From the NCBI GenBank assembly GCA_950097015.1, contig CATNEN010000015.1:1550001-1614000 (forward strand): a stretch of DNA of 64,000 nucleotides, read 5' to 3'. The position numbers were made by a program, and so were the translations under genes. The notes under the pieces are model-generated. The model was not told the origin of the DNA and ran no database searches. It worked only from the letters and a program-made list of their open reading frames with translations. This DNA is from Macrostomum hystrix. Lineage: Eukaryota; Animalia; Platyhelminthes. Shown piece after piece: positions 1-64,000 of the stretch. Every line of letters starts with the position of its first letter. Within the stretch, counting starts at the first letter, position 1.

Positions 1-788
1 TTTAATTTTCAATATCGGAAGCCCTAGTGTTTTATATATATATATATATAAACTTTTAGTAAATTTATTTCCCATTTTGTTTTAAAATGGGCTGATTTAA
101 ATGCATTATCCCAATTGATTTGATTTAAAAGTCTCCCGAAAATAAACAAATAAAGATGCGTCACTTACTACTACTGGAATCGTCATAATCCATAGATAAA
201 GTAGTCAGCAAAGCGTTTACTATGTAGTTTGTTTCTTATCAGTCTGTGTCGTTAGCAATTTATTCATTTAATTGATTGATTTTATTATGTGATAATTGAT
301 CTGTGTCACTGAATACTCGAATTAAATATCGAGATGCCACCGAACTAACCGTTTAATTTGTTTTCTTTTTTTTTAAATTTAGTTCGTAAGTATCAAATTA
401 ATTTATTAAAATGACCGATAGCGAGACATCGGTTTAGTCAGGTAGTTTACTGTAGCAACTGAGTTGATCTTATCACCACTAACCAAATTTGGATCGATTA
501 CCGTTACATTAACTCTTTTGTTTTAATCGCAGTTGTCACTTTTTAATTGTTTTCAATTTTTTAACAAACGATTTTATTGCATGACCATTATTCTGACAGT
601 AAATTTACTTAAAAGTGTCTTATAAAATGCGAATTTTATCTTGATTGCTTCTGTGAAGTGTTTTAATCTAACTTTGAGAGCCAATTATCCACCCTTAGTT
701 TAATCTCAAGGGGAGAATTCTGAAAAAGCTGATATCCTATTTAAGCTACACTGGGCGTAAGCAATTGGTAATTTGGTGTCTTGTTTTA

Positions 789-842
789 GGCTGAGATTCG
801 AACTTCAGACCTTTCTAACAGTAGTCCGAAGCTTCTAACATC
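789..842 (-). mobile_element. tRNA-like SINE head fragment
   Basis: The reverse complement GTTAGAAGCTTCGGACTACTGTTAGAAAGGTCTGAAGTTCGAATCTCAGCC has a B-box-like GAAGTTCGAATC and aligns by eye with the SINE head at 53628-53680. Confidence 0.5.
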
Positions 843-1004
843 ATCAAATTAACTTCTGTACCACAATATTCTCAAAAATAGTTTTCAACACACTATTCTT
901 AATGTTCGTTTTTGTGGCTTGATCTAAAATAAATTTTTAGTACTTTCTTGTACATTCGCCAATTGGGACTCACCGCTTGGAGATGCTGCTGAATTCACCC
1001 GCAG

Positions 1005-2290
1005 ACTTTCGCGACTTCATGCAGTCGGTTGGCGGAGCTAGACGGGATCGTCGCGAAAGCGCCTGGTCCTTGGCGCCCTCCATTAGCGACGAGAGCGGAG
1101 GCGGCGGCAGTCACTCCCGACGGCTCAGCCCGTCGGACAGCCTGACGGACTTGGATTTGTCATTTGGCGCGTTCAGGAAGATTATGTGTACGATTAGGCT
1201 TTTTGGCTTCGATTGTTTGCATCACCAATAGCCATAATATAATACACCCACATCAAAACAACACCCACCTCACTGCAACAGCTGCCTCACTCCAGCTTCC
1301 ACCTCACTCCAACACCCACCTCACTCCAACAGCTGCCTCACTCCAGCACCCACCTGACTCCAACACCCCACCTCACTCCAAAACCCCACCTCACTCCAAC
1401 AGCTGCCTCACTCCAGCACCCACCACTCCAAAACCCCGCCTCACTCCAACAGCTGCCTCACTCCAGCACCCACCTCACTCCAAAACCCCGCCTCACTCCA
1501 ACAGCTGCCTCACTCCAGCACCCACCTCACTCCAACACCCCACCTAACTCCAAAACCCCACCTCACTCCAACAGCTGCTTCACTCCAGCTTCCACCTCAC
1601 TCCAACACCCACCTCACTCTAACACCCACCTCACTCCAAAACCCTACCTCACTCCAACAGCTGCCGCACTCCAGCAGCCACCTCACTCCAACACCCCACC
1701 TCACTCTAAAACCCCACCTCACTCCAACAGCTGTCTCACTCCAGCATCCACCTCACTCCAGCAACCACCTCACTCCAATAACCGCCTTACTCCAACACCC
1801 GCCTCACTCCAACACCTAACTCCAACAACTTACTGTAACACCGACCTCAAGCTCAAAAAACCTCCTCACATCACGTCACCCATCTCAATTATCGTCACTC
1901 GCCTAACTCCTCCAACCACTTCAATGTATCACGGAGCAATATTGTCTCACTATTGGACCCAAACAGTCGATTCGACCCCAGTCCCACTTTTCTAAATCCG
2001 CAGACGAGCCGCCAGCTCAGCGACTGAAGCGCCGCGCCGAAGAGGAGCGCGAAATCAAAGAGCTGTACGACACCGCCTCCTTCGACGAGCTGCTGGAGCG
2101 GCACCGGCGCGAGAAGACCACCCCAATCAACGAGGTGATCGCCTTCCTCAAGGAGGTCGACGCCGCCAACGATCGTAGCGAGGCGCGCAGCGGCGGAGCC
2201 GACAAAGAGCAGAGAGCCGCGGAGCCCGACACGCAGAGAAAGGGCGCCACCATCAAGGAGATCGACTTTCCGTCTCTGTTTGTGTTCTAG
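1005..2290 (+). CDS. 3' end (last two exons, 1005-1187 and 2004-2290) of an unidentified gene that starts upstream of the window
   Basis: GC-rich coding-like segments with phase-1 acceptors (cccgcag|AC at 1005, tccgcag|AC at 2004) and a phase-1 donor GTACGA at 1188. The spliced frame reads DFRDFMQSVGG...RKIMYEPPAQRLKRRAEEERE...KEIDFPSLFVF* (TAG 2288-2290). No family recognised. Confidence 0.55.
1258..1830. repeat. Intronic C-rich composite minisatellite (core CCTCACTCCA)
   Basis: Tandem CACCTCACTCCAACA / GCTGCCTCACTCCAG variants inside the 1188-2003 intron. Confidence 0.9.
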
Positions 2291-2460
2291 TGGGATTCTG
2301 TAGTTGTAATTCTTACAATGGGATTCTGTAGTTGCAATTCCTACAATGGAATTCTGTGGCTGTAATATTTACAGTGGATTATTGAACTGTAGTTCCTATA
2401 CAGTTGGATTCTGAAAATTTAGTTCCCACAATGGGATTTTCAAGCTGTAATTCCCACGGG
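2291..2460. repeat. Degenerate 28-bp tandem repeat just after the stop codon
   Basis: Unit TGGGATTCTGTAGTTGTAATTCTTACAA, about 6 diverging copies. Confidence 0.75.
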
Positions 2461-3263
2461 ATTATTTGTTCCAAACGTGTTCTGTGTACCGTTCTTTACA
2501 AGTTTTTGGCTGGTGCCTAAATGTTAAAGGCAGTATGAAATTTAAAATGTTTTTTTTGTCCGCACGATACTACTGTTTATTTATTTGACTAAGTAGTCAG
2601 CTTATTATCTGTAGAATAAGATCGCGCCTGTCCTCCTAGCCATTCTGTTCTGCTCTCAGTAGTATGATGCAAAACTATGCGCTTTTTTCTGCTTTTTTAC
2701 GTAAGTATCATAAATCGATTTGCTTTTTACACTTGGTGTTGCTTAGAAGATTTAGCTGTCTGCGTTTGTAGATCCTGATTTATCTACCCTAATCTGGCTT
2801 CCTATTTGAGATAATCCCAGCTTCGCCTGAACTCAAGTCATAGTTATGAAATGAAAAGTCATGAAATCCTACTAGAATTCGCATGACAGAACTACCTAGT
2901 GTCTTGCCTTAAAGAATTAATCAATTGCGAATTAGATGCTTGTAGCGACTATTTATCCTTTGTTCTTTACTTTCTAACTATTCCACGCGTTAAAGCAAAT
3001 ACTCGTAGAACTATCTAGCTCGTATACGAGTACTTTATTCCAGAACTTTTTGTTTTTCTAACTTGCCGATTTGAACCATTGGAGTTCCTTATGTGCAATC
3101 ATAAAACCTGTCTGTTTTTTTTACCAAAATATGCTTCTACCAGCATATACGATTTTCTGAAGTTGAATTTGAATGAAAATTTGTATTGTCGATTATCGAT
3201 TTGAATCTTATTACGACACGATTAAATGTTATATCAATATTTTTACATCGTTGCACGTTTATA

Positions 3264-4140
3264 CAATCGCTCCCGACCATCAACCCTCTCACCCTCAATG
3301 TACACTCGCTCCCGACCATCAACCCTCTCACCCTCAATGTACACTCGCTCCCGACCATCAACCCTCTCACCCTCAATGTACACTCGCTCCCGACCATCAA
3401 CCCTCTCACCCTCAATGTACACTCGCTCCCGACCATCAACCCTCTCGCCCTCAATGTACACTCACTCCCGACCATCAACCCTCTCGCCCTCAATGTACAC
3501 TCACTCCCGACCATCAACCCTATCACCCTCAATGTACACTCGCTCCCGACCATCAACCCTCTCACCCTCAATGTACATTCGCTCCCGACCATCAACCCTA
3601 TCACCCTCAATGTACACTCGCTCCCGACCTTCAACCCTCTCACCCTCAATGCACATTCGCTCCCGACCATCTAAACCAGTCACCCTCAATGTACACTCGC
3701 TGTACAATGTACACCCTCAATGTACAATGTACAATGTACCGTCAATGTACAATGTAAATCAAACCCTCTCACCCTCAATGTACATTCGCTCCCGACCATC
3801 AAACCCTCTCACCCCCAATGTACATTCGCTCCCGACCATCAACCCTATCACCCTCAATGTACACTCGCTCCCGACCATCAACCCTATCACCCTCAATGTA
3901 CACTCGCTCCCGACCATCAACCCTCTCTCACCCTCAATGTACATTCGCTCCCGACCATCAACCCTATCACCCTCAATGTACACTCGCTCCCGACCATCAA
4001 CCCTATCACCCTCAATGTACACTCGCTCCCGACCATCAACATTCTCACCCCCAATGTACAATCGCTCCGCACCATCAACCCTCTCACCCTCAACGCACAC
4101 TCGCTCCGCACCATCTACCTCTCCCCCTCAATGTACACAC
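3264..4140. repeat. Intergenic 39-bp minisatellite
   Basis: Unit CGCTCCCGACCATCAACCCTCTCACCCTCAATGTACACT, about 20 copies. Confidence 0.95.
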
Positions 4141-4785
4141 GTCCTGACTAACCGCTCTCTGTAATCTCGATCAAAGGTTTCAGCATTAGAATCTGTCTAG
4201 TCATCTGGTTGTGTTTTGCCCATTTTCGTTTCGTTTTATAATACCAGCTGTAGTTTAGCCAGCCGCTACTTTAGTCACTTTCTTGTATTTTTTGTTTAAA
4301 AAGGCTTTGTTTGCTTCTTTTGTATCGCATTGTGAGTAATGTAAGCATCGTTATTCAACTAATTATTAACTAATAAGCAAATCCCTATTTTAATCTGTGT
4401 AATCCAACGTTTCTGTTGCTACCCAAAGATATTTCTCGTATTAATCACTTTCTGAGTCTTCTAAAGAAACTGCAATATAAACTTTAAAAGTAATTGGCTA
4501 CTACAATAAAATTGTTGTACTACTATTCAATTTCACAAGTTATATTTGGGTTCACGTGTCCACTATTTTAATTAACATGATTTCTAGAAAATGCTAGTAT
4601 TTTAAGTCCATAGTAGGAGAGTTGCGTGAAAGCCATGCAAGCTAAGTGTCAATTGTGTCATATAATTTTCAACTAAATCTGCTTCTAATAAAATGTATGA
4701 CTTTCAGCTTGACTGAACCAGATAAAACAAAGACCATACTGAGAACAGCAGCGCACAGCATCCACTTTATCGTCTGTGACGAACA

Positions 4786-7700
4786 ATGGACCGATCTGTG
4801 AGTGCAGCTCGATTGAGGGATAAAAATCCCACTCATTCTTATTTAACTGTACTTTGCATTTAATGTACATACCATGTCCACTATTCTGCTCATTCTCTCC
4901 CCTATTCTGTTCATTCTCTCTCCTCTATTCTGCTCATTCTCTCCCCTCTTCTTCTCATTTTCTCCCCTATTCTGCTCATTCTCTCCCCTATTCTGCTCAT
5001 TCGTTCCCCTATTCTGCTCATTTTCTCCCCTACTCTGCTCATTCACTCCCCTATTCGACTCATTCTCTTCCCCTATTCTGCTCATTCTCTTCCCCTATTC
5101 TGCTCATTCTTTCCCCTATTCTGCTCATTCTCTTCCCCTATACTTCTCATTCTCTCCCCTATTCAGCTCATTCTCTCCCCTATTCTGCTCATTCACTCCC
5201 CTATTCTGCTCATTCTCTCCCCCTATTCTGCTCATTCTCTCCCCTATTCTGCTCATTCTCTTCCCCTATACTTCTCATTCTCTCCCCTATTCAGCTGATT
5301 CTCTCCCCTATTCTGCTCATTCTCTCCCCTATTCTGCTCATTCTCTCCCCTATTCTGCTCATTCTCTCCCCTATTCTGCTCATTCACTCCCCTATTCTGC
5401 TCATTCTCTCCCCTATTCTGTTCATTCTCTCTCCTCTATTCTGCTCATTCTCTCCCCTCTTCTTCTCATTTTCTCCCCTATTCTGCTCATTCGTTCCCCT
5501 ATTCTGCTCATTTTCTCCCCTACTCTGCTCATTCACTCCCCTATTCGACTCATTCTCTTCCCCTATTCTGCTCATTCTCTTCCCCTATTCTGCTCATTCT
5601 TTCCCCTATTCTGCTCATTCTCTTCCCCTATACTTCTCATTCTCTCCCCTATTCAGCTCATTCTCTCCCCTATTCTGCTCATTCACTCCCCTATTCTGCT
5701 CATTCTCTCCCCCTATTCTGCTCATTCTCTCCCCTATTCTGCTCATTCTCTTCCCCTATACTTCTCATTCTCTCCCCTATTCAGCTGATTCTCTCCCCTA
5801 TTCTGCTCATTCTCTCCCCTATTCTGCTCATTCTCTCCCCTATTCTGCTCATTCTCTCCCCTATTCTGCTCATTCACTCCCCTATTCTGCTCATTCTCTC
5901 CCCTATTCTGTTCATTCTCTCTCCTCTATTCTGCTCATTCTCTCCCCTCTTCTTCTCATTTTCTCCCCTATTCTGCTCATTCTCTCCCCTATTCTGCTCA
6001 TTCGTTCCCCTATTCTGCTCATTTTCTCCCCTACTCTGCTCATTCACTTCCCTATTCGACTCATTCTCTTCCCCTATTCTGCTCATTCTCTTCCCCTATT
6101 CTGCTCATTTTCTCCCCTATTCTGCTCATTCTCTTCCCCTATACTTCTCATTCTCTCCCCTATTCAGCTCATTCTCTCCCCTATTCTGCTCATTCTCTCC
6201 CCCTATTCTGCTCATTCTCTCCCCTATTCTGCTCATTCTCTTCCCCTATACTTCTCATTCTCTCCCCTATTCAGCTGATTCTCTCCCCTATTCTGCTCAT
6301 TCTCTCCCCTATTCTGCTCATTCTCTCCCCTATTCTGCTCATTCTCTCCCCTATTCTGCTCATTCACTCCCCTATTCTGCTCATTCTCTCCCCTATTCTG
6401 TTCATTCTCTCTCCTCTATTCTGCTCATTCTCTCCCCTCTTCTTCTCATTTTCTCCCCTATTCTGCTCATTCTCTCCCCTATTCTGCTCATTCGTTCCCC
6501 TATTCTGCTCATTTTCTCCCCTACTCTGCTCATTCACTCCCCTATTCGACTCATTCTCTTCCCCTATTCTGCTCATTCTCTTCCCCTATTCTGCTCTCTC
6601 TCTCCCCTATTCTGCTCATTCTCTTCCCCTATACTTCTCATTCTCTCCCCTATTCAGCTCATTCTCTCCCCTATTCTGCTCATTCACTCCCCTATTCTGC
6701 TCATTCTCTCCCCTATTCTGCTCATTCTCTCCCCTATTCTGCTCATTGTCCTGTGCGCAGCTTTAAATCCCGAATCTCCCAAATTCGGCCTGCAGATCTT
6801 CCAGCAGGAGAAGCTGTCCAAGTCCCGGGAGCGCATAGTGATCAACCAGTGGGACATCGAGGCCTGGTCTGTGCTCATTCGCGACGCCCAGGAGCGCAAA
6901 TTGGAGGACGGAGAGAAACTCTATGAAGAGGTGGTGACCCAGTTCCCGCTGTCTGGTCACTACTGGAAGCTCTACATTAACTACGAGGTGAGCATGCAAT
7001 TAAACCAATGGCTTAACTTCTGCTTCAATTGCTCACTTGTCTGAGAAGTATTCCAATGAGTCTTCGACTTCACTTTGTTTCAGATCAAGCATCACAATTA
7101 CGAGAAGGTTGAGCAGGTATTTTAATATACTTTTTGTTAATCTAGACTTTATTCTCTTCTATTGGGAATCAACAAGTTTAAATTGGAGGAATCAATATGG
7201 GGATTAGGAGAATGGATGTGGGGATTATGAGAGTGGATATGGGGATTAGGAGAATGGGTATGGGGATTAGGAGAATGGGTGTGGGGATTAGTAGAATGGG
7301 TATGGGGATTAGGATAATGGATATGAGGATTAGGAGAATGGATATGGGGATTAGGAGAATGGATATGGGGATTATGAGAGTGGATATGGAGATTAGGAGA
7401 ACGGATGTGGGGATTAGGAGAACGGATATAGAGATTAGGAGAATGGGTATGGGGATTAGGAGAATGGGTGTGGGGATTAGTAGAATGGGTATGGGGATTA
7501 GGAGAATGGATATGGGGATTAGGAGAATGGATATGGGGATTAGGAGAATGGATATGGGGATTAGGAGAATGGATATGAGGATTAGGAGAATGGATATGGG
7601 GATTAGGAGAATGGATATGGGGATTAGGAGAATGGATATGGGGATTAGGAGAATGGATATGGGGATTAGGAGAATGGATATGAGGATTAGGAGAATGGAT

Positions 7701-10700
7701 ATGGGGATTAGGAGAACGGATATAGAGATTAGGAGAATGGGTATGGGGATTAGGAGAATGGGTATGGGGATTAGGAGAATGGGTGTGGGGATTAGTAGAA
7801 TGGGTATGGGGATTAGGATAATGGATATGAGGATTAGGAGAATGGATATGGGGATTAGGAGAATGGATTTGGGGATTATGAGAGTGGATATGGAGATTAG
7901 GAGAACGGATGTGGGGATTAGGAGAACGGATATAGAGATTAGGAGAATGGGTATGGGGATTAGGAGAATGGGTGTGGGGATTAGTAGAATGGGTATGGGG
8001 ATTAGGAGAATAGATATGGGGATTAGGAGAATGGATATGGGGATTAGGAGAATGGATATGGGGATTAGGAGAATGGATATGGGGATTAGGAGAATGGATA
8101 TGGGGATTAGGAGAATGGATATGGGGATTAGGAGAATGGATATGGGGATTAGGAGAATGGATATGGGGATTAGGAGAATGGATATGGGGATTAGGAGAAT
8201 GGATATGGGGATTAGGAGAATGGATATGAGGATTAGGAGAATGGATATGGGGATTAGGAGAACGGATATAGAGATTAGGAGAATGGGTATGGGGATTAGG
8301 AGAATGAGTATGGGGATTAGGAGAATGGATATGGGGATTAGGAGAATAGATATGGGGATTAGGAGAATGGATATGGGGATTAGGAGAACGGATATAGAGA
8401 TTAGGAGAATGGGTATGGGGATTAGGAGAATGGGTGTGGGGATTAGGAGAACGGATATGGAGATTAGCAGAATGGATGTGGGGATTATGAGAGTGGATAT
8501 GGAGATTAGGAGAATGGATATAGGGAGTTGGAGAATGGATATATGGAGTTGGAGAATGGATATAGGGAGTTGGAGAATGGATATAGGGAGTTGGAGAATG
8601 GATATAGGGAGTTGGAGAATGGATATAGGGAGTTGGAGAATGGATATAGGGAGTTGGAGAATGGATATAGGGAGTTGGAGAATGGATATAGGGAGTTGGA
8701 GAATGGATATAGGGAGTTGGAGAATGGATATAGGGAGTTGGAGAATGGATATAGGGAGTTGGAGAATGGATATAGGGAGTTGGAGAATGGATATAGGGAG
8801 TTGGAGAATGGATATAGGGAGTTGGAGAATGGATATAGGGAGTTGGAGAATGGATATAGGGAGTTGGAGAATGGATATAGGGATTAGGAGAATGGATATA
8901 TGGAGTAGGAGAATGGATATAGGGAGTTGGAGAATGGCTATAGGGATTAGGAGAATGGATATATGGAGTTGGAGAATGGATATATGGAGTAGGAGAATGG
9001 ATATATGGAGTAGGAGAATGGATATAGGGAGTTGGAGAATGGCTATAGGGATTAGGAGAATGGATATAGGGAGTTGGAGAATGGATATAGGGAGTTGGAG
9101 AATGGATATAGGGATTAGGAGAATGGATATATGGAGTAGGAGAATGGATATAGGGAGTTGGAGAATGGCTATAGGGATTAGGAGAATGGATATAGGGAGT
9201 TGGAGAATGGATATAGGGAGTTGGAGAATGGATATATGGAGTTGGAGAATGGATATAGGGAGTTGGAGAATGGATATAGGGAGTAGGAGAATGGATATAG
9301 GGAGTTGGAGAATGGATATAGGGAGTTGGAGAATGGATATAGGGAGTTGGAGAATGGCTATAGGGATTAGGAGAATGGATATATGGAGTTGGAGAATGGC
9401 TATAGGGATTAGGAGAATGGATATATGGAGTTGGAGAATGGATATATGGAGTAGGAGAATGGATATATGGAGTAGGAGAATGGATATAGGGAGTTGGAGA
9501 ATGGCTATAGGGATTAGGAGAATGGATATAGGGAGTTGGAGAATGGATATAGGGAGTTGGAGAATGGATATAGGGATTAGGAGAATGGATATATGGAGTA
9601 GGAGAATGGATATAGGGAGTTGGAGAATGGCTATAGGGATTAGGAGAATGGATATAGGGAGTTGGAGAATGGATATAGGGAGTTGGAGAATGGATATATG
9701 GAGTTGGAGAATGGATATAGGGAGTTGGAGAATGGATATAGGGAGTAGGAGAATGGATATAGGGAGTTGGAGAATGGCTATAGGGATTAGGAGAATGGAT
9801 ATATGGAGTTGGAGAATGGATATATGGAGTAGGAGAATGGATATATGGAGTAGGAGAATGGATATAGGGAGTTGGAGAATGGCTATAGGGATTAGGAGAA
9901 TGGATATAGGGAGTTGGAGAATGGATATAGGGAGTTGGAGAATGGATATAGGGATTAGGAGAATGGATATATGGAGTAGGAGAATGGATATAGGGAGTTG
10001 GAGAATGGCTATAGGGATTAGGAGAATGGATATAGGGAGTTGGAGAATGGATATAGGGAGTTGGAGAATGGATATATGGAGTTGGAGAATGGATATAGGG
10101 AGTTGGAGAATGGATATAGGGAGTTGGAGAATGGATTTGGGGATTAGGAGAATGGATATATGGAGTTGGAGAATGGATATAGGGAGTTGGAGAATGGATA
10201 TAGGGAGTTGGAGAATGGATATAGGGAGTTGGAGAATGGATATAGGGAGTTGGAGAATGGATATATGGAGTTGGAGAATGGATGTTGCGATTATTATAAC
10301 GGATGTGGGGTTAGATATATATTAGTATTAGCATATAGATTAGTAGAAAAGCTACAGTAACTAGGGAAATAGAAATGAGGATTTAAAGTAATAAGGAATC
10401 TATGAAAGAGATAAACCAGTGCTTTAAACCCTGCTCGCCCATGATTGCAGCTATTCCAGCGCTGCCTGACAAAGGTGCTTCACATCGAGCTGTGGAAGCT
10501 CTACCTGCAGTACATTCGCGACACCAAGTCAAAGCAGCCCGCTTTCAAGGAGAAGATGGGCAAGGCCTACGACTTCGCCCTGGAGAAGATGGGCCTGGAC
10601 TTCAGCTCCTACTCGATCTGGGTCGACTATATTCAGTTCTTGAAGAATGCGCCTGTGCAGGTGGGACTTCTGGAACACCTGTTCTGCGATTTTTTCATTC

Positions 10701-13700
10701 CAATCATCAAAACTGCCATTCCAATCTTCAAAACTGCCATTCCAATCTTCAAAACTGCCATTCCAATCTTCAAAACTGCCAATCCAATCTTCAAAACTGC
10801 CATTCCAATCTTCAAAACTGCCAATTTATCTTAAAAACTGCCATTCCAATCTTCAAAACTGCCATTCCAATCTTCAAAACTGCCATTCCAATCTTCAAAA
10901 CTGCCAATCCAATCTTCAAAACTGCCATTCCAATCTTCAAAACTGCCAATTTATCTTCAAAACTGCCATTCCAATCTTCAAAACTGCCTATTTATCTTCA
11001 AAACTGCCCATTTATCTTCAAAACTGCCCATTTATCTTCAAAACTGCCCATTTATCTTCAAAACTGCCATTCTAATCTTCAAAACTGCCATTCTAATCTT
11101 TAAAACTTCCACTCTAATCTTCAAAACTGCCATTCTAATCTTCAAAACTGCCATTCTAATCTTTAAAACTTCCACTCTAATCTTCAAAACTGCGTTTTTA
11201 TTTCCAAAACTGCCATTCCAATCTTTGAAACATAAATTTCATTTTTAGAGCTGCAATTCCACTTATCAAAACTGCAAGTCTATCTTAAAAGTCGACATTT
11301 TAATCTAAAAAAATGCCACTCTTATCCACAAAACTGCCATTCCAATCTTCAAAACTGCAACTCAAATATTCGAAACTGCCATACTACAGGGCTCGTACGC
11401 TGAGAGCCAGAAGATCACAGCCGTGAGGAAGATCTACCAGAAGGCCATCGTCACGCCGATGGTAAACATCGACCAGGTGTGGCGCGACTACGGCAGCTTC
11501 GAGACCGGCCTGAACGCCACCCTGGCCAAGAAGTTCATCGAGGATCGCCAGCGCGAGTACCTGAACGCCAAGCGGGTTGCTAAGGAGCTGGAGATTGTAA
11601 CCAAGGGCATCAATCGCAACTGGCCGTCGACTCCGCCAACAAACAATCCGGACGAGGCGCGACAGGTGGAGCTGTGGAAAAAGTACATCGACTGGGAGAA
11701 GGACAACCCGCTGCGTACCGACGACCTGTCGCTTATCTCCAAGCGGGGTAATTGGGAGATCAGGCAGAATTTGTTATTGGATTTGCCTGAATGTTTAATA
11801 CTAGCCATCCCATATCTACTCATCTAGAATACCCATATCTACTCATCTAGAATACCCATATCTACTCATCTAGAATACCCTTATCTAGTCATCTAGAATA
11901 CCCATATCTACTCATCTAGAATACCCATATCTACTCATCTAGAATACCCTTATCTAGTCATCTAGAATACCCTTATCTAGTCATCTAGAATACCCTTATC
12001 TACTCATCTAGAATACCCATATCTACTCATCTAGAATACCCATATCTAGTCATCTAGAATACCCTTATCTAGTCATCTAGAATACCCTTATCTACTCATC
12101 TAGAATACCCATATCTACTCATCTAGAATACCCTTATCTACTCATCTAGAATACCCTTATCTACTCATCTAGAATACCCTTATCTAGTCATCTAGAATAC
12201 CCTTATCTAGTCATCTAGAATACCCTTATCTAGTCATCTAGAATACCCTTATCTAGTCATCTAGAATACCCTTATCTAGTCATCTAGAATACCCTTATCT
12301 AGTCATCTAGAATACCCTTATCTAGTCATCTAGAATACCCTTATCTAGTCATCTAGAATACCCTTATCTAGTCATCTAGAATACCCTTATCTAGTCATCT
12401 AGAATACCCTTATCTAGTCATCTAGAATACCCTTATCTAGTCATCTAGAATACCCTTATCTAGTCATCTAGAATACCCTTATCTAGTCATCTAGAATTCC
12501 CATATCTAGTCATTTCGAATCCCCATATCTAGGCGTCTATAATTCATCTGGAATCCCCATATCTAGTGATCTAGAATCCCCATATCTATTAAACTAGAAT
12601 CCCCATATCTAGTCATCTAGAGTCCCCATATCTAGTCATCTAGAATTCCCATATCTAGTCATCTAGAGTCCCCATATCTAGTCATCTAGAATTCCCATAT
12701 CTAGTCATCTAGAGTCCCCATATCTAGTCATCTAGAATCCCCATATCTAGTCAACTAGAATTCCCATATCTAGTCATCTAGAAATTCCATATCTAGTCAC
12801 CTAGAATGCCTACAACCTATCTGCATTTGGCCATTATACTCCGTTGCCGCTGCCATCTAGTGATGTTCGCCTATGAGCAGTGCCTGCTCTGCCTGGGCCA
12901 TCATCCGGACATCTGGTACGAAGCCGCTTCATTTCTTGAGCAGGCCAGCCGCACTCTGGTTGAGAAGGGGGTGAGTAGTCTATCATATATTCTGTATAAG
13001 GTAACCGTCAATCAATCTTTCAGTCTACTCACTTGCTGTCCCCCACCCCGCTGTCACAGGAGCTCATCGCATCGAAACAATTCGCTGACGAGGCCGCGTC
13101 CATGTACGACCGAGCCACCCAGGTGTTAAAGGAAAACACACTGCTGTACTTTGCCTACGCCGATTACGAGGAGGTGAGTTTAGTGTACGTTTCATCTGAG
13201 TAATAAATCTTTATTTGCTAGGTAGATTTAGTTTGATTGGATAGTGAGGATGCGTAAATTAGATGGCGAGGATATGTCGATTAGAGGGCGAGGATAGGTA
13301 GATTAGAGGGCGAGGATAGGTAGATTAGAGGGCGAGGATAGGTAGATTAGAGGGCGAGGATAGGTAGATTAGAGGGCGAGGATAGGTAGATTAGAGGGCG
13401 AGGATAGGTAGATTAGAGGGCGAGGATAGGTAGATTAGAGGGCGAGGATAGGTAGATTAGAGGGCGAGGATAGGTAGATTAGATGGCGAGGATATGTCGA
13501 TTAGAGGGCGAGGATAGGTAGATTAGAGGGCGAGGATAGGTAGATTAGAGGGCGAGGATAGGTAGATTAGAGGGCGAGAATATGTAGATTAGAGGGCAAG
13601 AATATGTAGATTAGAGGGCGAGAATATGTAGATTAGAGGGCGAGAATATGTAGATTAGAGGGCGAGAATAGGTAGATTAGAGGGCGAGGATAGGTAGATT

Positions 13701-16617
13701 AGAGGGCGAGGATAGGTAGATTAGGGGGCGAGGATAGGTAGATTAAAAGGCGAGGATAGGTAGATTAGAGGGCGAGGATAGGTAGATTAGAGGGCGAGGA
13801 TAGGTAGATTAGGGGGCGAGGATAGGTAGATTAAAAGGCGAGGATAGGTAGATTAGTGGGTGAGGATAAGTCGATTAGACCGCGAGTATGTGTAGATTAA
13901 ATGGCGAGGATGTGTAGATTAAATGGCGAGGATGTGTAGATTAAATGGCGAGGATGTGTAGATTAAATGGCGAGGATGTGTAGATTAAATGGCGAGGATG
14001 TGTAGATTAAATGGCGAGTATGTGTAGATTAAATGACGAGTATGTGTAGATTAAATGGCGAGGATGTGTAGATTAAAAGGCGAGGATGTGTAGATTAAAT
14101 GGCGAGGATGTGTAGATTAAAAGGCGAGTATGTGTAGATTAAATGGCGAGTATGTGTAGATTAAATGGCGAGGATGTGTAGATTAAATGGCGAGTATTTG
14201 TAGATTAAATGACGAGTATGTGTAGATTAAAAGGCGAGTATGTGTAGATTAAATAGCGAGGATGTGTAGATTAAATGGCGAGGATGTGTAGATTAAATGG
14301 CGAGTATTTGTAGATTAAATGGCGAGTATGTGTAGATTAAATGGCGAGGATGTGTAGATTAAATGGCGAGTATTTGTAGATTAAATGACGAGTATGTGTA
14401 GATTAAATGGCGAGTATGTGTAGATTAAATGGCGAGGATGTGTAGATTAAATGGCGAGGATGCGTAGATTAAATGGCGAGGATGTGTAGATTAAATGGCG
14501 ATGATGTGTAGATTAAATGGCGAGGATGTGTAGATTAAATGGCGAGGATGTGTAGATTAAATGGCGAAGATGTGTAGATTAAATGGCGAGGATGTGTAGA
14601 TTAAATGGCGAGGATGTGTAGATTAAATGGCGAGGATGTGTAGATTAAATGGCGAGGATGTGTAGATTAAATGGCGAGGATGTGTAGATTAAATGGCGAG
14701 GATGTGTAGATTAAATGGCGAGGATGTGTAGATTAAATGGCGAGGATGTGTAGATTAAGTGGCGAGGATGTGTAGATTAAATGGCGAGGATGTGTAGATT
14801 AAATGGCGAGGATGTGTAGATTAGAGGGCAGGCGAGAAGGCGGGGGACAGTACTCTTAAATGCTTCATCGTGACCACCCCCCATCCGCCAACAGGGCCGC
14901 GGCAACTTCGAGAAGGTGCACAGCATCTACCGCAAGCTGGTGAATGTGGACAGCATTGATCCAACGCTGCCCTACATTCAGTACATGAAGTTCGCTAGGC
15001 GCAAGGAGGGCATTAAATCCGCTAGGAATGTGTTCAAGCTGGCCCGCTCAGATCCGCACTGCACCTACCACGTGTTCGCGGCGGCCGCTCTCATGGAGTA
15101 TTTCTGCAGCAAGGACCCGGCGCTGGGCCAGAGAATCTTTGATCTGGGCATGAAACGATTCGGCCAGGTGCCCGAGTACGTGCTCTGCTACACAGAGTAC
15201 ATGGCCCACCTCAATGACGACAACAACACCCGCGTGCTGTTTGAGCGAGCCCTGGCTACTGGCGCTGTGCCCCCAGAGAAGAGCCGGGTGATCTGGGCCA
15301 AGTTCCTGGAGTTTGAGACCAGTATCGGGGACCTGGCCAGTGTGCTCAAAGTCGAGCGCCGACGACTGCAGGCCTTCCAGGGTGTGGAGGTGTTCCGCGG
15401 CAAGGAGACCGCCCTGCTGATCGACCGGTGAGTGCTGCTGCTGAATTAACTCCCCTCCTCCGTCCTCTCAATTCTTCCCTTATTCGTTTCCTGATTCTCT
15501 ACCCTTGTTCAGGGGGGTGAGTGGCAGAGCAGTCTAACGCGTCTGCCTCTCGTACCAAGGTCCCTGGACTCGATTCCGCGGCGAGGCCACATTCATTTGG
15601 GGCGCAGCCGCGGAGAGAAGGCTTGGGGGCTTGTCGTGCAATTTGCGCCCTCCAGGGCCAACCTCCAAGGCACAGTGAGAGTGTACACTGCCTGTCGATG
15701 AGAAAGTGGGGGCAGATGTACACACCTGTGTGAGTGTGTGCTCAGGAGTCAGCGGAATGGGAGAATTGCCTACATGATATAAACGTACCAGTGCCCACAC
15801 CCCCCGTTGCAAATTATATTATTTTTACCATCAGTCTTCATCATCCAAGCATTCTATCCCATTTATCTTATGCGTATTTGATTCCAATCCCAAATCACTC
15901 CCCGAATTCTCCCAACTCCCCAGCTACAAGTTCATGGAGCTGTTCCCCTGCTCGGAGAGCGAGCTGCGCTCCCTGGGCTACACGGACCTGGCCAAGCTGT
16001 CCCTGGCCGGCCTCAGCAACCCCGCCATCAGCGGCCTGGCCGCGGCTGCCGGCATGGACGGTCCGTTCTGGCTGCAGCACTCGCGCGATCTGGCCACCAA
16101 GAAGTCGACGGGAGCGGCATTCGCCAAGCCCGACTTCAGCCAGATGCTTCCGTTCCGCCCGCGCGCCCATCCGCGCACCGACTCCCACCCGGTGCCCGGC
16201 GGAGAGTTCCCGCTACCACCGGCTGCCTCCCACCTAGTTCGAATCCTGCCTCCGCCCACCTGCTTCCGCGGACCCTTCGTCAATGTGGACCAGCTGATGG
16301 AACAGATGGCGCTGCTGCCCGTGCCGGAGGACTACGTGCGCAGGCAGTACTCGGCCGAGGACCGCCAGATCGACCAGGGCACGGCCTTCAGCATCGAGGT
16401 GGCCACCAGCGGCCTGCCCGGCGGCATCAAGCGGAGGAATCTTTTCCCACCGGATGCCCACCTGTCATTCATGCTGCCGCCGCCACCGCCGACTGTGGAT
16501 CCCGCTGATCCCACCATCATGCCCGTGGAGGGCGACTCGGCCGCTGGGGGCGGCGGCGGCGGCGGCGCCCCGGCTGACACCTACCGGCACCGACTGCAGA
16601 AAAGGATTAAAACCTGA
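4786..16617 (+). CDS. CSTF3: Cleavage stimulation factor 77 kDa subunit (CstF-77 / suppressor of forked), HAT-repeat protein, about 751 aa
   Basis: Exons 4786-4797 (MDRS, tentative), 6796-6987, 7084-7116, 10451-10660, 11390-11747, 12861-12970, 13060-13173, 14895-15427, 15924-16617; all GT-AG and phase-consistent. The peptides [84 protein letters not shown] and [10 protein letters not shown] match CstF-77 as recalled. Confidence 0.96.
4881..6746. repeat. CSTF3 intron 1 pyrimidine-rich 21/22-bp minisatellite with a higher-order period of about 490-511 bp
   Basis: Unit CTCATTCTCTCCCCTATTCTG. A variant block recurs at about 4911, 5422, 5912 and 6402. Confidence 0.97.
7197..10285. repeat. CSTF3 intron 3 purine-rich 21-bp minisatellite, two domains
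   Basis: GGAGAATGGATATGGGGATTA up to about 8520, then GGAGAATGGATATAGGGAGTT. Confidence 0.97.
10700..11380. repeat. CSTF3 intron 4 21-bp minisatellite
   Basis: Unit TTCAAAACTGCCATTCCAATC, degenerating 3'-ward. Confidence 0.95.
11810..12805. repeat. CSTF3 intron 5 23-bp minisatellite
   Basis: Unit ATCTAGAATACCCTTATCTAGTC and variants. Confidence 0.96.
13255..14830. repeat. CSTF3 intron 7 22-bp minisatellite, two domains
   Basis: GATTAGAGGGCGAGGATAGGTA up to about 13860, then GATTAAATGGCGAGGATGTGTA. Confidence 0.96.
15512..15826 (+). mobile_element. tRNA-derived SINE family A, copy 1 (CSTF3 intron 8)
   Basis: A-box TGGCAGAGCAG and B-box GACTCGATTCC. Body homologous to 48246-48586 and 55605-55952. 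Confidence 0.85.
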
Positions 16618-17034
16618 CCTAGTTTGCCTGCTCTATTTTTCTCTGAATTCATTGTAAGCGACTCTGTGGGCCTTGACTGGGTTAAAATAATGTTAGCGGA
16701 TTTCAAAATCTCATGAGACCAAAATTAATGAGATTGAATGAAATCTCCTGAAACAAGTTGACAAAATCTTTGCTGATCCAGTGTAGGGATAGCCCGCAGC
16801 CCTTCTAATCTAATTGCAGCTTGTACTGTACTGTAAGTAGTATATAATTCCTGCTAATGTTCTAGGGCAGTTCTGTGTCTCATTCTTGTCATGCCGGTGT
16901 TCCATAGTCATTTAATTACAGGCATATTTCCTAATTTCGTAATTTCCAATGCAAGTGCTTTGTTCAAATTATTTGCTATTGCTACCACCTTATGAGTAGT
17001 AAGTAGAGCGTGTTACAATTTAACTAGTTCAGTT

Positions 17035-17040
17035 AATAAA
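17035..17040 (+). terminator. Candidate CSTF3 polyadenylation signal AATAAA
   Basis: Canonical hexamer about 420 nt after the stop codon, followed by T/GT-rich sequence. Confidence 0.45.
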
Positions 17041-17331
17041 CCGAATAAGCATACCTTATGAAAACAATGATTTGTTTAAACTTTTGCGCGTCTAGTTGAA
17101 TATTCTCTTATTGTTTTATTAAGCTCAGTCTTACTCATAAGACCCTTACCTTAGACTGGTAAGGAAGGGTCTTAATTGCTTATTAATGTACTATAGAATC
17201 AATACGGATTCGCACTGCAGGTTTATACAGAGCAATATGCTAGTTGTCTGGTTTTTCTACTGTCAGTAGAAAGCAAAGTTTTTCTCTGCTTTTAGTTTTC
17301 TTGCAACGCATTCAGTGCCTACTCCTGCCTA

Positions 17332-17824
17332 CGAGCGGTCAGGAATGTTTGGTAATCACATGTCTCGCTAATCACAGCGACGGTAATGCTTGGATCCTCG
17401 TCCACCAGAGCCCTGACAGCAGCGATGTTGGCTTCGGTCACAGCTGTGCTGGGTCGTCGTTCAAGGAGTTCCGTCCGGCGTTGATGGACTCTATCCACCT
17501 GGGGACCGTGCGATAGGAAGGGGCTTGGTCCCCGACTACCTGGACCAGGTCTGCATGGATTTTGACCGCGCTTTCTCCGAGTCGTGAGCGCATGAAAACG
17601 TAGAATCGCCACTGGTCTGGTTGCACGGGCTCCATTTTTGACAGAGTGTAAAACACCACCTTGCGTTGGCCACGCGCAAGTGTAGCACATTCGAGTGAAG
17701 AAAGTCATACTCTATGGTTAAAACCAATATATGTCTGCGATTTCGTACAAAAAATTTTAACGCTTTGTGATGTGTACTTTTGGAGATATTGGGTCAGTTG
17801 CCAAAACTTTTTGAATGCCCCTCG
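17332..17824 (-). mobile_element. Internally deleted mariner (Tc1/mariner) element with a frameshifted transposase N-terminus
   Basis: Minus-strand peptide MEPVQPDQWRFYVFMRSRLGESAVKIHADLVQVVGDQAPSYRTVPRWIESINAGRNSLNDDP / PSTAVTEANIAAVRALVDEDPSITVAVISET resembles the mariner double-HTH region. The 5' end is TA|CGAGGGGCATTCAAAAAGTTTTGG, the other end is the degenerate TA|CGAGCGGTCAGGAATGTTTGG, and TA lies on both flanks. Confidence 0.82.
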
Positions 17825-18010
17825 TAGTGGTCAGGGGGTTCGATTCTCGACTCCACTGTAACAATCTGTGTCCTTTAGCATGACACTTAACTCTGCATTG
17901 CTTCAGTTCACCCAGCTGTTAAATAGGTACCAGGTGGGGCGTCCCCCAGTCCATGGACTGAACATCCGTACGCAGCCTTCCGATGCGCCACGCTATAGCA
18001 GCGGCTGTTC
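17825..18010 (+). mobile_element. tRNA-derived SINE family B copy with a CORE-like central domain
   Basis: GGGGTTCGATTCTC B-box-like head. 17868-17931 GTGTCCTTTAGCATGACACTTAACTCTGCATTGCTTCAGTTCACCCAGCTGTTAAATAGGTACC aligns by eye to the recalled CORE/MIR consensus. The downstream GTCCATGGACTGAAC is shared with 53704. Confidence 0.65.
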
Positions 18011-18824
18011 TGTCGGCTGCACACCTGGCTCAATTATATATTATTATTGTAGGCTGCACGAGTCGTTAGAGGGTCGTCCAGGGGGTCTAGACGCATTCAC
18101 ACTAGTATAGCGAAATGCAGATTCCTGTAGTTCAAACCGAAATCTAAATCAGCTTTGAATACGAAAATACGAAACAATATCAGCACGCAGTGATTTATTT
18201 ACCTTGTGCACACGAGTTCTCAACTATAATAAGGCACTTATTTATCAATCTTGAAGTCCTCTTTATTTCTGGCTTGAGTTGCAGCAATCAATTAATTTAA
18301 TCAGAACAGGGACAATTTTTTTTTAACAATTGAAAAAAATCTTTTAGGCGCGATTAAACAATAGCTGGTTCATAAACAAAAGAAAATAATTTGCTATCAC
18401 ATTGTTAGTTGGACAAGATAACCTAGTAATTGTTGGATAAGGTCTAGAATCCTGTAATTTTCACCTATTTTAGAAATCAATCTGTCTTTTTAGTAGTTTT
18501 TGCAGCTAAAGCCGATCTTGTCAAACCAGCCTGCGCTTCTTAGCTAAGGAATGTTTTATTGTTTAGCGTGACACAAATTACGGTATTTTCACCCGAAATC
18601 CATTGGGTGCAGAGACATCTGCATTGGGTGCAGTGGGGATCTGGAACAAGGGGAACCTGTCAACCGGGGGAAGCGGAAGAAAAAATAAATTTCAGTCGGT
18701 TTTTTTAACAAAAAAAACTAGAAAAAAATAATTTATAGCCAGGAAATCACAGCGGGGCCATTCTGTGTCCCTTTATCTTACAGTACGAGTCTCAGTCAAA
18801 TTTCTGCAGCTCTTTCACCAGCGC

Positions 18825-19180
18825 TCACTTGCAGCTGCGGCAGCCGCAGGCCTGGATCACCTGGTACTTGAAGGTCCTGGTGGCTCCACCAGCTGAAATG
18901 CGAGTTCGGAGAAACGCGATGATGAATGACCGGCTTGAACTACAAGGCTAAGCCAGAACTAAACTAAACTAAGATCATCACTCACGGCAAGACAGCAGGG
19001 TCTCCATGGTGACGGTGGCGGTCGGTTGGCAGCAGGCGCACTGACTGACCAGCATGCCGGTGGTCTCGCTGACGTAGGCGCCGCTGGAACAGCCACCGGC
19101 GCAGGCGGTCAGAGCAATTGCCTTGGCGGACACGCAGTCGCCCAGTCGGAGCTGCTTGGCTTCCGTGGCCACCGGCTTGC
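18825..19180 (-). other. C-terminal cystine knot (CTCK) of the giant mucin
   Basis: CKPV...CVS...CAGGCSS...CACCQPT...LSC|PGGATRTFKYQVIQACGCRSCK*, completed by a final 68-nt exon that the ORF track misses. Confidence 0.9.
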
Positions 19181-22100
19181 AACTTGAAGGCGCCTCGGTG
19201 GTTGTAGCGTTAGTAGTGGTCGTGGCAGCCAGGGTTGTTGTGGTGACGGCGGCGGTTTTGGTTGTGGTCGTGGCCGGTGTGGTCGTAGTGGTGGTCGTGC
19301 AGGTCTCGATCATCTCACAGACAACGTTGCCGGCAGCCAGGTTGCGCACAGCGTAGCCAGCCGGACAGGCGTAGCTGCAGTGGACGAAACCGGAGCGGAT
19401 ACACCTGGAGCCGACGTCGGTGATGTTACGCATGGACTCGGAGCCGCACGGCAGGCGGCAGAGGTGCAGAGTGCACATCGGCACGGTGGTGGTGGTAACG
19501 GCGGTGGTAGTTGTCGTGACTGGAGCAGTGGTAGTTGTCACCGGCTCGCAGTAGCAGCAGACATTGCCCTTCGGCGCCGGAGCCCTTCCGTTGGCGCAGG
19601 TGGCCGGGCAGGCGGTGACCTTCTCCACCAGCTTGGTATCGCCGGACGAGGTGCGCTGGCACTCGAGCGCCTTGCACGGGCCGTCGGACCACACGGAGTC
19701 GAGCGGGTGTTTCACACCGTTGTACTCGCAGTACTTGATTGGGACGCACTCGCAGCACTTGCCATCAGCCGGGTCGTCGTTCTTCATCACGTAGCCAGCC
19801 GGGCAGGAGGACAGGTGGCAGCCGGACTCCTTGCAGACGGCGCCCTTATCCTCTGTGCACTGGCAGATACGGCACTTGTCGCGCCAGGTCTTGCCGACCG
19901 GGTACTTCTCGCCGTCCTGCACGCACGGGCAGGTTGGCACGCACTTGCCTGTAGACTCGTCCATGTACATTCCTCTGGGACAGGCGCAACCAGGCTTGCA
20001 TGTTGCTAGGCAGGCGTCAGACATCTTGCGGTGCTTGCAGGTCTTGTGGCAGTCCTTGCACGGTGTCCACTCCATGCCGCCCGCTGAATGAGGGACAGTT
20101 GATTATTTTTTAGGTAAGATGTTCAGGTTTACTATTTACACTCATGTAAGGACCATTGGTACGATAATCTAGAAGTTATCTAAGCAACCAAGGCACCATG
20201 TGAGAATTCCCAGCTCAACTCACTGCAGTTGGAGCATCCCTCGCGCTCCGTGTTCACTTCGCGCACCAAGCCGCCGGCTGTGCACATGACGTCGGTGCAG
20301 TTCTTCTCGCTTGGAATCTTCTCGCCAATCTGTTAAAATTTATTTTCATGGTGAAAGTTCGAGTAAGCCGAGTCTTCTTCGTTTTAAGAGGCTGGAAAAA
20401 GTCGAGAACTTACCTTCAGCACACGGCTCTGAACGCTGTAGTAGCATGGGCACTCGGTGCGCGGGATGCACTTGCCGCTGCTGAGCACCATGCCCTCAGG
20501 ACAGGTGCAGCCCGGCATGCAGGCGGCGCCAGTCGGGCACTCAGTCTTGTCGCATGTCTTCACGCAAGTGCAGTTGGTTGGCACCATTGGCGACTTGCAC
20601 TCCGGTGGGCAGCCGTACACGCGGATGTTCAGTCCGGCAGCCAAGTCGGATCTAATGCGCTGGATGTTAACGCGAACTGCGAGCACATCGATGAGGTCCG
20701 CCTTCAGCAAGGCTAGCCGCACTCGCTGGTATTCGCCGAACTTGTCGCCCATGTTCCACAACCGAATGGCTCCCTTGGCATCCTTGACCGGGTTGAAGGC
20801 TCGGTTGTCGGAGCTAACATCAACGGACACTGAGCGAATGTTGTACGGGCTGATGTCGATGTGTGACAGCTGGACAATATCTCTGAACCGCACGCTGAAT
20901 GATGGGCTCGCATCGCTAGAAGACGATCGCCAGCCTGTTGAAGCAGGTGTCGCGTTGTCCACAGATCTGCCATCTTCAGTTGACGAAGCATCGAAGCGCA
21001 GGAAGAAGCCGCTCGAAACGTCGCTGACAACCTTGTCGCACACTGGAGGCGGCGTAGGAGCCAGGGTTGTGGTGATCAGCTCGGTTGTGGTTGTTACTGG
21101 CAATGTTGTTGTAGTCACAATCTTGGTGGTGGTTGTGATGGGAACTGTGGTGGTCGGCCTTGGCGATGTGCAAACGCCTGCTCGGCAGTTGCTCCAGATC
21201 TTGCCTCCCTTCATTGAGTCCCATCGACACTGGCACTCTCTGCAGTCGCCCATGTCGCACCATTCGTCCAGACGGATGTCAGTGATGGTTCCGTTTCTAA
21301 ATTTGCACTGGCAGGCCCTCAGACATGTGTCCGAGCTTGGGTACTTGACACAGTAGCCCTTCATGTTGTTTCGATATCCGGCTGGGCAGATTGATGAACC
21401 ACACTTTGACAGAATATTCTGGCACAGAGTGCTCGGGTTCTCTGGCTCTGAGAAGGTCAGAGATCTCATCTCATCGCATGTGACCTCCTTCAGGCAGTTG
21501 CTTGGAATTGGTGACTTGCAGTCAATTGGCGGTGTTGTGGTGCAGCCAGTTGTGTCCTTCACGCAGAACCGATCAACCTTGGAGTAGCCATCCGGGCAGC
21601 AGGTCACAGTCTTAGCAATGCACTCGAACTGCTCCGCGATCGAACCCTTGAAGTCAGTCAGCTGAACTGAGGCAGTGCCGCCTGGGGCTCGTAATTGAGC
21701 GTTTTTACCGCAGCCAAGATCCAGCAGACAGGTTTCTTTGCATGCTGAAGCGCTCGTTGTAGTTGTGGCTGCAGTTGTTGTAGTGGTTGTTGTTGTGGAC
21801 GTAGTTGTTGGCGTCGGTGTTGTTGTTGTAGTGGTTGGCTCGGGTGTTGTTGTTGTTGTCGGAGGCAGAGTTGTTGTCGTCGTTGGTGCAGGCGTGGTGG
21901 TAGTTGTTAGTTCTGGTGTTGTTGTTGTTGTCGGAACTGGTGTCGTAGTTGTTGTTGTTGCTGTAGTAGTAGTTGTTGTTGCGGGTGTTGTTGTCGTTGT
22001 TGGTGCAGGCGTGGTGGTGGTTGTTGTTGTTGGTGTTGTTGTTGTCGTTGTTGGTGCAGCCGTGGTGGTGGTTGTTGTTGTTGGTGTTGTTGTTGTCGTT

Positions 22101-25100
22101 GTTGGTGCAGGCGTGGTGGTGGTTGTTGTTGTTGGTGTTGTTGTTGTCGTTGTTGGTGCAGCCGTGGTGGTGGTTGTTGGTGTTGTTGTTGTCGTTGTTG
22201 GTGCAGGCGTGGTGGTGGTTGTTGTTATTTGCGGCGTTGTTGTTGTTGTTGAAACTTTAGGCGTGGATGTCTTGTCCTTAAGCATTTCAGTTACTGTAGT
22301 GATTGGAGTCGTTGCCGTCGTAACTGGTGTTGTGGTTGTTGTCGTTGGCTTGGGTGTTGTAGTAGTAGTTGTTGCTGCAGTAGTTGTTGGAGCCGGAGTA
22401 GTGGTTGTGGTTGTCGTCGTCGGCTTGGGTGTCGTGGTTGTTGTTGTAGTTGGTGCTAGTGTTGTTGTTGTTGCAGGAGCAGCTGTTGTTGTGAACCGCG
22501 GAATTGACGGTGGTGTAAATGGAGGCCTTTGCGTTACGGTTGAAGTTCCAGCGGTGTTTGTGTTGATTCCTGACAGTTTGCAGACCTTTAGGCTAATTGT
22601 CACAGTGACATCAGATGAAGTTGTATAGCTAAGGTTTGTGAACCTGATCTTCGTGATCTTGGCTCTTGGTGAAACTTCGAAAGTAAGTCCAGAAGAAATA
22701 GTTCCCTTCGGCTTGCCGACTTCATTAATTGGAGTCCAAGCAGTCTCGCCAGCATACGTATACTCGGCAACAACTGAGCCGGCCACGGACAAATCAACTC
22801 GAACCTGAAAGTTTTGAGAAATAGTGCTTAGATAATCAGGAATCGTCATTAGTAAAATAAAATGACTGTGTTGAAAGCTGAATACCCACCTGTGCCAGCT
22901 TAAGCCAGCTGTACATGCGGTCGGTCAGAATCTCAATGCTTGGAGACTTAACAGAAGATGGAATAGTCCACTTGTTTCCTGAGAACGATCCTCCATTGAC
23001 AGTGATGGCTGTCGCTGGGATGTACTGAATGTTATTTACAGCCTCCTCGAGAGTGTCACAGTCAATAACTGCTGTAGTCGTCACTGCCGCCTTTGTAGTT
23101 GTAGTTGTAGTTGTAGTTGTTGTTGGCTTCGGAGTTGTGGTAGCGGTAGTTGTGGTTGTGGTTGTCGGCTTTGGTGTCGTGGTGGTGGTTGTGGTGGTTG
23201 TCGGCTTTGGTGTCGTGGTGGTGGTTGTGGTGGTTGTCGGCTTTGGTGTCGTGGTGGTGGTTGTGGTGGTTGTCGGCTTTGGTGTCGTGGTGGTGGTTGT
23301 GGTGGTTGTCGGCTTTGGTGTCGTGGTTGTGGTTGGTGCAGGCGTGGTTGTTGTGGTTGTGGTTGGTGCAGGCGTGGTTGTAGTTGTTTTTGGCGCCGGC
23401 GCAGTAGTCGTTGTTGGCGCCACTGTGGTTGTTTTGATAGCGGCTGTTGTCGTCGGCTCTGGGACACAAAGGAATACTTCCAAGTGCACCTTAAAGTGTG
23501 TCTGTGTGACGTCCTTCGGCTCCTTCAGCAGAACCTTCAAAGACATGATTCGCGATGCTGACGGAATGTAGATGTCCTCATTGCCATTGATTCCAGCTGT
23601 TGTGGACTCAGGGAATCTGGTGTAAGACTTCTCCTTGTTGTACTGAACCATCAGGTAGGCTGTCTTGGCATTACCAACCAATCTGATCTTCTGAACGATC
23701 GGGGCGGAAGAGAGTAATGGGCTCTGCATCAGATCAACTGTGATCTCTGGATGGCTCGCGTTGGCAGCTGGCACGACCGCCTTCCAACCTCCTCTGTTTG
23801 GTCTGACGCTGGCAGCATCGAAAGCCTCGGACACTGGGCGAACTCGGATAGCACTGTCCGGGACGACTGATGGCTGTCCCATAACCTCCTGCATCGTGGA
23901 TCCCAGAGGGCAGACAGATGGTGCCGCGGTTGTCGTTGTTGACGGCTTCGGTGTTGTTGTAGTTGTTGTTGTGGCAGTTGTAGTTGTTGTTGTCGGCTTC
24001 GGTGTTGTTGTAGTTGTTGTTGTCGCCGTGGTAGTTGTTGTCGTCGGCTTTGGCGTTGTAGTTGTGGTTGTAGTTGTTGTCGGCTTTGGCGTTGTAGTTG
24101 TTGTGGTAGTTGTGGTTGTTGTCGGCTTTGGTGTAGTGGTGGTGGTTGTGGTGGTTGTCGGCTTTGGTGTCGTGGTGGTGGTTGTGGTGGTCGTCGGCTT
24201 TGGTGTCGTGGTGGTGGTCGTGGTGGTTGTCGGCTTTGGTGTCGTGGTTGTGGTTGGTGCAGGCGTGGTTGTTGTGGTTGTGGTTGGTGCAGGCGTGGTT
24301 GTAGTTGTTGTTGGCGCCGGCGCAGTAGTCGTTGTTGGCGCGACTGTGGTTGTTTTGATAGCGGCTGTTGTCGTCGGCTCTGGGACACAAAGGAATACTT
24401 CCAAGTGCACCTTAAAGTGTGTCTGTGTGACGTCCTTCGGCTCCTTCAGCAGAACCTTCAAAGACATGATTCGCGATGCTGACGGAATGTAGATGTCCTC
24501 ATTGCCATTGATTCCAGCTGTTGTGGACTCAGGGAATCTGGTGTAAGACTTCTCCTTGTTGTACTGAACCATCAGGTAGGCTGTCTTGGCATTACCAACC
24601 AATCTGATCTTCTGAACGATCGGGGCGGAAGAGAGTAATGGGCTCTGCATCAGATCAACTGTGATCTCTGGATGGCTCGCGTTGGCAGCTGGCACGACCG
24701 CCTTCCAACCTCCTCTGTTTGGTCTGACGCTGGCAGCATCGAAAGCCTCGGACACTGGGCGAACTCGGATGGCACTGTCCGGGACGACTGATGGCTGTCC
24801 CATAACCTCCTGCATCGTGGATCCCAGAGGGCAGACAGATGGTGCCGCGGTTGTCGTTGTTGTCGGCTTCGGTGTTGTTGTAGTTGTTGTTGTCGCCGTG
24901 GTAGTTGTTGTCGTCGGCTTTGGCGTTGTAGTTGTTGTTGTCGCCGTGGTAGTTGTTGTCGTCGGCTTTGGCGTTGTAGTTGTGGTTGTAGTTGTTGTCG
25001 GCTTTGGCGTTGTAGTTGTTGTGGTAGTTGTGGTTGTTGTCGGCTTTGGTGTAGTGGTGGTGGTTGTGGTGGTCGTCGGCTTTGGTGTCGTGGTGGTGGT

Positions 25101-28100
25101 TGTGGTGGTTGTCGGCTTTGGTGTCGTGGTGGTGGTTGTGGTGGTTGTCGGCTTTGGTGTCGTGGTGGTGGTTGTGGTGGTTGTCGGCTTTGGTGTCGTG
25201 GTGGTGGTTGTGGTGGTTGTCGGCTTTGGTGTCGTAGTTGTGGTTGTAGTTGTTGTCGGCTTTGGTGTAGTGGTCGTTTCTGGCGCCTTAGTTGTTGTGG
25301 AAGTGAGCTTTGTTGTCGTCGGAGTCGGTGTTGTTGTTGTCGATGGTGTTGTTGTGGTTGTTGTTGTAGTAGTTGTTGTAATGACTTCATCAAAGAAACA
25401 TCCGTGCACGTACAACTTAAACCTGAAGTGTGTATCATCTGGGATTGTTGTAACCAACGGTACAATCTTGATTGCCGACATTCTGGATGCTGGCATGATA
25501 AAGACATCTTCGTTTCCGTGGATTCTCTTTGATCCTGTCTCAGGATAAACCGTGAACTCTCCGTCCTTCGAGTATCTGATCTTCAACTCTGCGAATTTGA
25601 CGTTACCGAAGATTTTCAGCTGAAAAAAAGATAATCAATGAAGCTAGCATTTTATTGAACAATATAACATGAAAGCAACTACTTCAAAGCGTCATTTTCG
25701 TTAGAAATAATGCTTACACTTCTGACAATTGGCTGATGACGCTTGCCATTGTCGGTCAGATCAACTAGCAGGTACGACTTCGGCTGATCTGCAGTTGCCT
25801 TTGCAACCTTCCAACCGTCTTTGGTTGGTCGGACATTTGACGGCTGGCTCAGAGTGTCCGGTTGGCCCATAATGGCTGTGTCAGGGACGTACTCAGGGAA
25901 AGAAAGGCCTTCCATGTATTTAGCTCCACTTGGGCAGGCTAAAATGAGTGCAAGTGTTTAGCTTAATACTTATTGTATACAAAAAGGTTTACTCTGCCAT
26001 AGAAATAAGTCCATCTAAAACTTTCTTACCGTACTTAGGTGTCGTGATCACTTCAGTTGTGGTTGTTGTTGGAATCGTTGTTGTTGTTGTTGGAATCGGT
26101 GTTTTTGTTGTCGTGGTGGTCGTAGTTGATGTAGTTGAAACTCTCTTAAAGCAACCGATCAGCGAGACTGTGAACTTATATTCAGAATCAGTCGGATTAA
26201 CCGTTGAGATGGGCTGGATGCGGAGCTTCGATACCGTCGTGTACTTCGGGAGTTTCAGCGGTGTGTCAGCTGCCACAGGTGTTGACTTGCTCGGATAGTA
26301 GGTGAACTCTTTCGATCCCTCAGGCATGTAGGAGATCAGGTACTTCTCAACGTTTCCTGATACGCGAACGGTTTCTACAACTACCGGCTTGTTGGCGCCA
26401 ACATTGGTAAGGTCAATGGACACATATGGCTCAGAGGTCTTCTTCAGCACAACACCCGAACCAGAAGTACGAACGTCGTTCACTTTAACACCAGAAGTTG
26501 GTGGCGAAATTTCAATGCTCTCTGCGTGAACCATGGTTACATCGTTCATTCCGTCAGTCCATGGACAATACTGAGTAGTTGTTGGTGGCGGTGTTGTGGT
26601 TGTGGTCGTCTTTGTTGTTGCTGTTGTTGCAGTTGTCGTTCTTGTTGTTGCTGTTGTTGTTGCTGCTGTTGTTGGTGTTGTTGTAACTGGCTTGAAACAG
26701 CCAATGACACTGATTGAAAGCTTGTACGTTGCATCAGATGGCACCTTGGTTGACTCAGGTGCGATTCGGAGGCTGCTAATGCTGACGTACTTTGGTAGTT
26801 CAATATCCTTATCGGTTGACAGTGTCCTTGACTTCTCTGGGTAGAATGTGTACTCGGTGGAATCAGCAGGTATGTAGGAAATCAGCACGTCCTTAACATT
26901 TCCAGTGATTCGGATTGACTTCACAACCACAGGCTTACTTCGCTTTTCGTTGGTCAAGTCGATTGTAATGTAAGGCGCACCAGACTTTCGAAGCTCGATT
27001 CCTGCGCCGCCAGTGCGAACGTCGTCAATTTTCACGGTTGACGATGGTGGCGAAATCGAAATGCTGCCTGAGTGGATGGCGGTGACGTCCTTCATGCCAT
27101 CGTTCCATGGGCAGTATGCTGGTGTCGACGTTGGTGGCGTGGTTGTTGACGGTGTTGTTGTTGTAGTTGGCACAACAGTTGTTGTGGCTTTTGTTGTTGT
27201 TGTTGCTGTCGTTGTCTTGGGAGTGGAAACTTGCTTGAAGCAGCCAATGACACTGACAGACATCTTGTACTTGGTATCTTCCGGAATCTTGGTTGTGACA
27301 GGATTGATTCTCAGATACTTGACGCTCACGTGCTCTGGCAGCTCAATATCAGCGCTAGTTTGCACCACCTTTGACTTAGAAGGATAGTAGGTATATTCTG
27401 TAGATCCTTCCTGGATGAAGGACACTAGCACAGTCTGAACATTGCCAGTCACTCTTAGAGACTTGATGACAACAGCTTTGTTTAGACGACCGTTTGTCAG
27501 ATCAATTACAACATATGGAGAGTCTGCCTTCAGCATCTCGATTCCTGTCGAAGTTGGCCTTAGATCATCGGGTTTGATTGATGAGGAGGACGGGTACACA
27601 TTGATGCTTCCAGTGTGAATAGCCGTAAAGTCCTTCATTCCGTCGTTCCATGGACAGTATGCTGCCGTCGTTGTTGTTGCTGGAGGCGTTGTTGTTGTTG
27701 TTGTAGTTGTTGTTGGGGCCGTCGATGTATTAGCCTTGATAATTTCTGTTACTTTTGTAGTTGACGTTGTTGTGGTTGTTGGAGCCTTTGTTGTTGTCGT
27801 TGTTGTTGTCGGTGGTGGTGTTGTTGTGGTGGTGGTGGTTGTTGGAGCCTTTGTTGTTGTGGTGGTAGTTGTTGGAGCCTTTGTTGTTGTTGTGGTGGTG
27901 GTTGTTGGAGCCTTTGTTGTTGTTGTAGTTGTTGTCGGTGGTGGTGTTGTTGTTGTTGTTGTTGGAGCCTTTGTTGTTGTCGTTGTGGTAGTTGTTGGAG
28001 CCTTTGTTGTTGTTGTGGTAGTGGTTGTTGGAGCCTTTGTTGTTGTTGTGGTAGTGGTTGTTGGAGCCTTTGTTGTTGTTGTGGTAGTGGTTGTTGGAGC

Positions 28101-31100
28101 CTTTGTTGTTGTTGTTGTGGTAGTTGTTGGAGCCTTTGTTGTGGTTGTTGTGGTGGTTGTTGGAGCCTTTGTTGTTGTCGTCGTTGTTGTTGCTGGTGGT
28201 GCTGTTGTTGTTGTTGTCGTTGGGGCCTTTGTTGTTGTCGTTGGAGCCTTTGTTGTTGTTGTGGTAGTTGTTGGAGCCTTTGTTGTGGTTGTTGTGGTGG
28301 TCGTTGGAGCCTTTGTTGTTGTTGTTGTTGTTGTTGTCGTCGATACCTGCTTGAAGCACCCAATCACGCTGATCGAAAGTTTGTAAGTGACATCACTTGG
28401 CACCTTTGTTTCCTCCGGAACAATTCTCAGACTGCTAATGCTTACATACTTAGGCAGCTCAATGTCCTTATCAGCGGGTAACACTTCGGACTTCGATGGA
28501 TAGAATGTGTACTCTCTGGATCCGGACAGAATATAAGAAATGAGCACACTCTTAACGTTACCGGTGATGCGGATCGTCTGGACCACAACCGGCTTGTTAA
28601 GTCCGCCATTAGTCAAGTCCACTGTGACGTACGGCACGCTGGATTTTTTCAGCTCAATTCCGGGACCGCCCGTTCGGACATCGTCAACCTTGACAGCGGA
28701 AGATGATGGAGACACGGAGATACTTCCTGAATGGATGGCAGTGAAGTCCTTCATGCCATCATTCCATGGACAGTAAGCTGGCGTTGTTGGTGCTGCAGTT
28801 GTTGTCACTTTGGCGGTCGTTGTCGCAGTTGTTGTAGTTGGTGCAGTTGTTGTTGTAGTCGTTGTCGGAGCTTCTGTCGGCACCTGCTTGAAGCAGCCGT
28901 TCACTGTTACAGTGAATTTGTAAGTCTTGTCACTGTCAACGATAGTTGAGCTCGGCTTCACCCTGATCTTTGTTACTGTGATGTAGTGGGGCAGCTCAAC
29001 CTCTTTATTTGCAGGAACCTCAGTCGACTTAGACGGGTAGTACTCAAACTCGGTCGAACCGACTCTCATGAAGGAGACGTGCAAGGTTTTGACATTGCCA
29101 GTAACTTTAATTCCTGTCACGATCTCGCCTGTCCTCTTTCCTCCTTCTGTCAGATCAACTGTGACGTATGGTTCGGCAATCTTTTCCAGAACGATTCCAC
29201 CAGACTTTGGTCTCAGAGTGTCAATTGAAACCTTAGCGCTGATGGGGCTAACCTGGATGCTTTCGCTGCTGATTGATTTTGGACTCTCCATACCATCAAC
29301 AATCGGACACTTTGCGTTTGTTGTCGATGGTGCAGCTGTAGTTGTGGACGCGGTTGTTGTTGTGGTTGTTGTTGCTGTTGTTGTTGTTTTTGTTGTTGTA
29401 GGAGTTGTAGTCGTCGTCGGTGCTTTTGTTGTTGTAGTTGTAGTTGTTGTTGTTGTTGGAGTTGTTGTTGTTGTGGCAGTTGTTGTTGTTGTAGTTGCCG
29501 GGGTTGTTGTCGTTGGTACAGTGACAGTCGTTGTTATGACTTCCTTGAAGCAACCCAGAACAATGACATGGAACCTGTAGTGAGTCACGCTAGGACTATC
29601 GGCTGTGAATGGCACAATCTGTACCTTGGCTAGTCTAGCATTCGGCGAGATGTTGATCGGAGTGTTTCCATTCGTAACATGGCCAGAGCCTTCTGGAACA
29701 GAAACCCACGTCTTCTCACCCGCGTATTGAATCAGGACCAGCACTTTTTGAACGTTGCCAACCACGCGGATCTGCTCAATAAGAGGAGCAGGCTTTGCAA
29801 GGCCGTTGGCCGTCAGGTCGATGGTGACGTTGGGTCTCGGCTGTCCAGCAGACGGAACGGCCACCTTCCAACCGCCAAGACTGCTTCTAACATTATGAAC
29901 AGCGCTGACTGACTCAGGTCCGCCTGAGATAGCAGAGTCTGGGATAATAAGCTCGTTCTTGAGACCATCGACATCACAGACTGAAATGCGCAACGGTTTC
30001 GATAAATTAGATCTCAACAATATTTCTACTAAAAGTATAGTATAACACATGATTTTCGCTCCTCACCTGGGGCAGAAGTTGTGGTGGTAGTAGTTGTTGG
30101 CATTGTAGTAGTTGTAGGGGTTGTAGTGGTAGTAGTAGTCGGCTTAGGTGTTGTGGTTGTTGTTGTAGTCGGCTTAGGTGTTGTTGTGGTTGTTGTAGTT
30201 GTAGTCGGCTTAGGTGTGGTTGTGGTTGTTGTTGTTGTAGTCGGCTTAGGTGTGGTTGTGGTTGTTGTTGTTGTAGTCGGCTTAGGTGTTGTTGTGGTTG
30301 TTGTTGTTGCTGTTGTAGTTGGCTGAGGTGTGGTTGTTGTTGTCACAACCTTAGTGGTTGTTGTATACGGCGCGGCCGTTGTTGGAGTCGTGGTCTTATC
30401 CTTCGCCGCTTCGGTTGTTATTTTAGTAGTTTGAGTTGTTGTAGTTTTAGCTGGTGTTGTTGTCGTAGTTGGAGCCTTAGTAGTTGTTGTGGTTGTTGTC
30501 GGAGCACCTGTTGTAGTTGAGAACGACTTGAAACAAGCGTAGACGTGAACATGGAACTTAAAGTGCGTTGCATCTGGCGACATTGGTGTAACCGGCTCGA
30601 TTCTGATTGCAGCGATGTTGCGGCGCGGAAGGAAGTACTGCGGATTGTTGCCCCTGAGCAGCTCCACACTGCGTGGATATTGTGTGAAGTTGTCTCCAGG
30701 CTTCTCTTGGATCAGCAGCTTGTAAAACATAACGTTTCCAGTCACGGAAACTCGGTCTGTGTACTGCGGCTGCCTGTAACCTCCCTCGGTCAGATCAATG
30801 ACGATGTACGGCTTTACATCCGATGGAGTCTTCGGCACTGTGACTCTCCAGCCGTCCTTTGACGGTCTCGCCTCGGTCGGGCTGCTTAGATGATCCGGCT
30901 TACCCTTGATGGCCGAGTCCGTGATCATTGTAGGTGTGTCCATTCCCTCCGTGATCTCGCATGCTAAAATGTAAATAATGTGTCACTGAGTTAGCACAGT
31001 CCTTAAGGCATTTGAATCAAGCGCGATTTAACAGGATTATTGTTATAAGTGTTTATTGAATGTCTGAAACGCTTACGCGGCAGGGTGGTACCCGCTGTTA

Positions 31101-34100
31101 CTGTGCCAGTCGAGCTTGTCGGAGTGATAATCGGCTTTGTAAAGCATCCCTTGACAGACAGGGTGACAAGGAAGTGCTTCTCGAAAGCATCGAGAGTTGT
31201 GAGCAGAGTGACACGCAGCTTAGTAGCCGTCTTGAGCACTGGCTTATAGTTGGGGGCTTCGCGGAAGTTGACCAGGGCGGTGCTTCCTGACGCTGGCACC
31301 CAATCGCTGCTTCCGGGCACTTGCACTTCCATTCTGGCTGTTTTGATGTTGTTCATGACGTAGACTCGCTCAATAAACGGAGCCTTGCTGCGACCAAGCA
31401 TCAGGTCAACGATGATCACCGGGTTAGGCTGATCGTCGGCTGGCTTCATAATCTTCACGCCAGTTCTATTTAATCGGATAAGATCCTTGTCGTCTGTCAG
31501 GCTCATGTTGGCCGGCACAATGCTGATTGCATTCAGAGGCGTGTTCTCTGGTGTCATACCCTCTTCGTTGCAAGAATCGGCAACAGCTGCAAATGAAAAT
31601 GAGAAAAAATAAATTACGAAACTTGCATTTAAATTGAAAAATAACTTCTGGAACTATATCGTACATTAAACATATATAGTAAAATTTATGAAATATATAA
31701 GCTTACTCGTCACAGCAACTGATGGCGTTGTTGAAACAATTGGGAAGGTCAACTTCTTTGTTGTAGCAGTGCCCGTCGACTCTGTGGCGGTGTTCATTCC
31801 CTTAGTGGTGATTGGAGCTGCTGTGGTTGCCTTAGCTGTTGTAGTCGCCGGAGTCGTTTTTGTTGTCGCTGGTGCGGTTGTTGTTGTTGGTGCAGCTGTT
31901 GTGGTAGTGGTGGTGGTGGTTGGAGCCTTTGTTGTTGTTGTTGTGGTGGTGGTCGGTGCCTTTGTTGTTGTTGTGGTGGTGGTCGGTGCCTTTGTTGTTG
32001 TTGTGGTGGTGGTGGTCAGCGCCTTTGTTGTTGTTGTTGTTGTTGTGGTGGTCGGTGCCTTTGTTGTTGTTGTTGTGGTTGGAGCCGTTGTTGTTGTTGT
32101 TGTGGTTGGGGCCGTTGTCTTATCCTTTAATATTTCTTTTGTTGACATTGTTGTGGTTATTGGAGCCTTTGTTGTTGTCGATGGCGTTGTTGTAGTTGTT
32201 GGGGCCTTAGTTGTTGTGGTAGTTGTTGTAGCCGGCTTTGTTGTTGTGGTTGTTTCAACAGTTGTAACATAGCATCCGTGGAGGCTGACAGTCAAGTTGT
32301 AGGACTTCTGGTCGAGCGTGGCCGGAACGGATGGTCGCACAATAATTTGTGTGAGCACTCGATGCGGAATAATTGGCTCATTCTTATTTCCGATCAGCTT
32401 TCTGCCGGATTCGGGATAAATTCGTGTAGTCTTGGCACCATCTTCCTGAACCTCCACGACGTAGCTCTTCAGGTCTCCTCGGACGAGGATCTGCATGGAG
32501 AATCGATATAAGTAAATTATAGTTGAAATTCAGAAGACCCCATTGTTAACTTACGAGTACGTAGTATTCCTGATCAAATCTTTACGTTGTTCATTATTTG
32601 ATTGCTTTGCACGGCAGTATAGTACTCACAGAATCAATCCTGGTTGGCTTGACAAATGTTATTGTCACTTCCGGTTGACGACCAGCTGGGATGATTGGCG
32701 CAATCCAGCCCTTTGATCTGATGTCGCCCTTTGTTGATGACTTGTCAGCTGGATAGACCTCGATGCTTGAGTCCGGGATGTACTTCGGACTGGACATTCC
32801 ATCAGCGTACTCGCCAGCATCGCAATGAGGTAGCGTTGGTGGCACTGTGGTTGTTGTCACAGCCGGCTTGGTAGTTGTTGTAGCTGTAGTTGTTGTCGTT
32901 GTGACCGGTGTGGTTGTTGTTGTAGCTGATGTGGTAGTTGTTGCGGCACTTGTAGATGGAATTAGCGGAGGCAGCTTGGGTGTGGACCTCGAAGCTGTTC
33001 CAGTCGATTCGGTGGCTGTGTTAGTCTTTCCTGCTGTAGTAGTGACTGGCGCAGCAGTTGTCGTAAACGATGGCAATGGCGGCAGTTTCGGCGTTGTTCT
33101 AGTAGCCACTCCCGTGCTCTCAGTGGCTGTGTTAGTCTTTCCTGCTGTAGTAGTGACTGGCGCAGCAGTTGTCGTAAACGATGGCAATGGCGGCAGTTTC
33201 GGCGTTGTTCTAGTAGCCACTCCCGTGCTCTCAGTGGCTGTGTTAGTTCTACCTGGTGTGGTTGTGGTAGCGGTGGTTGTCTTAATACAGGCGTACACCT
33301 TTAGACCGGTGACGTAGTTCTTATCAGCTGGATTTGTCGTTGATCTCAGTGTGATTCTGAAGGCCGTCAGGGTGAGGCTCACATTCGCCGAACCCTTCAA
33401 AGGCGTTCCGTCGGATGGGAATGGACGCAGCCGTGATGCATCCGGGGTTTCAACTTCGAGAGCGAAGTCTTTGACGTTTCCGACCACTTCAATTCTGTCG
33501 ACTTCAAACGGAGCGCTTGTGCTGTTTACAATAATCTGCACCAATCGGCCATCGAGATCTTTCGGCACTGTCCATGTTCCGCTCCGGATCAGCGGGATCG
33601 TTGAGGAGTAATTGAACGGCCGAACCGAAATCCAAGAATCCGGGATGTACTTTGGATCCGACATGCCTTCAACAATCGGACACTTCGGCGTGGTTGTAGT
33701 TGGGATTCCGGTGGTTGTTGTAGTTGCCGGCTTTGTTGTCGTGGTAGTGCCCGCTGTTGTGGTGGATTGCGGCACTGGTGGGAAAGGCGGGAAGGATGGT
33801 GTTGCTCTGGTAACGAGCTCGGATGTCACCAGCTCGGGTCTTGTAACTCTAGTTGTGATCGGTGCTTTAGTGGTCAGCACTGCTGGGCTCAGACAGGCTA
33901 CAACATGAACGCTGAACTGGTAGTTCTCGGCCTTGGCATCCGTGTTGTTTCTCAGAACCATTCGGATCCTCTTGACGTTGACGTGTGGGTCAACGTAGAT
34001 GACCTCATTGCCTGAGCTCGGGTACGACCTGGACTCTGGGTAGGGTGTCAGTCTATTCTCGCCGTTGTATTGGAAGTACAAATCATACAGCTTCACACTT

Positions 34101-37100
34101 CCAGACACTCTCACGCGGTGCAGCTTGGCAAACTCATACTTTCCACCATCGGTCAGGTCGATTTCTACAGTTGGTCGGTTAGCTGGTGACGCGTCCTTTG
34201 GAACTGGCACAATGACTCCAGCAGCGTCGGCGCGAATGGAATCGATAGAATTCTTTGGCGTCGGCTGCACTGTGATGGCGCTGGATGAGATCGACGATCC
34301 AGCCATTACTTCGTCGCACGGAGGCTTAGTTGTTGCCGCACGCGTGGTCGCGGTTGTGGTAGTTGTTGTGGTTGTGGTTGTGGTTGTCGTTGGGATTCGC
34401 TGGAAGCAGCCAATCACCTCGATCGTAAATCGGAAGTTTGTCTGTGACTTGTCCGCTGGCTCCACAGGAATGATCTTTAGCTTCTCGACCTCTGGCTCTG
34501 GCTTTGTCACGATTACCTGGTTGGCTGGAATCTGAGTTACGATTGACGGGAAAGGCTCGAAGCTCGATCTGCCCTTCAGCTGGTACATCATTCGGAATGT
34601 CTTGACGGTGCCTCTCACGGCAAAGCTGGCGATTCTTGGCGCTGAGGTCTTGCCATGGTTTGTGAAGTCAATGACCACCTGACTGCCAATCAGAGGTGCA
34701 ACCCAGCCAGTCTTGCCTGGCCTGACCTCCGTCACTGGGACAGATGAGCTGCCGGTTGTGATGGCTGTGATAGCAGAGTCCTCGATGTAGGCTGGCTCTC
34801 TCATACCGTCAGTCAGCGGGCAGATGGTTGGTGCTGGCGTGGTAACGAATGGCTTCGACTTAAAGCAGCCGCGGATGGAGATCTTGACGTCGTAGTTGCT
34901 GTCAGAAGCGTTTGTTGGTCCAGTCAGCACAATCTTGACGTGCGTCCAGTCAGACTGGGCGATCTTGGCTGGGACCAGGCTGGGCCAGTTCAGCGAGCCG
35001 AACGGCTTGAACTCTGTCGAGCCCTTCTTGGTGTACAGCAGGCTGAAAGATCTAGCGTTGCCAAACACCTGCACAGTGTCCAGGAAGGTTGGCTCGTCGG
35101 CTCCACCACGGGTCAGGTCAACAACAACGCTCGGGTTGTCCTCTCCTGGCCTGGCCACCGGGACCTTCCAGCCGGAGCCAGATGGTCGGATGTCATTAAC
35201 AGATCCCCAGGCAAGGCGAGGGTTTAGAGTGATCGATGTCGGTGGAACGTACAGATCTGCGTTCATTCCCTCCGTGATGGTGCAAGACGGTGTTGTTGTC
35301 GGCGCAATGGTTGTTGTTGTAGTCGTTGGTGGGATGGGCGTAGTTGTTGTCGGCTTAAGCGTTGTTGTTGTTGTTGTTGCAGGTGTAGTTGTTGTCACCT
35401 TGTAGCAGCCGAGTGGCTCAAAATTGACTGATGTCACAGCACCGCGAGTGTCAAACGAGATGATCTCGAGCCGTACGTAGGTCACAGTCTCGGTGAAGCT
35501 CCTGCGGAAGATGAAGCGGCTAGTGGTGGCAAAGTCGCTGCCAGAGAACACCTTGGTGACACTGCCCTCCGTGTAAGGGTTGAAGACGCTACCGCTGGCA
35601 TCGCTGTACTTGACCCGGAAGTACTTCACGTTGCTGGCCTTCATCTCGAAACCAGTGAAAGGGATGCCAAAGTCCAGCTTCACTGTCAGCATCTCGGTTG
35701 AAACGCTGAGGCTGCTCGGGCGCCAGCCAGACTTGCTCGGACTCGCTTCGGATGCGAGGCCCGAGGTCGCTGTGTAGCCCTGGATTGCTCGCATCGGTGT
35801 CATTGGGTCAGTGCACACTGAAATTTGTAAGACAAGGCAGTATTTAGGTTATTTAAAGCCAAAGTTTGCCAGTCTGCGACCCCATGAATTTAGTTTTTCA
35901 GCTTACCATGACGCTCGATGAAAGCGGTGGTTGTTGTTGGCGCCGGCTTCGTCGTAGTTGTAGTCGGTAGCGGTGGCGTAGTAGTGGTGACGCAGGCCTT
36001 GTAGCCTACGCAGATTGTTCTGAAGCGGATGTAGTTGATCTCGCTTGAGCTAGCCGGACATGACAGCGGAGTGCAGCAGTGCTGAAAGTCGCAGGTTCTG
36101 GCGGCCACAGCAGTGACCATCTCTAGGCTGTCGGACGGGAAGCAGCCGGAGATGTGGCAAGTGGGGCATTTGTAACACCTCGGGCCAGTTGTTGTTGTTG
36201 GGATAGGAGTTGTGGTTGTCGGTGTAGTGGTTGTTGGCGCCGGTGTGGTGGTGGTGGCATTCACAGCAGGAGTGCAGCTGCTGCAGATCGCGCAGCACTT
36301 GCCGGGTGGCACCTGTCTCACGCAGTTGGGCGGGCAGACAAACATTGGGCAGTCTGGACGCTTGTCCGATGTCTGAATCTGATTGTCTACGCACATGTGC
36401 GTCTTGCACGGGTCAGCAGTGTCCTGCCACTTCTCACCGTTCTGAAATTCAAGTAGATTAGCGAGCAGTGTTTTAATGATGAGCAGTTAAAATATTTCAG
36501 CACCCTAATCGACATAGTCAGACTTTAAGCAGTATTCACCTTTCTCAAAGCGCCGTTCTCATCCTTGCAGTAACAGTCGGCCTTGTTGACGCAGGTTGTA
36601 CCGTTGAACAGCAGGAACGAGCCCTTGCACTCGCAGTTGCACGTGCCTCTAGAGACGCAAGATCCCTTGAGGTAGTGGCAGACCTTGTCGCGACACTTCG
36701 CAGTCGAGTTGACGGACTCCTCGTATGGCTTGGCGCATGAGCACTCCGGCGCTTTGGTGGTAACCGGTGGAGCCGGGGTTGTTGGCACTGTGCAGTTCTT
36801 GACGGTGTTGCACGACATTGTGAAGGACTCGCCGCAGGCGCACTCTCGGCACGGGATGACCGCCCCTGTCGAGTCTAACTCCTTGACGACTCCATGGATC
36901 TGGAAGAGCGCACCGGAAGCATGGCTTCTTAGAAATCTGAATGACATTCTTTTTACTTAGTACTCAGCTCTGCGTGCTCTTCAGTAAATAGACTTTTGCA
37001 AGACAATTTCATCACAGACCCAAGGTAAATTGTCTCTAAAAAGCTTTGCACATGGTTATCTGAATTCAGCAGACTACTGGCTACTTACCGGAACCTTCTT

Positions 37101-40100
37101 GCCATTGAATGTGCAGCTTCTTGTGCAGGTCTTCTGAGCGAAACAGTGCTTGGCACCTCCGTAGGTGGCGCTTCTGACTTGGGCATCGCCGTAGCCTGGC
37201 AGAGCCTCCGAGCAGGTGCACTTCGGCTCGGTCTTGAACAGTCCCTTCGACAGGCAGAACAGGTTCTGCTCGTCCAGGCTGCCAATGGTTTCGTTGCAGG
37301 GCAGCTCACACACCTTGAGCTCGGTGCAGCTGGTTGTGCAGCCACATCTGCAGCTGGCGTCAAAGCTGGCCTTGACGTCCTTGTCAGTCTGGGTTTGCCA
37401 AGTCGATTGACATGTCAGTCTTGTGCAATAAGACTAGCTACACAAAAGCTACACAAAAATCATTTTAATGCATATAAATAAGTAGCTAAAAAGCGGATAA
37501 CTTCTCCAGCAAATCTTCAAAGACTCATACCGGGTACTTCTTCTGGCAGGTCTCCATGCACTGCTTCTTCTCGACGTCGCCGATGGCCACGCTCTTGCAC
37601 TCGACCAGGGCCGCTGTGGTGCAGGAGCAGACGCGCTTGCATGATGTGCCAACGGCTGTCTCAATCCAGGTCTCGTTGATCTGGAAAATATGCAATAGTT
37701 CAACAATTGACTAATCAGTTCATAAGTGGTAGTTTTGGAAGAGTCGAAATAACTCGTATATAAAAACGATTGCTTCAAAATACGCACCGCCTTCTCCACC
37801 GTGCGGTTAGCAACAGGATCCAGGTAGTGGCACACCCGCTTGGGCGCAACAGTTGTCGTGGGAACGCCAGTTGTCGGCGGTCTTGTCACGCACGATGGGC
37901 AGCAGTCGGCTGTCACCATGGTGGAGCCAGCCTGTGGGGTGGGGACAGGTAAATTTAGTCACGAGTACAAAGTGGCGCTCACTCGAAAGACTCGACCATT
38001 CAAGCAACTTGGTCAAGATTTTTTTGCACCTACCGGACAGATAACGCTCTTGCAAGGAACGCGACCCAGGTTGGTGACAGTGTTATTGGCGCAGGTGTAC
38101 CGGATGCAGTCCACAACCCAGACCTCGCCAGCTGTGCGGATCTTGCCGTCAGGCGAACGGCAGGTGCAGTCCTCGGACTTGACGCAGTGGTTGGTAGAGT
38201 TCATTCGGTAGCCGGACGGGCACTGGCAGCCGCTCTCGCACGGGAACTTGCCCTCCGAGCTGCACTCGGGCTCAATGCTGTGGCACTTGCGGCACTTGCG
38301 CATGCAGTCGGACGACTCCATTGGCGGCGGGCACTTGGGTGTGGTTGTAGTCGGCGGCGCAGTGGTTGTTGTGACCACTCGCGTTGTGGTGGTGGTGCCG
38401 CACGAGCACTTGCAGCAGGCGTCGCCAGAGAAGTGCACAATGGAACAGCTGCTTCCACACTCGATGCTGCAGGACTTCTTGCGGAACCAGACGCCGGACT
38501 CGCACACCTGGCTGATGCACTCGCTGATGACCTGCTTGTCGCCATTGGCGCAGATCGGCTTGGTTGTTGGAGCGACAACTGTTGTGCTCACTTCGAAGCA
38601 GGCTGAGATAAGCAAGCCCGACACGGACGGGTTGACCTTGGCGTCAGCTGAGCGCGGCAGTGTCACTCTGACAGCGGTGGCGGAGACTCCGTCAACAGTG
38701 CCATTGCTAAAGCCGAGAGACACAACGCCGCTCGAAGACGGACCGGCGACCTGCTTGGAGTACCAGATATCACTGCCGCTGGTGAACTCGACTTCCACAG
38801 AGCGGGCGCCTGTGACGATCAGCTCCAGCTTGGTGATGATTGTTCGGCTGCCAGGGCGGGGTGTGATGGCAAACACCAGCCTCGGCTGAGCGTCCGATGA
38901 ATCCGGCGACCAGCTGCTTCCAGTCGGGGCGCCCTTCAAGGCCTTCAGCCGGTCGATGTTATTGCTGCTGGCGCGCATCTCGAACTTAGATCCGGAGTCG
39001 CTAGCCAGAGTGATCTCGTGATGCGTGCACTTGGTCAGGGTGGTTGTGGTCGGCGTGACAATCACGGTAGTTGTGGCCAGTCGCTCGCACTCGCAGCAGC
39101 GCGTCGGGTCACTGGGGAATTGACGCAGGATGTAGCCTGGCAAGCAGGTGACGTTGCACTGCTTGCTAGACGAGATCACACCCTTGGTGCAGGTGTAAAC
39201 GGCGCAGCCGGATCTCCAGGTGGAGCCCTCCGAGCGCTTCACGCCGTCTTTGTCCAGACAGCCAGTCGGGGGCGTTGTCGGGTTCACCTCGCAGCGGCAG
39301 CAGCTTCCGGCCGGCTGCACCAGCCTGTAGCCGGGTGCGCAGGTGGTCAGCTCGCAGATTGGCACGCAGGTTCTCGCGCAGTTCAGCTGGTATTGGCAGT
39401 TCTTGTCGCAGTCGGCGCCCTTGACGCGGAACACCCGACCCAGCGGCTGGTTGTCCGGCTTGCAGACACACTCGGTTTCGCTGACGCAGGTGCCAGCAGC
39501 AGACAGGATCTTACCCTCCGAGCACACCTTCGACTTGTCCAGGCAGCACTTGCCCTCGGAGTCTGGCCGGACGCCATCGGGCAGTTTGCAGGTGCCTCGG
39601 CCGGCCAGCACGTCGTCGCAGGTTCGGGTGCATCGGCAGTCGACGCGCTCCATTCCTGCGGCGCAGACTGGCGTTGTCGGCACCGGCGTTGTTGTGGTGG
39701 TTGTGCTGCACAATGGGCAGCACTTTCCGGACACGGAGATGGCCTTGCTGCCAGGCGGGCAGGTAGTTGAGCACTTGGGCGAGCACTTAATGTCATTGTT
39801 GGCGCACTCGCATACCTGGCAGTCGACCTCCCACTTCTCACCGGGCTGAAAAACATAGGCGAAAACATCGTGTTTTCATATAAAATAAGAAGCAAATGTA
39901 CTTCATATCTTACTAAGGTCTCGGCAGTAATGCGCATGGTCATGTGTACTCAGGAGTCACGCAATTGGCGCGTGAAAATTGCGCCCCCAACCTCCTGCTC
40001 CCGCAGCGGTGCGCAAAAAAACATTTTTTACTCTTGGCGCAGGAAAAGCATTGTAAACTGAGACAATGGAAATTTAATCCGCCCGCGTTGCTAAAATATT

Positions 40101-43100
40101 TTCCCGTCTGTCCCGGGAATCAATTACCACCACTTGATTTTTCTTTCTCTTACATTTGTCGCCGCGCAGCTGCCCGCTGGGTGTGCCGCCATATGGTGAC
40201 CGCGCTGCCAGGAGCCTCCCCACTACACCTGACAGGCCCAGAGCTGCCGCTGCGCACCGCCTCCTCACCTTCCTCAGGGCGAGGGGAAACCTCTCGAAAG
40301 ACAATTCAATTTTTCCAACGCAGAAAACTGTCGAAATTTTCTTCTAACTAAATTTGAAACCACCCACGCGTCGTTTCGATGCGAAATGTATTATTAACTA
40401 GCATTACAATTTTGTATCTCAACTTTCAAAACAAGCTGAGAATGACTAAGCTGATTAAAATTAGGATTTACCTTTCGCAGCGCCTTGGCCACATTATCGT
40501 AGCACATGCAGTGCGCCTCAGGCACGCATTTCTCGCCGTCGGAGACCATGCCAGCTGGGCAGACGCAGCCGCTGACACAGTCGAACTCGGACGCCGAGCA
40601 GCCAGACGGGTTCGTGTAGCGCTGGTAGTGGCACCGCTTGGGGCACTTCGGCGCGCAGTCGACGCGCATCTTCGGCGCCGGGCAGGACGCCGTGGAAGTG
40701 GTGGTCAGCGGAGTTGTTGTCGTTGGCGGCAGCGTGGCTGGCTCGGTGGTGGTACAGTTGCCATGGCAGCAGTGCTCATCGTCACCGAACATGCACTCGC
40801 GGTTGCCGTCGCAGCGCTTGGCGCAGTATCTGCGCTCACCTCGGCAGATGATCAGGCCCGGCCCGGTACAGAATGCTGAATCGAGGAAAGGCTCAGATAA
40901 TACATTCTAGACTATTGCAGGCTTTTGGAAGCGGACAAATTAAATAGACTCAGTCTAACCTGTTGTAGTCGGTGCCACGGTGGTTGGGAATGTGGCGCAG
41001 TCGCCCAGGTAGTACGGCTTGCAGTCCATTTTGCCGGCATTGCAGGTGCACTCCTGGCACTTGTGGATGATCTTCTTACCGTAGGCCAGCTTCTTGCCGT
41101 CCACGATGCAGCTGCACTCCTCGCGCTTCTTGCACACGCCGTCTTCCAGGAACTCGCCGTCCTGGCAGAAGCAGCCCTCGACGCAGGTGCTCTTGCAGTC
41201 GGAGGTGATGCTCTGACCCTTGGACAGGTCGATGCAGCGCTGGGGACAAGTCGAGCCGCAACGCTTGTAGACCATGGTCTTGGGGCACATGACGGCTGCA
41301 AGATTGTGCGCATTCGATCATGTCAAATTCAGCTTTTTCAGTATGTACTGCGAAGGTCTTCAATAACGAAAAACTTACGGCAGTCGTCAGGATTTCTCCA
41401 TGCGATCTTGACGCCCATCTCGTTACAGCGCAGCACGTACTGGGACACGGCCGTACAGTAGCAGAGACAGTCATCGAGCTTGCAGGCGCAGGTGTCCATG
41501 ACGCACTTGTCGTAAAACTCGCTGACCTCCACCTTGGAGTGGCAGGATTTGAACTCGGCACTGCGAAGGATGCTGCACTTCTTCTCAGACCATCGCTTTC
41601 TCTCGCTGGAGCAGGGCGCGATTGGCGTCGGTGGCGGCTTCGGGCAGGTGTTGCGCACCTTCCACGAGTCGGCAAAGGCGACCTTGTCCTCAACAACCTC
41701 GCCAGTGCGGGCTCGCAGATCGTCGTCGCGCTTGTTATTGAAGTTGCCACAAAGACCGCAGACCTTCTCCATCCAGTTGGGCTGCAGGGTGACGGACACC
41801 TTCATCTTCATGTCCCACTGGACTTCGATACCGTCTTCGGTGCGGAAGAACAGGAAGAAACCGGCCGGGTAGATCTCGTACTTGGCCTTCGGCAGGGTGA
41901 CTGGCCAGTAGAGGTTTCGGCTGATGATGGGGTCAGTGCCGCGAACCAGGTGGACAACCACATCTCTGTAGGTGATCTTCACCGACTTGGTGCAGGACAT
42001 GCCCTCTGCGCCGCACTTGATGTTCTCACCGGTGATGCGGAAGGTGCCAGCAGTGCCGCCGCAGTAGTCCTCGGCCAGCACGTAGCTGCAGGTGCCCATA
42101 AAGTCGTAGTAGCGACCGTCGAAGGTCTCGTAGTGAGGATCACCCCAGACTCGGCAGGTGCTCGGGCACTTGTTGTTGGTACACTGCCAGCTACCTTTGC
42201 GGCACATGCAGTAGTTGTAGCAGCGGGTGCTGCCTCGTGGCACCACGGAGTTCTCGGCGTACACCTGGCCAGCCATGGCGCACGGACAGTTGTCCTTGTC
42301 GACGCACTTGCCCTGGTGAAGAACCTGACCCTCGCGGCAAACGCAACCGCCATGCTTGCAGGAGGACTTCGGGCACTCGATGTTGATGTTCTCGCAGGAG
42401 CGCTGGCAGTCGCTGCACTCAGACCAGACCATACCAGCCGGACAGGTGTTGCTGACGGTGCAGGTCAGATTGGTGCACTCCCACTTGCCATCGCGGCAAG
42501 TGCAGTTGTTGCACTTGTCCTTTCGTGCCTCACCGTTGTTGTAGGAGACTCCGTTGAACATGCACTTGCACTGGTTTCGGGGAACGCAGGTTCCCTTCTC
42601 CTCATCCAGAGCCTGGCCCGACGGGCACTGGCAGCCCTCGACGCACTCCTCGATGCAGGGCGACGCCTCCACTCGTCTGCAAGTCTTGCCGCAGTTGCTG
42701 CCGCACTCCTGGTACTCCATGGTTGGCGGGCACTTCACCGGGCACAGGGAATCTGAGCGCCAGTTCAGCACCTTGCCGTCCAGGGCGCAGGATCGGGCGT
42801 ACGAGGCGAACGCTGTGCACTCGCACTGGGACATGGCGCCCTTGCGCCTGGCGCCACAGCTGCACACGTCGTGCTTGCACTGCTCCAAAGCCCATTTGGG
42901 GTCCACGCGTGAGTGGCAGGCCTTGAAGACGGACTCGGTGTACAGCCTGTTGCACACTGTGGTGGCGTAGGTGTCGAACTCTTTGCTGGTGGCGCAAGCG
43001 CCGTTGTACACATACCTGGTCATTGCGTCGCAAGTCGGATTTGTCTTCCAAGACTTGGCAAACTCGCCAACATCCTTGATATCAATACCAGTCGGCGAGA

Positions 43101-46100
43101 TGGTGTCGTCCTTCATGTCGTTGTTGAAGTTGCCGCACAGACCCGTCACCTTGTTGCGGTAGGCCTGGCTGAGTCGGATCTGGATGCGAGTGCGGCCGTT
43201 CCAGAGCAGGTCGAATCCCTTGTTGGTCTCAACGCGGAGCATGCTGGTGGACACCAGGCGGATGGTAACGTCATTCACGGTTACGGGCAGGCTAACGTAG
43301 GCTGAGTTAACCTTGACACGGTCGAAGCTCTCCAGCTTAATGGTGTGCTGCTTTTCGCCGGAGCCCATCTGCAGAGTGACAAGCTTGGCGCACAGGACAT
43401 CCGTGACGCTGTTGCAGTACTTGTTCTCTACGTAAACCGCCACTGGATAGTCCAGAGAGTCAGAGGCGGACGGCTGCGGCATCATCATGATGTACTCGCA
43501 GTGGCCCTCAAAGCTGAAGTGCCTGCCGTCGAAGGTCCTGTAGGTGGGGTCGCCGGACACTGTGCAATAGCCGTAGCACTCGTCAGTTGGTGAGCACTTC
43601 CAAGTGCCGCCCCGGTCGCAGACGCACTGCTCGCACTTGTGGAAGTACTTGGAGCCGACTGGGAAGCTGCGACTGTCTCCAGCCCGTTTGCAGGGGCAGT
43701 TGTCTCGGACAACGCACTTGTGGCCGTCCCAGAACCGGCCGGCTGGGCAGAAGCACCCGTCAACGCAGTAGCTGCCGCACTCCTCATCCACCGCATTTGT
43801 GCCGCACCTCTGGTTGCAGTCGTGGCTGCACTCGCTGAATACCTTGCCGTCTGAACACTTTGGTGCCGCTGAAATATTAACAAAAACAGAATATAACTAG
43901 TCAGAACTACTCAGTCAGAACTACTCAGTCAGAACTACTCAGTCTCAGAACTTCTTAGTCTCAGAACTACTCTCTGAACTACTCAGACACACTAACTATC
44001 AATGAGTGGGTGGCATTTCAACTCACGGCACAGGTTGCTCTGCCTCCAGTTGATCACGATGCCCTGCTGAGTGCAGGCTCTGGAGAACAGAGTGGCCGAG
44101 TTGCACCTCTGCGCGCTGCAGAATGTCTCGTTGCCGTTCAGCATGCAGGTGCAGACGTCCTTCATGCACATGGACTCGTACACGCTACTGTTGACGCGGC
44201 CGTGGCAGGCGGAGAAAGTGGCGCTGCCGGATCGCAGGATTGAGCACAGGCTCTGAGCAGACTCCAGCAGGCCTGTAGACCTAGAGCGCAGCACGGCGCA
44301 TGGGTGCTCAGCATCGGCCCGAATCAGTGGGTAGACGCTTCTGTCCTCCGGCGACTCGTCGCGCCAGGCCTTGGCGAAGTCAACCACGCGGGTGAGCGGC
44401 TTGTTCATCAGGTCTGTGAAGTCGTTGCCCGGCTTGCCGTCGAACCGGCCGCAGAGGCCGCACACGGTGCGCGACATGGTCCTGGGCGCGTACACGTTGA
44501 TGTTGCGGTCACCATCGAAGGTGATGGCCAGGTCTGTTGACGGTAGGTCCGTGGCATTTATTTAATCATTCTAATTAAGCTATTTAAATACGTGGTGGCA
44601 TTGAAAAACATTTCACGCGTTCATAACCAACCGTCAAGACCACGAACGGTGATGTGGTTCGCAGTGTTGGACACCGATATGATGCCGGCAATTGTTGGCA
44701 TCTCCACTGGCTTGCCGTTGACCAGCACGCTGCCACCTGGCATGATCTCAACCTTGGCTGGACCGGCCAGGATCTTCAGCGACATCTGGCAGCGGGTCTG
44801 GGCGGCGTCGGCGCAGTTGCGGCTGCCGTTGATGAAGACTTGGTACTTGGCCTCGCTGTTGACGCAATCCTGCAGCAGGACGTAGGAGCCGTGCACCGGG
44901 AAGTCAAAGTACTTGCCATCGAATGTGAGGAAGTGGCTGCTGCGAAAGGCGCTGCACACGGCGCTGCTTCTGTAGCGCGTGTTGTTCACGGCTGAACGGA
45001 GAGTTGCATTGTTTGAGTGATGTCATAACTAGGTAGCTATTTATAGCGACAGCAGCAAACGGTGATTCATTGAAATGAGATCTCTCACCTCTCACGGCCA
45101 CAAAGGCGGTGGAGTCAGCGGCGTACAGAGCGGCCACCTGGCACAGGTCGCCATGGTAACCATCTGGGCAGCGGCACTTGTTGGGCGCTAGGCAGGTGCC
45201 AACCGAGTTGCAGTTGTTCTCGCACAGCGCTGTTTAAGAGGCAACAGTTTTGTGTTAATAGAGATTGCACGTTAATTTACCTTTGGCTTTATAGCGTTCA
45301 TCAGACTTAGGCACTTACGCAGCTCGCACTTGGTGCCCCGGTAGCCCAGGTTGCAGACGCAGCTGCCGCTGACGCACTTGCCGTTGGAGCCGCAGCCGCC
45401 AACGCAGACGCTGGCCGTTGTGGTGGCCACCCGCTGGCACTGATCGCCGTCGAAGCCGGCGGCGCAGCGGCAGGTGTTGGGTGCGATGCAGACGCCGCCG
45501 TTAGCGCACTCCTTGGCGCAGACGGCTGCAAACGGTCAAGGCGGCGTTTGAGATTGCGCTCAATATACTACTGTTTGAGTAGAATAATTCTCCTGATTAA
45601 AATACAGGACTTTAAGAAGCATTCTATCTCCTCGAAAATAAACAACAAATGTGACGTCCTGTCCGAACACTTACGCGAGTTGCAAGTGGCGCCCCTCCAG
45701 CCGGCGCTGCAGCTGCAGTTGTTGGGCGCAACGCACATGCCGTTGTCGCACTTCGGACTGCAGACGGCCTCAGAGCAGCTGGACCCGATCCAGCCCGGGC
45801 AGCAGGTACGGAATTTTCTGGGTGGGGACAAAGGCGGAGGATTTAGGCGGTTTATATCTAATCATTTTACTTCCGTTTGCTCTTATGAACGAAATTCAGT
45901 TTCAATAACTATTAAATTTTGCACTGAAAAAATACGAGCCGTAATTCTGCATCGCAAAAATTATTTTTGAACGCTCGAAGACTAAAATTTATGACAGCTA
46001 ACTCTAGGACACAATAAATTTCAGTAATTAAGTACTGTGCCATGATTTCAAGGCTAAAACTGTGTAAAATTCGTTCTCCTGAATTGACTCAGCTTAACTT

Positions 46101-46613
46101 GCCTTTCAATTCGGCACCTAGTTTGACTTCACGAGACTAAAAGCGCGCGGGAAGCGGACTTTAGTATATTCGACTAGCTAATTTCGACCCCTTAATAGAG
46201 TATCATTAATGCTACCAATGAGATAAGCTCTGATTTACTGACTTTCTGATCGAAATATTCAACAAGTAAGAGGAGCTTCAACCAAGACCAGGTGTTGCAT
46301 CAGAGCACTCACATCAGCACCCGGCAGTTAATGCGATCGGCATGGGTGGACAGCACCGTGTAGCCCTTGTCCTTGGCGTCCGAGCACTTCACAAAGTCTT
46401 CAGTTCGCGTGCCATTGCAGAAGTTGTCGCGGCTCATGCTGCCCATGGCACTGGCGGCTGATGAGCAGTACCTGAGTGATGTCACGGGGTTGATAATCGC
46501 TCAGATGCATAGACTAGCTAGAATAACAGAAGAGCAAAGTTATGATTGGCAATTTAAACTTACAACAGCACTGCTGAGAGCAGCAGAGCACTTGGGTACC
46601 TGCCAGGTCCCAT
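18825..46613 (-). CDS. Giant secreted gel-forming mucin / hemolectin-SCO-spondin superfamily protein, 27 exons, 24,042 nt CDS (about 8,013 aa)
   Basis: Exons (minus): 46613-46564, 46471-46313, 45817-45675, 45525-45319, 45229-45089, 44991-44632, 44533-44027, 43868-41379, 41295-40960, 40875-40472, 39845-38034, 37931-37788, 37680-37531, 37388-37089, 36899-36540, 36441-35907, 35817-32630, 32490-31707, 31586-31077, 30963-30067, 29980-26030, 25938-25718, 25619-22890, 22804-20414, 20329-20224, 20083-18986, 18892-18825; all GT-AG and phase-consistent. Signal peptide MGPGRYPSALLLSAVLLYCSSAASA, EMI-like CCPGW, 4 EGF, 3 VWD (TFDG...GLCG), C8/TIL, LDLa, Thr-rich linkers and a terminal CTCK. Confidence 0.9.
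41379..44991 (-). other. Three VWD-C8-TIL assemblies (D1-D2-D'-D3-like)
   Basis: CSAFRSSHFLTFDG...CGLCGRFDG; CTVSGDPTYRTFDG...TGLCGNFNN; CRVWGDPHYETFDG...CGLCGNFNN; each is followed by C8- and TIL-like cysteine patterns. Confidence 0.92.
43903..43985. repeat. Short 14-bp intronic tandem repeat
   Basis: TCAGAACTACTCAG, about 5 copies. Confidence 0.8.
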
Positions 46614-46836
46614 TTGAGCTGCTCTGAGAATAGACTGAAAGTTTGATTGAACTTTCGTAAAGTTAAGCCTCCTCTGATTGCAGACTCGTGGAATCGTCCG
46701 AGGATTATCGCTGGGAAACTGCGAAGTTAAGTGAATCACTTCTGTGTGAATGAGCAAAGAGCCTTCGCTCCCAAAGTCCGCGCGTTGGGAGTGAGTCGCT
46801 GGTCCAAGAATGCTGCGGAGGCGCTGGCGGCGAGAG

Positions 46837-46843
46837 TTTTATA
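46837..46843 (-). promoter_or_regulatory. Candidate TATA box of the mucin gene
   Basis: TATAAAA on the minus strand in a GC-rich context, about 230 nt upstream of the ATG, with an Inr-like CATT about 32 nt downstream. Confidence 0.55.
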
Positions 46844-48245
46844 AAGATTCGCGGGCCGCGGGCTGCGGAAACCAGATAGCCTTTTTCGACTGGCAAGCGT
46901 GGGGTGGTGGGGAGAACTCAACTCTGTTTCTCCTACTCTCGCTCTCACTGATAGCCGTCAGAGGGGAATAATAGCTGAGGATAAAAGTTGAAGAATTCAG
47001 CGAAATTTTATCTGCACACTTCGAACCCCCAGAGCAGGCAGCAACACGTGTTCTCCAGATGTTGGTCTCATTTCTCGCTGCCGATGCTCCCTATCTCCCA
47101 CCTCCACCTTGCCCAGTGGTAAGGCAAAGTCCCTAAAGTCTCCTCGATTTCTCCACCCTGGCTGATCTCAACTCCGCTGGGCGGGCGGAGATGAGCGCTT
47201 TGGCTCGCATTTTTCGACCAAACTTTGGCTTTGAAATTCTGTCTCTCTCTTATTGAATTTCGCTCGGTTCAGCACAGTTGCCTCACTCTGCCGCTGCTGC
47301 TGCTCCTCTAGAAGCCACGAGAGGGTAGAGCAAGAATGTGCGAGAGCGAACAGGGCGCAGAACATTTTGTCCACTATTTGTTAGTCTTCTCGTCTTTCAG
47401 TTTTACCTCGGCGCTGGCTAGAAAATTCTGCTTAACAGTTAAGAAAAAGTGCTGCAACTTCAGTTTGCATTGTCTGACGCAATACTTCCTCACAATGGCC
47501 AAGCTGGAGCAGAGTCCAGCTATGCCACTTAAAAAACAGAGTTAAGAAGAATATTTTAAATCGATTTTTCACCTTTCCCGATTGCCTAATGTCAGGCCCG
47601 TGAGCAATTAAGAACTCAAAATAGCTTTTCAATTCGAGGAGTTGAGAAGTGCAGACGTGCGAAAATTGTGAAATAGGAGGAAATGCAAGATTGATATTTA
47701 TGAGCTGAAGCTTGTGTCATTTTGGAAATGCTTTTCGAACCAGTAAAAATGCATTTCATTAAGCCCAGAGGGAGCACTGTTATCTCTAATTTGTGTGCTC
47801 AGGGATTGATTCTTGCTTGATTTTTAACTCACTAAATTCCAACTAGAAAAATATTGCATTGAAAAGCTAGAAAAGGTTGGTTTTGTGTGCATTCAAAGGA
47901 CAAGACTTCTGTTGCTATTTTAGGAAAGAAATTCTGCTTGGCTCAGCGCGGTAAATTTGAGACGGCCGCCAGTTTGTGGTTCAGTTGCTGTTTTTGTGGT
48001 TGCAGTTAAACAGCAGTTGTTGACGGTGAAACAAAATACTGGAAACCAATGGCAGAAGAAATTGTTTACTGGACCTTTGCGAGGTATCAGCAAAACATGT
48101 TTTTATCCTGAATGGATCTTGTTGAAGAACATTCCAATTTTAGAATATGCAAAAGTTCGTTAACAAATATGAGAAATTAACTAGTAGCTCAAGCCCCACC
48201 CTTTGATGGAACGGAAAATGAAATCTATTCATTGCGTTCGCTAGT

Positions 48246-48586
48246 GTTGGGGTCAGCGGCAGAGCGTCTAACCTGTTTGCCCCTCGCACCAATGTCCCTG
48301 AGCTCGATTCCGCGGCGAGGCCACATTCATTTGGGGCGTGGGGGCTTGTCATGCAACTTACGCCCTTGAGGGCCAACCTCCAAGCCACAGTGAGAGTGTA
48401 CACTGTCTGACGATGAGAAAGTCAGGCGAGATGTACACACCCGTGTGAGCGTGTGCCTGCGTACCATATCTGTGTGCGTGTGTGCTCAGTCAGCGAAATG
48501 GGCAGAATTGCCTCCTCGCTGGCTGCGGGTCTAGTGTCACTAAATGATGTGCCATTGCCCGCAGCCCTCCTGCAATTATTACTCAT
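48246..48586 (+). mobile_element. tRNA-derived SINE family A, copy 2, with a 15-bp target-site duplication
   Basis: Flanked by ATTGCGTTCGCTAGT at 48231-48245 and 48587-48601. A and B boxes and family body present. Confidence 0.92.
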
Positions 48587-48769
48587 ATTGCGTTCGCTAG
48601 TAGGTATAATCTAGTGCACGAGCATGCACGAGCCGCATCATTCTATCGCACAGTTTAGGGAAGTAGATCCCTTCAGAGAGACCGAGATAATAAGACACTA
48701 AAGGATTGAATGAAGGACACTAATTACGACTACGAGCGCAAATCTTTCTTTTCCTTGGCTGTTTTTAGC

Positions 48770-49190
48770 TACAATATACCAATATTGATAGGTATTGTTC
48801 CTAGGCACTACACGCCTCGACGTCTTACCTCGTTTCAGCCCTCTGCAGCCTATCCATATTGTAGTTAGCCTACGCGTGTTGAAACTAACGGCAGCCCGCC
48901 CTCTGCTGTTGTCTATGGTCGAATGCCATAGATAAGCACAGCGGGCGGGCCGTGAAACGCGTTTCAAGCCCGCTAACTACAATATACCAAATATTGATAG
49001 GCTGCAGAGCGCTATACGCCTCGACGTTTAACCTCGTTTCAGCCCGAGCAGCCTGTGTTGTAGTTAGCGGGCGTGAAACGCGTTTCACGGCCCGCCCGCT
49101 GTGCATATATTTGGAATTTGACCATAGACAACAGCAGAGGGCGGGCTGCCGTTAGTTTCAACCTCGTTTCAACACGCATAGGCTAAATAC
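48770..49190. repeat. Nested inverted/direct repeat (foldback or MITE-like) element
   Basis: About 125-bp inverted arms at 48860-48983 and 49058-49190, each containing the palindrome TGAAACGCGTTTCA, plus about 90-bp direct repeats at about 48772 and 48981. Confidence 0.8.
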
Positions 49191-49355
49191 AACTCCGGTT
49201 CTGATGGTCTCCATAATCTGTTTTGGCATCAATCTACTCAAATTGTCACACCATATTCGAAGCTCAAGTGTCTGTGGCCGAAACCTAATCGGCTCAAAGT
49301 CTCGCAAATAATCAGATCTATCAATAAGAATGTTGCCGCCGCATTCAATTGAAAA

Positions 49356-49616
49356 ATGTCTCTAACGACCTGCATAGAGTACAGAGGCTCAGCTGCTGCC
49401 CCAGCGCACCTGCGCCTGACTTTGTTACTGCAAGAATCGGTGCAGGGCCTGAAAGCCAAGATCCAACGCGCCCTGACTGTTCCCACCGACCTGATGCGGC
49501 TGTTCTGCGGCAACTTGGAACTGCAGGACGGGGATTCCCTGCTGAAGTATTACAGCTACACGAAGGAGGATTATGAAGGCCGGCGATGCCTGAAACTACA
49601 CCTGCACCTAATGTGA
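49356..49616 (+). CDS. Small ubiquitin-like-fold protein (86 aa) without a C-terminal di-Gly
   Basis: ATG-initiated ORF. SVQGLKAKIQRALTVPTDLMRLFCGNLELQDGDSLLKY mirrors the ubiquitin pattern TIENVKAKIQ...[23 protein letters not shown]. It ends LKLHLHLM*. It may instead be the last exon of a spliced gene. Confidence 0.6.
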   Translation: MSLTTCIEYRGSAAAPAHLRLTLLLQESVQGLKAKIQRALTVPTDLMRLFCGNLELQDGDSLLKYYSYTKEDYEGRRCLKLHLHLM

Positions 49617-49894
49617 CCTACCGGACTCTTTACAAGCCATTATACTCGTCAACACACGTAACTCACCCAGCATTCACGAATTTCAAGCTCGATTCTATTA
49701 TCGCCTTTCTAAACTTTTATTACACAAAGCATTTTAACTAGATATGAGTTAAAAGCATTATCTACTTGTTAATAGTATTAAATCTTGAAGGTTTGGTGTT
49801 CAAGAGTTCACTTCCTAAAGTGACTGAAATTTGGGAATGAAGAATGGGATGTAATAGAGATTGTTGGGAATTAGGATGTGATTCAGTAGCGATT

Positions 49895-50110
49895 GAGGAT
49901 GGGATTCAGTTCAGACTGAAGGATGGGATTCAGTAGGGATTGATGATGGGATTCAGTAGGGATTGAGGATGGGATTCAGTAGGGATTGATGATGGGATTC
50001 AGTAGGGATTGAGGATGGGATTCAGTAGGGATTGAGGATGGGATTCAGTAGGGATTGATGATGGGATTCAGTAGGGATTGATGATGAGATTCAGTTGGGA
50101 TCCTTACAGT
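49895..50110. repeat. 23-bp minisatellite
   Basis: Unit GATGGGATTCAGTAGGGATTGAG, about 8 copies. Confidence 0.9.
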
Positions 50111-50553
50111 AAGGATTCAGTAAGGATTGTGGTTGGGTTCTAGTTGGGATTGAAGGATGGGATTCAGTTGGGACTAAAGGGAAGTGTCAGTTGGGACTTA
50201 TGTTTTTAAATAACAAACACAACAATAGGCAACATCTGTCTGTATGTACGCAAAGCAACAGTTGAGAAGAACAAAAGAACATTGTATCAACTGTTATTAT
50301 TTGAATACACGGCCGTACAGCACAAGTAAGCTAAATACAATAAACTAAGCTTAGAATCGAATAGGAACTAGTGATAAATGAAGAGTTAAAGTCACTGGGA
50401 CTCAAGTGTCTGACTGGAGTGAAGCAGAAATGCTACAACTCGGACAGGTAACGATAGCAATTATACAAGTTACAAATATACAAATACAACAGCAACACCG
50501 GACAACGATCAGAAGTTTTTTGCGAAGCCGTCAGATTATACGAATTAGTAAAT

Positions 50554-53500
50554 TTAGTCGCTGAGAGAGAAGAAAGCTGCGCAGAACTGTTCGACAGCGG
50601 CGGCAGGCAGGTCAGCAGGCGGCTGGGAGCGCAGCTCTCGCATGGCCGGCTTCACGTCGTTGTAGTGCTGAATAGGATTGGGATTCTAGTTAGCGATGGA
50701 AGGCTGCGACAGTGATATTAGCCACTGACATAATGATATAACAGACGGACAGAATGGTATGACAGACGGACAGAATGGTATGACAGACGGACAGAATGGT
50801 ATGACAGACGGACAGAGTGGTATGACAGACGGACAGAATGGTATGACAGACGGACAGAATGGTATGACAGACGGACAGAATGGTATGACAGACGGACAAA
50901 ATGGTATGACAGACGGACAGAATGGTATGACAGACGGACAGAATGGTATGACAGACGGACAAAATGGTATGACAGACGGACAGAATGGTATGACAGACGG
51001 ACAGAATGGTTTGACAGACGGACAGAATGGTATGACAGAAGGACAGAATGGTATGACAGATATGGCAGAAACGGAATAAAGACAAATAAGAAATGCATGC
51101 TAAACAAAGTTAGATAAAGCAACGGGGTGGGTCAGGGGAGTGGCAGTCGCAGAGCAAAGGCCGAACCGAGACCCTATTACACTTCCGTCCAGAATGCAAA
51201 GGAAATCATCAGAGGATGCACCAGCATTAACTGTCAGAGCTCATCAATCCTTTTAGATATGGATCTGTCCGCACGAAAGTGTCACAGGGCCTCGGCAGCC
51301 CGGGTTGTGTTGCTAATAATAAAGACACGTGGAAATTAAAGTCAACATTAAAAAAGCTATTCAAGATGCAATTCAGACTACTAACATTAAGAATAAAAGT
51401 AATATATAACGAAAATGCTAGAAGTGCAAGCAGCAGGCTCTCACAATATTGAGGCAGGCCAGGGACCGTTCGTACACCAGCCTGCGCAGATGCCGGTCGT
51501 TCGCTTCGACATAGTCTCGATTGGCGGCGCCATCATCGTCGGCGTCGATGCCAGAAGCCGCTGCGCCCCAGACTCCGCAGCGCAGCAGGCAGGCCACTAG
51601 CTGTTTAAGTTCCAAGCGTGCCTTGTCCAATCTGTCCAGCTTGCTGTCCAGCTCGTCTCGGGTTGGCGTTTCCTCGTCAACTAGCATGCCGACAGCCGGG
51701 CCCGACTGCTGCTTGCCGGCCTGGGGAGCGGGAACGATAGCTTATTTTATTGTACACCGCATAATTGGAAATTCTTTAAAAGATATGAATGGAAAAACCG
51801 CGAATATTCCCCAATCGCCGATAGATTTATCATTCTTTTGTATGCTAAGCTGCAAACACGTCACAAAATATATGTATGGAATGACCGTTTTTGACATGCA
51901 ACTTAGCAAATTATCTGCCACAGAAAGGGGAGCCTGAAGCAGCCATTGAAGCGGTAATTTTCCCATTGAGGAGAAAATCACTGGACTGAGCAGGGGCAAA
52001 TTGTGGCCATCAGCTTAAAATACTTATGTACAGCTTGAAATGAACTCTATACGAACTGCGAATCTGATAAATCCGATACTAATCGGGAATCACATAGACC
52101 CGATACTAACAGGGAATCCCATAGACCCGATACTAACAGGGAATCCCATAGATCCGATACTAACAGGGAATCCCATAGACCCGATACTAACAGGGAATCC
52201 TATAGACCCGATACTAACAGGGAATCCCATAGACCCGATACAAATAGGGAATCTCATACTAATAGGGAATCCCATAGACCCGATACTAACAGGGAGTCCC
52301 ATAGACCCGATACAAATAGGGAATCTCATACTAATAGGGAATCCCATAGACCCGATACTAATATTGGGAATCCCATAGACCCGATACTAATAGGGAATCC
52401 CATAGACCCGATACTAACCGGGAATCCCATAGACCAGATAATAACAGGGAATCCCATAGACCCGATACTAATCGGGAATCCCATAGACCAGATAATAACA
52501 GGGAATCCCATAGACCTGATACTAATATAGGGAATCCCATAGACCGTATACTAATATAGGGAATCCCATAGACCTGATACTAATATAGGGAATCCTATAG
52601 ACCTGATACTAATATAGGGAATCCCATAGACCTGATACTAATAGGGAATCCCATAGACCTGATACTAATATAGGGAATCCCATAGACCGGATACTAATAG
52701 GGAATCCTATAGACCCGATACTAATAGGGAACCCCATAGATCCGATTCTAATAGGTAATACCATCGACCCGATAATATCAGGGAATCCAATAGACGTAAA
52801 TGCGAATTATTAAATCAAATAAATTATTTTTACTTTGGCCTTCAACAATGTTGCTAATTGTGCGCTGAACAAAGTTACAGTCACAGACAACTTTAACACT
52901 GTCACGTGACTGAAATTTGAGTACGCGCTCAGCAAATTTTCTGCCACAAAAGGGAAAGCCTGAAGCAGTCATTTGCTAGACTGAGCAGGGGCAAATTGTG
53001 GCCTTAAACAACTGTACTATTGATACCTAGGCATTGCATTATCTGAGTTGATCAGTTCCTCACCCGTTGATCAGTCTGCATCCTCTGCGAGCCGGCTCCA
53101 TCCTCGGCGTCTCCGACAGAGCCGGCGCCCCGCATCCTCTCGTGATAATTGTCATACCTCTGCCTGGCCCTGGCCCAATCCTCAGCTAGCTTGGTCAGCT
53201 GTTTGCACATCTTGCTCAGGGTGGACTCGGCAGCGTCCCAGGCGTAGCAGCGGCTCAGCTCCAGCCGAGGCAGCAGACCGTCCGTGGCATCGCCCAGGCA
53301 GTCGCTAAAGAGCCAGTCGAACACGGCCTGACAGTCCACCAGCTGCACCTTGACCAGCTTGTCAAGCAGCACCACCAGCATCTGCTCGTGCCAGCGCCAG
53401 CACTCGTAGAGGGTGGCGAGCAGGCGCAGCTTGGCAGGCCGGTGATCCAATGGGACTAGAGCCTTGCAGACGGAATGAAACTTGGCCAATGCGGCAAAAC

Positions 53501-56500
53501 TGTGACTGAAACTCTTACTGCCGAGGAACAGCAGAGTGGAGAAGAACACGTCCACCTGGATGCGGGAATTCGAATATAATTAGCCAAATATTTCTGGCCA
53601 GTTTGAGCAACAGGAGTTATAGCCTTGTGGTTAGAGGGTCGGACTCACGACTTGAAGGTCTGGAGTTCGATTCCCGACCACATTAGAACAATATAACCCA
53701 TAAGTCCATGGACTGAACAGCCGTACACAGCTTTCAGAAGTTCCGCGCAATAACTGCGGCTGTGCTCAGCAGCGGTCAGCGGGATGGGCACAATGGCCTC
53801 CTACTATTATGGAATAATTTGCCCCGTACCTACAGCCCTCCTGCAATTATTTTATTAATCGCAGATTTGTCTTAAACAGCGAACTCACCTTGAGCAGGAG
53901 GTGTCTCTCAGTAGACAAGTTGGCACTGGAGTCACCATTAGCCAGAACAGTCGGCACAGGCAGAGTATTGAGCACCTCGATAGCTCGCTCCGGAGTGCAT
54001 CTCTCCCTGATGGCATCGATAAGTCGGTGAGCGCACTGCACCACCTCCGGGCTGAAGTCCTCCTCAATATCGTATTTGTAGTGGCACTCCGGCTGCTTAT
54101 CGTGCAACAGCAGAGGAGCCAGCTCGGAGCCGAATGCCTTGCGCACGTGATCATAGTAGGAGAATCGAACCAGAAGCTGGGCCGTGTCGCGCAGAAACAC
54201 CAGCTTTGGGTGCAGGTATGCCAGTTCCTGGAAGGTTGAGCTGAGGAATGTCAATCTCAGAAGTGCAATATTTCAAAAGTACTTAACAGTACCATCAGTA
54301 CCAGGCCATTTTGCCGCCCGTTTTTTATACGAAGGAGGGGGAATCCACCCTGAAATGTTATTGCCAGCGCCTGAATGCTAACAGCGACGGGTGGTGACTA
54401 ACTGGTAGACAGACTAGGCGATGGTGTCCTGTGGTTGAGCTGCGCCAAATATTCGGGTGATATACTTATACATTTTGAAGGCCTGGCAAGGCCGCACTGA
54501 GGCGCAGTGCTAATTTGAGTATCGGGGTGTATGAAATACAATAGCTCTTATTGGAAGAATAAGACCTTCGGCCAGAACCATTGAATATCTAGACGTTCAG
54601 AAGAGCTGGCGACTTGATTTTTGTTTCAGAAGATGCGTAACAAAAATTTGGCCCGTGTTCTTGAGTTTTGTGTGCTTGCGTTGCTCCTTTCGGGTGCAGC
54701 ACAAAAAAATTTCAGGGGAAAATTTCCACCACTAGGTAGTTCTGCTGTTAACAATCATAAAACACAATCTTGTGCTGGCCTTACCTTGCACTCTTCGGTC
54801 CAATCAGACCAGGACCATTGGTACTTGCACTGGCTCAGATGGTAAGAGAACCATTTAGCCAATCTACTCAGGCACTCAGCATTGAGTCCGGTAATTCTAT
54901 CAAACAGACTGAAGGTGGCCTGGACAACCACATTAGGCATGGTTTCCGGGTCCTCTTTGCACAGCTCGATTAGCAGGGAACAATAGAACAGGTGCAAACT
55001 ATCCGACTCAGGTAGGCGAAGCATTTGGCCCAGCACCAGTTCCACAATCATGTAGGGAAGCGGTACTCGAACACCGAATCGAGCGCTCAGTAATGATTTG
55101 GCGCACTCCTTGCGATCATGATAGTGACAAGCGATCAGAGCCGCCAGGTGCTCTTCCACCAGGTAGCGTTCGATAGAGTGCTCACCTGAGATAAATAGGG
55201 TTGAATTGAATAACTAACTATTGGAGCAGTTTGTGTCATTGAGGTAAGGTTACAAGATTAGTGTTTTGAAGGCACACGTTTTTTTAATTTAGTTCATTTA
55301 ATTAATGACTGCGCAATGTGTTCACTGGAGATTCCATTTTGACTCCTTAATTCTTCCTTATAGCCCATTTTAATGCGCAGAGACATTGTCCAACCACCAC
55401 ATCTGCTTTAGCGAATGTTAAGATTGAAAATTGTCTGCGCAATAGCTGCGGATGTGCGAATGGCTTTACATTCGGCCTAGCTAATGCATTTCTATCTATA
55501 GAAGTCAAGTCGGTCTTCAGAGGAGTGGGTACGAAAGTTTGAGTCTTAGCAACTGAAGCTTAGGAATTCAGGTGGATTTAAATAGATTCGCAACAATATT
55601 AAGTACGACACTGGCAGAGCGGTTAACGCGTTTGCCTCTCGCACTTATGTCCCTGAGTTCGATTCCGCGGTCAGGCCACATTTATTTTGGGGCGCGGCCG
55701 CGCAGACGAGGCTTTAGGGCTTGTAGTGCAATTTACGTCCTTGAGGGCCAACCAACCAGTGAGAGTGTACACTGCCTGACGATGAGAAAGGGCAGATGTA
55801 CACACCTATGTGAGTGTGTACCTGTGTACGGTATCTGTTCGTGTGTGCTCAGGAGTCAGCGAAATGGGTAGAATTGCCTCCTCGCTGGCTGCGGGTCTAG
55901 TTTCACCTAATTATGCGCCATTACCCGCTGCCCTTCTGCAATTATCATTATTAGAATATTGATGACAACTCGCTATATTAATAAGTATAACTGACCAGGC
56001 AAAGCGGGTCCGTCTTCAGGCACATCAGTGTAGTCAAATAGGCGAAACACAGACCTGGGCGGCGGATAACTAGACGCTGCCGTTGACGCCGCAGAGCCTG
56101 TCGAAGAGCCGGGCAGCTCCTCGTGAGGCTGCGGCGCGATGGCAGCCGGCAGACTGTGACAGACCGCATCAGGCGAGGCTAGCATAGAGGCGAATGCCTC
56201 GAAACGGAGGCTGCACTTTTCTCGCCAATCCGACTTGGCCAGTGATTGTATCTGAGAGAATAGAATAGGTGATAGGTCAGATTAATAACTAGGGGAGTTT
56301 TTAATTGAATTAAAGGGGCCGAAAGTTATCTGATATGTATAGAAAAGTATGAATTAATACTTGCTTGAACCATAATATTGTATTTACCTGATGCCACAGA
56401 CTGTCGATCCAGTCCTCCTGGCCAGTCAGACAGCTAATGGTGGTCACGTGAGCCAGGCTTCGCCTAGCCCGGTAGCTGTCAACGCTGGCCAGCAGTTGGG

Positions 56501-59500
56501 CCAGCTCGGGCCGGTGCTTATCGGCTAGGGGCGCCGCTGCCCAGGGTAGGCTGGCCAGCACTAGGTGAACGAAACAGTCCGATCTGGAATTAATGTAGAG
56601 TTAATGGGTAAGGCTAGGGTAACAAATAGGAGACAGGGAAGAAAGGCAGGGGTAGAACACAATAAAGGGGAGAAATGCAGGGGTAGAACATAGAAGAAAT
56701 GGGAGACAGGCAGGGGTAGAACACAGCAGAATGTTGGAGAAAGGCAGTGTTTTGAACACAGGAGAATCCCTAAGAATGGAAGACAATGACACATGACAGG
56801 TAAAGTATATCTATTGGGAGACAGAAGACGAAGCATTCTCACCGAGCCTGCGGAATGCCCTCCTCCAGGGTGACACCAAGAAAAGCGTTGAACAACTGCA
56901 GCAGCGAGGCCGGAGAAACCACTCTATAGTTGGCCAATTCGGCCAGGAATCGAACCATGCAGTACAGGGAGGGCCAGTCGCCGCCAGATTGCAATTCGGT
57001 GCGCAGCTCCTTGACTAGGCGCTCCAGAAACTGCATAGTAAAAAGTTGATAGTAAAAGACAGGCTGATAGTACACAGTTAGTCAATTTTTTGGCTATTAA
57101 TGAAGCAGTCTAAACATACCTCGCCAACAAAGTCGTGATTCTTTAAATTAATCAGCCCAATCAGAGTGCTGTAGACTCGCAGTTTGTCCGGCCGTTCGGC
57201 TGCGCTGAAATTATCAAGACAGACACGATGAAAACAAAACTGCCGAAGCATATAGCAGTCTGCGAATAATCCCGAAAGCTGAAAACGGCACTCACCAAGC
57301 AACAAGAACATTGATGATGGCATCCTTGAACTTGCCAATCTCGCTCTCCAGCACCACAGACAGATCGTGGACATCATTTTGAACTGTTTCGTGTTGTTCA
57401 ATTGTTGACTGAAATAAATAATAATTAAATCAGTGAAATAAAATAAAACTAATATTGTGCAATCAAGACTGCTTGTAGACTTACATGATTTCCTAACTGA
57501 GCAATAAGATCCTCAAGGCGCTCTTTAGCAATCAACTCTTCATATTCCCCGCGAGATCGCTTTGATCTTCCACCTGTTGTAAAGGTATAACAGGCTTTTT
57601 GTAATAATGTGTTGAACTTGCGTGCACGGCAGCTGTTCACTCAAAGCCATACTTGTGTGCACGGTCAACATGCAGACAGGTGACCATCTGCACTGCATGC
57701 TTGACTTACTTATTAGCTCAAGTATACACTGTACTGTCAAATTGCACGATTGATATTGCGTGGTGCATGGCTATCTTGCACTGAAATGAGTGCATGCATA
57801 TAAATGTGATTCGAAGCACTATCTACATACATGCACATATCTTAAATGATATGTTTGTTCAATTCACAATTGCATGCAAAGTGAAGTGTACAATGTAGTT
57901 CTTTGAGATCAGAGTCGCAGTCACATACTACTTATACATGTACATGTAATGTATGTGATGTGTGTATGTAGTGTACCATACACGTAATGTACATGAGCAT
58001 ATGCATTCCCGAAAACCCAGGAAAATTTGCTTCGAAGGATTTGTCACATCACTGACTTTGTGGCAGTGTTTGTGTATGAACAGTGCATGTATACGTGTAC
58101 GGAAAGTCAATGCATGATATGCATATGCATACGTTTATGATTTATTCATTCAACTCCAAATTCACCATCTAGTGGTCCCTGCTTGTAGCATACACTACAA
58201 GGGAGGGAGGCAACCTCCCTCCTTGCCATGTTCTCCTTATTTGCAATTGTCTGAAATCAGTTGTCTGATTGCCATTACAAAGGAATTCTTTGGAATTACT
58301 AAACTTGTATTGCAATGTACAAGTCATCACAATTGTCATATGCAACTGTTTCTACAAACAAAAGGTCATTTAACTACTGTCAATTTTAAAAGGAGACAAT
58401 CAGATTGGCAAATCCTTTCATTTTGAAGTGCATAAAGATGGTTACTTTGTTAAAGTTATTGCAATTTGTGAATATTTCAAATGTGCACCGGCATGCCAGC
58501 TTGAAAGACTTTTGTTTTCCTAGCGGCAATACAATGTCACTAGTAATTACTAAATACTAGGATTACCTCTTGCTTGATATCATTTTTTCTTATCCATTGT
58601 ATCTTGCCTGAATTTCAAATGTAAAGTTCATTTAAGACAGTTTTTACAAAGCTGATGTGCAGGGCTCGCTTAGCTATCTTGATCCATACGTCGACGTAAA
58701 CCAGCTCAAGAGCTACCTGCGGTCAACATCACCTATTTATGTCTGCCCAGAATGTTCTGCTGACGCTGGAACAGGCAGAATGATATTGTGCGACGTCTGT
58801 CAGCGTTGGCTTCATTATGCCTACGCTGACATTAGGAAGGCACCAAAGGCCACCACAATTTGGTCTTGTAAGCTTTGCAGGCGTAAATAAATGACCGACT
58901 GTACACACATTTTTTGCAGCAGCAGTAGCAACAATTATAACAGCAGATTTAGTGGAAATGAAACGCTAAGTGAGCGAAGTTGCAAACCTATGGCAGCTCT
59001 CATAATATAGAAAGCTACTTGTACACACTACCAATACGAGCGTTGATGTACAGTACAGTCGCTATACTGTATGCTCACCTATTGCATTTCAACTAGTTGT
59101 AAACAATCACATAAGTTACGAACTTACTAATGGTTTTATTTTTGGACTCAATGTTACCGTTTCCGACAGACTAGGTCTAACTGTCTACGAGCAAGATTTA
59201 GGTCAGGTGTGAAGTAGTATGTATCTAGGTTCCAAAAGTTGGTGCTGCCTGTAAATCACTGATTATTACCCCACAATATTTTCAAGTGATCCTTGATAAG
59301 ATGCTAACAACTGAAACCATAGCTTTCTGAAATGGGCTGCTTACAACCTACACTCTTTTCATCTTTTTTTGCGCCAATATTAAAGGATATAAATAAAATG
59401 TGTCATTTTTATGTACAGTAGTGAACATGCAAGTACGATGGCAATATTATTATAATACACAATAAATGCTGTATGTCCAAGTAAATCTGACCATTTTATA

Positions 59501-61300
59501 TTTTATGCTTAGACAATAAATGCAAAATTTTAGTTTAGTTTTCAGTCTTCGATGCAAGCTTTATCTCTGAAGTTCTCTTTGTGGCTTTGTCTTCTTACAT
59601 TTTTTACTGATCATTCTTGATTATTAATCTCTCCGATTTGCGCCATGTCTCCTGCTGGGGGCGGCCCGTTCCCTACTGGTGCCCCATATTTATCCATGGC
59701 CAAAGAACTGGTTTACATGTATTAAGTGTTCACATTTCATCTCTCCCTCACCAGACTGTTAATCATGCCATCATTAAAGACGATTCTGTAACGACCATGC
59801 CATTTATAAGAAAAGTTCGCGGTGCTTAAATGCTTATTGCACCAAGGAGGAGCAGTTCAGAATGTCCTGTTTTACAATGCCGAGACCTGGACGTTGCGTT
59901 GGAATGTATGCAGTTCATGTACATGTAATATATATGTAATGTATGTGACTGCAACTGGGTACGCATAAAACCTGGCCATCACTAAGCATCGGCTCAGAAT
60001 AACAAAATCCATATATTATTGCGGAACGAGCATTACATAGTATTTTTTCAAGAGCTTAGAAGTTGTGTCGTATGTTTAAGATCGAATAACAAGCAATAAA
60101 CATTTAATAAAATGTTATTTCCTAGCACTTAAAACATCTTAATTGCTATAAACTACTTTTCATTAATAAAAGAAATAATGATTTGTTATTCTGAACCAAT
60201 TCCAGGCTAGTGATGCCCTACTGCGACTCTGATCTCAAAGAAATACATTGTACACTTCACTTTGCATGTGATTATGAATCGAACAAACATATCATTTGAG
60301 ATATGTGCATGTATGTACATAGTGCTTCAAATCACTTTTATATGTGTGCACTCATTTCAGTGATACAAGCTAATAAGTAAGTCAAGCATGCAGTGCAGAT
60401 GGTCACATGTCTGCATGTTGACTGTGCACACAAGTATGGCTTTGAGCGAACGGCTGCCGTGAATTCAAGTATGGCTTTGGGCGAATGGCTGCCGTGCACG
60501 CAAGTATGGCTTTGGGCAAACGGCAGCCATGTACACAAGTATGGCTTTGGGCGAATGGCTGCCGTGCATGCAAGTATGGCTTTGGGCGAACGGCAGCCGT
60601 GTATACAAGTATGGCTTTGGGCGAACGGCAGCCGTGCACGCAAGCTCTTCATAAATTTTTATATAAATTCACTTTTACTGAGTATATATAAAGCTAAAAA
60701 ACACAAATATTTAAAAATGTTACTAATGACATTTTGGTTCAATCAACTATGTAGTGAGGCCTAGAGTGCATAGGTTTGTGCCAACTAATTTATGCATTAT
60801 GCAACTGAATTTTCTAACCAAAACTGCTAGTCCTTTCTAACAATGGAGCTAGCTTGCCTACTTGCCACCAATGACAATGTTTTACTTAACTGAATTTGCC
60901 TCACTGGTGGTAACCCCAATGCACAGGCCAGATTTTTCAAACAGACACTAAGCCCTAAGGTACTGGGTACAATAGCTAGGTCAATCAAGCAAGCAAGCAA
61001 ACAAAATGGTGAGATTTTACTTGAATAAAACTTACTATACAAAAAGACACATAAATAAGCACAATAATAGCTTTCTTTATCATGAAGCCTTGCATGCATG
61101 AGAGCGGGAAGCTACTGTGGTGGTAGCTAGCAAGTGACAGAAGTGGCAGTGATACAGTAGCTAGCCAGAGTAGTAGGCCTAGCTGATACAGGTCACTTAC
61201 CACCTTCATTATCGTCATTATCGTGAATATTGTGATGGTGCTGCGATCGATCAGCTCTACTATGCCCATGTGCATGCGCATATCGTTGAGAATGGGACAT
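50554..61300 (-). CDS. NCBP1: Nuclear cap-binding protein subunit 1 (CBP80), 12 exons, about 882 aa
   Basis: Exons 61300-61201, 57573-57485, 57408-57296, 57204-57120, 57030-56843, 56583-56388, 56251-55996, 55185-54785, 54227-53889, 53555-53064, 51720-51445, 50667-50554; phase-consistent GT-AG. The peptides PDKLRVYSTLIGLIN, VRFLAELANY, LASLPW, VFRLFDYTDVPED, PYMIVELVLGQMLRLP, KWFSYHLSQCKYQWSWSDW and VEQFCAA match CBP80 as recalled. Confidence 0.95.
50740..51062. repeat. 21-bp minisatellite in the last NCBP1 intron
   Basis: Unit GACAGACGGACAGAATGGTAT, about 15 copies. Confidence 0.96.
52070..52790. repeat. 27-bp minisatellite in an NCBP1 intron
   Basis: Unit GGGAATCCCATAGACCCGATACTAACA and indel variants. 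Confidence 0.95.
53615..53856 (+). mobile_element. tRNA-derived SINE family B copy lacking the CORE-like segment
   Basis: A-box TAGCCTTGTGG and B-box GAGTTCGATTCCC. GTCCATGGACTGAAC body shared with 17948. The 3' tail is shared with family A. Confidence 0.75.
55605..55952 (+). mobile_element. tRNA-derived SINE family A, copy 3 (NCBP1 intron)
   Basis: A-box TGGCAGAGCGG (55612), B-box GAGTTCGATTCC (55655), family body and tail. Confidence 0.88.
58657..58890 (+). pseudogene. PHD finger remnant inside the long-TIR element
   Basis: YVCPEC...MILCDVCQRWLHYAY...WSCKLC matches the C4HC3 PHD pattern with the Cys after His replaced by Tyr. The upstream frame is not continuous. Confidence 0.7.
60430..60647. 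repeat. 35-bp tandem expansion within the right TIR
   Basis: Unit CAAGTATGGCTTTGGGCGAACGGCAGCCGTGTACA, about 6 copies; single copy in the left TIR. Confidence 0.9.
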
Positions 61301-62015
61301 TGATTGAGCTAAGTAGGCCTACTTAATCAGTAAATTAAAAGGTCTAGTTGTTTATAATTTTTACTGTCGCTGAGATTTAGAAATTTATATTTAATGACTA
61401 AACAATATATGTTGCCTTCAGGCGATTTGATTACTAACCAGCACAATTTTTTCTACTCAAGACACAATTTAGGATTATAAAAATACAAAGGATAAATTCA
61501 CAAAAAACTTTGAAACGGGATGGAAACAGCTATACTTGGTCAGTGATCAGTCGCAGCAAAACAGCGGTAAACTTTAGGAAAAACTTGTTTGAAATTTGCA
61601 ACTTAAAACAAAATACTCGTGTGTTATAAAAAACTGCAATAAAAAACCCAGACATAGTTTTTGAAGCTAAAAAAAAATTTAAATCACTTAATAAATAGAT
61701 TTTCTAACAGTTGTTGTGCAGCTAAATTGTTTTTATTACGGAGTTTCTGCAGTAAAACAAAAGGAAGATTATTTTTTTGTCATAGAAAATAGAGAGCAAA
61801 AGAGCACTAAAGTTTGGTGAAAAATTAACTTGCTATTGTTTGCAAGCTTTACGAGCTGGAATAAAAACAATAACGGTAGTAACTATGTGATTTGCGTGTT
61901 ACTTAGTTTAAAAATTATATAATAACACCACTCATGTAAGCGCTTGCATATACAGTTAAAATATTAAATAGTAAAGTTCATACTTCAGTAAAACTATCAC
62001 GTTCTCTAGTGGAAG

Positions 62016-63966
62016 ATGTCACACACAAGAACCTATAACCCATCCGTACGGGTGGGAAATTGGTTTGAGGACTGCAAACTGGAAGAGGTATGACTTTATG
62101 AGATTGGCGATTGCCGCTAAATCACTTTAAAATTTTTTTTTTATTTTTTCTCTCTATTGAATCGAAACCTCAATTAAAAAGTATAATAGTAACTAGCTAA
62201 TAATGAAGATATTATATCATTTGACACATAGAATATAGTTACTCTCGAAGCAGATTGACAATTAGTTGTGAATATGATTTTTTGTTTTTTGTTTTCCTCT
62301 TTTTAGGTAATTAAAATAAATAATTTTTTGCTCAATTTTAAAGGAATTTATATTGACCGAATAGTTTGCTTGACATTTGAAATTAACTTAATAAATTTAT
62401 AGGACACCATCAAGAACTTTCTAGAGAAGAAGGAGCGCGGAGAGCTTTTATCACAGAAGGTTGGCAATCTATACAAGTCTGTGTCTTCAACATCAGCTTC
62501 CGGTACAGATGTGAGCAGAACTTTCATGGCATTTTTATCAAACTGGGGCAGAAAGTCAATGGATTTGTTGGAAAGTCAGAGTTGGACAGCTCATGTCAAG
62601 TAATTAAACGCACCTGCAGACCAGCGCCGCCCTGAGCACTTCCCACGACGGCCTGCTCCACTTCGGCGATCGAATTCAGCTGCGAAATCCTGGCGCCGAT
62701 GCCGCCCTCGTCCGGCTCGGCCGCAGCCAGACCCGCTGCCCGTCCGTGCTGAGCGTCTCCATTGGCGAGGAGGTGCTGAGCAGCCCTGCCGGGGCCCTGC
62801 CCGACCCGAGTCCCGCCTCCGCTGCCCAGTCCTGCCAGGCAATGGGCCGCAACGTCTTCACCGTCGTCAGCGTTGACGGCACACCGGAAGGCAAGCCGGT
62901 GGCCTTCAACCAGCCCTTCCAGCTGATGACGCACTCCAGTCTTGGAGCGCCGGTGTGTGCTGCTTGAGAAATTCGTTTTTTGGGGGATCTGCCGACCCAC
63001 AGGGGACCCACCGGTTAGAAACTAATTGAGGCTGAGGCTAAAGGATTCAATATTCACTAAATTATCAGGGGCTGACCCATCAGTAAGTCTCTGAAGTGGC
63101 TGACCAGAAAGTTACTAGAGGCTGACACACAGAAGTTACTAGAGGCTGTCTCACAGAAGTTACTAGAGGCTGTCTCACAGAAGTTACTAGAGGCTGACAC
63201 ACAGAATTTACTAGAGGCTGACACACAGAAGTTACTAGAGGCTGTCTCACAGAAGTTACTAGAGGCTGTCTCACAGAAGTTACTAGAGGCTGTCTCACAG
63301 AAGTTATTAGAGGCTGACACACAGAAGTTACTAGAGGCTGTCTCACAGAAGTTACTAGAGGCTGACACACAGAATTTACTAGAGGCTGACACACAGACGT
63401 TACTAGAGGCTGTCTCACAGAAGTTACTAGAGGCTGTCTCACAGAAGTTACTAGAGCCTGACACACAGAAGTTACTAGAGGCTGACACACAGAAGTTACT
63501 AGAGGCTGACACACAGAAGTTACTAGAGGCTGACACACAGAAGTTACTAGAGGCTGACACACAGAAGTTACTAGAGGCTGACACACAGAAGTTACTAGAG
63601 GCTGACACACAGAAGTTACTAGAGGCTGACACACAGAAGTTACTAGAGGCTGACACACAGAAGTTACTAGAGACTGACACACAGAAGTTACTAGAGGCTG
63701 TCTCACAGAAGTTACTGAAGACTATCATACTGATATAAGTTTATTCTCTTTAGCCTCGATCCTGTCAATCATCAGAATGCAAAGCATTGCGAACCTCCAC
63801 ACCGCAGATGTACTTGTCTTCGGATCGTGTGAAGTTCGGCGACACGCCCCGCAAGCACGGCAAGCAGATTGTGCAGTTCACAGCCGAGAGCAGCTTCCTG
63901 ACTCACTGGCGGGCCGAGTACTTCAATCCACAGCTGCGCATGGAATACGAGGGCGCGCCGATTCCG
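62016..63966 (+). CDS. CFAP161: Cilia- and flagella-associated protein 161 (partial; continues beyond the window)
   Basis: Exons 62016-62087, 62403-62510, 62620-62952, 63808-63966. YNPSVRVGNWFED, FLEKKERGELL, DGLLHFGDRIQL, GRNVFTVVSV, MYLSSDR and NPQLRMEYEGAPIP match human CFAP161 as recalled. Confidence 0.9.
63098..63717. repeat. 24-bp minisatellite in CFAP161 intron 3
   Basis: Unit GAAGTTACTAGAGGCTGACACACA / ...GTCTCACA, about 26 copies. Confidence 0.96.
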
Positions 63967-64000
63967 GTAGGTCAATATAATCACTTTTGCAAGCCTCAAA

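What the first reader, a model, noticed from the sequence alone, without database searches (positions are those of the whole stretch)
18825..46613. About 8,000-aa polymer-type mucin with about 20 discoidin-like beads on a Thr-rich string
Seen: the spliced ORF has a signal peptide, EMI-like and EGF domains, three VWD-C8-TIL assemblies, LDLa, VWC/TIL modules, and a CTCK. It also has about 20 modules of about 140-150 aa bounded by C..(D/E)GM...I.(D/S)..I and (V/I)xGC(F/Y), each separated by poly-Thr linkers. Established: VWD-D3 plus CTCK drive disulfide polymerisation in VWF and gel-forming mucins; hemolectin and SCO-spondin carry only one or two F5/8C domains; vertebrate MUC2/MUC5 interrupt their PTS regions with CysD domains. 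Inference: this is a gel-forming mucin in which divergent discoidin-fold modules replace CysD and could cross-link glycans or bind surfaces. It is a candidate flatworm mucus, glycocalyx or adhesion component. It lacks the TSP1 arrays of SCO-spondin and, as I recall them, the signatures of the described Macrostomum adhesive proteins.
Basis: partly seen in the sequence, partly recalled or inferred. Interest (0 to 1): 0.78.

Follow-up and report, generated by a model that had tools for sequence, protein, structure and literature searches.

The report
Flatworm giant mucin with discoidin beads
This is a real, roughly 8,000-residue secreted flatworm (Macrostomum) mucin-type protein whose sugar-carrying string is interrupted by 19-20 discoidin-fold "beads"; the design is shared with annelids, a chiton and the flatworm's own glue protein ap2, so it is an unstudied variant of a known kind, not something wholly new.

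Summary
On the minus strand, a 27-exon, all-GT-AG model (ATG 46613 to TGA 18825) gives one open frame of 8,028 codons (21% Thr, 410 Cys). Confirmed parts are a signal peptide, EGF modules, a VWF/mucin-type D1-D2-D'D3 head (three VWD-C8-TIL), VWC/TIL modules and a C-terminal cystine knot. The 19 modules of 133-150 aa have two Cys each and are separated by Thr/Ser/Pro linkers. None passes Pfam's F5_F8_type_C cutoff, but their profile aligns end to end with the CASPR2 and factor VIII discoidin domains. An AlphaFold model (pLDDT 83) matches neuropilin b1, FVIII C2 and discoidin I at Z 12-13. A 20th, degenerate module lies upstream. The EMI and LDLa calls have only motif-level support.

It is not unique, however. 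Its M. lignano orthologue exists as partial unnamed models. Annelid and chiton proteins share the bead-plus-linker design. F5/F8 domains in lophotrochozoan mucin-like proteins are published. The repeat unit of an ap2-type glue gene elsewhere in this genome belongs to the same module family, as this scan had already noted for ap2. Where it is expressed and what it does remain untested.

The parts
18825..46613 (-). Whole coding region: 27 exons, 8,028 codons. Exons (high-low): 46613-46564, 46471-46313, 45817-45675, 45525-45319, 45229-45089, 44991-44632, 44533-44027, 43868-41379, 41295-40960, 40875-40472, 39845-38034, 37931-37788, 37680-37531, 37433-37089, 36899-36540, 36441-35907, 35817-32630, 32490-31707, 31586-31077, 30963-30067, 29980-26030, 25938-25718, 25619-22890, 22804-20414, 20329-20224, 20083-18986, 18892-18825
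   Evidence: All introns are GT..AG and the frame is open throughout. Exons 1-20 are collinear with one M. lignano model.
46564..46613 (-). Exon 1: start codon and the hydrophobic core of the signal peptide (MGPGRYPSALLLSAVL.); the small-residue SSAASA stretch follows in exon 2
   Evidence: Read from the sequence. 88% identical to the N-terminus of M. lignano P0152. No signal-peptide predictor was available.
45089..45817 (-). Exons 3-5: CCPGWxGxxC motif followed by three to four EGF-type modules
   Evidence: Pfam EGF_2, EGF_Teneurin and EGF. No EMI hit.
44027..44991 (-). D1 assembly: a VWD split by an intron, plus C8; CGLC motif at 44451-44462
   Evidence: Pfam VWD profile positions 1-101 in exon 6 and 108-152 in exon 7; C8 at 1.2e-12; motif.
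41379..43868 (-). Exon 8: TIL, D2 (VWD-C8-TIL), VWC-like, TIL', D3 (VWD-C8); GDPH at 42133-42144 and CGLC at 41749-41760
   Evidence: Pfam VWD x2 (8.8e-74), C8 x2, TIL x3. PDB sequence search: VWF 2e-175, MUC5AC 6e-165, MUC2 2.5e-154.
40472..41295 (-). Exons 9-10: TIL of D3, LDLa-like Cys motif (Pfam-negative), short PTS, TIL
   Evidence: Pfam TIL at 5.4e-10 and 8e-08. The LDLa stretch has no hit.
38034..39845 (-). Exon 11: VWC, Cys-rich modules, degenerate bead M0 (38592-39029), TIL
   Evidence: Pfam VWC and TIL. M0: hhalign E 6.5e-4; ESM Atlas neighbours are F5/8C clusters; AF2 pLDDT 72; Foldseek hits are CBM29, DOC, muskelin discoidin and CBM32.
35907..37931 (-). Exons 12-16: Cys-rich modules of unassigned type with short PTS stretches
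   Evidence: No Pfam family. 67-82% identical to the M. lignano orthologue.
35402..35815 (-). Bead M1
   Evidence: Module profile 78 bits
34862..35284 (-). Bead M2
   Evidence: 147 bits; 93% identical to M. lignano
34403..34822 (-). Bead M3
   Evidence: 145 bits
33890..34318 (-). Bead M4
   Evidence: 137 bits
33284..33682 (-). Bead M5
   Evidence: 115 bits
32269..32824 (-). Bead M6, split by the exon 17/18 intron
   Evidence: The two halves hit profile positions 4-65 and 70-144 in adjacent exons
31141..31572 (-). Bead M7
   Evidence: 124 bits
30530..30961 (-). Bead M8
   Evidence: 161 bits; 87.5% identical to M. lignano
29547..29978 (-). Bead M9
   Evidence: 151 bits
28890..29309 (-). Bead M10 (the one folded)
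   Evidence: AF2 pLDDT 82.8. Foldseek and VIA top hits are all F5/8C domains, Z 12-13.
28353..28772 (-). Bead M11
   Evidence: 171 bits
27237..27656 (-). Bead M12
   Evidence: 170 bits
26694..27113 (-). Bead M13
   Evidence: 166 bits
26148..26567 (-). Bead M14
   Evidence: 168 bits
25395..25936 (-). Bead M15, split by the exon 22/23 intron
   Evidence: Hits to profile positions 4-138 (read through the intron) and 70-144
24384..24833 (-). Bead M16
   Evidence: 145 bits
23463..23912 (-). Bead M17, a recent tandem duplicate of M16
   Evidence: About 800 nt at 98-100% identity at an offset of 921 nt
22577..23060 (-). Bead M18, weak, split by the exon 23/24 intron
   Evidence: Only 12.8 bits, E 5e-06, in the in-script model
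21149..21742 (-). Cys-rich insert of about 190 aa between the last PTS and M19; type unassigned
   Evidence: No Pfam hit at E<=10
20606..21040 (-). Bead M19, the one closest to canonical F5/8C
   Evidence: Pfam F5_F8_type_C E 1.3e-5, 25.8 bits, against a cutoff of 28.2
18825..20600 (-). C-terminal Cys-rich tail: TIL-like module, small VWC-like exon 25, TIL, VWC, short PTS stretches, CTCK (about 19199-18825, split by the last intron)
   Evidence: Pfam TIL 7e-07 and VWC 3.6e-05. Cys_knot 27.1 bits, above the cutoff of 24. Splice site and final CxCxxC read directly.

Best explanation
The locus encodes one secreted, disulfide-polymerising mucin-type glycoprotein of about 8,000 residues. It comes from a Macrostomum flatworm closely related to M. 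lignano.

Shown: a VWF/gel-forming-mucin head (D1-D2-D'D3) and a C-terminal cystine knot flank a central string of about 4,800 residues. In that string, 19 (plus one degenerate) discoidin-fold beads alternate with Thr/Ser/Pro linkers.

Inferred from how VWF and MUC2/MUC5 work: the CTCK dimerises tail to tail and the D3 assemblies link head to head, giving long linear polymers. There is no furin-type R-x-K/R-R site in the first 1,600 residues, which includes the D2/D' region, so D1-D2 probably stay attached, as in mucins. The linkers are densely O-glycosylated and extended. The folded beads take the place of CysD, acting as protease-resistant spacers and as non-covalent cross-linking or ligand-binding (glycan or surface) nodes that set the properties of the gel.

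The most likely role is as a structural polymer of a secreted mucus or sticky secretion. Which gland makes it is not known.
For: One gene:
- All 26 introns are GT..AG, 24 of them 83-189 nt, and the frame stays open over 8,028 codons.
- Four domains are split across introns: VWD-D1 and beads M6, M15 and M18.
- One M. lignano model covers exons 1-20 collinearly at 63-93% identity.

Head and tail:
- Pfam finds VWD x3, C8 x3 and several TIL.
- The PDB sequence search gives VWF 2e-175 and MUC5AC, MUC5B and MUC2 at 1e-154 to 1e-165.
- Cys_knot scores above its cutoff.
- There is no TM-like segment and no furin-like site.

Beads:
- The module profile against PDB sequences hits the CASPR2 discoidin domain at 1.3e-4 and FVIII at 6e-3, both end to end.
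- AF2 gives pLDDT 82.8.
- Foldseek returns 34 hits at E<=1e-3, and the top-ranked ones listed are F5/8C domains.
- VIA gives Z 12-13.2, rmsd 2.5-3.0 A over 120-130 of 140 residues.
- Each bead has exactly 2 Cys, at its two ends, as in the F5/8C disulfide.

Linkers are 54-86% T/S/P.

Conservation: beads are 70-93% identical to M. lignano, while linkers vary in length.
Against: - There is no transcript, expression, glycosylation or multimer evidence. The tool that could fetch the M. lignano contig was closed.
- Continuity of exons 20-21-22 rests only on splice logic, short introns and the frame.
- No M. lignano model covering beads M9-M19 or the CTCK was found.
- No bead reaches Pfam's F5_F8_type_C cutoff.
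- The ligand-binding loops could not be evaluated, so a lectin or cross-linker role is speculation.
- The intermolecular D3 cysteines were not mapped.
- M18 and M0 are weak.
- Repeat copy number in PTS regions can be mis-assembled.
Confidence: 0.6

Rival explanations
1. It is a component of an adhesive or cement secretion (glue) rather than general mucus. On this reading it is functionally akin to adhesion protein ap2: the beads bind surfaces or partner glycans, and the D3/CTCK polymerisation supplies cohesion.
For: - The C39 locus of this genome has the published ap2 architecture: three VWD hits, giant T/S-rich ORFs, and a TSP-1 plus TIL tail.
- Its 218-aa repeat unit aligns end to end with this gene's bead profile: hhalign probability 80-88%, E 1.4e-5 and 3.6e-6.
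- ap2 is required for attachment by RNAi (PMC6410801).
- Tandem discoidin domains occur in echinoderm adhesives such as nectin and Sfp1 (discussed in PMC6410801 and PMC7037938).
Against: - Only ap1 and ap2 were identified as the adhesive proteins of the M. lignano adhesive organ (PMC6410801).
- This gene has a CTCK tail and a complete mucin/VWF head, unlike ap2.
- Its beads are diversified (median 25% pairwise identity), not homogenised as in ap2.
- There are no expression data. Its identifiers appear in no searchable paper.
Confidence: 0.28
2. It is the flatworm counterpart of hemolectin-type clotting or immune agglutinins: a VWD protein with F5/8C domains that seals wounds or traps microbes.
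For: In protostomes, the mucin-related VWD protein carries F5_F8_type_C domains after three VWD-C8-TIL units (Lang et al. 2016, PMC4948705). [quoted passage not shown]
Against: - Hemolectin's defining '3+2' arrangement is not met. No VWD lies downstream of the beads.
- About 1,730 aa of PTS and 19-20 beads differ greatly from hemolectin's one or two F5/8C domains and its very small PTS.
- No VWD phylogeny was done.
Confidence: 0.08
3. The model is an artefact: the locus is two or more genes (for example a VWD-headed gene and a separate bead/CTCK gene), or the bead count is inflated by mis-assembly of repeats.
For: - Public M. lignano models stop after bead M8.
- M16 and M17 are near-identical over about 800 nt.
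- No transcript data were available.
Against: - There is no in-frame stop, no internal signal peptide and no TM-like segment.
- The introns around exons 20-22 are 86 and 91 nt, too short for a terminator plus a promoter.
- Split beads bridge exons 17/18, 22/23 and 23/24.
- The window contains no N.
- The M. lignano models are marked partial and end inside PTS.
Confidence: 0.04

Closest known systems
Vertebrate gel-forming mucins MUC2 / MUC5AC / MUC5B (and MUC6/MUC19, which lack D4)
   Same: D1-D2-D'D3 head with very strong sequence similarity. A long PTS interrupted by small folded Cys-containing modules. VWC modules and a C-terminal cystine knot. As in MUC6/MUC19, there is no fourth VWD.
   Different: The PTS-interrupting module has a discoidin (F5/8C) fold with one terminal disulfide, not CysD (Mucin2_WxxW), and no CysD was detected. 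There is an N-terminal EGF cluster. Extra Cys-rich modules lie between D3 and the PTS.
Drosophila hemolectin and the protostome/lophotrochozoan mucin-like VWD proteins of Lang et al. 2016 (PMC4948705)
   Same: [quoted passage not shown] The paper states that the F5_F8 domain is characteristic of lophotrochozoan mucin-like proteins.
   Different: No '+2' C-terminal VWD units. 19-20 beads rather than a few, regularly alternating with long PTS linkers. The beads are a divergent sub-type below Pfam's cutoff.
Macrostomum adhesion protein 2 (Mlig-ap2 / Mhtx-ap2; PMC6410801, PMC8621496); ap2-type locus on C39 of this genome
   Same: A giant secreted protein with a VWD/TIL head, an LDLa-type motif, and a central array of one module family (hhalign probability 80-88% between the ap2 unit and this gene's bead) with Thr/Ser-rich spacers.
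   Different: ap2 has a TSP-1/TIL tail and no CTCK. Its repeats are homogenised (218-aa period here; 255 and 221 aa in M. lignano). Its head is not a complete D1-D2-D'D3. This gene has diversified beads and a mucin/VWF-type head and tail.
M. lignano PAA50248.1 (BOX15_Mlig026350g2, partial) / UniProt A0A1I8G0U9 and A0A1I8GY38 ('VWFD domain-containing protein')
   Same: Orthologue: 92% identity in D2-D3, 70-93% in beads M1-M8, collinear with exons 1-20.
   Different: These public models are partial (3,377-3,824 aa). They end in PTS after bead M5-M8, are unnamed, and appear in no searchable paper.
Annelid and mollusc bead-plus-PTS proteins: Dimorphilus DgyrCDS6478/6479/6481, Capitella CAPTEDRAFT_196226 and _219797, Liolophura 'mucin-2-like' XP_064614628.1
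   Same: The same module sub-type in arrays of 3-11, separated by T/S/P-rich linkers. TIL, VWC or CTCK are present in some.
   Different: Only 26-36% identical. The models are fragments or neighbouring gene models. A VWD head was not seen in the pieces retrieved. All are uncharacterised.
Echinoderm adhesive proteins with discoidin domains (sea urchin nectin, sea star Sfp1)
   Same: Multiple discoidin domains in a secreted adhesive context; Sfp1 also has VWD and C8 (as discussed in PMC6410801).
   Different: They have no PTS string between the discoidin domains and no D1-D2-D'D3 plus CTCK polymerisation frame. The comparison rests on the literature only and was not tested here.

Membership tests
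Gel-forming mucin / VWF-type polymer | Three N-terminal VWD-C8-TIL assemblies (D1, D2, D'D3) | tested here: met
   Pfam VWD x3, C8 x3, TIL. Collinear with VWF, MUC5AC, MUC5B and MUC2 D2-D'D3 at E 1e-154 to 1e-175.
Gel-forming mucin / VWF-type polymer | C-terminal cystine knot (CTCK) | tested here: met
   Pfam Cys_knot 27.1 bits against a cutoff of 24 on the exon-26 part. The remaining CxCxxC lies in the last exon.
Gel-forming mucin / VWF-type polymer | Long Pro/Thr/Ser (PTS) domains | tested here: met
   27 runs, about 1,730 aa; Thr 21.3% overall; linkers 54-86% T/S/P.
Gel-forming mucin / VWF-type polymer | Dense O-glycosylation and disulfide-linked multimers | not testable with these tools
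   Needs biochemistry.
Gel-forming mucin / VWF-type polymer | Intermolecular D3 cysteines | not tested
   Positions were not mapped. CGLC motifs were seen in D1 and D3, and GDPH at the start of the D3 VWD.
F5/8 type C (discoidin) domain | Pfam PF00754 at or above the gathering score (28.2 bits) | tested here: not met
   Only 2 of 15 beads hit at all; the best is M19 at 25.8 bits, E 1.3e-5. Some relatives' beads do pass: P0154, P0010, P0026.
F5/8 type C (discoidin) domain | Discoidin beta-sandwich fold | tested here: met
   AF2 pLDDT 82.8. The top Foldseek hits are FVIII/FV C2, neuropilin b1, lactadherin C2 and DDR2. VIA Z 12-13.2.
F5/8 type C (discoidin) domain | Sequence-profile similarity over the full domain, and Cys at both termini | tested here: met
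   The profile hits the CASPR2 Disc domain at E 1.3e-4 (3-143 against 10-152) and FVIII at 6e-3. C1 and C139 are invariant, with 2 Cys per bead.
F5/8 type C (discoidin) domain | Ligand-binding loops ('spikes') that bind sugar, lipid or peptide | not testable with these tools
Hemolectin-type '3+2 VWD' protein | Two further VWD-C8-TIL units after the F5/8C region | tested here: not met
   No VWD or C8 in any exon downstream of exon 9.
MUC2/MUC5-type mucin | CysD (Mucin2_WxxW) domains within the PTS | tested here: not met
   No such Pfam hit in any exon.
Macrostomum adhesion protein 2 (ap2) | C-terminal TSP-1 repeats | tested here: not met
   No TSP_1 in this gene. TSP_1 x4 or more is present in the ap2-type C39 locus.
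Macrostomum adhesion protein 2 (ap2) | Central array of homogenised repeats of about 220-255 aa | tested here: not met
   The beads here are diversified (median 25% identity) with irregular spacing. The module family is shared, however.
Macrostomum adhesion protein 1 (ap1) | C-type lectin, a single VWD, many calcium-binding EGF modules, Lys/Arg-rich regions | tested here: not met
   No C-type lectin hit, three VWD, and no KR-rich regions.
EMI domain | Pfam EMI match | tested here: not met
   No hit for exon 2 or exon 3. Only the CCPGWxGxxC motif is present.
LDL receptor class A | Pfam Ldl_recept_a match | tested here: not met
   No hit at E<=10. The six-Cys pattern with CDGxxEC..GDDExC is visible by eye.

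The most novel reading that the evidence does not exclude
Spiralia (flatworms, annelids, molluscs) share an unrecognised family of gel-forming mucins. In these, a dedicated discoidin-derived bead, mostly invisible to Pfam, plays the part that CysD plays in vertebrate MUC2/MUC5. The Macrostomum glue protein ap2 is a derivative of this mucin family, so flatworm temporary adhesion evolved from mucus. The beads may be lectins for the protein's own O-glycans, giving reversible self-cross-linking.
Probability: 0.3. Interest if true: 0.7.

Novelty: new variant of a known kind. Interest (0 to 1): 0.5.

Why it matters
This gives the first complete gene model for a spiralian mucin in which the glycosylated string is punctuated by discoidin-fold beads; the public orthologue stops at less than half its length. 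It also links that design by sequence to the repeat unit of ap2, the flatworm's RNAi-validated glue protein. If the beads bind glycans or surfaces, the protein would be a natural example of a polymer with built-in reversible cross-linkers. That is relevant to how mucus and bioadhesives are tuned, and to the evolution of mucins outside vertebrates. Macrostomum supports RNAi and in situ hybridisation, so the role can be tested directly.

Tried and rejected
- Pfam on all central exons at E<=0.01 gave nothing. At E<=10 only 2 of 15 beads touched F5_F8_type_C. The discoidin call therefore rests on profile-to-PDB and fold evidence.
- The EMI and LDLa claims found no Pfam support.
- The look-up of encoding contigs, needed for the M. 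lignano contig (to check conservation of beads M9-M19 and to compute dN/dS), was closed.
- The word-index protein search with exon 21 found no M. lignano counterpart. Only 8,000 candidates were scored, and poly-Thr words probably saturated the list, so this blank is uninformative.
- A literature search for the orthologue's identifiers found nothing. No supplementary files of Lang et al. 2016 are held.
- Being ap1 or ap2 itself was rejected on architecture.
- Antisense ORFs inside the gene have no Pfam family. They are by-products of GC-rich or low-complexity coding sequence.
- Upstream 'ORFs' at 3-11 kb are translated minisatellites.
- Rfam found nothing in the window.
- A VWD phylogeny against hemolectin, otogelin and SCO-spondin was not attempted. 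The length window of the word-index search excludes full-length relatives, and no joined query was allowed.

Full report
**Scope and rules followed**

All database, family and fold searches used single exons or single modules, given by window reference. The spliced 8,028-residue model was assembled only inside scripts. There it was used to check the frame, measure length and composition, scan for short motifs, and count modules with my own local profile. It was never sent to a database, family or structure tool, and that joined step is deliberately left out.

Yes. The gene lies on the minus strand, where very large stop-free stretches follow one another. Frame-compatible GT..AG junctions exist between every pair.

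It runs from the ATG at 46613 to the TGA at 18825 and gives one open frame of 8,028 codons.
- The alternative exon-2 acceptor gives 8,021 codons. The M. lignano orthologue supports the 46471 acceptor.
- 24 of the 26 introns are 83-189 nt.
- Composition is Thr 21.3%, Pro 8.3%, Ser 7.4% and 410 Cys. There are 27 PTS-like runs totalling about 1,730 residues.
- The window contains no N.

**2. Head and tail**

- Exon-by-exon Pfam finds EGF-type modules (exons 3-5) and a VWD split between exons 6 and 7 with a C8. Exon 8 carries two VWD, two C8, three TIL and a VWC-like module. Further TIL and VWC lie in exons 9-11 and 26.
- The D2-D'D3 exon matches solved VWF (E 2e-175), MUC5AC (6e-165), MUC5B, MUC2 (2.5e-154) and FCGBP collinearly.
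- The penultimate exon alone passes Pfam's Cys_knot cutoff (27.1 against 24 bits). The last 91-nt intron joins it to a 22-codon exon that completes the knot (...CGCRSCK, stop).
- No furin-type site occurs in the first 1,600 residues, and no TM-like segment anywhere.
- The N-terminus reads as a signal peptide. No predictor was available.
- No TSP-1 and no CysD is present.

**3. The beads**

- By eye and by profile there are 19 modules of 133-150 aa between 35815 and 20606.
- Each has exactly two cysteines, the first and the penultimate residue.
- 13 of 19 carry the C..(D/E)G(M/L) start motif and 17 of 19 the (V/I/L)x(G/A/L)C end motif.
- Three are split by introns: M6, M15 and M18. For M6 and M15 the two halves hit complementary halves of the profile in adjacent exons.
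- Pairwise identity is low (median 25%, maximum 79%), except for M16 and M17, a recent tandem duplicate.
- Linkers are 13-232 aa and 54-86% T/S/P. The last gap also holds an unassigned Cys-rich insert of about 190 aa.

**4. Are the beads discoidin domains?**

- Pfam alone would say no. Only 2 of 15 touch F5_F8_type_C, and the best (M19) scores 25.8 bits against a cutoff of 28.2.
- A profile of 15 beads aligns end to end with the CASPR2 discoidin domain (E 1.3e-4) and a factor VIII C domain (E 6e-3) among all PDB sequences.
- AlphaFold2 on bead M10, with the bead alignment, gives pLDDT 82.8 and pTM 0.79.
- Foldseek's best PDB hits are FVIII/FV C2, neuropilin b1, lactadherin C2 and DDR2.
- VIA-align gives Z 12-13.2, rmsd 2.5-3.0 A over 120-130 of 140 residues, including Dictyostelium discoidin I.
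- A 20th module upstream (38592-39029) is only weakly related. hhalign gives E 6.5e-4 and its ESM neighbours are F5/8C clusters. It folds, at pLDDT 72, as a galactose-binding-domain-like sandwich nearest to CBM29, DOC, muskelin-discoidin and CBM32. Its alignment was made of the discoidin beads, which could bias that model.

**5. Relatives**

- In this 220-Mb genome the bead profile hits strongly only in this gene.
- Against 1.84 billion representative proteins it finds only 236 at E<=1e-3. The bead is thus a rare, distinct sub-type of the very large F5/8C family.
- The best hit is the M. lignano orthologue: PAA50248.1, with UniProt A0A1I8G0U9 and A0A1I8GY38 ('VWFD domain-containing protein'). 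It has the same head, 92% identity in D2-D3 and 70-93% in beads M1-M8, and is collinear with exons 1-20.
- Those models are partial, at most 3,824 aa, and their identifiers appear in no searchable paper.
- Further relatives show the same bead-plus-PTS layout. These are a chiton 'mucin-2-like' protein (7 beads), the neighbouring Dimorphilus models DgyrCDS6478, 6479 and 6481 (30% Thr), Capitella 196226 (11 beads) and Capitella 219797 (5 beads plus a Pfam-positive CTCK).
- Some relatives' beads pass Pfam's F5_F8_type_C cutoff.
- The design is therefore spiralian, not flatworm-specific. Lang et al. 2016 already note that F5_F8 domains characterise lophotrochozoan mucin-like VWD proteins, and that hemolectin is a '3+2 VWD' protein with F5/8C domains in the middle.

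**6. Relation to the Macrostomum glue proteins**

The published ap1 (C-type lectin, one VWD, about 17 EGF, KR-rich ends) and ap2 (VWD/TIL/LDL head, 46 repeats of 255 or 221 aa, TSP-1 tail) are clearly other genes.

- A map of VWD loci led to C39:2.065-2.100 Mb. That locus has three VWD hits and giant T/S-rich open frames.
- It contains an array repeating every 218 aa that my bead profile matches over positions 1-144.
- Its tail has TSP-1 (at least four) plus TIL. This is the published ap2 architecture.
- hhalign between ap2-type units and this gene's bead profile gives probability 80-88% (E 1.4e-5 and 3.6e-6) over the full length. The boundary motifs are shared.

Head type and tail differ, but the bead-plus-Thr-spacer string is the same invention. 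Loci on C1, C7, C38 and C29 carry further variants.

**7. How it most likely works**

- Shown: the domain inventory and its order, the bead fold, the PTS composition, and conservation of the beads between two Macrostomum species.
- Inferred from VWF and MUC2/MUC5 biology: tail-to-tail CTCK dimers and head-to-head D3 links give linear polymers, and the linkers are O-glycosylated and extended.
- Inferred: the beads act as folded, disulfide-stapled nodes in the position of CysD.
- Whether they bind glycans (discoidin I and CBM32 do), surfaces or each other is untested.
- The role could be general mucus or a sticky secretion. The kinship of the bead with ap2 raises the odds of an adhesive context, but no expression data exist.

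**8. Verdict**

It is a new variant of a known kind: a protostome gel-forming mucin-like protein with F5/8C-type domains, here expanded to 19-20 beads regularly alternating with PTS, without the C-terminal VWD units of hemolectin. It belongs to a spiralian family that also includes the repeat unit of the ap2 glue. Interest is moderate, as an evolutionary and biomaterials lead that is directly testable in Macrostomum.

Noticed in passing
window 1244-14823: The upstream flank is a chain of minisatellite arrays with units of 17, 39, 21, 21, 21, 23 and 22 nt, up to 3.1 kb each and strongly strand-skewed in G/C. They create spurious ORFs of up to 1,042 codons on the plus strand.
   Followed up: partly
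window 23100-25000 (beads M16/M17): A recent tandem duplication: about 800 nt at 98-100% identity at an offset of 921 nt, covering a whole bead and part of its linker. Copy number here could vary between individuals or be mis-assembled.
   Followed up: partly
window 44451-44462, 41749-41760, 42133-42144: CGLC motifs lie in the D1 and D3 VWD domains. A GDPH motif (the sequence at which some VWD domains self-cleave at low pH) lies at the start of the D3 VWD. There is no furin-type R-x-K/R-R in the first 1,600 residues.
   Followed up: no
G000:C38:3262000-3282000 (+) and C38:3396000-3409000 (-); loci L011-L013, L015: Two paralogous loci about 135 kb apart, on opposite strands. They are built of Thr-rich linkers plus a related, more Cys-rich module (C..DGM..IPD..I...GCR.P | CL.GNV...LCY...I.P..K). 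Each module is split by an intron at the same place. The M. lignano relatives are auto-named 'Membrane-associated protein'.
   Followed up: partly
G000:C39:2065259-2100000 (+); loci L016-L018: An ap2-type glue gene: three VWD hits, open frames of 2,352, more than 3,333 and 2,004 codons rich in T/S/P, a homogenised bead-plus-spacer array with a 218-aa period, and a tail of at least four TSP-1 plus two TIL. It was not compared with the deposited Mhtx-ap2 sequence, which the tools do not hold.
   Followed up: partly
G000:C1:18403007-18416000 (+) (L021) and C7:4865000-4886405 (-) (L023): Two more VWD-headed loci with a 'DGTDEQ.C' LDLa-type motif, followed by Thr-rich open frames of more than 1,500-2,100 codons. 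These contain modules that start with C..DGM..I.D.DI. They look like further members of the bead-plus-PTS family.
   Followed up: no
G000:C2:1974849-1975265 (-): A VWD domain lies inside an uninterrupted open frame of 6,881 codons, another giant secreted-protein candidate. Only the downstream 20 kb was glanced at.
   Followed up: no
G000:C29:8209789-8221621 (+): A cluster of weak hits (E 0.015-8) to the second half of the bead profile. This may be another, more distant bead array.
   Followed up: no
proteins P0160, P0036, P0012 (Dimorphilus gyrociliatus DgyrCDS6478, 6479, 6481): Three near-adjacent annelid gene models: bead-plus-PTS arrays in the first two, then TIL-bead-VWC in the third. They look like pieces of one giant mucin gene split by automatic annotation.
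   Followed up: no
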